DNA of 63,143 nt, filler included, from Reclinomonas americana ATCC 50394 (Eukaryota): the NCBI GenBank assembly GCA_048213135.1. It is 11 parts of 7 records of this genome, joined end to end, with 100 filler letters (N's around TTAATTAATTAA, not from the genome) between each part and the next. Parts side by side here need not be neighbours in the genome. Positions count along the whole stretch, not along the records: positions 13,853 to 19,749 come from PS015781.1; positions 19,850 to 27,938 come from PS015782.1; positions 28,039 to 34,705 come from PS015783.1; positions 34,806 to 39,712 come from PS015784.1; positions 39,813 to 42,986 come from PS015784.1; positions 43,087 to 47,877 come from PS015784.1; 5 more parts are not named here. One strand, 5' to 3'. Position 1 is the first letter of the stretch; each line of letters opens with the position of its first letter. The position numbers were made by a program, and so were the translations under genes. Under the pieces are notes generated by a model. The model saw nothing but the letters and a program-made list of their open reading frames with translations, made no database searches and was not told where the DNA came from. Below are positions 1 to 63,143 of this stretch, one piece after another.

Positions 1-14141: not shown

Positions 14142-14603
14142 TGTTGCGTTGTTTGTTGTTTGTTCAAGCTTGTCTTCTCTCCGACAGTTGCAAAGTATCA
14201 AAATAAGCGTTGAAGAGTGGCACTACACATTCTTCACCCGCAAACACGAAGAACACACACGCGTGCTGATGAACTGCGGCATCGAATCGCAACACTCACT
14301 CACTGCCTTTGCAACCAACTCAATCGCATCTTCGGTTTTNNNNNNNNNNNNNNNNNNNNNNNNNNNNNNNNNNNNNNNNNNNNNNNNNNNNNNNNNNNNN
14401 NNNNNNNNNNNNNNNNNNNNNNNNNNNNNNNNNNNNNNNNNNNNNNNNNNNNNNNNNNNNNNNNNNNNNNNNNNNNNNNNNNNNNNNNNNNACCGTCCAC
14501 TGCAATCGACCTGCCGAACCGTTACAATTTTACATTCGCTTTGACTTGTCTCTGTGAGCACCTGCAACCCCCTTTTTTCTTCTTCAAAACCTTCAAAACA
14601 AAC

Positions 14604-15248
14604 ATGGACCACTGGAAGGAGACGCCCTCTGTCCGCGTGAACGCCGCTGGTAAGTCACACAAAAAACACACACACACACTCCCTCTGCAATGTCCGATTG
14701 TGACAACTGACTCCTTCTCCTCCCCGCGCTCCTCTCCCACTCTCCTTTCCTCTCCTCCTTGTTATGTGTGTCTTCCTCTCTCTTCATTGGTAGGCGGCAC
14801 AGGCGGCCGCTCGCAACTCGGCGACATTCTGGGAGGAGGCCCCGATGCCGTGGATGATCGCTTTGCGGGCTACCGCCGAGCTCCGCCCGCTGCCTCCCAG
14901 GCGGCCGCAGCCCCCGCTGCCCCGGCCCCCGCCAAGCAGTCGGCAAACGCACCCTCGGCTCAGGCGGTGAGTTGCCGTTGTCCATGTTGATGTTGCACCA
15001 TTCTTTTTTTCCCGTTACGATGCTAAACTCAACACCCGTTACTCTTTCTTTTGCAGGAGTCTCGCATGAGCAACGTCGCACCCGTGTACTCGAGTGAGGG
15101 CAGTGGCTCCACTGTGCGTGGCACAAGTACCCGAGTCGCCCAGCCGCCGGGTGCGTTCCTTCTCATTTTTCATGTCCTATTCTTGCATGCATGTTTTCAC
15201 TCATGACTTGGTGTTGCAGGTGGCCGCTCGTCTGGCCCGTTGTGGTAA
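14604..15248 (+). CDS. Small Jupiter/HN1/SPIRAL1-like microtubule-associated protein
   Basis: 4 exons with GT-AG introns give two related motifs, PSVRVNAAGGTGGRSQLG and TSTRVAQPPGGRSSGPLW*, matching the PPGGxSS motif of these families. Confidence 0.65.
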
Positions 15249-15501
15249 AACCCCCCCGCCCTCCTTTGTGTGTGTACAGTAACGCTGCGAATGACGGAAA
15301 AAAAGACTTATCTTTGTGTTTAGTTTTGTTTTACTCTCGAATGTGTGTGTGTGTGTGTGCTGTGTTTGCGTCTCGAGTCCACCACGTGGTTTCGTTTACA
15401 ACGTGTGTGTGCGCGTTCATGAATGTGGGGAGTGGGTAGATTAAAACAAGCAAGAGAAAAGAATGTGGGGTGTTTCTTTATCTTCATTCTCTTCCGCTTC
15501 A

Positions 15502-18324
15502 TCATCTCCGCGGTCGCTTCGGAATCGGTGCATCTTCATCCGAAGACAAGTCACCGCCACCAGTTGTACTCTCGGCCGCACGCTTGACTCCTTGTGCAGG
15601 TGCCACCTCCACCTTCCTAAAGTACCGCAAGATCGGCAAGTCGTCGCTGGCGGTCGTCTTCTTCGCCGACGACAACGACGACACCTTCTTCTTGGCGGCG
15701 GCTGGCTTGGCCGGTGGCAGTGGCGCCTGTACCGCCAGCAGTGCCGCAGCCGTGGTAAACGACGCCGCAGGCGGTGCTGCAGCCGTGGTGGTAGTGGTGG
15801 TGGTGGTGGTGGTGGTCGTCGACGCGCCTGCAGACTCCACCATGGGTCGCGTCCGCGCCTCCTTCAGCTTCCCGGCGAGGTGGTTCTTGTAGACTGCGTC
15901 GCTACGACCCTGCGTGCTGGCCTCGAAACACTCGGCCTCCATCCGAGCGGCTTCAGCGACAGCCTCTGCTTGGCCGACACCGCGTCCACGCAACGCGTCG
16001 GCCAGCTTGCCGCGAAATGTGCCACGCTGCACCTCGGTCACCATCGGCTCCGACTTCTTCTTCTCCTTGTACATGGCGGCGGCCGTCGTAAACGCATCGC
16101 CGCCTCCGCGGCCGCCACCGCCACCGCCACCACTGCGCTCCAGCTTGGAGAGGCGGCGAAACACGGCGTCCAGATCACCATTGGCGCCGTTCATGGCCTG
16201 GTAGGCCATGGATTCGACCTGACGCCCCTGTCGCTCTCTGGCGTACTGCGCTCGCTGGAGGCCACCATACGCACCATCGGCGTCGGCGGCAGCGGCGGCC
16301 GCTGCCTCGCTCGCATCCTCACGATCCCACCCGCCGACCGTGTCGTCAAAGAGGCGAGCGCCAGAGTCTCCAAACCTAGTCATCGAAGGAAAAGGACACA
16401 CAGTCGGCGAGGTGAGCTCGATCGTGCGAAACAAGCGACGCACTGCACACGCCACACCTGTGGCTGGTGAACGACGAGTGCGAGGCCACATTGAACGACT
16501 TTTGCGCCTCGACTGCCTCGCTCACGGCACGAGGGTGCAGGCAGGCGTCGCAATTCTGGCACGACGGTCCACGCAAGTGCTCGTCAAAGTACGCCAGCAG
16601 TGCACGCCGACGGCACGTGGAGCCCAACATGATCTTTTCACACAGCTGCACGGACCGCGATCGGGATGAGTGTCACGCACGCGCGTATGCAAGACAACGA
16701 CGCAACATAGTCAAAGGCCTCGACGCTGGCCATGGAGCCGGAGCCCGCAGTGTCGCCAATATCGTACGAGATGGCTCCCGGAGCGGCGGCCGCCGAGGCT
16801 CGCGACACGCGTCGCGCCTCGCCCCGACTGACCTCCATGTGCAGGAGACTGCGGATCGTCATTTGATCAGCTGGTAGCGCAAAGAGGTGAGCTGGGTGGC
16901 AGAGCGACACACAACAAGAAAAAAGCACGCCACCATGAGTGTAATACACGAGGCTGTGAGCCGCCTCGCCGTCACGACCAGCTCGACCGCTCTCCTGGTA
17001 GAAAGCTGGCAACGAAAAAAAGATCATGAGTGTACGTGTGTGGCCCACCACGCGCAGCGGTCGGTTTCGTCACCCCGAACCTTCGACTCCTTTCGGCAGA
17101 TTGAAGTGAATCACAAAGCGCACGTCCTGCTTGTTGACACCCATGCCAAAGGCAATGGTGGCCACCACCACACGCGAGAAGCCCTTCATCCACCGATCCA
17201 GCACCTCGTCGCGCTGCTTCACGCCGGCGTGATACGCCTCAGCGTAGCCTGCATCGCCCATTTCTCGACAAAGTGCCTCCACGAGACTGTCACACGTAGC
17301 ACGCTGGCGTGCATACACGATTCCGCACTGGTCGGCCACATTGTTCTCCTCCAGAAACTGCCGAATGTCCTTGGCGACCTTGGTCTCGAACATGCTGCCA
17401 CGCGCATCGCGTGTAATAATGTCGGCGTAGCGCACGTGGTAGCGGATCTCCGGCCTGCCACCGCCATGTGTCAACAAAGAAAAACACCAGCTGATGGTTT
17501 GGCAACGTACCGATTGAACGACGCATGCACAATCAGGGGGTTGTCCATGCACAGTGTTTGCACCACATCACGTTCCACACGCTTCGTCGCTGTAGCTGTG
17601 AGTGCAAGACACGGGACGCCAGGCAGCATCTCACGCAGTTGTCCCTGCAACCAACACCACTAATCGTAAGCGCCAGAGTGTCGCTATCGCTCGTGTGCCG
17701 GCCACGTACCAGTCGTCGAAAGTTGGGTCGAAAGTCGTGACCCCACTCGCTCTGGCCAACACCCATTACGCCGAGTGAGTCTCATCGCGCGCTCTCTCTC
17801 TCCTTCACACCCACCCACTCCTGGCCAACGCAACGACGCAGTGCGCCTCGTCAATGGCCACCAGCAAAAGCTGATCGTTCTCCTGCAGCTTGATCAGCGC
17901 CTTGCGCAGTGTTTCGGTCTTGCCAAACAACGACTCGGGCGTCGTGTACAGCACACGGAGCTGCACCGGAGAGCGAGCCAGCGACCGCAGCAGACTCGTT
18001 TTCTCCGATTGCTTCAGCTCCGAGTTGTACACGGCACAGGCGATGCCACGCGCCTTCAGATCGTCCACTTGATTCTGCATCAGAGCTGCGCCCGGCAATC
18101 AGCACCACAGCACAATCCGACGAGCACGCTTCGCACGTGCAGTACCAATCAGGGGGGAAATGACCAGTGCCAGCTTGCCGGCAAACACTGGCGGGAACTG
18201 ATAGCACAGACTCTTGCCGGCGCCCGTAGGCAGCAGCGCAAATGCATCCTTTTCTGCACCGCACACACAGCGACAGCGCGACAAGCAGTGAGCATGCAAG
18301 TCGACAAGTCGACTTGGGCATCTC

Positions 18325-18355
<31 letters not shown>

Positions 18356-18596
18356 GTGCGTGTGTAGCTGACGCACTGGCAAGCACCGCCTCGATCACAC
18401 GACGTTGCATGGGGCGAAACGAAGTCAACTTGAAGTGTCGTCGAAGTGCCACCTCCATATCATCATCTCCACCGACTGGTGTTGGCTTGGGTGCGCCTCG
18501 GCGTCGAATGCCTTCCTCTGCCTCTTCCTCTTCGTCTTCCTCCTCTCCAGAGTCCACCTGCACCACCTCTACTACCTTGCCTCCCCTCTCACTCAT
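15502..18596 (-). CDS. RecQ-family DNA helicase (RecQ5-like layout)
   Basis: SFRPMQ, LLPTGAGKSLCYQ, YTTPE, IDEAHCV|SEWGHDFRP, ATIAFGMGVNKQDVRFVIH, FYQESGRAGRDG and RQC zinc motif CRR...YF...CQNCDAC; 9 introns. Confidence 0.95.
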
Positions 18597-18649
18597 TGAA
18601 TAGAAGAAGCACAAAGNNNNNNNNNNNNNNNNNNNNTAACAAAAATTCA

Positions 18650-19093
18650 TTATTCCTTCTTCGCCTCGAGGACCGACAGTCGCTCCAGCACCTGACGCAA
18701 GAGGTGCTGCTGGTCGGCGAGTTGTGCCACCAGCTGCTGCTGCTCGGCCAATTGACGAGCCTGCTCGGCGAGCTGTTGGCGCTGCACTTCGACCTCGTCG
18801 CGGTACTGCTCAATCTGCTCCTGCTGCTGCTTGACGGCCTCCACGAGGACCGCCGTCAGGCGCGCGTAGTCTACCGTCTTCAGCTCCTTGCCCTGCGCCC
18901 ACAGTGGTCGGACGAGATCCGGGAACATCTGCTCCACGTCTTGCGCGAGAAGACCGACTTCGCGTCGCGTGGTCTGCTTGCCGAGCCGCACCGCAGCCTC
19001 GTCGTTCCACAAGTACGACACGCCGCGGAGGCTCTGGATCGCTTTCAGCGCGTTGTCCAGCGGTTGAATATCCCGCTTGAGCCGTGCGTCTGA
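18650..19093 (-). other. Peptidase S74 / endosialidase-type intramolecular chaperone domain plus coiled coil
   Basis: Ser codon at 19091-19093 and Lys codon at 19076-19078 form the SDxRxK autocleavage dyad; downstream GxxAQ and VDY motifs are intact. Confidence 0.9.
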
Positions 19094-22000
19094 CATGGGG
19101 TTTGTCACGATCTCGTACGTCACGCCGCCCGCCGAGTTCCACATGGGCTGCGCAAATGCATCAGCACAAAACTGCACAAACCCAACTAAACACAAGCACG
19201 ACTCGACTCACCATGCCATCGACCGTGCTGGAATTGTTTGCGGCATACAGCTGACTGTACGAGCCGGTACCGGCGGGATCCAGCGTCGGGCCAGCTGGCA
19301 CGTACTTGATCTGTGTGAGAGAGGTATTGGTGAGTAACTTTACAGGAGATAGGGAGAGAGTGACAGGTTCCAACGCAAACAAACCTCGACAACACCGGCA
19401 GCTGCCGCAATGTAACTCGAGAAGGTGGCCTTGCCGCCCACCGTCAGCGTATTGGTGCCGGAGATAGAAACTGTGCCGTTCAGAGTAATGGCGCCACCGA
19501 CACTCAGCGCGCCAGTCACAGTCGCCGCCCCGCCGACGCTCAGCGCACCAGCCGCGCCTGCACCACTCAGTGTCACGGCATTGGCAAATGTTGACGTGCC
19601 AGCAACCGACAGCGTAGACGACAGTGACGCAGCACCCGTGACGGCAAGTGTGCCGCCGAGAGAGGTGGCGCCGGACTGCACGGTAAACGTGTTCAGGTTT
19701 TGCACCGTCACCGCCCCGTTCAGGTTGATGGCGGCACCGCCCACCGATANNNNNNNNNNNNNNNNNNNNNNNNNNNNNNNNNNNNNNNNNNNNTTAATTA
19801 ATTAANNNNNNNNNNNNNNNNNNNNNNNNNNNNNNNNNNNNNNNNNNNNGGCCAGCGCTCAGTGTTGCCAGACCCGCCACCGAAAGCGTGCCGCCCAGTG
19901 TCGTCGCATTCGCACCAGACACCGTCAGCGTTCCCGTTGTCGTCACGTTGCCAGTCAGCGTCGAGGTGCCACCGACCGACAGCGACGACGTCAGGGTTGC
20001 CGCACCAGTCACTCCGAGTGTGCCGCCAAGACTCGTCGTGCCAGTCGACACCGTGAATGTTGCACCACTCACCGTCGTCGCTCCCGTCAGTGACGTCGCA
20101 CCGGCCGCCGTCAACCCACCGGTCACCGATGCACCGCCGTTCAGCGACGCCAGACCGCCAGCCACAGTGAACGTGTTGGTTCCCACCACCACAGTCGCAC
20201 CATTCAGGTTCGATCCGGCATTCACCGTCAGCAGACCAGCCAGCGTCGTCGCTCCCGTCACACCCAGTGTGCCACCGAGTGTCACCGGCGCCGCACCCAC
20301 AACAAGCGATCCCGTCGCGTTGATGCTCAGCGCCGCATCAAATGTCGCCGCACCCTTCACCGACAGCGTCGATGCGAGTGTCGTTGCACCAGCCACACTC
20401 AACGCACCGCCAAGCGTCGTCAGGCCAGTGCCCACTGTCAGCGTGTTTGCGCCAGTCACCGACACGTTACCGTTCAGCGTCGCAAGTCCACCAACCGTCA
20501 GAGTCGACGACAGCGTCGTCGCCAGCGTCACATCTAGCGTCCCCAGCAGTGTCGTCGCTCCGTTGTTGACCGACAGTGGCTGACCAGCAGCAATCGTCAG
20601 ACCGGCCGCAAACGTCGCCAGTCCAGTGACCGACAGCGTGCCGCCCACCGATGTGTTGGATCCCACAGTCAGCGTCTTTGTCGCCGCAATCGTCACATTG
20701 TTGTTGAACTGCGTCGTGCCATTCACCGTCAGCACATTCGTCACCGTCGCACTACCGCTGACCGCCACATCGCCAGCAAACGACGACAAGCCAGTACCCT
20801 GCACCACAAGCACACCAGGCGACTGAATCGTCAGCGTGTTCGTCAGTGACAGGCCATTCAACGTCGTCACGCCGGCCACAGTCAGTGAGCCGCCGAGCGT
20901 TGTTGCACCGACTCCCACCGTCAGTGTGCCGTTGCCGAGGAACGCCAGATTGCCGGTGAGATCGAGACCGCCACCCAGTGTAGCCTTGCCAGTCAGCGTA
21001 CTCGTGCCATTGATCGACAGAGTGCCGGTCGGCACAGACAGTGAACCGCCCACCGTCGTGTTGCCAGTCAGCGTCGACGTGCCGCCCACAGACAGCGACG
21101 ACGACAGCGTGGTGGCGCCAGTGACCGCCAAAGTGCCACCCAGCGTCGTGGCGCCAGTACCCACGGTAAACGTCGACGTGCCGCCCACGGCAGTCGCGCC
21201 ATTGAACTGCGATGCACCACTCACCGTCACCGTCGACAGCGATGTCGTGCCACCCAGCACATTCAGCGACGCGTTCAACGTCGTCGCACCCGTCACCGTC
21301 AGCGTGCTACCCGCCGACACAGCGCCCGTCAGCACTGACCCGCCAGTCACCGTCAGCAGCTGGCCCACCGTAGCGTTGCCGCCCACCGACAGGTTGTTGG
21401 TGCCGCCGACAGTCAGCGCACCGCCCGACACAGTCATGCCACCATTGGCAGTCACCGCACCAGTGATGGTCGTGGCGCCAGTGATGTCCACAGTGCCGCC
21501 GAAAGAGCTCGGTCCAGTGCCCATGGTGAACACATTGCCGTTCGCAATCGTCAAGTTGCCATTCAGCGTCAACGACGACAGCGTCAGGCCGCCAGAGAAT
21601 GTGGTCGCACCACCCACCGACAGTGAGCCGGAAAGCGCCGTCGCACCGGCACTCACCGTCAGACCACCAGTCGCCACCGTCAGCGCGTTCATTGTCGATG
21701 GACCAGCAGCGGACAGACCGCCGCTAAACGTCGCCAGACCCGCCACCGACAGCGTGCCGCCTAGTGTCGTCGCATTCGCACCAGACACCGTCAGCGTTCC
21801 CGTTGTCGTCACGTTGCCAGTCAGCGTCGAGGTGCCGCCGACCGACAGCGATGACGTCAGGGTTGCCGCACCAGTCACTCCGAGTGTGCCGCCAAGACTC
21901 GTCGTGCCAGTCGACACCGTGAATGTTGCACCACTCACCGTCGTCGCTCCCGTCAGTGACGTCGCACCGGCCGCCGTCAACCCACCAGTCACCGATGCAC

Positions 22001-25000
22001 CGCCGTTCAGCGACGCCAGACCGCCAGCCACAGTGAACGTGTTGGTTCCCACCACCACAGTCGCACCATTCAGGTTCGATCCGGCATTCACCGTCAGCAG
22101 ACCAGCCAGCGTCGTCGCTCCCGTCACACCCAGTGTGCCACCAAGTGTCACCGGAGCCGCACCCACAACCAGCGATCCCGTCGCGTTGATGCTCAGCGCC
22201 GCATCAAACGTCGCCGCACCCTTCACCGACAGCGTCGATGCGAGTGTCGTTGCACCAGCCACACTCAACGCACCGCCAAGCGTCGTCAGACCAGTGCCCA
22301 CTGTCAGCGTGTTTGCGCCAGTCACCGACACGTTACCGTTCAGCGTCGCAAGCCCGCCAACCGTCAGAGTCGACGACAGCGTCGTCGCCAGCGTCACATC
22401 CAGCGTCCCCAGCAGTGTCGTCGCTCCGTTGTTGACCGACAGTGGCTGACCAGCAGCAATCGTCAGACCGGCCGCAAACGTCGCCAGTCCAGTGACCGAC
22501 AGCGTGCCGCCCACCGATGTGTTGGATCCCACAGTCAGCGTCTTTGTCGCCGCAATCGTCACATTGNNNNNNNNNNNNNNNNNNNNNNNNNNNNNNNNNN
22601 NNNNNNNNNNNNNNNNNNNNNNNNNNNNNNNNNNNNNNNNNNNNNNNNNNNNNNNNNNNNNNNNNNNNNNNNNNNNNNNNNNNNNNNNNNNNNNNNNNNN
22701 NNNNNNNNNNNNNNNNNNNNNNNNNNNNNNNNNNNNNNNNNNNNNNNNNNNNNNNNNNNNNNNNNNNNNNNNNNNNNNNNNNNNNNNNNNNNNNNNNNNN
22801 NNNNNNNNNNNNNNNNNNNNNNNNNNNNNNGACCGGCCGCAAACGTCGCCAGTCCAGTGACCGACAGCGTGCCGCCCACCGATGTGTTGGATCCCACAGT
22901 CAGCGTCTTTGTCGCCGCAATCGTCACATTGTTGTTGAACTGCGTCGTGCCATTCACCGTCAGCACATTCGTCACCGTCGCACTACCGCTGACCGCCACA
23001 TCGCCAGCAAACGACGACAAGCCAGTACCCTGCACCACAAGCACACCAGGCGACTGAATCGTCAGCGTGTTCGTCAGTGACAACCCATTCAACGTCGTCA
23101 CGCCGGCCACAGTCAGTGAGCCGCCGAGCGTTGTTGCACCGACTCCCACCGTCAGTGTGCCGTTGCCGAGGAACGCCAGATTGCCGGTGAGATCAAGACC
23201 ACCGCCCAGTGTAGCCTTGCCAGTCAGCGTACTCGTGCCATTGATCGACAGAGTGCCGGTCGGCACAGACAGTGAGCCACCCACCGTCGTGTTGCCAGTC
23301 AGCGTCGACGTGCCACCTACAGACAGCGACGACGACAGCGTGGTCGCGCCAGTGACCGCCAAAGTGCCACCCAGCGTCGTGGCGCCAGTACCCACGGTAA
23401 ACGTCGACGTGCCGCCCACGGCAGTCGCGCCATTGAACTGCGATGCACCACTCACCGTCACCGTCGACAGCGATGTCGTGCCACCCAGCACATTCAGCGA
23501 CGCGTTCAACGTCGTCGCACCCGTCACCGTCAGCGTGCTACCCGCCGACACAGCGCCCGTCAGCACCGACCCGCCAGTCACCGTCAGCAGCTGGCCCACC
23601 GTAGCGTTGCCGCCCACCGACAGGTTGTTGGTGCCGCCGACAGTCAGCGCACCGCCCGACACAGTCATGCCACCATTGGCAGTCACCGCACCGGTGATGG
23701 TCGTGGCGCCAGTGATGTCCACAGTGCCGCCGAAAGAGCTCGGTCCGGTGCCCATGGTGAACACATTGCCATTCGCAATCGTCAAGTTGCCATTCAGCGT
23801 CAACGATGACAGCGTCAGGCCGCCAGAGAACGTGGTCGCACCACCCACCGACAGTGAGCCGGAAAGCGCCGTCGCACCGGCACTCACCGTCAGACCACCA
23901 GTCGCCACCGTCAGCGCGTTCATTGTCGACGGACCAGCAGCGGACAGACCGCCGCTAAACGTCGCCAGACCCGCCACCGACAGCGTGCCGCCCAGTGTCG
24001 TCGCATTCGCACCAGACACCGTCAGCGTTCCCGTTGTCGTCACGTTGCCAGTCAGCGTCGAGGTGCCACCGACCGAAAGCGATGACGTCAGGGTCGCCGC
24101 ACCAGTCACTCCGAGTGTGCCGCCAAGACTCGTCGTGCCAGTCGACACCGTGAATGTTGCACCACTCACCGTCGTCGCTCCCGTCAGTGACGTCGCACCG
24201 GCCACAGTCAATCCACCGGTCACCGATGCACCGCCGTTCAGCGACGCCAGACCGCCAGCCACAGTAAACGTGTTGGTTCCCACCACCACAGTCGCACCAT
24301 TCAGGTTCGATCCGGCATTCACCGTCAGCAGACCAGCCAGCGTCGTCGCTCCCGTCACACCCAGTGTGCCACCAAGTGTCACCGGCGCCGCACCCACAAC
24401 CAGCGATCCCGTCGCGTTGATGCTCAGCGCCGCATCAAACGTCGCCGCACCCTTCACCGACAGCGTCGATGCGAGTGTCGTTGCACCAGCCACACTCAAT
24501 GCGCCGCCAAGCGTCGTCAGACCAGTGCCCACCGTCAGCGTGTTTGCACCAGTCACCGACACGTTACCGTTCAGCGTCGCAAGTCCACCAACCGTCAGCG
24601 TCGACGACAGCGTCGTCGCCAGCGTCACATCCAGCGTCCCCAGCAGTGTCGTCGCTCCATTGTTGACCGACAGTGGCTGACCAGCAGCAATCGTCANNNN
24701 NNNNNNNNNNNNNNNNNNNNNNNNNNNNNNNNNNNNNNNNNNNNNNNNNNNNNNNNNNNNNNNNNNNNNNNNNNNNNNNNNNNNNNNNNNNNNNNNNNNN
24801 NNNNNNNNNNNNNNNNNNNNNNNNNNNNNNNNNNNNNNNNNNNNNNNNNNNNNNNNNNNNNNNNNNNNNNNNNNNNNNNNNNNNNNNNNNNNNNNNNNNN
24901 NNNNNNNNNNNNNNNNNNNNNNNNNNNNNNNNNNNNNNNNNNNNNNNNNNNNNNNNNNNNNNNNNNNNNNNGGCCGGCCGCAAACGTCGCCAGTCCAGTG

Positions 25001-28000
25001 ACCGACAGCGTGCCGCCCACCGACGTGTTGGATCCCACAGTCAGCGTCTTTGTCGCCGCAATCGTCACATTGTTGTTGAACTGCGTCGTGCCATTCACCG
25101 TCAGCACATTCGTCACCGTCGCACTACCGCTGACCGCCACATCGCCAGCAAACGACGACAAGCCAGTACCCTGCACCACAAGCACACCAGGCGACTGAAT
25201 TGTCAGCGTGTTCGTCAGTGACAACCCATTCAACGTCGTCACGCCGGCCACAGTCAGCGAGCCGCCGAGCGTTGTTGCACCGACTCCCACCGTCAGTGTG
25301 CCGTTACCGAGGAACGCCAGATTGCCGGTGAGATCAAGACCGCCACCCAGTGTAGCCTTGCCAGTCAGCGTACTCGTGCCATTGATCGACAGAGTGCCAG
25401 TCGGCACAGACAGTGAGCCGCCAACCGTCGTGTTGCCAGTCAGCGTCGACGTGCCGCCCACAGACAGCGACGACGACAGCGTGGTCGCGCCAGTGACCGC
25501 CAAAGTGCCACCCAGCGTCGTGGCGCCAGTACCCACGGTAAACGTCGACGTGCCGCCCACGGCAGTCGCGCCATTGAACTGCGATGCACCACTCACCGTC
25601 ACCGTCGACAGCGATGTCGTGCCACCCAGCACATTCAGCGACGCGTTCAACGTCGTCGCACCCGTCACCGTAAGCGTGCTACCCGCCGACACAGCGCCCG
25701 TCAGCACCGACCCGCCAGTCACCGTCAGCAGCTGGCCCACCGTAGCGTTGCCGCCCACCGACAGGTTGTTGGTGCCGCCGACAGTCAGCGCACCGCCCGA
25801 CACAGTCATGCCACCATTGGCAGTCACCGCACCGGTGATGGTCGTGGCGCCAGTGATGTCCACAGTGCCGCCGAAAGTGCTCGGTCCATTGCCCATGGTG
25901 AACACATTGCCATTCGCAATCGTCAAGTTGCCATTCAGCGTCAACGACGACAGCGTCAGGCCGCCAGAGAACGTGGTCGCACCACCCACCGACAGCGAGC
26001 CAGAGAGCGCCGTCGCACCGGCCGTCACCGTCAGACCACCAGTCGCCACCGTCAGTGCGTTCATTGTCGACGGACCAGCAGCAGACAGACCGCCGCTAAA
26101 CGTCGCCAGACCCGCCACCGACAGCGTGCCGCCCAGTGTCGTCGCATTCGCACCAGACACCGTCAGCGTTCCCGTTGTCGTCACGTTGCCAGTCAGCGTC
26201 GAGGTGCCACCGACCGAAAGCGATGACGTCAGGGTCGCCGCACCAGTCACGCCGAGTGTGCCGCCAAGACTCGTCGTGCCAGTCGACACCGTGAATGTTG
26301 CACCACTCACCGTCGTCGCTCCCGTCAGCGACGTCGCACCGGCCACAGTCAACCCACCGGTCACCGATGCACCGCCGTTCAGCGACGCCAGACCGCCAGC
26401 CACAGTAAACGTGTTGGTTCCCACCACCACAGTCGCACCATTCAGGTTCGATCCGGCATTCACCGTCAGCAGACCAGCCAGCGTCGTCGCTCCAGTCACA
26501 CCCAGTGTGCCACCGAGTGTCACCGGCGCCGCACCCACAACCAGCGATCCCGTCGCGTTGATGCTCAGCGCCGCATCAAACGTCGCCGCACCCTTCACCG
26601 ACAGAGTCGATGCGAGTGTCGTTGCACCAGCCACACTCAACGCGCCACCCAACGTCGTCAAACCAGTGCCCACCGTTAGTGAACTCGTACCAGTCACCGA
26701 CACATTACCGTTCAGCGTCGCAAGTCCGCCAACAGTCAGAGTCGACGACAGCGTCGTCGCCAGCGTCACATCTAGCGTACCCAGCAGTGTCGTCGCTCCG
26801 TTGTTGACCGACAGTGGCTGACCAGCAGCAATCGTCAGACCGGCCGCAAACGTCGCCAGTCCAGTGACCGACAGCGTGCCGCCCACCGATNNNNNNNNNN
26901 NNNNNNNNNNACGAACACGTTCACAGTAGGAGCTGGTCCGACTGTGCTCGGCGGTACGCTGAGTGTGGCTGGAGTGGCCACATTTGCTGGTGGCATGACA
27001 CTGGCTGGTCTGACCCTGAATGGCAATCTGGTCATCAACAATGGCTTCTCGCTGAGCATGGGCACTGGGCCGAGTACGTTTGCCGGAACAGTGAGCGTGA
27101 CCGGGGCCACCACTCTCACCGGCTTGCTGACTGCAAATGGTGGAGCTGTGGTTACTGGCGGCGCACTGGCGATCAACGGTGGCAACAATCTCACCGTGTC
27201 GGGCAACTCAACGCTGACGGGCTCGCTCTCGGTCGGCGGTGCCGTCACATTTGCCAACAATGTGCAGATTTCCGGTCCTAGTTCACTGACCGTTGGTGGC
27301 GCGGGCACTATTACTGGTGTCCTGTCGGTGGGTGGCACGTCCACACTGACGGGCGATGTTACCATTGCCGGTGCGACTACCATGGACAAGAGTCTGACGT
27401 TGGTTGGTGCCTCTTCCAACCTGTCAGTGGGAGCCGGCACCACAACGTTGGGTGGCACTTTGGCGGTCACTGGCGCGACCACGCTGTCGTCGTCGCTGTC
27501 TGTGGGTGGCACGTCGACTCTGACTGGCAACACGACGGTTGGCGGCTCACTGTCTGTGCCGACTGGCACTCTGTCGATCAATGGCACGAGTACGCTGACT
27601 GGCAAGGCTACACTGGGCGGTGGTCTTGATCTCAGTGGCAATCTGGCGTTCCTCGGTAACGGCACGCTGACGGTGAACGCTGGCGCCACGACGCTCGGCG
27701 GCTCACTGACTGTGGCCGGTGTGACGACGTTGAATGGGTTGTCACTGACGAACACGTTGACGATTCAGTCGCCTGGTGTGCTGGTGGTGCAGGGTACTGG
27801 CTTGTCGTCGTTTGCTGGCGATGTGGCGGTCAGCGGTAGTGCGACGGTGACGAATGTGCTGACGGTGAATGGCACGACGCAGTTCAACAACAATGTGACG
27901 ATTGCGGCGACAAAGACGCTGACTGTGGGATCCAACACNNNNNNNNNNNNNNNNNNNNNNNNNNNNNNNNNNNNNNNNNNNNTTAATTAATTAANNNNNN

Positions 28001-31000
28001 NNNNNNNNNNNNNNNNNNNNNNNNNNNNNNNNNNNNNNCCGAGCCGGTGCCAAACACCGTGGTTCCGACATTGGTCACCGACAGACTGCCGTTGAGCGTG
28101 GTGGTGCCAGTGACCGCCAAACCACTCTGCAGTGTCGTCTGGAAACCCGTGACCGTGAAAGCACCGGTAACAGTGGTGGTGCCGGCGATATTCGAGCCAC
28201 CATTGACCGTCAGCAGTCCACCAACGGTGCCGGCACCGGTGACATTGATCGAGCCACCAAACGAAGCGGCGCCAGTGCCCACCGTAAACGTAGACGGACT
28301 GGCGATCGTCGTGTTGCCGGTCACCGACAGCGTGCTCTGCATCGACACAGCGCCGGTGAGGACCGAGGATCCGGTGACCGCCAACGTGGAACCGAGCGAG
28401 GTCGCTCCGCCAGACACCGTAAATGTGTTCGTGCCCGACACCGTCAGCGGGCCGGCGACAGTGCCACCACCAGACGCCGTAAACGTGCCAGTAAGGGTGG
28501 TAGTGCCGGCGACAGACAACGCACCGAGCATCGACGACAAGCCGGTGCCCGAGGTGAATGTGTTGGTGCCCTGCACGGTGACATTGCCGTTGAACTGACT
28601 GGCGCCACCGACGCTCAGTGTGCTGCTCAGCGTGGTGGCACCGCTGACACCCATGGTGCCGCCAAATGTGGCCGCACCGGTGCCCACGGAAAACGTCTGC
28701 ATGTTGCTGATGGCCACTGGATTGTTGAACTGCGTGGGTCCATTCGCCGTCAGTGCCGCGCTCAGTGTAGTGATGCCGCCGACAGTGACGGCACCGGCAA
28801 ATGTGGAAGCACCAGTGCCGACTGCAAACGTGTTGCCGTTCGTGACGGAGACAGCGGCGCTAAAGGTCGACGTCCCGCCCACGCTGAGCGAGCCAGCCAA
28901 GGTTGTCGCTCCGGTGCCAATCACCACAGCGCTGCCATTGGTGACCGTCACGGTCGACGAAAAAGTGGCCGGTGCCGTCACCGACGTCGCACCACTAAAG
29001 GTGGAGGCGCCGGTGACCGACAGATTGCCACCGAGCGACGTGAGGCCGTTCGTCACACTGAATGTGTTGCCGATCGGCAGCGATACGTTGCCGTCCAACA
29101 CCACTGTGCCGCCCGTGGTCGACAGACCACCATTGATGGTGGCCCGACCGGCAACAGTGAGCGTCCCACCCAGCGCGGTGGCTCCCGTACCCACTGTAAA
29201 ATTGGCAGTGCCAGTGACCGCCGTGTTGGCGCCGAAATTGGCGCCGCCGGAGCCCGTCACCAGGCCAGTAAAGGTCGACGTGCCGCCGACCGAGAAGGTG
29301 CCGTTGAGAACGGTGGGGCCAGTGCCGACAGTGACCTGCACGCCGTTGGAGACGTTGATGTTGCCACCAAACTGCGAGGTAGACACCACACTCAGCGTCG
29401 AGTTGAAGGTGGAAGCGCCGGTCACCGCCAGCGTCGATCCGAGGGACGTGGCTCCGCTGGAGACCGTCAGCGATCCCGTGGTTACCGTTAGGTTGCCTGT
29501 CACAGTCGCAGTCGACTGCGCCGTCACCGCACCGGTGAAGGTACTGGCACCGCCGACACTGAGTGTGCCGACCAGCGCCGTCGCGCCCGAGTCCACTGTG
29601 AGGCCAGCCGAGTTGGTCACCAGCACCGCCGCACGGAACGTGGAGGCACCGACCACAGTCAGTGGGCCGCCGAGAGACGTGGCACCGGTTCCAGTCACCG
29701 ACAGCGTCGACGAACCCGTAATGTCCACGTTACCGGAGAAAGTGGCACGCGCGGCAGACAGAGCGCCAGCGAGTGTCGTCGCTCCGGTGACGGCGACAGT
29801 GCCTGCAAAGGTCGAGTTGCCGTTGCCGACCGTAAAGTTGTTGCCATTGGCAATGTTGACAGCGGCGTTGATGTTCACCGGTCCGTTGGCCGACAGCGTT
29901 CCATTGGTGGTGGTGACACCAGACACCGTCAACGAGCCACCAAGCGTAGCCGCACCTCCCGACACGGTAAACGTGTTGGTACCGGAGACGAGCACAGGTC
30001 CCGAGAAAGTGCCGCCGTTTGACGCTGTCAGCACACCAGTGAGGGTTGTCGTGCCGGCCACGCTCAGATTGCCGCCAAGAGAGGTGTTGCCGGCCGCGAC
30101 CGTAAAGTTCGACAGCGGACCAGTGATGTCCACCGTGTTGTTAAAGGTACTCGCACCACCCACACTCAGCGTGGACGCCAGCGTCGAAGCGCCAGTGACG
30201 CTCAGCGTACCACCCAGTGTCGTGGCGCCGCTGCTCACCGACAGAGTACGAGTGGCGGCCAGCGTGACATTGCCATCGAAAAGCGAACTGCTGTTGGCAG
30301 TCAGCGCCCCGTTCAGCGTGGTGACACCGGTGATGTTGACGGCGCCGGCGAAGGAACTCACACCGTTGCCGACAGTCAGCGTCTGGCCGTTGGCCACCGC
30401 CACATTACCATTCAAGTTGGTGGTGCCCGTCACCGTCAGCGTCCCACCCAAAGAGGTGGCGCCGCCGCCGACAGTGAATGTGCTGGTCAGACCGGCCACC
30501 GAGACGGCGGCGTTGAATGTGGCACCACCATTGCCCGTCATCGTGCCGGTGAATGTGCTGGCGCCGGTCACTGCCAGCGTGCCGCCCAGTGTCGTGATGC
30601 CACCAAACACAGTGAAATTGTTGGTGCCCGACACCATGGTGGCGCCATTCAGAGTGGTGGTGCCGGTGACGGCAGTGGCGCCAGTGATGTTGACGGGTCC
30701 GGCCACCGTCAGGCCACCATTGAGCGACGTCAGACCGATACCCACCGTAAGGGTGCTGGCGCCCAATAGCGTGACAGCGCCGGTGATGTTGGCGCCGTTG
30801 GAGAGCGTCGAGAGGCCCGAAAAGGTGCTTGTGCCGCCCACGCTCAGCGATCCAGTCATGGTGGTGGCGCCGGTGCCAATAGACACGTTGCGCATGTCGG
30901 CAACGGAGATGTTGCCGTCGAAAGTAGACACACCCGTCACCGTGACACCGCCACTCAACGTGGTGGTCGACCCGGAGCTCACCGTTAGCGCGCGTCCAGT

Positions 31001-34000
31001 GGCCACCACCACGTTGCCGTCAAAGAGTGCGCCGCCGTTCGACGTCAGTGCGCCCGTCAGCGTGGTCACGCCAGTCACACGCAGCGTACCGCCCAGAGTG
31101 CTGGCGCCAGTACCGACAGTGAATGGGAACGGATCCTGCACCGTCAGCGCGCCGCCAATTGTGGTTCCGCCTGTGATGAGCATGCCGCCCGACAGAGTCG
31201 CCAAACCGGCCACGGTCAACGAACCGCCCAGCGTAGTAGCTCCCGTGCCAACCGTCAAGGTGCTTGTGCCGGACAATGTCGTGTTGCCAGTGATGTTGGT
31301 GGCTCCGGTGACGGACAACGTGCCGGTGAGAGCCGTGGGGCCGGTGACCGCAAGGCCACCGCCAAGAGTCGTGAGACCAGTGGCTACGCTCAGCTGCGAC
31401 GTGCCTGTAATGGCCACGTTGGAGGCCAGCGTGGTAGTGCCAGTGACGGCCAGTGAACCACCCAGTGTGGTGGCACCGGCGGCCACCGACAGCGTGTTGG
31501 TGCCGGTGATGCTCACCGGTCCGGCAAATGTGGCCCCACTGCTGCCCGTCAGCAAGCCAGTAAGTGTGCTGGCTCCAGTCACCGCCAAGGTGCCGCCGAG
31601 CGAGGTAGCCGAGCCGGTGCCCACCGTCAGATTGCGCCCCGTCAGAATGCTCACGTTGCCGTCAAACGACGACGCCGAACCGCCAGTCACCGACAGTGGC
31701 GCGTTCAGTGTGGTGGAGCCGTTCACCGTCAACGTGCCGCCCAACGTACTAGCCGAGGCGCCGACGGTGAACGTGCCGGTCACGGAGACCGTCGACGAAA
31801 ACGTACTGGCACCACCGACCGACAGCGTGCTGGCAAGTGTGGAAGCACCGGTGACCGAGAGCACACCGCCGAGAGTCGTGGCTCCGGTGCCGACGGTGAA
31901 CGGGTTGGCATTGAGCACGGAAAGCGGAGTATCAAAAGTCGACGCAGCTCCCGACACTTGCAAGCCGAGTCCGAGGTTGGTGAGGCCGGNNNNNNNNNNN
32001 NNNNNNNNNNNNNNNNNNNNNNNNNNNNNNNNNNNNNNNNNNNNNNNNNNNNNNNNNNNNNNNNNNNNNNNNNNNNNNNNNNNNNNNNNNNNNNNNNNNN
32101 NNNNNNNNNNNNNNNNNNNNNNNNNNNNNNNNNNNNNNNNNNNNNNNNNNNNNNNNNNNNNNNNNNNNNNNNNNNNNNNNNNNNNNNNNNNNNNNNNNNN
32201 NNNNNNNNNNNNNNNNNNNNNNNNNNNNNNNNNNNNNNNNNNNNNNNNNNNNNNNNNNNNNNNNNNNNNNNNNNNNNNNNNNNNNNNNNNNNNNNNNNNN
32301 NNNNNNNNNNNNNNNNNNNNNNNNNNNNNNNNNNNNNNNNNNNNNNNNNNNNNNNNNNNNNNNNNNNNNNNNNNNNNNNNNNNNNNNNNNNNNNNNNNNN
32401 NNNNNNNNNNNNNNNNNNNNNNNNNNNNNNNNNNNNNNNNNNNNNNNNACACAGTAAGCGTGCCGCCCAGTGTGGTGGCGCCGGTGCCGACCGTGAATGT
32501 GTTGGAGCCAGTGACGGCCGCCGACCCGTTGAGGGAGGTGGCACCGGTCACCACCAGGGTGCCACCGAGAGCAGTGGCAGCATTGGTCACCGTCAGGGGT
32601 GCGCCCATCAGCAGCGTCACGCTCGTGGCAAATGACGCGGCACCCACCGAACTCAGTGCGCCCTGCAGCGTAGTGAGGCCGACCACGCTCAGTGTACCTC
32701 CGAGCGAAGTGGCACCCGACGAGACAGACAGAGTGCGTGTCGGTTGCAGCTGCACGTTGCCATCAATTGTCACCGAGTTGTTCATGGTAGTGGTGCCGGT
32801 GATGGTCGTGTTGCCGGTCACCNNNNNNNNNNNNNNNNNNNNNNNNNNNNNNNNNNNNNNNNNNNNNNNNNNNNNNNNNNNNNNNNNNNNNNNNNNNNNN
32901 NNNNNNNNNNNNNNNNNNNNNNNNNNNNNNNNNNNNNNNNNNNNNNNNNNNNNNNNNNNNNNNNNNNNNNNNNNNNNNNNNNNNNNNNNNNNNNNNNNNN
33001 NNNNNNNNNNNNNNNNNNNNNNNNNNNNNNNNNNNNNNNNNNNNNNNNNNNNNNNNNNNNNNNNNNNNNNNNNNNNNNNNNNNNNNNNNNNNNNNNNNNN
33101 NNNNNNNNNNNNNNNNNNNNNNNNNNNNNNNNNNNNNNNNNNNNNNNNNNNNNNNNNNNNNNNNNNNNNNNNNNNNNNNNNNNNNNNNNNNNNNNNNNNN
33201 NNNNNNNNNNNNNNNNNNNNNNNNNNNNNNNNNNNNNNNNNNNNNNNNNNNNNNNNNNNNNNNNNNNNNNNNNNNNNNNNNNNNNNNNNNNNNNNNNNNN
33301 NNNNNNNNNNNNNNNNNNNNNNNNNNNNNNNNNNNNNNNNNNNNNNNNNNNNNNNNNNNNNNNNNNNNNNNNNNNNNNNNNNNNNNNNNNNNNNNNNNNN
33401 NNNNNNNNNNNNNNNNNNNNNNNNNNNNNNNNNNNNNNNNNNNNNNNNNNNNNNNNNNNNNNNNNNNNNNNNNNGCCAGCGTGCCGCCGAGCGTGGTGGC
33501 ACCCGTGTCAACCGTCAGTGTACCAGAGCCCTGCAAGCGCACATTCTGCAAGAAGGTGGCATCGAGCGCTGTCGACAGCGCACCACCAAGCGTCGTGTTG
33601 CCGCCGACACCTAGCGAACCGCCAAGCGTCGTCGCACCAGTGCCCACGGTGAACGACGAGGTGCCTGTGATGGCGGTGTTGCCGCCAATGGTGGTCGCGC
33701 CTCCAATCGTCGCCGTGGTACCAATGGTGGCGCTGGTGGCCACAGTGAGTGCACCACCCAGCGACACCAGACCGGTACCGGTGGTGACGGTCGACATGCC
33801 CGTAATGCTGACATTGCCCGCAAATGTGGACGCGCCGCCCACCGACAGAGTCGAGGCCAGCGTTGAGGCACCAGTCACTGACAGTGAGCCACCGAGAGTG
33901 GTTGCTCCGCTGGCGACTGAAAAGGTAGAGAGACCCGTAATGGCGGTGTTACCACCGATAGTTGTGGCACCGGCAATGATAGCGGTGCCACCAACAGTAG

Positions 34001-37000
34001 CGTTGTTGGCCACCGCCAAGCTGGCGCCGAGCGACGTATTACCGCCCACCACAGTCAGCGTTCCTGTGCCCGTGATGGAGACGTTCGTCGCAAATGTCGA
34101 CGCGCTACCAATCGACAGCGTGCCGGTGACGGCCGTGTTGCCGTTCACTGTAAGATCGCCACCCAGGGTCGTCGGCGTTCCCGCGCCCACGGAGAAGGTG
34201 CCACCGCCGGAGATAGAGACAGCGCCCTGGAAGGTCGCCGTGCTCACAGCAGTCAGAGCACCATTCAAGCGCGTGGTGCCGTTGGCGGTCAGCGAACCAC
34301 CAATGGTGGTGATGCCGCCGACTACAGTGAAGTTGCTATTGTTAGCCACCGACACTGCACCGTTAAACGTAGATGGCTGCGACACAACCAACGTGCCACT
34401 CAGTGCGGTGCTGCCTGCCACGGCAAGCGAGGATGCCAGTGAGGTTGCACCGCTGACATTGAGCACGTGCGCGTTTGCAATATTGACGTCGCCATCAAAT
34501 GTTGCTGTGTCGGCAAACGACGTCTTGTTGTCAAACTCCGCCAACCCCGTAACCGTGAGTGCACCGCCCAGAGTGGTGGTGCCGAGTCCAACCGTCAGAG
34601 TGGCGGTGCCATCGATCGATACACCGCCATGCAACAGCGACGCGCCGTCCACCTCCAGCGTGCTAGCCATGGTGGCAGCATTGGTGACATTCAACGTGCC
34701 GCCCANNNNNNNNNNNNNNNNNNNNNNNNNNNNNNNNNNNNNNNNNNNNTTAATTAATTAANNNNNNNNNNNNNNNNNNNNNNNNNNNNNNNNNNNNNNN
34801 NNNNNTGCGTTCTGCATGGTCGCCGTGCCCGTCACGGTCAGCGCGCCACCAAAGCTCACCAGACCCGTGTCGGTGGACAGCGTGGCGCCGCTGGTAATCG
34901 CCACAGCGCCGGAGAACGTGGAAGTCGAGGTCGCCGAGAGCGGGCCATTGAAGAGCGCCGTCGTCCCAACTGTCAGCGATGCGCTCAGTTGCGCAGCACC
35001 AGTGACCGCCAGCGCACCCGCCACCGAGACGTTGCCGCCAAGAACCGAAGCGCCACTCACAGTGACACCACCTCCAAGAGTGGAGGCACCAGTGACTGCC
35101 AGTGAGCCGCCAAGGGTCGAGGAACCGCCGGCCACCAGGAAAGCGTTGGTACCCTGCACCGTGACAGCGCCGTTAAGCTGTGAGGCTCCGGCCACACTGA
35201 GGCCGGCACCGAGGGTGGAAGCGCCAGCCACCGCCAGCGTGCCGCCGAGAGTGGTCGGGCCCGTGCCCACCACCAGCGGGAACGCGCCGCCGACAGTCGT
35301 GGCGCCATTGAACACGGCGCCGGCGTTTGCAGTCAACAAGCCAGTGAGAGTGCTAGTGCCCGTCACTGCCAGCGAGCCACCGAGAACCGACGGCCCCGAG
35401 AGCACGGTGAAGTTTTGACCCGTGTCCACTTGCACGCCACCCGAGAAGGTGGCCAGACCCACAACGCTCAGCGTGCCACTCAATGAACTGTTGCCAGTCA
35501 CCGACAGCGTGCCGCCGAGCGTCGTAGGGCTGCCGGTACCGACAGAGAGCGATGTCATTGACGCCAGCGAGACTCCGCCTGCGAAATTCGCCGCGCCAGT
35601 CACCGACAGTGTGGACGACAGAGCAGTTCCACCGGCCACCGACAGTGTGCCGCCAAGGGCAGTGGCACCGGTGCCGACCGTAAAGGTCTGCATGTTGGCC
35701 AGCGACACAGGGCCCTGGAACAGCGAGGCACCAGCGACGGTGACGGTGGCCGAGAACGTCGAGGCACCCGACACGACCAGCGTACCGCCAAGGGTGGTGG
35801 GCAGCGCGCCCACCACCAACGACGCTCCCGACACCTGCACCGTGCCAGAGAGTGTGGCATTGCCGCTGATGGTGGTCGCGCCGGCCAGTGTGGTGGCGCC
35901 GGACACATTGACGGGTCCCGCAAAGGAGGCCAGCGACGTGCCCATGGCGAAGGTCGCTCCGTTTGCAATCGACACATTGCCCGAGAAGCTGGCCGCCCCG
36001 GTGGTCGCCAGGGTTGAGCTCAGCGAAGTGGCGCCGGCGACGACCAGGGTGCCGCCAAGAGTGGTGGCTCCACCGGCCACCGTAAATGTGTTGCCACTCG
36101 ACACCGACACCGAGGCATTCAACGCCACCGGAGCATTGGCCGTCAACGCGCCACTGAATGTGGAGATACCACCCACTGAGAGCGAGCCACCAAGAGTGGT
36201 GGCGCTATTCAGCACCGTCAGCGTGCTTCCAGTACCCAACAAGACACCGCTCGCAAAATTGGCGAGCGCGTTGGCCGTGAGTGCACCCGAGAAGGTGGCC
36301 ACGCCAGTGACGCCGAGTGCTCCGCCCAGCGACACGGCGCCGGTGCCGACGGTCAGTGTGCGTGCGCCGGTAATCGACACATTGTTGTCAAACTGACTGG
36401 TGCCGCTCACTTGCAGCGTGGAGGTGAGTGTGGTAGCACCGGCCACCGCCACAGTACCGCCAAACGATGCACCTCCGCTCACAAGAGTGAGAGTGCGGCC
36501 ACCGGTCAGCGTGACGTTTGCGTCAAACGTCGACACGCCACCGACAGAGAGCGCCGAGGCGAGGGCCGTGGAGCCGGCCACAGTCAGCGTACCACCAAGA
36601 GAGGTAGGACCGTTACCAATGTTGACGGCCACGCCGCTACCGACCGTGACTGGGCCAGTGAGCGTCGTGGCGCCGCCAACGCTCAGCGAGGTGGTAAGCG
36701 TGGTGGCACCGGCCACAGTCAGCGACCCACCAAGTGTCGACGCGCCAGCGCCGACTGTAAATGTGGACGACATACCGACAATCGACAGCGAGTTGTTCAT
36801 CGTGGTGACGCCGTTCAGCGTCACACCGCCATTCAGCGTGGTCACTCCGGTGACCGACAACGAGCCGCCAAGTGTGGTAGCACCGGCGCCGAACAGCGTC
36901 AGCGTTCGTCCAGCCGCAATCGTCAGGTCGCCATTGTGCACAGTGGCTCCCGTCACAGTGAGCGCACTGCCGAGGGTGGTCACATCGGTCACCGACAGCG

Positions 37001-40000
37001 TCCCGCCAAGAGTCGTGGCACCGCCAACCACCTGCAAGGTGGCCACGCCAGCCACCACCACCGCCCCCTGGAAGGTGCTCGTCGAGGTTGCCGTCACTGC
37101 GCCATTCAGCGTGGTGACGCCAGTCACCGACAAGGTGCCACCAAGGACCGAGGCTCCGTTGGTGACGGTGAAGGGACCGGCACCGGCTGCCAGTGTTACC
37201 GGACCGGCAAAGGTGCTCGTGCCCCCGGCACTGAGTGCGCCCACCAGCGACGTCGTGCCAGTGACATTCAAGGTGCCGGTGAGCGTCGTGGCACCGCCGC
37301 CGACCACACTCAGTGTCCCCGGCGCATTGATGGTGACCGTGGATGCAAAGGCAGCAGCACCGGAGACTACAAGCGAACCGCCCAGCGAAGTGGCACCAGT
37401 GCCGACAGTCACTGTGCGGCCATTCGGCACCGACACCGCACCATCCAGTGTCACAGCTCCGCCGCCCACCGAGAGACCGCCAGCGAGCGTAGCAGCGCCC
37501 GTGACGGCCAGCGACCCAGCAAACGACGAAGCACCAGTGCCGACAACAAATGGCTGCATATCGGCAATGGTCACTGAGGCGTTGAAGCGGGCCGCGCCAG
37601 CCGCCGTCATGGCACCCGTCAGTGTCGTCACTCCCGCCACTGTCATGGCACCGCCGTGTGTGACGGCGCCAGTGCCGGTGGAGAATGTCGACGAGCCCAG
37701 AACAGCCACGTTGCCATTGAACGAGGTAGCGCCCGACACTGTGAGCGCACTCAACGTGGTGGCGCCAGTGACGGACAGAGTGCCGCCAAACACCGCGGCA
37801 GTCATGGTATCGAGCGTCAGCGTCTGCATGTTGGTGACGAGGACCGATCCGGTAAATGTCGACGCGCCGTTCGCGGTGAACGCACCGCCGAGCACCGTGG
37901 CACCCGTGTCCACCATCAGCTTCTTGCCATTCGTCACCAGGGTGTCGCCCGAGAAGGTGGAGGCACCGGCCACTGCCAGCGTGCCGCCGAGAATCGAAGC
38001 AATGCCCGTGTCGACCGTCAGCGACGTGCCACCGCTGACACGCGCGCCGCCGCCAAGCGTGGCGAGGCCACCGACGAGCAGCGTTGACGACAGCGAGGCA
38101 GCACCCGTGGCACTGAGAGTGCCACCGAGAGAGGTGGCGCCAGTGCCGACCGTCAGCGCGTTGGTGCCGAGAACTTGCAGAGCGCCACCAGAGACCGTCA
38201 GACCGCCGGCGGTCGACGCTGCACCGGTAAAGGTCGACGCGCCGTTCACCGACAGGGTACCGGTCAGCGAGGTGGCGCCACCACTCACCGTCAGCGCGTT
38301 GTTGTTGGCCACGGTCAGCGTACCATTGAACACGCTGGCGCCAGTGACCGCCACTGCGCCATTGAGGGTGGAGGCTCCAGTCACTGTTACACCGCCACCC
38401 AGAGAGGTGAGGCCAGTGGCGACCGACAGCGTCGAAGACGCACCGGTCACCAGCACACTGTTTGAAAATGTGCTTGCGCCGCTGACAGACAGCGTGCCAG
38501 CCATTGTCGTATTCGACGTNNNNNNNNNNNNNNNNNNNNNNNNNNNNNNNNNNNNNNNNNNNNNNNNNNNNNNNNNNNNNNNNNNNNNNNNNNNNNNNNN
38601 NNNNNNNNNNNNNNNNNNNNNNNNNNNNNNNNNNNNNNNNNNNNNNNNNNNNNNNNNNNNNNNNNNNNNNNNNNNNNNNNNNNNNNNNNNNNNNNNNNNN
38701 NNNNNNNNNNNNNNNNNNNNNNNNNNNNNNNNNNNNNNNNNNNNNNNNNNNNNNNNNNNNNNNNNNNNNNNNNNNNNNNNNNNNNNNNNNNNNNNNNNNN
38801 NNNNNNNNNNNNNNNNNNNNNNNNNNNNNNNNNNNNNNNNNNNNNNNNNNNNNNNNNNNNNNNNNNNNNNNNNNNNNNNNNNNNNNNNNNNNNNNNNNNN
38901 NNNNNNNNNNNNNNNNNNNNNNNNNNNNNNNNNNNNNNNNNNNNNNNNNNNNNNNNNNNNNNNNNNNNNNNNNNNNNNNNNNNNNNNNNNNNNNNNNNNN
39001 NNNNNNNNNNNNNNNNNNNNNNNNNNNNNNNNNNNNNNNNNNNNNNNNNNNNNNNNNNNNNNNNNNNNNNNNNNNNNNNNNNNNNNNNNNNNNNNNNNNN
39101 NNNNNNNNNNNNNNNNNNNNNNNNNNNNNNNNNNNNNNNNNNNNNNNNNNNNNNNNNNNNNNNNNNNNNNNNNNNNNNNNNNNNNNNNNNNNNNNNNNNN
39201 NNNNNNNNNNNNNNNNNNNNNNNNNNNNNNNNNNNNNNNNNNNNGGTGGCAATGTGGCCATCACGGGCACGAACACGCTGACTGTGGGCACGGGCGCCAC
39301 CGTGTTGGGTGGCACGCTCAGTGTCGCAGGCGCAACCGCCGTCTCGGGCACATTTAGTGCCGGCGGTGCAACATCAACATTCGACAGCGCCGTGAGCGTC
39401 GTCAACGGCAAGTCGTTTGCGGTGGTGTCGGGTGCCAGCACGTTGGGCGGCACGCTGAATGTGACCGGCACGGCCACGTTTGCGGGTGCCGTGTCGGTCG
39501 CCGGCGGCCAATTGTTCAGTGTGGGTGCCTCAACACCAAGCACTCTTGGTGGTTCGTTGTCGGTGGCCGGTCTGTCGACATTTGCCGGTGGCCTGCAAGT
39601 CACTGGTGGCACGGTGACCTCGTCGGCCGACCTGACGCTGTCGGGCACGAGCAAGCTGACGACTGGCACCGGTCTCGTCACCTTTGGCGGCGACGTGTTG
39701 CACAGCAACAGCNNNNNNNNNNNNNNNNNNNNNNNNNNNNNNNNNNNNNNNNNNNNTTAATTAATTAANNNNNNNNNNNNNNNNNNNNNNNNNNNNNNNN
39801 NNNNNNNNNNNNAAAAGACGCGCCAGCCTGGCCCGTGATGAGCGCCACGAATGTGGAGGCTCCGGTAACACTGAGAGTGGAACCGAGAGAGGTGGCGCCA
39901 GACACCACTTGCAGTGTGCGCGCTGAATCGATGACTACGTTACCGCTCAGTGTGGTGGAGCCACCAACAGAGAGAGCACCCGTGATGGTGGTGGCACCGC

Positions 40001-43000
40001 CCACCGCCAACGAACCGCCGAGAGTCGTTGCTCCCGTGCCCACCGTAAGCGAAGTGGTATTGCCGGAGACCACAACATTGCCGGCAAAGGTCGACGTACC
40101 ACCGACACTGAGTGAGCCGCCAAAGAGCGACGGGCCGGCGGCCACTGACAGCGCCGTGGTCGCACCGACAACCACCACATTGGCGGAAAACGTCGAAACG
40201 CCAGCAGCATTCAACGGACCGCCCAGTGTGGTGGCTCCAGTGCCGACCGTAAATGTACGTGTGCCGGAGACAGACACATCGTTGTTGAACAGCGACGTAC
40301 CGCCCACGGTGAGCGTACCACCCAAGTTGGTGGCGCCACTGGTGACAGTCAGCGTACCACCCAGGGTGGTGGCTCCGGTGCCGACTGTCAGCGGTCTTCC
40401 GGCGGCCAGCGACACTGGACCATCAAACACACTGGCGTTGTTGGCCGACAGCGCCCCAGTCAACGTCGTGGTGCCGGTCACCGACAGNNNNNNNNNNNNN
40501 NNNNNNNNNNNNNNNNNNNNNNNNNNNNNNNNNNNNNNNNNNNNNNNNNNNNNNNNNNNNNNNNNNNNNNNNNNNNNNNNNNNNNNNNNNNNNNNNNNNN
40601 NNNNNNNNNNNNNNNNNNNNNNNNNNNNNNNNNNNNNNNNNNNNNNNNNNNNNNNNNNNNNNNNNNNNNNNNNNNNNNNNNNNNNNNNNNNNNNNNNNNN
40701 NNNNNNNNNNNNNNNNNNNNNNNNNNNNNNNNNNNNNNNNNNNNNNNNNNNNNNNNNNNNNNNNNNNNNNNNNNNNNNNNNNNNNNNNNNNNNNNNNNNN
40801 NNNNNNNNNNNNNNNNNNNNNNNNNNNNNNNNNNNNNNNNNNNNNNNNNNNNNNNNNNNNNNNNNNNNNNNNNNNNNNNNNNNNNNNNNNNNNNNNNNNN
40901 NNNNNNNNNNNNNNNNNNNNNNNNNNNNNNNNNNNNNNNNNNNNNNNNNNNNNNNNNNNNNNNNNNNNNNNNNNNNNNNNNNNNNNNNNNNNNNNNNNNN
41001 NNNNNNNNNNNNNNNNNNNNNNNNNNNNNNNNNNNNNNNNNNNNNNNNNNNNNNNNNNNNNNNNNNNNNNNNNNNNNNNNNNNNNNNNNNNNNNNNNNNN
41101 NNNNNNNNNNNNNNNNNNNNNNNNNNNNNNNNNNNNNNNNNNNNNNNNNNNNNNNNNNNNNNNNNNNNNNNNNNNNNNNNNNNNNNNNNNNNNNNNNNNN
41201 NNNNNNNNAGTGCCGCCAAGAGTCGTTGCACCGCCAACCACAGTCAGCGTGTTTGTACCGCTGACAGTCACCGCCGACGTAAACGTGCTGCCGCCGGCCG
41301 CCGTCAACGGCCCACTGAGCGTGGTGATGCCGGTGACACCCAAAGTGCCACCAATCAGCGTGGCTGCTGTTCCGGTGGTCACTGTGCCGTTGAGGAGGGT
41401 GGCACCGCTGACCGTCAGAGCACCCGCAGCTTGCACGGATCCAGTAAACGTGGAGGCCCCGGTTACCGACAGCGTGCCTCCGAGAGAGGTGGCACCGGTG
41501 CCGACCGTGAAGGTGCCCGTGCCGCCAACAGAAGTCGGGCCGTTAAAGGTGGCCGCATTGGCGGCGTTGGTGGACACGATGCCGCCGGTGACGGTCAGCA
41601 GCGCATTCACGTTGGTGGCGCCGCCGAGAGTCGTGGCGCCCGTGGTCACCGTAAAGGTGCGCGCATTGACCACGGAGACGTTGCCGTCAAAGGTGCTGAC
41701 GCCACTGACGGACACGGTGCCAGAGGCGGTGAGGGCGCCGCCGACCGCCAGAGTGCCAGTGAGGTTGGTGGCGTCGAGAGAGACCACAAGCGTGTTGCCT
41801 GTGCCAATGATGCTGACGTTGCCGTTCAGCGTGGTCACGCCAGCCACCGACAGACCGCCAGAGATCGAGCTGGTTCCACCAGACACCGTCAGTGGGCTCA
41901 TCGCGGAGGTGATGACCACTGGCGACGTGAACGTGGAGGCACCCGACACCGTCACTCCGCCTTGCAGAGTGGTGGCGGCAGACACCAGCAGTGTGCCACC
42001 CAGAGCCGTGGCTCCAGTGCCGACAGTGAATGTCTTGGCACCGGTGATGGAGACGTTGCCAGAGAAGGTGGAGGCGCCGCCCACAATCAGCTGCCCGCCG
42101 AGTGTCGTGTCACCGGCAGCCACTGAAAATGTGTTGTTGCCAAGGACCGATGTGGCACCGCCAAATGTGGCGCCACCACTGGCGGTGAGAAGGCGATCAA
42201 AGGTGACAAGGCCACCGACGGAGAGTGCCGAGGTGGCGCCGACAATAGAGACGCTGTTGGTGAAGCGCGAAATACCGGCCACCGACAGCGCTCCGCCAAG
42301 GGTGGTGACACCGGCGCCGACAGTGAAATCCGTGGTGGCACCGGCCAGAACCACATCGTCGTTGAAAGTCGACACGCCGGCCACGGTGAGGGAGCCACCG
42401 AGAGATGTGGGTCCGTTCATGGACATGCCCACCGAGCCCGAAAAGTAAAACGTGCCTCGCACCGTCAGATCACCAGTTACCGTGGTGGAGGTGGCGGAGA
42501 GCGTCAGTGGAGCCGCCGCAAGTCCAATCGACACGCTGGTGGTGGTGGCCAAGGCAAACGAGTTGCCGCCGACTGTGGCTGCGAAACGGCTCGTTGCATC
42601 GAGTCCAATCTGCGGGGGGGAAGCACACGTGAGCATTCGAAGAGAAACGAATAAAAAGGACAATGGCTCTCTCACACCTCTGGTGCAGCAAAGTTCAGTT
42701 GGTTCTTGGTGTTGGTGGAGCCAGAGGCGCCCATGGTCATGCTAATGTTGCCAATGGTGCTGTTGCGCTTCACGCCAACAGTGCCCGCCTGCGTATCCAT
42801 GCGAATCTCACTGGTCTCCGTGGACGGAGAAGCGGCGGCCGCGCTCAGCAGAATCAGGTCGCGCGACGACACGCTGGTCGACTGCGCCTTCACAGTGGCC
42901 GACTGCATCATGTTGGTGCCGTCGGCCGAAATGTCAATCGTCTTGGTGGCGCGCACCAAGTGATTGTCCGACGTGGCCGTGATGTTNNNNNNNNNNNNNN

Positions 43001-46000
43001 NNNNNNNNNNNNNNNNNNNNNNNNNNNNNNTTAATTAATTAANNNNNNNNNNNNNNNNNNNNNNNNNNNNNNNNNNNNNNNNNNNNGAAGTCACCACCGC
43101 TGACCGCCGCCTGCAGCACCGTGGTGCCGGAGGTGCGGCGCACGGAAAAGTCCTGAAGAGGAAAACACGAAATGAGGGTCACCAACAACGAAAAAAAGAG
43201 TTGTGCAGCCCCCGGTCGACGACAACTGACCGTGGTGGTGATGCTGTGCGCGCCAGTCAAGGCAGTCGTGAACGACTGACCAAATGCAGTGAGCGTGGTT
43301 CCAGAGGAACCTCCGCCAGCCGCCTGACCCAGCTGCAAGCTGCCGTTGGCGTTGCCGAGCACCAGAGTCAGCGGCGAGTGAGTGTGTGTGGTTCCCAGGA
43401 AGTTGGCGGTGGTGGCGGTGAACGACACGGTGGTGGCCGCCAGCTCCGTGGTGGTACTCGACAACTTGGTGTAGGGACCAGTGAGACTGAGAGAGGGTGC
43501 GAGGGCCGAGCCGGGCACAGTGGCGGTGAGGACCAAGGTGGACGAAAACACCGACACCGCAGAGCCGCCACTGCTGCCAATGGTGATGCTGCCGGTTTGC
43601 GCCGCCGTGGTGCCCAGTTGCATGTCGGAAGCGTTCACTGTGAACCGTGTGGTTGATGCACCGCCCACGAGCACCGTAGGTCCTGAAACGGTCACCTGAC
43701 TGGCGGTGCCTGTGCCCAGATCCACCTGCATGCTACCGGCGGCAAAAATGCCTGTGCCGTCGTTGACTTGCAACCGACCAGTGACGGTGGTCGTCGGCTG
43801 GATCGAAAGCAGCACGCTGGAGCCGCCAGCGCCGGTGGACGTGAATGTGACCTGCTTGGCGTAGCCAGTGATCGAGTCCATCTGCCCACCCGTCGATGGC
43901 TGCATGAGAATGGTTGACGCCGCCTGCAACTGCAAGTCCTGCGTCTTCAAGCGAATCGCCTGCGCCGAGGCCACCGGTGTCTGCAGAAGCAGCAACGAAG
44001 TCGCCGGATTGCCGCCCGTCCCATCGCCACCCACAGTTACCGTACTGCCCATCAGTGCCATGGAACCGCTGATGGAGGACGTGAGGCTGGTGCCGAGAAC
44101 CGTCACCGCCGTCGAAGCCTGGCCGAGCCGCAGAATCGACGACGGCGTGGCCAGCAGTTGCGTTGGTACCAATGTAACCGACGCACCCGACAATGTGGCA
44201 CTCCCCGACGCCGCTGACACCGTCAGCGACAGTGTGCCGGCGGTCAGCGAGAATGAGGTGGCGGTGATCACGTCAAACACCGGCAATTTGAACGTCGACG
44301 ACACCGTGGTGCTCGAGGCCTCCACAGCAAAGTTGCGCGCGTACAAATTGACCAGTGGGGTCGACTGACCGAGCGTGATGGTCGACGTGGTGGTGGTGCC
44401 GAGATTGAGGGTCGACTGCGCATTCAGGCTAATGATACCGCCGGCCGCCGACGCGTCCACAGTGACCTGGACAACAAAAAGTGAGCAGGGGGACATGATT
44501 CTCCACACAAGCAAACAAACACACACCTGTGTGGCCTTTAGCGACATGTTGCGATTGACGCCGGTGGTATTCATGTCAATCATCACCGCCTGCGTCTCGT
44601 CGTACAGCTGAATACGCTGCGGAGTCATGGTGATGGTGGCGGGTGTGGCTGAGTTGCCTTGCAACAAACTGATACTCGAAGTGCCGCTGCCCGACGTGGT
44701 GCTCTGCACCACCACTGCCAGCGCCTTGACAGCCAAGCTCTTCGTCTGCGTGCTGCTGTTGCCGGCAATGGTGACCGAGTTTGTGCCGTACAGGCTCATG
44801 TCGAATGTCGAGGCCACCAACGTGTTGCTGGCGCTGTTGGCGGCCGTGGACAACGACATGGTTGCTGTATTGGCGACCGTGCCAAGAGTCACAGTGGCAG
44901 CGTCGAATGACATGGCGCCCTGTCATATGTGTGAGAGTGTGTGTGTGTGTGCATGTGAGGCGTCGCCAAGGTGAGAGCACGGTGGGGGGGGGGAATGAAA
45001 TCACGAACCGACACGGCACCGGTAAACTGCTGGCCGTTCACGCTGACCACGGTGCCCGGCAGAGTGGCCGTGCCCAGCGTGAGCAACGTGGACGGCTCCA
45101 TGCGCAGCGTGGTCGGTGTAAACGTGTATGCGGCACCCGTGAATGTCGCAGACGGGCTGTGCGCGGTAAAAAAAAAACACAAAACACGATTTGAATACAA
45201 GCAACCAAACAAGAGCGCGGGCGTGAACAACAAGAAAAAAACACGAATGCGCAACGTGCTAAGTGCGTACGACGTGCTGGCCGACGTGGTGATTGTGGTC
45301 GATACCACACTCAGCAACGGCAGCGTCAGTACGTTTGTCGTCGTCGTACTCGAAGCCGTGAGAGCAATGGAGCCTGCCGCCGCCGTCAAGCTGGCCACAC
45401 CAGAGTTGCCGATGGCGATGGTGGAGGTGAGTGTGGACGTCACACCAATCTGGATGGCGCTACCGTCAATCACAACACCCGAGCGTCCATAGTGCCGAAT
45501 CTACAATTGATGCACAACGCGATTCCGTGAGCAGCGCAAAAAGAGTGGCAGGCAACCGGTGCGATGTGGGGGAAAATGACGCACCCGCAGGCACTCGGCG
45601 TACATCGGCGACGACGCGTTGTTATCGAGGCGCAGCTCGCACACCGAGGAGGAGCCGCGGTACAGACGAATGGTACCGGGTGTACCAGACAGTGTCGAGG
45701 CCACCAACTGCAGGCCGGCCTGATCGGTACCGGTGCCTGAGGCCGCCGTCAGTGACACTGAGGACTCGAGATCCAGTGCGCCGGAGAATACATTGACCAG
45801 TGGCGAAGGAGTCGCCAGAGTGCCAAGGTCAAACCGACTCGTGGCGGTGACGCTAACAGCCGCCGACGAGAGCGAAATGGATGTGCTCGACACTGCGCGA
45901 GTACACACAGCAACCATTGAACAAACAAACATCAAATGAACAAAAAACAGAGAGAAGCACACGACGTACGTTGCGAAATGGTCGACGTGACGGTTGGTGC

Positions 46001-47877
46001 CGAGGATCCAATGAGCACGCTCGGCGACGTGAGAATCGCCGACGTGCCATAGCGACCCGTGTAGGCCACCGCTTGCTGCGTCATGGACGTAGTCGACGAA
46101 TCGCCCAACACCATTGCTCCAGAGGGGATGGCCGTGAACGACGAGACGTTCCACGAGTAGCTGCCGCCAGTGTACGACGCCGACGTGGTGCTCGACTGCG
46201 TCAACACTGGCGCAGTGACCGACGTCGTGTCGGTCACCACACTCAACGACGGCGTCGTCAATGTGGTCGCACCGGCGCCGCCAATGGTGCCGATAAACAC
46301 GTTCAGATTCACAGAGCGCATGCGAATCGTGTTCAGCACGGTCGATGACGTGGGGTTGCCGAGCGTCAGCAACGTGGCAGCCGACGAGCCAAGCGAAAGC
46401 GTACCCGTCGTGTCCACCGCAACCGACGTCAGCGCCGCCAGGGTCGCCTGTAATCAAACGGGGGGAAACAAAGCAGACAGAGTGAGCGCGCGCCCCATCG
46501 GGTCTGCGCGGTCACGAGAAACAACACGCACCTGGCTGTTGAGGGCAATGTCGCCGAGAGTGAGGATGCCGTGTGCATTTCCGCTGGAACCCTGACCTGC
46601 CATGATGATCAGAGGCGCACCGACTCCCGGCGACGTTCGGGACGGACGCCGGATCGTCAACGACGCATTCAGATCGTCGTGCAACTGCATGACATTCGAT
46701 GCGCCACGGAAGCTGATGACGGCCGTGGACTGCATGTCGACGTTGCCAGAGAATGTGGTAGTCGCGACATTCACCAACATGGTGCCAGTGGAGCGACCGA
46801 TTTGCACCTGACTGGAGGCGTTGACGCCCAAGAACAGATTGCCGTGGGTGCTGCCACCCTGACCAGCATCAATGGTTCTGCTCAGGCAAACACAACAATG
46901 GTGAGGGAAGACGAGAAGGAAAGATGTACGGTGCAAGACAAACGCAACAAGTCTCCACCAATGCCGGTGGCCGAGTTCTGTCCGCGAATGGTCGTCGCCG
47001 AGCCGGTGGCACTGCCAGCAAGCGGTGTGCGCTCCATGATGAACGCCTTGTTGGAGGAACCGAGTCGCAGAGTGGCTGACGACAGGGAGGCGTTGCGCCC
47101 TGCGTTTTTTCAAGTGCGTGTGTGTATGCACGTGGTTAGTACGTAGCACTTATTACGAAGAACAAATGCGCATTGTGGGCAAACCTGGATCAAGTGTCAG
47201 CGTCCCGTCGACATTGATTGCCATGGCGCCCGACGACGCCTGCAGCGTGGACAGCTCCAGCGCACCCGTCAGCGTGGTGGCGCCATTGACTTGTAGCGAG
47301 CCGGCTAGAGTCGTGGCGCCCGCCACCGACAGCTGCTCACGATGGAAAACCAACGCATATGAGTCATGCGCACATCTGTGCAACACGATGAATGCAGACG
47401 CACCGCCGACTGAATTGTGGTGGTCGTGCCAGTGGCACCAATGGCCACGCCTGACGATGCCAGACCGAGTTCGAGGGCCTGCGTGCATCATGCCACAGTA
47501 AGCAAGCACATCAATACACACCGCGAGCGCCGTGCCATACAACGAGCAAAAGAACGCAACTGCGCCCACGGGATTGAGCTGCATGATGGATGTGCTCTGC
47601 AGCCGCATGCCCGACGAGCCAGTCAGATTGAACTGACCGGTGCTAGTAAACGTCGTTGTCGAATCTGCCGTCAGCGACACGACTCCGCCTTCGAGCGTCA
47701 GCTGTGCGGGTGGTGCATGAGTACCATGTACGTGTCATACAGAAATCTCGGCAAGGCAAGAAACAACATACCAATCCACGAGTGGACGACACGGGGCCGG
47801 TGGACAGTGTGAGCGCGCCGCCAGTAATGGCACCACTGTTGTTGAATTGTGCCGACTCCACACGGAGTTCAGGGGGC
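18650..47877 (-). CDS. Giant beta-repeat fibre-like protein with C-terminal peptidase S74 intramolecular chaperone (5' partial, gapped)
   Basis: Same-strand ORFs of G/T/V/A/S/L repeats (GATTLGGTLSVT-type) run across 19385-42609. Thirteen GT-AG introns in 42610-47771 and two at 19148-19211 and 19311-19384 preserve frame. The last exon has SDARLKRDI...GVSYLWN...GLLAQDV...FPDLV...VDYARLTAVLVEAVK plus a coiled coil. Continuity across gaps is inferred. Confidence 0.8.
19850..27938. repeat. Coding tandem repeat, 1866-bp (622-aa) unit, at least about 3.5 copies
   Basis: CGCAATCGTCACATTG ends at both 20700 and 22566 within one contig. Near-identical copies lie at 22831-24695 and 24972-26890, with a partial copy on the inverted contig near 27440-27938. 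Confidence 0.92.
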
Positions 47878-47980
47878 NNNNNNNNNNNNNNNNNNNNNNN
47901 NNNNNNNNNNNNNNNNNNNNNTTAATTAATTAANNNNNNNNNNNNNNNNNNNNNNNNNNNNNNNNNNNNNNNNNNNNCAG

Positions 47981-50900
47981 CTCGGTTCGCGTCCTCACTG
48001 CTCGGCTGGTTTCCGACATATTAGATGGTGCGGTGTGATCATTGCTCCGTTGTGCGTCGTCTTTTGTGTCAACTCATTCTGCTGGCGAAGATGTGCCGAG
48101 TGCTGTGGCTCTCGTGTCGCCGACAGACCTGCTGACTTCGATTGCGAGTTTGCTGCACGACAAAATGTCCTGTCTCACGGCACTCGAGCTGCTGCGACAG
48201 TGTGCAGCAGGTTGCGTTCCGCCTCTCTCTCTTGCAGCATGTATGCCGTCATCATCGACTGCGCTGACACGCGCACACACAGATTTCGCCGAGGATGTGC
48301 GCGATTGTGGTGTGCTGCTGGCGGTGCGCGATCTGTTGCTGATCGATGATGGCGACGGCGAATCCGAAGACATTCGCAAAGGCGCCCTGGTGTGCATGCA
48401 GGACATTCTCACCTATCGTGGCGTACCGCTGCCCGCCTCATACCGTGACTCCACGCCCACCCTACTTACACGTTCGTCACCATCGCAGACTTTACACTGC
48501 AAGACCTGCGGCGCCTACCAGTCGTCTGTTCGATTGCGAGACAGAAAACAAAGAGCGGAGCCGTGATCAAGAAGACCACCCTGCTGCCACTGCGGTCGAT
48601 TGCCATTCCATACGATGCTGCCGACAACCATGTCGGCAGTTGCTCGGTGGTGAATCCCGACGGCGTCTCCAAGGAGGAACGGTTTGTGCGGCTGCGTGCC
48701 AATCTGGCCCGGGTGCCCGGTGCCACCGACACGGTATGTCGAGGTGCTGTGAGATTGTACAACTGTGTGGCTCACTGGCGAGCGACAGCCGCTGACGGAG
48801 TTGGATGTGTGGCATGATTTGGTGGTGGGTGTTTCGTCGAATACTCGCAACTGGTTCCGTGCTGAGCCGTTGTTGGTCTGTTACAGGCAACCATGCGTGC
48901 TGACGAATCCACGTTCTTGGTGGTGGACGGAGATACAAAGGAGCTGGTGCGCTGCCTACCATGATGAGTGTGGTTTTCTGCGTGATTGCTGACTCCTTGC
49001 TTCTGTTGGAAAACAAACCAGGTGGCAACCATCGCCGGTCGTCCGTTCAACATTGAGATGCAGAATGCGCTGCGCGGTCGGCTGCCGTCGATTCGGCGAG
49101 AGGGATTTCGGTGAGCGAACAGCCATCACAGGAGTAGCATTTCCAACGCTCACTGCCTCTTCCATTGTGTCAGCATTGCCGGTGCGAGCACTCCGAGTCT
49201 AGCGGTGCGTGCGTCTGCACACATGTTGACTCTCCTTGTTCAGCCAACTCAGCGGTGAATATTGGCGCAGGATGCTTCGCTCATGTCGCCAGCCATGAGC
49301 ATGGGTGACGGCTCGGTCTCCGATGCTTTCTCGCCGGCCAATCAGCCGACACCGGCCCCAGAGCCAGCGGCACAGAGTCGATCGCCGTTGGCCAGCGATG
49401 TGGTTATTGTTGGGTCCTCGGTTGCTCTGGTGATTGTGCCTGCCTCTCATTTTCACGCTTGGTGTCGCAGGCTGAGCCAACCATCCGGAATCCGGCTCCT
49501 CCTCCTCCTGCTGCTGCTGCCACAGCGGCGCCTGCAGAGGCATCGACCCAGCAACGCAGTGCACCAGTGGTGGTTTCCTCGACTACCACCACCACCACCA
49601 CCACCACCACAACCACAGCCACAGGCAGTGCAGCAGCTGCTGCCTCTGCTCGCTCCAACCGCACGAGTCCCACCAAAACCACTGCCACAAATCAGCGACG
49701 TGTATCGTTTGCGGCGAGTGAAGAGGGACAGCAGCAGGTACATGCCGCTATCTCTGTCGACGTCTGGCTCATTACATTTCACGCATTAACACCACCTTAA
49801 CGTTCTGCCAGGTGCAAGCGGCTCGTGCTGCCATTCCACCAATTCAGACAGTGGCGACGACGACAAGAAGCGACATATCGAAACCGCCACCGCCGCTCGG
49901 CCGACCGCCGACCACGCAAAGCAATCGCTTCAGTGGACAGCAGCTGTACAAGTTTGTGGCCGCCGAGACGCCGGCCGATCCCTCTGGGATTGAGTTTCTT
50001 GTAAGTGCCTCCTTCGCCTGTGGCGGTAGCAGCAGTTTTGATTCTCACTCTAGAATCATCGCAGGATGATGCAGACATGCACGGCGAGCAGGTGACCATG
50101 GAGATTCGGCTGATTCTCATCGGCGACGCGCGAGGTGTGTACTGATGAATGGAAGGGTTGGAGTGTGCGTTTCCAGTGCGTGTGTATGAACAGAGTCTGT
50201 GTATGTTCAGTGGGTAAGTCGACGTTTCTACGGAAGTTTGGTACACGACGCACCCGGAATGGAGAGGATTATGGTGTGCTGCCTCGTGTGCTCTCTCTGT
50301 GCTGTGCTATATATGCATCATTCTCACTCACTGTCGTAGTGAGCGCATATGCCCGTGACGAGCAAGGCCGGTTGTTGCTGGTGAAAGTTGCGAAGTGCGG
50401 TCTCCGGCGAACATCAGGTACATCATGCTCACCTTCCTTGTTGTTTCGACAGGTACTCGAGTGCTTGCGTTGCGTGACAGTATGCGACACATCTTGTTTG
50501 GTTTGCGTCCACTGCACTCACACAGCGCTCCCTTGTATGCAGCCGACACTGCGGCACCAGACAACATGTTCAAGATGCTCAACGTGTTCAGACGCGCTCA
50601 CGGCCTCGTGTTCATGTTCGATGTCACGCGAGCGCACACGTTTGAAGTTGCGCACCACGCACGCCTCACCTTGCCCTTTTTCTGAGTTGACATCCAACCT
50701 TGCCTGGTTCCAGGTGATCTCGAATCTATATCGACAGGCCATGGACATTGGTCGGCAGCGGAACCGCTATCAGTTTGTGTGTCGCACAGTGTTGGCCAAC
50801 AAGGTATGCTGTGTGTGCACGACTTGTGTGCGTGTTTCTCGTCGTTCAAGTGCGCCGCAGGTGGACAGTCCGGAAACTGAGAAACGCGTCACTTTCCGGC

Positions 50901-51171
50901 AGGCGCTGACATTGGAGGGATCGTGTGGTATTCAAATGTGCGTCGTCTACGTGCGGTGTTATGTATCTGTCGTCTTGAGCTGGCCCGACAGTGCGTTGCA
51001 GAACGGAGCTGTCGGCTGAGAATTCTCCTGCTGCGCTGCTGCGCACCGCACTCGGGCACACGGTCGAGGAGGTGGTGCAGAGGCGTGATGAGAGCTGCTT
51101 TGACGACGTTCTGTCGGCCAATGTGGAGTCTGAGTGGGCCATGTGGAAGCGGAGCACTGTGGAATTGGGTG
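47981..51171 (+). CDS. Multi-exon protein ending in an atypical Ras-superfamily GTPase domain (both ends in gaps)
   Basis: Spliced G1 LILIGDAR|VGKST, G3-like DTAAP, AHGLVFMFDVT, G4 VLANK|VD and G5-like TELSA. Upstream exons are helical/ARM-like then Pro/Thr-rich; their linkage to the GTPase is not fully traced. Confidence 0.7.
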
Positions 51172-51888
51172 NNNNNNNNNNNNNNNNNNNNNNNNNNNNN
51201 NNNNNNNNNNNNNNNNNNNNNNNNNNNNNNNNNNNNNNNNNNNNNNNNNNNNNNNNNNNNNNNNNNNNNNNNNNNNNNNNNNNNNNNNNNNNNNNNNNNN
51301 NNNNNNNNNNNNNNNNNNNNNNNNNNNNNNNNNNNNNNNNNNNNNNNNNNNNNNNNNNNNNNNNNNNNNNNNNNNNNNNNNNNNNNNNNNNNNNNNNNNN
51401 NNNNNNNNNNNNNNNNNNNNNNNNNNNNNNNNNNNNNNNNNNNNNNNNNNNNNNNNNNNNNNNNNNNNNNNNNNNNNNNNNNNNNNNNNNNNNNNNNNNN
51501 NNNNNNNNNNNNNNNNNNNNNNNNNNNNNNNNNNNNNNNNNNNNNNNNNNNNNNNNNNNNNNNNNNNNNNNNNNNNNNNNNNNNNNNNNNNNNNNNNNNN
51601 NNNNNNNNNNNNNNNNNNNNNNNNNNNNNNNNNNNNNNNNNNNNNNNNNNNNNNNNNNNNNNNNNNNNNNNNNNNNNNNNNNNNNNNNNNNNNNNNNNNN
51701 NNNNNNNNNNNNNNNNNNNNNNNNNNNNNNNNNNNNNNNNNNNNNNNNNNNNNNNNNNNNNNNNNNNNNNNNNNNNNNNNNNNNNNNNNNNNNNNNNNNN
51801 NNNNNNNNNNNNNNNNNNNNNNNNNNNNNNNNNNNNNNNNNNNNNNNNNNNNNNNNNNNNNNNNNNNNNNNNNNNNNNNNNNNNNNNN

Positions 51889-54652
51889 AGCAGCGCAGAG
51901 TAGAGTTCTGTGCAGGTGCCGAGGACAGTGAGTGGGTGTGGATGCAGTGTGAGAAGAGAGGAGTGCTCACCAGTAAGAGGAACAGGGAGAGCTGCATGAT
52001 TTGTTGCACGACATCTCACCTCCTGCAGCACAGTGTCAGCACGAGAAGCATGCATGAACGAGAGCATGGCGTCAACCATCGACGAACCCACTGTGCGTGA
52101 TTAACAACATTCGAGGATTCGTGAAGAGAGAGAAGATCAACTGGTGAGCGGTGGGTGATATGACACTGCGGTAGTAAATGTCACACTGACCTCCTACGAA
52201 CCGCAAGAAGCATGTGAGTCACACGCATATGCAGATGGAAACGGGAACAGCACACATCAACTCACTTCCTGTTTTCCGTAATCCGCAGGCACGAGCAAAA
52301 AGCAAGTCGGTAAAAGTGAGTTAACGCACACAGAAGCCACTGAATACTTAGGGCATAACACACGCACATCCTGCAACAAACAAATCAGAGTGAGACACAA
52401 CAGACAGCAAACTACAACTACCCACAACATGTGCGACTCACATCCTGCAGGGAAGAGGGGGAGCAAGAGTGAGTAAATTCTTCATACGAGCAACATCCGA
52501 CAAGAGAGACGTGATTACGCACAAACTGGAGGTAGAATAGTTGTCGAAGCGCGAGCAATGAAACACAAGTGAGCAAACACAGTCGACAGCAAATCAACAT
52601 GAATGAATGAGCATAAAAGCCGCAACGTCCTGCGCAGATCAGATAGGGTTAGTGACATGCTTCAAAGAAGTACAAGGCTGACAGATAGCAGTGAATCAAC
52701 GCACCAGCTGCAGAACAGGATGATAACGCGGGGAGAGAGAAGAGAACACAGGTCAGTTGCTGAAAGGCAATTGAAAGCAAATGTCACAAACTGCGGCTCA
52801 CCAACTGCACATCAAAAGACAAGTGAATAATGAGTGAGCAAAGTGATAAGTAGGAAGCATAGTGCGGCAAGGATGCTCACTCACATACTGATTTGTAGCC
52901 GGTCGAGAACAGGAGCAAGGCACAGTGAGTGAACTGCAAACAAAAAGGTGGCAATTGCGCGGCAACACGGGCACTCACATACTGTGGGTGATAAGTGAGA
53001 CATGGTTAGTTCTCTCTGCTATAGATGTATGAAACAAGGCGAAACACACACAGCTCACCTCCTGTTCCACCAAGTTCGCACGGACACGATGGGCACACGC
53101 AAATGAGCAACACAAGAAAAGCAGCAGGACGCATCAGCAGCAAGATCACAAAAGCACAAACCCCCTGCGATGCATGGACGACTGGGTCAGCAACCAGAAT
53201 AAGACAGCTCAAACAACTGCCGCACACTCACCGGATGGAACCGGCACTCGCTGCACTCGGGCGACGAGACGCACATGTTGCACTTGTTGCACTTCCACAA
53301 CTGTTCGTATCGTCGCCTGTGAGAACGCGCAGGAGACGATCTCCCTCATGTGCAACACACAGACCTTGCTCTTGACAGACTGGACGCGTTCAATGGCCAA
53401 TCCAAACTCGTCGAAGGTTGTCTCCATGACCATCTGGTTATCATGGTTCGGTTGTGCAGCCAGCGGTCGTCGTCTCCTGCGCTGGCCAGTGAGCTGCTCC
53501 TCGAGAGCTGCCACCTTTCCGCACAGTTCCTCTTTTTCTTGCTGATGATTCTCGACCATCTGCACTGCACATGTCAGTCTTTGCATGCAACTGGCTCTTG
53601 TGGGATGAAGGCAGGAGATGGAGAGGCAGACCTTGCGCCGCTCCGCCTCGGTCTCCGACAACTGTCTTCGCAGGTTGGCCACCTGTGTGCAGATGGCATC
53701 GTGATTAGCATACTGCTGACGGACGTGTATCATGCGTGGATAAGCTGACCTGCTGCTGCAGCAAGCGCACTGTCGGGCCTAGCGCGGCATATTCGCACTT
53801 GTGTTTGGCCATGTCGCATGCTCGGCCGGTCCATTCGCATCCCACATCGCTCATGGCGCAGCAAACTTGACGCAGCGAGCACTCAAGCACTGGCGATAAG
53901 CAGAGTCAGTGGGTCGTCGGCATGCAATTGTTGGCCAACACTTACACACGCACCATGATGCCTGTCCATGTCCCTGTACGCAATGTGGTCGGCTCCACAG
54001 CGATCGCACACGTAGTTGCACTCAAGTCGGTGCGTCTCCATGTACTCGCGCACTGTACCTGTCCATCGGCACGGTGCCGCACCGGTCAACACATCGTTTC
54101 GCCGCGGGCATCGCACCTCCAGATTGTAAAACTGGCGCAAGTTCACCGACGGTGGCGTCACCGCATTCAGCAGTGTGGTGCCTCCGCAGCCGCAAAAGTT
54201 CAACGGACTGTGCGGAGTCAAGTGGCCTGCCAAAGTACCAAGTTTAGCGGCAGTCACACACGCACACACACGCAGCCAAGAGGCAATATTCGACGGCACA
54301 CACAACTCTGGCAGGCGTAGTGCTCGCCGCGCAAGCACAGCAGGAAGGGAGCCTCGGCCAGGTCCTGGCACACACCGCAGCGGTAGAGCGACGACGAGGC
54401 CTCGTGCAGCAGGTCGTCTTCCGTCAGCGGAGGCGGAGGAGCACCGATGACAGTGCTGAGCGTGCCGGTGGATGCTGGTGGTGCTGAAGAAGAAGACGAC
54501 GACGACGAGGAGGAGGAGGAGGAAGAAGAAGATGTGGAGGTAGTTGACGCCACTGATGGCCTCTTTTGTGGGTGGACGTGGTGGTGGTGTGCGTGAGGCG
54601 ACGCGTGCCGGTGGTGGCACACTGACGCGTTCGAAAGTACTCCGGTCAACAT
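51889..54652 (-). CDS. RING finger + TRAF-type zinc fingers + coiled coil + Cys/His module containing a microexon array (3' end in gap)
   Basis: CGVCQDL...CLRGEHYACQSC...CGC (RING-like), LEVRCP...CRWTG...HRLEC and CAMSDVGCEWTG...HKC (TRAF-type), a coiled coil, exon 53232-53316 WKCNKCNMC...ECRFHP, then 14 three-base exons and NSTLRC. Confidence 0.8.
52020..53164 (-). other. Array of 14 consecutive 3-nt single-codon microexons
   Basis: In transcript order: 53162-64 GGG, 53059-61 GAG, 52979-81 TAT, 52885-87 TAT, 52802-04 TTG, 52705-07 CTG, 52627-29 GAC, 52523-25 TTT, 52442-44 GAT, 52368-70 GAT, 52266-68 GAA, 52191-93 GAG, 52088-90 TGG, 52020-22 GAG. Each follows CAG (13) or TAG (1) and precedes a donor of the types used elsewhere in the window. 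Confidence 0.88.
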
Positions 54653-54842
54653 ACTGCGCGACAAAATGCAATACACACGGGTCAGCGCAGCAGCAGAGCG
54701 AGGTGCCGAAGGAATGCCTCTGACGCAACGCGCACACGCGATCGGGCAAGAGTGAAAAAACGACAGAATGCGATCTCTCGCCGATTGGGGCAATGATGAG
54801 CAACGGTCGACAGGACGTACATCGATTGTCCCGACATCGCAA

Positions 54843-56055
54843 ATGCTGTCACTTCTCGTGCGCCGGCGCTGTTTCGCCTCTGCGCCTCCGCCTCTGGCCA
54901 GCTTATGTGTTGCGTTGTTGGTGATCAGAGAACAAGAGACGCAAAAAGAAGGCGACTGATGATGTGTGTGCACTGCAGACGTCGAGTGGCTTGCATTTCC
55001 TGGAGGTCGCTGGCACCAGTCCGCGCGCCACGGAGCACCCTCCGCTACTCGTGCTGCACGGTCTCCTCGGGAATGCACAGAACTGGTGCGTCCACATAGT
55101 CGACTATGATGCATCGTTGTGTCAGCAGCTGATCGCTTGTGTGTGTGCTTGCAGGAGTACGGTGATTGCACGCTCGTGTGTGTCGGCGAAGGATGAAACT
55201 GACGGAAACTGACTGTTGTTCTTGTTCTGCGTGTGAGGTGGTGCGACGATACGATGTGGCGGCCGGTCGTAGAGCGCTTCTGATCGATCTGGTGAGTCGT
55301 GCACGCACTGATGCAGTTGCGTGTGTTGGCTGACTGCGAGCGGGCGAGCGACAGCGCAACCACGGCAAGAGTCTGCGAGCAGAGACCATGTCGTACGTAG
55401 AAATGGCACAAGACATTCTGTTGCGTGTCGGCGTGGGTGGGTAAGACACGATTGCGAGGCTCACCGTGATCGTGCAGAACGTTCATGGACGAGCGTGGCT
55501 TGCCGGAGGCCGCCATTCTTGGTCACTCGTTGCGTGTACGCCTTGCATCTGTGCGCTCTGCGTGGAGCTGACCGACGGGCGCAGCATGGGAGGCAAGGTG
55601 GCGATGCAAGTGGCGCTGGAGGCACCCGAACGGGTCAGTCGCTGTCGCGGATTGAGAACGAGTGGGAAGCCGTCGTTGTGTGGTGACAGTTGTTGTTGTT
55701 GTTGTTGTTGTTGTTGTGCAGGTGTCTCGCTTGATTGTGGGTGATATTGCGCCGATGAACTACACGGCGCACGCCTCGTGGACGATCCCGCGGATCATTT
55801 CGGCCATGGAGCACATGGATCTGCGTCGCATACGCAACAGAGCGCAGGCGGAGGAGTACCTCGTGCGTGCACACATTACGGTGCGTTGGTGGGGCAGCGA
55901 GGAGCAGACGAGGCGGTGGGATCGATGCTAACGTGTGTGTCACCACTGGCCAGGACGCCCGCGTGAGGCAGTTTATCATCACCAACCTGGTGAGTGTCGA
56001 CAGCGCTGTGGACCCCGCTCAGCCGGTGTACGAGTGGCGCGTGAATCTGCCAGTG
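54843..56055 (+). CDS. ABHD11: Alpha/beta hydrolase ABHD11/YbfF-like (3' partial)
   Basis: PPLLVLHGLLGNAQNW, IDL|RNHGKS, MSYVEMAQDI, GHS|MGGKVAM nucleophile motif, DIAP, VRQFIITNL, WRVNL; mitochondrial-type N-terminus. Confidence 0.9.
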
Positions 56056-56498
56056 GTTGCGTTGGAAGGAGGGGAAGGGAATGGGAAAGGGAGAGGAGAG
56101 GGAGAAGGGAGAGGGAGAAGGGAGAGGGAAAGGCGGGGAAAGAGAACGAGAGAGGGCAACAGAGGGTGATGGAGAGGGAGAAGACGACTTGTGGAAGGAA
56201 ATCGGAAAGGAGGAACGAGAGAGAGGAGGGGGGGGGCGGCTGTAAGGGAAGGGAGAGGACGGCATGTGAGAAGGAGAGAAGGGAAAGGAGGGAAGAGAAA
56301 ATGGAAACGAGAGAGGGGGAGTGTAAGAGGAAGGCATGTGAGAGAAGAGGAAAAGGAAATGAAAGAGTGACTGAGAAAAGGCGAGTGTCAGGGAAGGAGA
56401 AGGCACGCACGATGAGATGAGAAAGGAGGGAAGAGGAAACGAGACAGAGAGCGCGAATGTACAAGGAGAAGACGGCGTGTGAAAGAAATGGGAGAAGT
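56056..56498. repeat. Purine-rich (GA) low-complexity tract, intronic
   Basis: Almost entirely G/A on the plus strand, following the donor at 56056. Confidence 0.8.
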
Positions 56499-56670
56499 NN
56501 NNNNNNNNNNNNNNNNNNNNNNNNNNNNNNNNNNNNNNNNNNTTAATTAATTAANNNNNNNNNNNNNNNNNNNNNNNNNNNNNNNNNNNNNNNNNNNNCA
56601 CAGGGAAAGGGAGGGCCAGGATGCGGTAAGAGAGATATACAGAGGAAGACACGACGGTGGAGTACGACGC

Positions 56671-56819
56671 ACCAACTGCATGGATCGCAGGAACAAGTCG
56701 ACCAAACTGTAATCCAAGTAAAACATGTAGATGATTTCGACGGCCAGCAGCCGGACGAGCAGCGTGAGCACGCGACGCGCCACTTCAGATGCGTCGCCAC
56801 CACGTACTGCGCCGTCCAT
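56671..56819 (-). CDS. First exon of a membrane protein, possibly DUF1746/Dsc4-like
   Basis: MDGAVRGG...LLAVEIIYMFYLDYSLVDLFLRSMQ followed by a donor; the resemblance (YxDxSxxxxxxR) is from memory only. Confidence 0.3.
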
Positions 56820-56919
56820 GATGTCTGCACGAGACGGTGCATAAGGGAAAGAGAGGGAGAGGGACAAAGAGAGGGAGAGAGAGGAAGAAAGAGAGGGAGA
56901 CGAAAAGGCTTGTAACAGA

Positions 56920-57430
56920 CGCGAGACAAGCTGACGATACATGATGAACGAAGAGAAGTATTGCTAGTGACCCAAGGAGAAGCACGACCAGCAGGTCAAG
57001 CTCACCACGACAAGTGGCAGGTCAGAACACGAGAAAAGACGATGAGGCCCAGCAAGCAAGACACAGGCGCGAGACAAGCTGATGAAAACGAACAGAAGCA
57101 TAGCCAGACACCCAAGGAGAAGCACAACCAGATGATGAAGCGAAGCACGGCAAGAGGCCGCTACGAACACGAGAAAAGCTGCCCAACGCGAGACAAGTTC
57201 ACGAACAACGAAGAGAAGCATAGCCAGTGACCCAAGGAGAAGCGAGACCAGCTGGTGAAGCTCAGCTCGACAGGATGCCGGCCACAAACACGAGAAAAGC
57301 TGACAAATCCCAATGCGATACACAGATTGAAGACAAGTTGACGATATGATGAACAAAGAGAAGCATAGCCAGTGACCCAAGGAGAATCACAACCAGCTGA
57401 TGAAGCTCAGCACGGCAAGTGGCTAGCAGC
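56920..57430. repeat. Degenerate tandem repeat, 4 units of 120-145 bp
   Basis: Core CCCAAGGAGA at 56971, 57111, 57231 and 57376, with shared AGACAAG, GAAGCATAGCCAG and AACACGAGAAAAG blocks. Confidence 0.85.
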
Positions 57431-57828
57431 AGATGCAAAGAAGCTGAAGAACAGCCAGCAACGCGAGAAGCTTCGCCAGTGTCACAGTGAGCAGTCAGTC
57501 GAGAACGACACAAGACAGGCAGATCCCATCCTCCCACATCTCTCCCCATCACACACACACACCATGCTCGTCGACCACAGGCGCCACCAATCTCCCATCG
57601 CCACTGCCCCCATACCCCTCCTCATCCTCATCATCATCATCATCAATGACGAGCATGGCATTCTCATCGCCTTCTCCATCATCACCGTGTAACCTCGCCG
57701 CAGCCATTGCCCACACACACACACAACACACACAAAACGAAAGTGCGATAAGAGCAAACGCGACAATCACACTCGCGCGCGCGTCTGTCTCTCTCTCTCT
57801 CTCTTCTGTTCGTTCTTTTATAGAGAAG

Positions 57829-58320
57829 ATGGCGAGTGTGTCGTCGTCGGGTGGCTCATCGCCGAGTGTGCGCATGAAGTTTGTGCTGTTGGGCATGGAG
57901 GGAGTCGGCAAGAGCTCTCTTGCGCAGCGGTTTTGTCAGGGAACGTTTGATGCGTACACAGAGAGCACACCGGGAGGTGAGTCACACTTGAATGCGCGAG
58001 ACACACACACTCACAGAGAGAGAGAGCAAGAGAGTGGCAGAAAGCAGAGAGAGAAGATGGTGATTGCACGTGTCATTGATTGATTTGTTCCTCGGTCTCT
58101 TTCTCTCTGTTTGCTGTGTGTCTCTCACACATGCACGCACACTCTGCGCGCTTTGTTGCTGTTAGGCGCCTTTATGACCAAGGACATTGTGGTGGAAGAC
58201 ACGCCAGTCAAGTTTGAAATCTGGGACACTGGTCAGTCTCTCATCTGCATGATACTGCTCACCCCAGTCACCCCACTCACTCTCCGTCTCTCTCTGTGAC
58301 TCTCCATGTGCGCAGCCGGT
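57829..58320 (+). CDS. Rab5-family small GTPase (3' partial)
   Basis: KFVLLGMEGVGKSSLAQRF, ESTPG|GAFMTK, VKFEIWDT|AG. Confidence 0.85.
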
Positions 58321-58449
58321 NNNNNNNNNNNNNNNNNNNNNNNNNNNNNNNNNNNNNNNNNNNNTTAATTAATTAANNNNNNNNNNNNNNNNNNNNNNNN
58401 NNNNNNNNNNNNNNNNNNNNTCATATTGCACACATTGCACAGAGAAGAG

Positions 58450-59764
58450 ATGACAGAGGGCCGCCTTGCTGAGATCTTGACCAAGATGGGCCAGTTGCGT
58501 GTCTACACAAAGTGTCGTGTGTGTGTGGGAAAGAGCGCGGACACGCACAAAACAAACGCCTTTTTTCTTTGTGTGACATGGCCTTTGTTGGCCATTCGGT
58601 ATTCTCACTCACTCTCTCTCTCTCTTTGCACGCACAAGCGCACACACGCGTGGTGTGTGCTCGTGTTGATGGTGTGTGTGTGTGCTCACTTCTCGCCAAT
58701 GTGTGTGAGTGCGCGTGTTTGAGGTCTGACGACACTGCCGGAGTTCTGGTGTGGCACTCTCTTTGTGTGTGCATGTGTGTGTGTGTGAGAGAGAGAGAGA
58801 CAAGCACACACACGCAAGAGAGATGAGAGAATGAGAGAGCGCGTGCATGTATCATTCATGTCACTCAGCATACGCATTATCATGTGTATCTGCTCCCTCT
58901 GTGTGCGTATGTGTATGAGAGAGAGAGAGAGAGGCAAGAGACTTACAGAGCGCACTCAACTATCAATCATGTCATCATCATCTTCGTCATCATCATCATC
59001 ATCATGTTTGTCTGACGCACTCTTCTCACTCAGGAACATGCTTGAGCGACCTGGCGCTCGCAAGCTCACGCAAGTCGAGGTCGATGACTTGTGGAAGGTG
59101 CGCGGCTAGTTGGAGCTCTCTCCTCCTCCAGTCGCAATCGAGTTGCTTATGATGATGGTTGTGCGCAGTGCTTCGACAAGGACGGCAACGGCTTCCTCGA
59201 TCTGGAGGAGCTCAAGTTGCGTGCGCGTTCGTTGGCTATTCACACGCGCGTGTGTACTCTCATCCCTACTCTCTCTCTCCCTCCTCCTTTCTCTTCTCTT
59301 CTTCATCTCTATCTCCCTCCCTGCCCTTCGTCTCACGTGTCCGCGTGCTGTGCAGCCAACTGATGGTTGCCATGCTGCGTCGGGGTTACGAGCTGGCCTC
59401 CGAGGTCGAGCGCCAGGACATGATTGCACCCGACGAGCTGGTTTGTGGCGACATGAGTCTCCGCGCGATGTGTGCTTTATGAGTGCTCACAACGACTGCG
59501 TCGTGCTAGGATTACACACTGGTGGCCGACGAGTTCGAGGCCATTGACACGTTTCGTCGCCATGTTTTCGCTCCGTTCGCCCCGCTGAAGTCTCACGCGT
59601 AGCGCTGTGTTTTGTTTGTGTAACAGCAACCACGATGGCAAGATCCAGAAGGAGGTCCGCTTGTTGTAATGCTTCTTTCCCCCCGCCGCCGCCGCATCGT
59701 CTCACTGTGCTTGCTTGTGCAGGAGTTTGATGCCCACATTCACCAGTTCTACAATGCTGAGTAA
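58450..59764 (+). CDS. Small EF-hand calcium-binding protein (7 exons)
   Basis: Spliced EF loops FDKDGNGFLDLEEL and IDT|NHDGKIQKE|EF; stop at 59762-59764. Confidence 0.85.
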
Positions 59765-59996
59765 CAGCGAGGACGGGCGTGTGTTGGAAGGCGAGCTGCA
59801 GCGGAGGCGTGCATGTTGTTGTTGTGGATACGTTAGTGAGACGGTGGTGAACGTTTTGTAGGAGACACGAAAAAAAACAGAAGAGAGAGGGTGAGTAACC
59901 AAAAGAATAATGTACGCGTCGGCACAGCTCTTGTTACATTCTGCGTGATTGGATACGATTTTGGCAGCGCAACTGGGAGATATGAGGAGGGAAAAA

Positions 59997-61135
59997 CTAT
60001 GCATCTAAAAACTTGGCGTAGATACAGAACGGATCGCCGTTGGCGTCGGTGACTAGAATGCACTCGACGCGAACACTGCGAGGGCGTCGGGTGAGCGGAG
60101 AGTTGGTGCGACGGCGAAACCAAAGGACTTTCTCAACGCAACGGATGACGACGTGTTTGTTGATTGCACAACAAATCGGCTGTAACAGTGCAGTGCTTGC
60201 TGGCGCCCGACAGCACCATCGCCAGATATTCCTGCGCACCCAACTGATCAGCACGAAAGTCAGCACGCACAGAGATGCGAAGATCACGAACCCTCCACGG
60301 ATGTGGCATGGTCCCGTTGTCTACCAAGTACGACTCTAGTGGCTGTCGGACCAGCGACTGCCGTGGGACGCCGAGAAGCACGGCCAACGCCTGGTTGGCG
60401 AGGAGGAGTGTCATGTCGCGCGACACAAAGGCCGCGCCGACCGACAGTTGTTGAAAGGAGATGAAGTGAAAGTTGGGCTGCGCGGCAGCACGCAGGTGAG
60501 ACACACACATGCGAGGACTGCAGAGAGTGAAGGATGAGCTGTGGCGCACCTGGCCCTTGGAGGCCGGCTGACCGACCGCCGATGGTACCCGAGAGGCCTG
60601 CCGGATATCGCAAATCACGGCCACAATAAAGAGTGCCTCGCCGGTCTCGTCGCGAGCCTGCACACCGCAACGAAATGAGAATGAAGGATGGATGACGCGC
60701 TCCAAATCTCTTCCGTCTGTGACTTACCGCCGTCATGCGAATGTTGAGTGGTACTGGGTGTCCGTCGCGATGGCGGCCGACAGCATTCAGGTTGAACGCC
60801 TGCAGCTCCCCAATCAACAGCTTGTTGATGAGCTCCTGCAGCGACTGCTTGTTGGTCTCCATTTGCAGAATGGAGCGCGCGCTAAACTCCTCCTTGGGCG
60901 ACCCAAAGACGGCACACAGGGCCTCGTTGACGCGCAGAAACTCGCCCTCCCGCGAGATGATACACATCGGCACCTGCGCCTTTTCAAACGCATTCTCGAA
61001 CCACTCGAGCGGAATGTCCGAGGCGCTCACTGGTGGGCAGCATGCGTGAGGGATGGTGGAGAGGGAAAGGGAAGGAGGGAAAGTCGACGCACAAGGGTAC
61101 GATGATGATGCTGAGCCTGAAGGTCCAGCGCCGAC
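59997..61135 (-). CDS. Tandem PAS-domain protein (5' exons unresolved)
   Basis: WFENAFEKAQVPMCIISREGEFLRVNEALCAVFG...GRHRDGHPVPLNI...RDETGEALFIVAVICDI (PAS/PAC) and a second PAS, GAAFVSRDMTLLLANQAL...VTDANGDPFCIYAKFLDA*. Confidence 0.8.
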
Positions 61136-61537
61136 CTGCACAGGAAGAGGAGAAACACAAGGGGCAATGAGAAGGAAGAGAAGGGCAGTGCCGCTTGTGA
61201 CGCGCTTCTTTCACATGCACATGGATGCCATGCGAGAGAAGAAGGAGAATCGATAAGAAGCGAGGAGTCCCCCTGCCTCGGGCGTGCTATCGATCACCTC
61301 TTCTCACGGGGAGAGAACGAGACAAGATCAACGATCGACGAGATGAGTAGTGCCGCGTCTGACACGCTCTCTCTCCAGGAGCAAAGGCATCGTTTGCACA
61401 AGCAAGAGAGAGAGAGCGAGCAGCAAGATCTTCGATCACAACGAAGTGAGCAATCCCGCCAGCGATGCGCCTCTCTCTCTCCATGAGCAAGGGCATCGGT
61501 TGCGCTGCTGTTCACCTCTTCTCGTGCGTACGAGGAC

Positions 61538-61572
<35 letters not shown>

Positions 61573-62439
61573 AGAGAAAGAGAGAAAGAGAGAAACACGA
61601 TCTTCGATCAGAACGCAGTCAGCACTCCCGCCTGCGACACGCCTCTCACACGCACACGAGACACACACTGATCGATACAAACAACGCCAGACAGAGAGAG
61701 CATCAATCGCAGCACAAGAGGCGATTCTCACTCATCGTGAACCCCTCCTCTCCCTCCTCTCTCTCTCTCCCTCTCCCTCTCTCTCACACACACACAAATC
61801 GAGATGCTCAACATGATGATCGTGCGCCTGCTTGGTCCTCTTGATCGGTGGCGCCGACTCCTCTCCCTCCACATGCACAGGTCGCGCATGCTCTCCATCC
61901 AACAACTCTTCTCTCTCCTCCTCCTCCTCCTCTCTCTCCTCCTCCTCTCCAGAGACACCGTCTTCTTCGTCCTCCGCGCCCGACATGCGAGCGTCTCTCC
62001 TCACACGTGCTACACAAGAAGAGAGTGAGCACACAGACACACACAGAGCAGTGTGTGACTGACCACCGAGAAGAGAGGCCACTGATCCATCGACTGAGAC
62101 CGCAGACGATGATACACTCAGTGGAGTGCCACTGCTGTCCATTCTCTCCACTCAAAAGTCGCTCTTCTCTGTGTGTGTCGCCAATACTCTCGGAGATGGA
62201 TTTGGAAATCAATGAGCCTCCGCGGGAGTAATCAATCGGGGCGAGCGAGCATTAAACCCGAACATGGAGCTCCTTTTCGCGCCCATTCGGAAACGCAGTG
62301 CGTTTTTTTTTCTCTTTGTTGCTCCTCGATTCGGCCGGCTGTTTTTGATACATTTGCGTCCGCGCAGACGTACGTAAAACTCTTCTTACAGTTTGTTTGC
62401 TGGTGAATGTGTTGACATTGCCATCAAGGATGCATGTAT

Positions 62440-62999
62440 TTAGAGGCCCAGCTTCTTCAACTGCTCCGGGCTCAACAGCGCCGTCGGCTCCACGCGCCAG
62501 TAGTTGTACTGGTTGAATTCGCTCTCCACCACGTCCTCCTCGTCGTCCACTGCCGGGAACATTTCGTCGACAAACGTGTGCACTGTGTGGTGTTTTGTTT
62601 GAGACAGTCGACAGAAAGCACACACGAAACATACTCGCAGTCACGCACCATCGCCGTACGACGAGTACTGACGCGCCTTCGACTTGATGTGACCCTTGTG
62701 GTTGATGATGAAGACGCGCTCCAACGCAATACCAATGTTCAGATACGCTCCTTGGTCCTGCGCACACACTCCGTGAGTGAGCGAAGAAAGGAACAAGGAA
62801 GAGGCGCATCAACGCACCGTGTCCTTGTTGCCGAAGCCGGCACAAAATGGATTGTAGCCCGGCGTGAAGAGATTCTTCACATCGTTCAACGCCAGGCTCT
62901 TGAACTCTTCGGACTTTTTGAAGACGACCTCGGCGGCGAGTGCGCGGAAGAGGCGTGCGGGCGACACCAGCAGGGGGCCTTCAGGGAGGCGGTAACCAC
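62440..62999 (-). CDS. PAH1: Lipin / phosphatidate phosphatase (Pah1-like), C-terminal exons
   Basis: LPEGPLLVSP, EVVFKKSEEFK, NPFCAGFGNKDT|D, RVFIINHKG, VDEMFP and FNQYNYWR match the LNS2/C-LIP region. Confidence 0.9.
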
Positions 63000-63143
63000 C
63001 TGGGAGGGAAGCGAGGGGTCAGGGTGGGAGGGAGGGAAGGAGATGGTGAGGGGAGAGAGGGAGAGGGAGAGGAGAGGGGAGAGGGAGAGGGAAAGGAGAG
63101 GGAGGGAGGGAGAGAGAGAGAGAGAGAGAGATAAGTAGGAAGG

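Follow-up and report, generated by a model that had tools for sequence, protein, structure and literature searches.

The nuclear genome of the flagellated eukaryote Reclinomonas americana ATCC 50394 probably contains a gene for a homotrimeric fibre of the type with which phages and giant viruses grip cells, a gene with acquired spliceosomal introns and a host-like composition. The evidence comes from a joined stretch of 63,143 nucleotides of assembly GCA_048213135.1 (the window), whose relevant features are collected in Table 1. Read from N to C terminus, the architecture consists of an orphan, irregular, Thr/Ser-rich and beta-rich region of at least 1,400 residues, an array of 45-residue super-repeats, a 33-residue linker exon, and an S74 domain with a helical tail.

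Table 1. Coordinates of the fibre locus in the window
Feature	Position	Strand	Details
Terminal exon	18653-19147	-	164 codons + TAA stop at 18653-18655
PF13884 match within terminal exon	18908-19093	-	Pfam
Dyad Lys codon	19076-19078	-
Dyad Ser codon	19091-19093	-
Two predicted introns flanking a 33-codon exon	19148-19384	-	three-frame reading, intron table
Predicted intron	19148-19211	-	64 nt, GTGAGT...GCGCAG
Linker exon	19212-19310	-	33 codons (IKYVPAGPTLDP...TVDGM)
Predicted intron	19311-19384	-	74 nt, GTTTGT...CACAG
Exon, GxTxL-type repeat	19385-19749	-	121 codons, open at scaffold end
Six-frame-stop linker	19750-19849		N44+TTAATTAATTAA+N44, join of separate scaffolds
Tandem array	19850-26890	-	1,866-nt (622-codon) unit; contigs of 905, 621, 639 open codons
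Mis-oriented contig	26911-27938	+	342 codons; translation
Three contigs, open repeat frames	28039-34705	-	1316, 124, 409 codons; N gaps 459, 652
Contig, one open repeat frame	34806-38519	-	1,238 codons; 45-residue period
Repeat-coding piece	39245-39712	+	156 codons, after 725-N gap; translation
Contig, one open repeat frame	39813-40487	-	225 codons
Contig, irregular N-terminal-type sequence to regular repeats	41209-42986	-	570 codons, open at both ends
Predicted intron	42610-42677	-	68 nt
N-terminal-type region	43087-47877	-	13 exons, 12 introns (predicted), open at both scaffold ends
Identical linkers	27939-28038, 34706-34805, 39713-39812, 42987-43086, 47878-47977

The S74 terminal exon in its nuclear setting

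The minus-strand ORF 18653-19207 matches Peptidase_S74 (PF13884) with an E value of 1.9e-19 and 70.2 bits (Pfam cut-off 22). Its translation reads SDARLK...GLLAQDVE...VDY, followed by a Q/E/L-rich tail and a TAA stop, and recovers the ending that the original prediction had described as SDARLK...GLLAQ...VDY plus a coiled coil. Within the terminal exon, 18 pre-cleavage residues precede the S74 intramolecular chaperone and the Q/E/L-rich C-terminal helical tail. Tail-fibre PHROG families match this exon at their C-termini (best phrog_5668, E 1.2e-24), and among PDB entries the domain aligns with the long tail fibre 6f45 (E 2.6e-9) and with MyRF 7dc3 (E 2e-6). In this comparison SDxRxK is aligned and SDARLK falls on the cleavage motif, the Ser and Lys align with MyRF S587/K592, and the Y/W of the domain fall on MyRF Y615/Y617. 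PMC8326128 equates MyRF S587/K592 with endoNF S911/K916 and describes cleavage N-terminal to the Ser, in the trimer only, trimerisation driven by the C-terminal coiled coil, and the folding of trimeric fibres by S74 domains. The alignments support the earlier reading of an intact S74 domain with its Ser-Lys dyad present, and a cut is predicted between Met and Ser (NPM|SDARLK) that would free a 146-aa fragment.

The contig bearing this exon is only 1,113 nt long, ends 16 nt past the stop codon, and is joined to the adjacent RecQ-like gene solely by a 20-N gap. It also carries the only repeat sequence that shares a contig with the S74 exon (19385-19749). Three-frame reading revealed frame shifts from f2 to f1 and back to f2 near S74, repaired by putative GT-AG intervals; the succession of repeat, two introns and S74 exon thus lies within one contig, and the link between S74 and repeat exons that had been proposed holds there.

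Splice modelling placed 15 GT-AG introns of 60-135 nt (median 74) in three different contigs, the S74 contig among them, with a mean GC of 0.50 for introns vs 0.63-0.64 for exons. The locus as a whole has a GC of 0.63-0.66, similar to the window's cellular genes, and a GC3 of 0.70-0.84 vs 0.56-0.78 for the unspliced ORFs of those genes. Outside the locus lie 129 ORFs of 110 aa or more, 128 of which were scanned; they matched cellular families only (ankyrin, M24, eukaryotic porin, radial spoke, Ras, PAS, RecQ-type helicase). Viral hallmark families (capsid, packaging ATPase, polymerase, integrase) were absent from their matches. The predicted introns, which fit the frames in the number first proposed, the host-like GC and GC3, and the cellular genes on other scaffolds support a spliced nuclear gene. 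The closest S74 sequences (44-49% identity) have a bacterial look, carrying signal peptides and NTAVG repeats, and raise the possibility that the contig is a contaminant from a bacterium or phage, or a chimera of the assembly, in place of a eukaryotic gene. We consider this origin highly improbable given a frame broken by introns in three contigs, S74 contig included, a composition matching that of the rest of the window, and metagenome contigs that yielded two related loci only, at no more than 44% identity, and no close relative.

Repeats and their predicted trimer

The N-free contigs of 19850-42609 each hold one open minus-strand frame running past both ends (lengths in Table 1; 467 aa in 41209-42609), apart from two plus-strand exceptions (26911-27938 and 39245-39712), and reading the frames of the middle contigs turned up neither a stop codon nor a start region nor intergenic DNA. 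The repeats total about 6,500 codons. Over 4,560 aa they contain 20.9% T, 18.7% G, 12.2% A, 11.3% S, 10.9% L and 10.8% V, with D+E+K+R at 1.9%, in line with the scarcity of charged residues noted originally. The 6- and 12-residue periods claimed at the outset are present; the strongest period, however, is 45 residues, a super-repeat of hexapeptide strands with a consensus of about TFTVGTGATTLGGTLSVTGATTLxGxLTVxGxATFxGNVxV.

Three contigs (19850-22566, 22831-24696 and 24972-26890) are copies of the 1,866-nt unit, 95-99% identical (blastn 95.5-98.1%); the second is exactly one unit, and the repeat search gave spacings of 1866/2231/2141. The contig ends on either side of the N gaps 22567-22830 and 24697-24971 overlap exactly, by 101 and 53 nt, which marks both gaps as artefacts of the assembly. 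As assembled, about 2,200 codons sit in near-identical copies of this unit. The contigs of 28039-34705 have diverged, with no DNA match of at least 250 nt to other contigs. The contig 26911-27938 carries 172 unique repeat codons and then the tandem unit, matching the unit's reverse complement at 94-95%. It shares a 48-nt exact overlap, in reverse orientation, with the end of 19850-22566, and once it is flipped its 27938 end directly meets the end of the unit at 26890. Judged by these matches it is demonstrably mis-oriented, so that mis-scaffolded contigs, which the original prediction had listed as evidence against itself, do occur in at least one piece. The orientation or placement of 39245-39712 is doubtful.

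Three copies of a 315-aa repeat segment were predicted to form an intertwined triple beta-helix with a score of 0.92 (best of three controls 0.00), a pass that may reflect the model's memory of solved triple beta-helices, the input alignment having been made for this analysis. In the benchmark, 20 of 30 solved one-chain pairs reached the mark vs 1 of 23 single chains for microbes, and 17 of 29 vs none of 30 did so for eukaryotes. The trimer runs share at least 96% of contacts with a partner pLDDT of at least 97, and inter-chain contacts are tightest between residues i and i+6, the spacing to be expected if hexapeptide strands from different chains stack on one face. The model thus supports a trimeric beta-helical filament, as first suggested. 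The repeats might instead form a single-chain beta-solenoid adhesin, like bactofilins or autotransporter passengers, with S74 as a terminal trimerising or cleaving module only. An AF2 monomer does fold acceptably (pLDDT 78.5, pTM 0.69), as a regular solenoid in which a 3-residue strand recurs every 6 residues. In Foldseek it gave no PDB match at E<=1e-3 (best 4kh3, E 0.068), its weak neighbours there being beta-helices of single chains (Ag43-like 4kh3, curli CsgA, ice-binding proteins), and PF04519 (bactofilin) occurs in 12 of the 120 listed homologues. Against this reading, the window's repeats have no Pfam bactofilin match at E<=0.01, confidence in the trimer model is far higher (pLDDT 98, score and register as above), and PMC8326128 describes S74 domains as folding trimeric fibres; we find the single-chain adhesin improbable.

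A mechanism for the trimeric fibre can be proposed in which the C-terminal S74 domains and helical tail would bring three chains into register. This register would nucleate folding of the repeats upstream as an intertwined triple beta-helix, to which every chain would contribute one 6-residue strand per face. After trimer formation, the Ser-Lys dyad would cut each chain before the Ser, and the departing 146-residue chaperone would leave a very stable, nearly uncharged filament. By our own geometric estimate a triple beta-helix rises about 0.8 A per residue; a filament of 6,500 repeat residues would then be about 0.5 um long. We infer autocleavage, folding direction, secretion and a cellular role; extrusome, hair or prey-capture roles are guesses.

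N-terminal-type region and the number of genes

The transition from N-terminal-type sequence to repeats occurs inside a single contig (41209-42986). Beyond it, 43087-47877 minus its 12 predicted introns is an unbroken frame of 3,801 nt (1,267 codons), Thr/Ser-rich, with D+E+K+R at 6.5% and an AF2 pLDDT of 39. The frame is still open at 47877; the start codon lies beyond the sequenced part and the N-terminus is not reached, as had been stated. Exon 43231-44466 has one weak match among 1.84 billion representative proteins, the ORF spanning it (43087-44922) has no Pfam match, and neither this exon nor 45961-46447 matches a PHROG or NCBIfam family. None of the five repeat and N-terminal ORFs searched matched Pfam.

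The pieces sum to about 8,100 codons as assembled, with all frames intact, which agrees with the roughly 24 kb and 8,000 codons first reported; their membership of one continuous giant gene, the other half of that claim, was not upheld. The locus spans six linker-separated scaffolds (13853-19749, 19850-27938, 28039-34705, 34806-39712, 39813-42986 and 43087-47877) with 12 further N gaps inside them. Ten of the 34 N runs in the window are six-frame-stop linkers of the form N44+TTAATTAATTAA+N44, the purpose of which is stated in bioRxiv 10.1101/2023.02.08.527609, and no end overlaps cross them; the junctions of the six scaffolds are without sequence support. Because a Rab-like gene cut at 58320 has no continuation anywhere in the window, and the fibre frame open at 47877 has none in 47978-51171, linker-joined scaffolds are not always collinear neighbours.

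The scaffolds could accordingly be pieces of at least two paralogous S74 fibre genes, tandem or dispersed, whose assembly was broken by repeats and whose boundaries could be concealed by the linkers or within the 459-725-nt N gaps. The unsupported joins and non-collinear linkers, the mis-oriented piece and the collapsed or expanded tandem units speak for this, and the very short S74 contig ending just past its stop would fit near-identical 3' ends shared between genes. Known relatives, moreover, reach 2,060-4,299 aa at most in a search covering proteins of up to 5,000 residues. On the other side, about 29 kb holds one S74 end and one N-terminal-type region (each single-copy in the window by tblastn), one at either end of the six scaffolds and consistent in order and orientation, with most contigs on one strand and two pieces opposite. 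The middle contigs lack stops, starts and intergenic DNA, and unique S74 and intergenic sequence, which normally assembles better than repeats, should have appeared. We regard several genes as a real possibility that we nevertheless doubt; that all six scaffolds form a single gene exceeding 8,000 codons falls slightly short of an even bet, and the giant size is plausible.

Viral and bacterial relatives

Among 8000 scored proteins, 194 are repeat homologues at E<=1e-3, and 37 of the 120 listed carry PF13884. The best named matches listed are from Tribonema minus (E 4.1e-49, 34% identity) and Kipferlia bialata. Twelve long relatives measure 2,380-4,299 aa; three of them have PF13884, among them a 4,299-aa 'tail fiber domain-containing protein'. 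On a 355-kb giant-virus contig from IMG/VR, a 2,060-aa protein has the repeats at 30% identity (E 8e-33) and ends in an S74 domain. In a BFVD fold search 19 matches reached E<=1e-3, some of them from giant algal viruses and others S74 proteins of cyanophages, with low TM-scores (<=0.35). Relatives of the repeats and of the S74 domain in phage tail fibres, bacterial 'tail fiber domain-containing' proteins and the giant-virus contig support the viral or bacterial affinity originally suspected.

These relatives raise the question of an endogenous viral element in place of a domesticated cellular gene: the fibre gene would belong to an integrated giant virus or polinton-like virus, would serve or once have served virion attachment, and may be decaying. 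The nearest viral relative and the BFVD matches are compatible with it, as are the published viral fibres described below. Against it stand the 15 spliceosomal-type introns, GC and GC3 values like those of the window's cellular genes, frames intact across the whole codon sum, and scanned ORFs free of viral hallmarks, the last being weak evidence because scaffold adjacency is unproven. We judge such an element rather unlikely and favour a fibre of this type in the nuclear genome.

The original prediction named MYRF/MrfA as the characterised eukaryotic S74 cases, an incomplete list: according to PMC12220804, polinton-like viruses integrated in protist genomes ubiquitously carry S74-ended fibre proteins of up to 3.9k aa, and two further reports pair S74 with a large beta-helical domain in giant algal virus proteins (bioRxiv 10.64898/2026.02.06.704369; PMC10960955). 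The nearest viral relative, on the 355-kb contig, shares the architecture of the Reclinomonas fibre gene. The S74-capped trimeric fibre is of a known viral and bacterial kind; here it appears as a spliced nuclear gene.

The C-terminal S74 exon

The original prediction placed an intact S74 autocleaving chaperone at the end of this locus, and profile searches bear this out: the minus-strand ORF that contains the terminal exon matches Pfam Peptidase_S74 (PF13884) with an E-value of 1.9e-19 and 70.2 bits against a cut-off of 22, over profile positions 1-58 of 58. Among PHROG families the same exon hits many phage tail fibres at their C-termini (best E 1.2e-24), and it aligns with the long tail fibre of PDB 6f45 (E 2.6e-9) and with the ICA domain of MyRF, 7dc3 (E 2e-6). 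Its SDARLK sequence falls on the cleavage motif of both structures, the Ser being followed by the Lys five residues on. S587/K592 of MyRF correspond to S911/K916 of endoNF and form the Ser-Lys dyad, with cleavage directly before the Ser and solely in the trimer state (PMC8326128). Our exon has Y and W where MyRF has its aromatic pair Y615/Y617. From the dyad Ser to the stop codon there are 146 residues, of which the final ~70 are rich in Q, E and L; the S74 domain stands at the C-terminus with what are probably trimerising helices behind it, the helical reading coming from the sequence and from knowledge of the family.

The window holds no second copy of S74. All 60 relatives of the exon (325-2,000 aa) carry PF13884, and the best of them are 44-49% identical and bacterial in appearance, with signal peptides and NTAVG repeats. 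Scanning metagenome contigs with the exon returned two loci only (44% and 33% identity) and no better-assembled relative. An NCBIfam search of the locus gave nothing relevant, a weak TraM match lying far under its cut-off.

The repeat shaft and its predicted fold

As originally described, the region upstream of this exon is a repeat shaft: every N-free contig in 19850-42609 consists of a single minus-strand frame that is open at either end, apart from two plus-strand exceptions. T, G, A, S, L and V make up 85% of 4,560 repeat residues, and D, E, K and R 1.9%. The sequence does show the periods of 6 and 12 residues proposed at the outset, yet a period of 45 residues dominates (at this lag, identity is 0.20-0.32 versus 0.13-0.15 expected), and aligned blocks of 405 residues give the consensus TFTVGTGATTLGGTLSVTGATTLxGxLTVxGxATFxGNVxV.

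Modelled by AF2 as a monomer, 405 repeat residues take the form of a regular solenoid in which a 3-residue strand recurs at 6-residue intervals (pLDDT 78.5, pTM 0.69). Foldseek found no PDB chain resembling this model at E<=1e-3, the best being an Ag43-like beta-helix at E 0.068; in BFVD, 19 models from giant algal viruses and cyanophages matched at E<=1e-3 with low TM-scores, several of them annotated as S74 proteins. A trimeric beta-helix, as first proposed, was predicted from three chains of 315 residues with a score of 0.92 against 0.00 for the best control (pLDDT 98), a pass that possibly reflects solved phage triple beta-helices already known to the predictor and that used the locus's own set of paralogous blocks as alignment. 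Of proteins whose solved structure is a pair of one chain, 20 of 30 reach the mark set for the complex predictor, as does 1 of 23 solved as single chains; for eukaryotes the figures are 17 of 29 and 0 of 30. Trimer runs agree in at least 96% of contacts, with partner pLDDT of at least 97, and the closest approach between chains is that of residue i to residue i+6. In the model, this register supports an intertwined triple beta-helix, for which hexapeptide strands of different chains stacked on one face would be the expected pattern.

The domain, its dyad, the homology and the predicted trimer are the established part of a mechanism in which the C-terminal S74 domains and helical tail would trimerise, the S74 trimer would then nucleate the upstream repeats into a triple beta-helix, and the S74 domains would finally self-cleave before Ser, this putative cut leaving a stable, almost uncharged filament. 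For cleavage, folding direction, export and cellular role, this scheme draws on what is known of the family. At a rise of ~0.8 A per residue, 6,500 residues would form a filament of ~0.5 um by geometric estimate.

Three contigs of the shaft are 95-99% identical copies of a 1,866-nt (622-codon) unit, the middle one being exactly one unit. Because neighbouring contig ends share exact overlaps of 101 and 53 nt, the intervening runs of 264 and 275 N are artefacts, and the true copy number of the unit may differ from the one assembled. The following contig codes for the repeat on the plus strand; because it shares a 48-nt overlap with the unit end in reverse orientation, and its 27938 end abuts 26890 in unit coordinates with no gap, it is mis-oriented. 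A second contig is likewise plus-strand coding, and the assembly of the fibre locus is visibly unreliable. Tandem Repeats Finder (period <=500, score >=200) reported nothing, because the unit measures 1,866 nt.

Opposite the tandem unit, the plus strand has three long ORFs of 540 aa. These antisense frames have no independent support and most likely stay free of stops simply as a side effect of the GC-rich repeat, so they are rejected as genes. Facing the linker at 39713, the last ~8-12 codons on either side depart from the repeat pattern, ending in ...STFVALITGQAGASF and ...GGDVLHSNS; they could be the starts of further introns, or poor contig ends.

Continuity, splicing and genomic context

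The 63,143-base window contains 34 N runs totalling 6,722 N, ten of which share one form, 44 N followed by TTAATTAATTAA and another 44 N, where the dodecamer places a stop in all six frames. Similar spacer strings, as one preprint describes them, separate contigs joined into a pseudomolecule and prevent chimeric genes across joins (bioRxiv 10.1101/2023.02.08.527609); our literature search on the linker string returned this general practice of stop-codon spacers only and nothing on this assembly. Given ten identical linkers with a known spacer use, the window is eleven scaffolds end to end, and any feature spanning a linker is unsupported. Six of the scaffolds underlie the locus and hold 12 further N gaps of 20-725 N. 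Repeat-rich giant genes get shredded in short-read assemblies, and stop-codon linkers must count as breaks.

The original prediction read these six scaffolds as one 24-kb coding unit. Their order and orientation fit such a unit, but its five linker joins have no sequence support. Contig ends compared across the linkers show no overlaps, and the fibre frame is still open at 47877, where the N-terminus, as predicted, is not reached, and finds no continuation in the next scaffold. The other half of a Rab/Ras-like GTPase gene cut at another linker is absent throughout the window, which shows that scaffolds on either side of a linker need not be collinear neighbours. Two transitions occur inside single contigs, from irregular N-terminal-type sequence to regular repeats (41209-42986) and from repeats through two introns to S74 (18637-19749). 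A single N-terminal-type region and a single S74 end exist in the window; they bound the six scaffolds on opposite sides, in the order and orientation expected of one minus-strand gene, and no stop, start region or intergenic DNA was found in any middle contig of the locus. Together the pieces total ~8,100 codons, ~6,500 of these being regular repeat. We give slightly less than even weight to the six scaffolds being a single gene. The five unsupported joins would also allow several genes instead of one, a reading that we consider doubtful but serious and against which the sole S74 copy of the window speaks.

The claim of a spliced gene holds up at the level of prediction: a three-frame reading and a splice model, both working from sequence only, give 15 GT-AG introns, of which the two C-terminal ones were placed by hand from the three-frame view and not by the model. 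The predicted introns measure 60-135 nt (median 74), 13 of the 15 end in CAG, and their mean GC is 0.50 versus 0.63-0.64 in exons. Once the twelve introns of its most upstream scaffold are removed, an open frame of exactly 3,801 nt remains. Thirteen introns fall in the N-terminal ~1,840 codons, two in the last ~200 and none in the >6,000 repeat codons; this clustering at both ends, together with the near-identity of the 622-codon units, suggests that the shaft expanded recently by tandem duplication. The N-terminal-type region is an orphan at the sequence level, with one weak match (E 3.2e-6) among 1.84 billion representative proteins, leads only in the ESM Atlas (low recognition, no named family) and no internal repeats by blastp; its single-sequence AF2 model reaches a pLDDT of 39.4.

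Families on the other scaffolds are all cellular (ankyrin, M24 peptidase, eukaryotic porin, radial spoke head, Ras/Roc, PAS). Outside the locus, on scaffolds whose adjacency is unproven, 129 ORFs reach 110 aa or more; a Pfam scan of 128 of them, all but one V-rich ORF, detected no viral hallmark (capsid, packaging ATPase, polymerase, integrase). GC is 0.63-0.66 in fibre exons versus 0.54-0.64 in cellular ORFs, and GC3 0.70-0.84 versus 0.56-0.78, the cellular ORFs being unspliced. Cellular families on the other scaffolds, the lack of hallmarks and a host-like GC and GC3 speak for a spliced gene resident in the nucleus. Endogenisation of a viral element, followed by intron gain, is unlikely, the fibre exons having the GC and GC3 of cellular ORFs and the hallmark scan being empty; this reading keeps a modest weight because scaffold adjacency is unproven and the lack of viral neighbours hence weighs little. 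Directly downstream of the fibre stop codon, after 16 bases and a 20-N gap, lies a RecQ-type helicase gene.

Elsewhere in the window, radial-spoke-head-like ORFs, one scoring 27.1 against a cut-off of 25.7 bits, suggest from sequence a flagellated organism. Near scaffold ends, Val (and Trp) codon runs in open frames represent GTG/TGG-type low-complexity DNA.

The original observation is confirmed in part and its interpretation partly supported. On the most far-reaching reading, all six scaffolds would be one nuclear gene of >8,000 codons, and no larger S74-capped protein would be known. A flagellate would have domesticated a viral fibre, given it introns and expanded it by recent tandem duplication of 622-codon blocks, and from it the cell would build a half-micrometre, nearly uncharged triple-beta-helix filament serving as surface hair, extrusome thread or adhesion fibre. 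We regard this composite as tentative and rather unlikely to hold as a whole.

Features of the fibre locus, its surroundings and a related viral contig
Feature	Position	Strand	Remarks
Scaffolds under the locus (six)	13853-19749, 19850-27938, 28039-34705, 34806-39712, 39813-42986, 43087-47877		locus at 18650-47877
Linkers	8151, 13753, 19750, 27939, 34706, 39713, 42987, 47878, 56499, 58321		100 bases each
Predicted introns (twelve)	within 43087-47877	-	N-terminal-type region
Predicted intron (one)	42610-42677	-	
Predicted introns (two)	19311-19384, 19148-19211	-	C-terminal
ORF with S74 exon	18653-19207	-	Peptidase_S74
Tandem-unit contigs	19850-22566, 22831-24696, 24972-26890	-	1,866-nt unit
Plus-strand-coding contigs	26911-27938, 39245-39712	+	repeat
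Antisense frames	20827-22446, 23058-24677, 25199-26818	+	rejected as genes
Off-pattern codons	39813-39850	-	beside linker
Off-pattern codons	39690-39712	+	beside linker
RecQ-type helicase gene	17073-18614	-	multi-exon; DEAD E 2e-4, Helicase_C E 1.5e-9
Rab/Ras-like GTPase gene	57448-58320	+	GxxxxGKS and WDTGQ motifs, Pfam Ras E 7e-6; cut by scaffold end (linker 58321)
Radial-spoke-head-like ORFs	11934-13055	+	PF04712
Val (and Trp) codon runs	13853-14040	+	
Val (and Trp) codon runs	49407-49750	-	
V-rich ORF	13855-14337	+	outside hallmark scan
Very large ORF, viral contig L003	338-5617	+	1,760 aa, no Pfam match
Adjacent very large ORF, L003	5623-11802	+	2,060 aa, repeats and S74

Comparison with known S74 proteins

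S74-capped trimeric fibres are a hallmark of phages and have more recently been described in giant viruses and polinton-like viruses (PLVs). The object encoded at this locus is of that known kind, found in phages, bacteria, giant viruses and PLVs; what sets this copy apart is that it is intact, nuclear and intron-bearing, with an N-terminal region that is an orphan and a length that is possibly a record. If the scaffolds are one gene, the protein would be among the longest beta-helical proteins proposed and a natural example of a triple beta-helix of thousands of residues folding from a single C-terminal nucleus.

Among 8,000 proteins scored, a repeat ORF of the locus (28040-31987) has 194 relatives at E<=1e-3. 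Among the matches listed of 723-2,303 aa, 37 of 120 carry PF13884 and 12 of 120 bactofilin PF04519; the 12 relatives in the 2,304-5,000 aa range (2,380-4,299 aa) are 28-37% identical, 3 of them with PF13884. One of these, a 4,299-aa "tail fiber domain-containing protein" of Pelagibacteraceae with PF13884 (P0185), is 29% identical over 71% of the query. Such very large bacterial proteins, also named "beta strand repeat-containing", have repeats homologous to those of the locus; they are prokaryotic and intronless, and some carry PF04519 signatures, whereas five repeat and N-terminal ORFs of the locus gave no Pfam match to bactofilin at E<=0.01.

The phage fibres, among them the K1F endosialidase endoNF, Salmonella phage S16 (6f45) and the T4-like cyanophage "baseplate wedge initiator"/S74 protein, have in common with the locus a C-terminal S74, an SDxRxK dyad and helices behind it, and a beta-helical trimeric shaft lies directly upstream of S74 as predicted here; the repeats themselves match the phage families phrog_36281 (E 3.7e-26) and phrog_697. 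In contrast, the locus gene is eukaryotic and nuclear with 15 introns and an orphan N-terminal region, its shaft is far longer and built on a 45-residue super-repeat, and its protein has no virion-attachment or enzymatic domain.

The fibres of giant viruses and PLVs, which reside in or infect protists, are likewise made of two parts, a long series of beta-strand repeats and an S74 domain at the C-terminus. S74-ended fibre proteins of up to 3.9k aa are reported to be ubiquitous in PLVs integrated in protist genomes (PMC12220804), and giant algal viruses encode S74 proteins with large beta-helical domains (bioRxiv 10.64898/2026.02.06.704369, PMC10960955), a Heterosigma akashiwo virus protein combining S74 with a large FhaB-type domain. 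We found a similar arrangement in a 355-kb IMG/VR viral contig (L003), where one of two adjacent very large ORFs encodes the same repeats at 30% identity (E 8e-33) and, at the C-terminus, an S74 domain 28% identical to that of the locus (E 1e-10). The viral fibre genes are intronless and lie among viral genes, whereas the locus gene is marked by introns and a host-like GC, and no viral genes were detected beside it. Its protein may be 2-4 times longer, and we saw in it none of the laminin-G, collagen or adenovirus-fibre modules that are described in PLV fibres.

The best repeat relative is a Tribonema minus protein (JKP88DRAFT_285296; 1,925 aa, FN3 and repeats; E 4.1e-49, 34% identity), and a Kipferlia bialata protein (KIPB_000932; Kelch and repeats) was also matched. 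Both share the "TVGTGATTLGGxLxVxG" 45-residue super-repeat with the locus; they have no S74 by Pfam, other N-terminal domains and a much shorter length.

The MYRF transcription factor is the only cellular eukaryotic use of S74 in the literature that we found, and a limited search on S74 in eukaryotes and giant viruses, which is not proof of absence, returned no description of a spliced cellular fibre gene. MYRF and Dictyostelium MrfA are likewise eukaryotic nuclear genes with S74/ICA, the same Ser-Lys dyad and the aromatic pair. The locus is not a member of the MYRF family. Pfam found no Ndt80-type DNA-binding domain in the fibre ORFs scanned, the extreme N-terminus lying beyond the sequenced part; no transmembrane segment follows S74, where ~90 residues without a hydrophobic segment lead to the stop; and the S74 sequence aligns better with the phage fibre (E 2.6e-9) than with MyRF (E 2e-6). 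Unlike MYRF and MrfA, the locus carries S74 at the very C-terminus, behind a huge repeat shaft. An intact, intron-bearing copy of host composition would be a second, structurally conservative domestication, one that keeps the fibre itself and not merely the cleavage module.

Follow-up and report, generated by a model that had tools for sequence, protein, structure and literature searches.

We report a probable chain of fifteen consecutive short introns of the spliceosomal type, in which a single-codon exon stands between each intron and the next (fourteen such exons in all), predicted on the minus strand of a protein-coding gene of Reclinomonas americana; from the genomic DNA we put the probability of this reading at about 0.6. 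The cassette occupies positions 51908..53231 of the window (the whole 63,143-nucleotide stretch of DNA that was analysed), where 15 introns of 65–112 nt alternate with 14 three-base exons. A preliminary description of the same DNA had proposed such microexons here, and the analysis below supports that interpretation in part.

Layout of the chain

The preliminary description listed fourteen consecutive YAG-NNN-GT sites on the minus strand from 53164 to 52020, and on re-reading the DNA we find these positions exact to the base, as are the lengths that it gave for the introns preceding them (below), the upstream exon end CATCCG at 53232, the start of the next exon at 51907 and a CACTAAC at 52654-52648 (-). 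Its tally of donors also holds, with GTGAG seven times, GTGCG three times and GTCAG, GTTCG, GTTTG and GTTGCG once each. The acceptor triplet is CAG at 13 of the 14 sites and TAG at one (52193), and successive sites lie 68–104 nt apart. All fourteen units have the form YAG-NNN-GT, and so have the AG upstream and GT downstream by which microexons (exons of at most 30 nt) are defined.

Read in the direction of transcription, with the distances of the branch-like A from the donor and to the acceptor given in brackets (in nt) after the motif of each intron, the chain begins with a 67-nt intron (53165-53231; CTGAC, 45/22) that leads to microexon 1, GGG (Gly; 53162..53164, CAG-GGG-GTTTGT). An intron of 100 nt, in which CTCAT (58/42) is the sole branch-like motif, precedes microexon 2, GAG (Glu; 53059..53061, CAG-GAG-GTGAGC), and introns of 77 nt (CTAAC, 53/24) and 91 nt (CTCAC, 53/38) precede the two TAT (Tyr) microexons, 3 (52979..52981) and 4 (52885..52887), each of which reads CAG-TAT-GTGAGT. 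Leucine codons follow in microexon 5, TTG (52802..52804, CAG-TTG-GTGAGC), after 80 nt (CTCAC, 50/30), and in microexon 6, CTG (52705..52707, CAG-CTG-GTGCGT), after 94 nt (CTGAC, 49/45). Microexon 7, GAC (Asp; 52627..52629, CAG-GAC-GTTGCG), stands behind a 75-nt intron (CTAAC, 56/19) and microexon 8, TTT (Phe; 52523..52525, CAG-TTT-GTGCGT), behind one of 101 nt (CTCAC, 57/44). The two GAT (Asp) units, microexons 9 (52442..52444, CAG-GAT-GTGAGT) and 10 (52368..52370, CAG-GAT-GTGCGT), are preceded by 78 nt (CTCAC, 53/25) and 71 nt (CTCAC, 51/20), and two glutamate codons come next, GAA in microexon 11 (52266..52268, CAG-GAA-GTGAGT) after 99 nt (CTCAC, 51/48) and GAG in microexon 12 (52191..52193, TAG-GAG-GTCAGT) after 72 nt (CTCAC, 51/21). 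Microexon 13, TGG (Trp; 52088..52090, CAG-TGG-GTTCGT), follows an intron of 100 nt (CTCAC, 46/54), and microexon 14, GAG (Glu; 52020..52022, CAG-GAG-GTGAGA), one of 65 nt (CTGAC, 52/13). The last intron (51908-52019, 112 nt) has CTCAC at 70/42 and again at 91/21, and opens onto the next exon, of which the opening 19 nt (51889..51907) are present and open in the frame of the preliminary description; the exon is then cut by an assembly N gap at 51172-51888, in which the gene would end. Microexon 1 sits within a run of five Gs, which is prone to sequencing error.

Chance can be ruled out as the origin of this arrangement. YAGNNNGT occurs 15 times in the 1324 nt, and 14 of these sites form a chain with spacings of 45–130 nt; 2000 mononucleotide shuffles of the same 1324 nt gave a mean of 2.4 sites and a maximum of 8, and their longest chain was 5. 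No YAGNNNGT chain longer than three was found on either strand in the rest of the 63-kb window. When the window was scanned with a model of these introns, a chain formed at the microexon locus only, a specificity that is partly circular because the branch and donor criteria were taken in part from the chain itself. A plus-strand gene beneath the chain is likewise ruled out, since the largest open reading frame inside it on either strand is at most 76 aa. Two further YAGNNNGT matches occur in the scanned region 51880-53330, one within an exon (53250) and one 14 nt past a real site (52790).

The host gene

All exons described here are on the minus strand, and from their predicted translation the gene appears to be RING/TRAF-zinc-finger-like. 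Pfam profiles were run on it exon by exon. Exon 1 (54304..54652), which runs from an ATG at 54652 in an open frame to a donor GTGTGT, encodes a His/Ser-rich start followed by a RING-like C-x2-C ... C-x4-H-x2-C-x2-C arrangement, and gives a weak Sina_RING match (E 0.095, below the curated cut-off). Exon 2 (53954..54226), placed by continuity of frame, is TRAF-type zinc-finger-like with a weak TRAF2_zf match (E 0.026), and exon 3 (53750..53889) encodes a second TRAF/Sina-type zinc-finger-like stretch with a weak zf-TRAF match (E 0.033), both again below the curated cut-offs. A coiled-coil-like stretch begins in exon 4 (53632..53682), which is also supported by frame continuity and ends at a donor GTCTGC; the intron after it has a branch-like CTGAC. 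Exon 5 (53381..53559) is ended here at an alternative donor, CA-GTCTGT (see below). Exon 6 (53232..53316), placed by codon usage, is Cys-rich and ends in CAT CCG; it has no significant match in Pfam or the PDB. The C-x2-C-x2-C just upstream of the chain derives from a tandem repeat of 9 nt within this exon (53271-53294), the only repeat reported by Tandem Repeats Finder.

A HMMER search of protein libraries with exon 2 gave five matches at E <= 0.001. Among the four that were inspected, a single protein (P0122), encoded on one 1120-nt contig, seems to be a true relative, and pairwise comparison was made for this protein alone. It matches exon 2 at E 4.8e-06, and exon 3 with 40% identity over 48 residues (E 2e-08); its alignment is confined to exons 2-3 and leaves the C-terminal part of the host protein uncovered. 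The searches with exon 2 gave no homolog that covers the microexon-encoded residues, a word-based protein search with exon 2 found no homolog, no transcript-derived protein of the host gene was present in the protein libraries searched with exon 2, and a search of metagenome loci with that exon returned a single weak, unrelated-looking match (L001). As predicted, the host product looks like an intracellular-type zinc-finger protein and not a secreted or surface antigen.

Signals in the chain introns

All 15 chain introns start with a GT donor. Branch-like motifs, which the preliminary description had seen in some of the introns, are in fact present as CT[ACG]A[CT] in all 14 introns that precede a microexon, with the branch-like A 45–58 nt from the donor in every case, and in all 14 the first AG to come after the 5 nt that follow that A is the predicted acceptor. 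The stricter CT[ACG]AC lies 8–62 nt from the 3' end in 14 of the 15 chain introns (2000 shuffles: mean 2.1, maximum 9). The stretch between branch+6 and the acceptor contains no AG in 333 positions, against 8.2 expected, and none of 5000 shuffles reached zero; the donor-to-branch parts of the chain introns hold 26 AG in 711 positions. Pyrimidines average 66% over the ~20 nt preceding each acceptor. The introns that flank the three-base units are in this sense complete, each with a donor, a branch-like motif, a pyrimidine-rich AG-free stretch and an acceptor. The composition of the sense strand of the cassette is also intron-like (35% T and 49% GC, versus 19% T and 60% GC in exons 1–6).

The interiors of these introns show no similarity to one another, either between adjacent or between alternate introns (alignment z-scores of adjacent pairs average 0.18), and the only repeats common to them are the size of splice sites. 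Since the interiors lack mutual similarity, the splicing signals alone are conserved, as is expected under selection for splicing. The identification of the chain as a tandem repeat or minisatellite is rejected, with no repeat detected in it and pairwise intron alignments at background level. The lengths of the chain introns, described earlier as normal for this genome, do match those of 13 other introns modelled in the window (57–125 nt), and their donor types match as well; GTTGCG, used after microexon 7, is apparently found also at intron 50647-50713 of a neighbouring GTPase-like gene. On these signals, what flanks the 3-nt units looks like 15 complete introns, each apparently under selection individually.

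Reading frame and the junction of exons 5 and 6

The reading frame proposed in the preliminary description fares less evenly: codon usage favours it, but the obvious donor of exon 5 does not lead to it. Codon-usage log-odds for exon 6 (28 codons) are +11.2 bits in that frame versus -4.1 and -11.2 in the others, and for the microexons together with the next exon (20 codons for the chain) +5.2 bits versus -19.3 and -8.7. The frame is open across the chain, as had been claimed, but this proves little because just one of the three frames is closed there. It requires either the alternative exon 5 donor at 53380, which gives a 64-nt intron that has no good branch motif, or a sequencing error; another candidate donor of exon 5, at 53364, keeps frame B. 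If exon 5 ends at its obvious donor, or if there is no intron at that place, a stop arises at the ninth microexon. The junction of exons 5 and 6 is the weakest of the gene model. An HPG motif that had been thought to be completed across exon 6 and microexon 1 corresponds to no family match when exon 6 is searched against Pfam and the PDB, and the label is conjecture.

Alternative explanations

The units might never stand in a translated mRNA, the whole cassette being one long intron, or an untranslated or non-coding part, in which the signals are relics or way-stations. The uncertain frame into exon 6 would suit such an arrangement, as would the fact that translation in the simplest model stops at the ninth microexon and that the chain peptide has no known motif, its residues occurring in no homolog found. 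We nonetheless consider it unlikely: fourteen unused sets of signals would decay, yet they are intact while the interiors of the introns no longer resemble one another; way-stations, if used, would leave 3 nt in the RNA, because the junction regenerates no donor; and codon usage points to coding, with the same frame throughout. In genes that host intronic small RNAs, the exons are short and poorly conserved and each intron holds one RNA; the chain could in principle be a non-coding transcript of this type, with a small RNA (a snoRNA, for example) in every intron and tiny, meaningless exons between them. That is extremely improbable here, given that 51908-53231 has no Rfam match at E <= 1, that introns of 65–101 nt are too short to accommodate a small RNA as well as the splice signals, that the interiors share no motifs, and that the chain is contiguous and in frame with a protein-coding gene; the single Rfam match over 51889-54700 is sub-threshold and lies in exon 1. 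The pattern might also be a by-product of its origin, either through tandem duplication of an intron plus a codon that has since diverged or through a burst of mobile elements with 3-bp target duplications, and have no present role in splicing. Neighbouring microexons do often repeat (TAT/TAT, TTG/CTG, GAT/GAT, GAA/GAG), identity extends over 13 nt at the two TAT sites and over 13 of 14 at the two GAT sites, and intron lengths roughly alternate between long and short, so that neighbouring pairs sum to ~175–185 nt. These shared 13–14 nt are, however, the splice consensus itself, the chain contains no detected tandem repeat, adjacent and alternate interiors are dissimilar, and an old origin would, in the absence of selection, have erased both the signals and the AG-free zones, all of which makes this account very improbable. 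A history of duplication or mobile elements may well explain how the chain arose, but not how it has been maintained.

A different question is whether the codons, if they are exons, are included variably, each donor pairing with an acceptor one or more units downstream and so giving many peptide variants. The preliminary description noted that skipping of whatever subset would leave the frame intact, which is arithmetically correct since every exon is 3 nt. Competition between neighbouring sites is plausible with an acceptor and the next donor 3 nt apart, and skipping one unit would make an intron of ~140–200 nt, where the modelled introns of the window reach 125 nt. There is precedent in the schistosome micro-exon genes (MEGs), whose short exons are mostly multiples of three (PMC10526429), and alternatively spliced isoforms are reported for MEG 2.1 (PMC10399815). 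Strong and complete signals, with a branch 45–58 nt from its own donor, nevertheless fit efficient constitutive removal better; the host resembles an intracellular-type protein and not a secreted or surface antigen; and many of the variants would be identical owing to repeated residues. We regard variable inclusion as quite unlikely. It is just as doubtful that combinatorial inclusion produces a family of proteins whose acidic/aromatic linkers differ by single codons, which would be the finest-grained splicing diversity generator, and the term diversification cassette is conjecture. A further, speculative reading has the exons as stepping stones by which a spliceosome limited to short introns would cross a 1.3-kb spacer.

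Comparison with known systems

Exons of 1–3 nt are spliced in other organisms, and those of 1 nt in plant APC11 and VPS55 are proven by RT-PCR and RNA-seq in a study (PMC8831610) in which a rice transcript with adjacent exons of 5 and 12 nt is also described. Isolated 3-bp exons are reported from Drosophila homothorax and human RPS24 and MAP4K5 (PMC7392893, PMC12686416, PMC8632122). The predicted microexons resemble these described cases in having canonical splice sites on both sides and in being missed by annotation, and differ from them in that the latter occur singly or at most as two adjacent exons, whereas here 14 are predicted in a row, all of 3 nt, between introns of 65–101 nt, and in a protist. 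No run of 3-nt or single-codon exons was found in the literature searched, which held only isolated cases and did not cover subscription journals; as predicted, the chain would go further than any other run of tiny exons that we have found described.

The architecture closest to the cassette is that of the MEGs. Automatic annotation missed their runs of 10–20 very short exons, whose lengths are mostly multiples of three, and the genes encode secreted parasite proteins; most of the exons measure 15 bp (the minimum is 6 bp in the text of the paper and 3 bp in its abstract) and the introns span 100–5000 bp (PMC10526429). With 14 predicted exons, all multiples of three, the chain falls within the described range of ~10–20 short exons, but its introns (65–112 nt) do not have the described length of 100–5000 bp. 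Here, moreover, every exon is 3 nt, the zinc-finger gene has other parts besides the chain, and chain and MEGs are unrelated in sequence.

In recursive splicing, an acceptor followed immediately by a donor lets a long intervening sequence be removed stepwise; at the ratchet points of animals the AG and GT abut, no nucleotide between them is kept by the mRNA, and introns measure tens of kilobases. The chain is similar in that removal would be stepwise through close acceptor-donor pairs, and dissimilar in that AG and GT are separated by 3 nt, which would remain, at 14 of 14 sites, and in that each step removes less than 102 nt. Introner-like elements account for many introns gained in one lineage, and it is the resemblance of their copies in sequence that identifies a family. 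Target-site duplication of this kind could, as an idea only, explain the repeated neighbouring codons, but unlike such families the 15 introns have neither mutual similarity nor matching terminal inverted repeats.

Proposed mechanism and significance

We infer signal use, order of removal and protein product from the DNA as follows. Each short intron would be recognised individually, that is, by intron definition. Since only 3 nt separate an acceptor from the next donor, neighbouring introns are probably not engaged simultaneously and would be removed one after another. Removal of all fifteen would leave 14 extra codons in the mRNA, and the default product would include all fourteen, adding 14 mostly acidic and aromatic residues between the Cys-rich exon and the C-terminal part of the RING/TRAF-zinc-finger-like protein.

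If spliced as predicted, the chain would be a limit case for the spliceosome, with an acceptor-donor gap of 3 nt fourteen times running, and therefore with no room for exon definition or for simultaneous occupancy of both sites. It would be a natural substrate for studying how intron-defined splicing orders its steps, how junctions are marked when they lie 3 nt apart, and how such structures originate. About 1.3 kb would yield 14 residues that annotation based on open reading frames or alignment would not recover, a concrete example of what gene finders and read aligners miss; and were inclusion variable, the chain would represent a novel means of varying a protein.

A chain of three-base exon candidates

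Minus-strand sequence was inspected over 53500-51700, and all YAG-NNN-GT sites within 51880-53330 were listed. The preliminary description had placed fourteen single-codon microexons at 52020..53164, and both the reading and the listing find all fourteen sites exactly there; the donor types, intron lengths, flanking exon ends and CACTAAC element (52654-52648) that it gave likewise agree with the sequence. Thirteen of the acceptors are CAG and one is TAG, and the pattern matches twice more, at 53250 inside the exon upstream and at 52790, which is 14 nt beyond a real site. The candidate microexons alternate with fifteen short predicted introns (51908..53231), and the exon after the chain (51889..51907) runs for only 19 nt before an assembly gap at 51172-51888. 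The 1324-nt chain region holds 15 sites, 14 of them forming a chain with spacings of 45-130 nt; when its bases were shuffled 2000 times, the mean was 2.4 sites, the maximum 8 and the longest chain 5, and the rest of the window has no chain of more than three on either strand. The pattern of sites is not due to chance.

The introns carry further signals. A branch motif, CT[ACG]AC, lies 8-62 nt from the 3' end in 14 of the 15 (shuffles, n = 2000: mean 2.1, maximum 9), and the fifteenth has CTCAT at the corresponding position. Every one of the 14 introns leading into a microexon has a branch-like A at 45-58 nt from its donor, irrespective of total length (65 to 101 nt); since this distance is nearly constant while length varies, the extra length lies entirely between branch and acceptor. 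Beyond 5 nt past the branch-like A, the first AG encountered is the acceptor in each of these 14. The 333 positions from branch+6 to the acceptors are devoid of AG, where 8.2 are expected and where each of 5000 shuffles had at least one; 26 AG occur in the 711 positions of the donor-to-branch parts. Because this AG-free zone was not used for site choice, it constitutes an independent test. The stretch before the acceptors averages 66% pyrimidine, and the cassette as a whole is rich in T, with a GC content below that of the exons. Along the chain, longer introns alternate with shorter ones, adjacent pairs summing to about 175-185 nt.

For comparison we modelled, by frame continuity, 13 predicted introns elsewhere in the window (5 in the host gene, 2 in a MetAP2 gene and 6 in a GTPase-like gene). 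They span 57-125 nt, use the donors GTGCGT, GTAAGT, GTCTGT and GTTGCG, and often have CTCAC or CTGAC ahead of the acceptor. Beside them the chain introns are of ordinary size, as had been claimed, and are if anything nearer consensus than average. A scan with a simple intron model for adjacent introns no more than 15 nt apart, partly circular because its settings derive in part from the chain, places 37 of 39 minus-strand pairs in the chain, with 1 pair on the plus strand and 0.65 per strand in shuffles.

Host gene and reading frame

Upstream of the chain, the host gene begins with an ATG at 54652 and continues through five further exons down to 53232 (minus strand). Exon-by-exon profile matches are weak and sub-threshold (Sina RING, TRAF2 zinc finger, zf-TRAF). 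Among 1.8 billion representatives the protein P0122 is the sole credible relative. It aligns to exons 2 (E = 4.8e-06) and 3 (E = 2e-08), which supports both exons and their junction, and it stops short of the chain region. A 9-nt tandem repeat of 2.7 copies in exon 6 (53271-53294) yields a C-x2-C-x2-C spacing in the favoured frame, and no family was found to match the "HPG" motif that the first microexon had been thought to complete.

All three frames of exon 6 (53232..53316) are open. Under a codon-usage model trained on 594 codons of the window (GC3 0.75), the frame of the preliminary description scores +11.2 bits in exon 6, where the other two score -4.1 and -11.2. Across the fourteen codons together with the next exon it scores +5.2, and the alternatives -19.3 (with stops) and -8.7. 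The same frame is thus favoured on both sides, as a coding chain predicts, in small samples. Entry into this frame is less secure: if exon 5 ends at its obvious donor (53364), or if there is no intron, exon 6 is read in a frame that runs into a stop at microexon 9. The favoured frame requires a donor CA|GTCTGT at 53380, and the resulting 64-nt intron has no proper branch motif. The junction of exon 5 (53381..53559) with exon 6 is therefore the weak point of the frame. Besides larger gaps (N totals 6722 of 63143 bases), the window contains ten copies of a pattern of 44 N, 12 bases and 44 N (8151-8250, 13753-13852, 19750-19849 and seven more), which we guess to be masked linker or adaptor sequence of an older assembly, presumably from pyrosequencing; if so, a homopolymer error at this junction is a live alternative.

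Origin of the chain

That the segments are copies of each other is ruled out: Tandem Repeats Finder reports nothing in the chain, a repeat finder returns splice-site words only, and local alignments of intron interiors are at background (mean z 0.18 for adjacent pairs; the best of 190 pairs, z 4.6, joins unrelated introns). Fully diverged intron bodies with fourteen intact signal sets disfavour a recent duplication or mobile-element burst as the reason for the present-day pattern and point to selection on the splicing of each unit. This argument bears on the pattern as it now stands and is silent on how the chain first arose. Repeated neighbouring codons (TAT/TAT, TTG/CTG, GAT/GAT, GAA/GAG) hint at local duplication or at insertion with 3-bp target duplication, and the repeat finder and local alignments detect no similarity left among the chain introns that would support either.

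Other genes of the window

The MetAP2 gene (5650-6826, plus strand) contains two modelled introns (70 and 95 nt). The best match of its final exon, at 81% identity, is a protein named for the jakobid Seculamonas ecuadoriensis; among the 120 matches listed, the runner-up has 75% identity and most have about 70%. This match is the sole pointer to the organism and makes it, tentatively, a jakobid or a relative of the jakobids. None of the protein searches, including those with MetAP2, host-gene exon 2 and a porin-like ORF, retrieved an exact copy of a protein from the window, which indicates an unannotated genome. The small-GTPase-like gene (50100-51171, plus strand; G1 and NKxD motifs by eye) is convergent with the zinc-finger gene and has its 3' end inside the same N gap. 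Of its six modelled introns (57-125 nt long), one has the rare donor GTTGCG; one 34-aa exon has no Pfam match. The eukaryotic porin (VDAC)-like ORF (4144-4788, minus strand) scores 23.7 bits (E 3.7e-05), slightly short of the 28.4 bits that Pfam requires, and has no relative in a word-based search, which marks it as very divergent. An ankyrin-repeat ORF (15-983) and a PAS-domain ORF (60287-61210), both on the minus strand, are ordinary neighbours. Both strands of 19794-42741 carry long ORFs without introns, reaching about 1800 codons (e.g. 27983-33514 and 34758-39260, minus strand), whose Thr/Gly/Ser/Leu-rich repeats stand in several near-identical tandem copies interrupted by N gaps; a 500-aa sample of these and a 627-aa ORF of the adjoining region (43042-44922) gave no Pfam match.

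Proposed splicing and its product

In plants, single exons of 1-3 nt are proven (PMC8831610), and reports from flies and humans describe 3-bp exons. A published jakobid nuclear genome is intron-poor (PMC7050145) and so belongs to a different organism. Schistosome micro-exon genes differ in that their 10-20 short exons, most of them 15 bp and most with lengths divisible by three, are separated by long introns (PMC10526429). A full-text literature search, largely outside subscription journals, found no runs of 3-nt or single-codon exons.

We consider the microexons probably real and constitutively included (probability roughly 0.6), judging from sequence. Variable inclusion, the conjectured diversification, is improbable and is not the default given the uniformly strong signals. 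Each short intron would be recognised across itself, which the fixed donor-to-branch distance fits; with 3 nt between an acceptor and the donor that follows, the two could hardly be bound simultaneously, so the introns would be removed in turn, three bases being retained at each removal because the junction, as read, forms no new donor. Fourteen codons would thereby be added to the mRNA. Of these, 8 of 14 begin with G and 8 of 14 end with G, which is also the preference of the splice-site consensus, so that the residues may be shaped by splicing as much as by the function of the protein.
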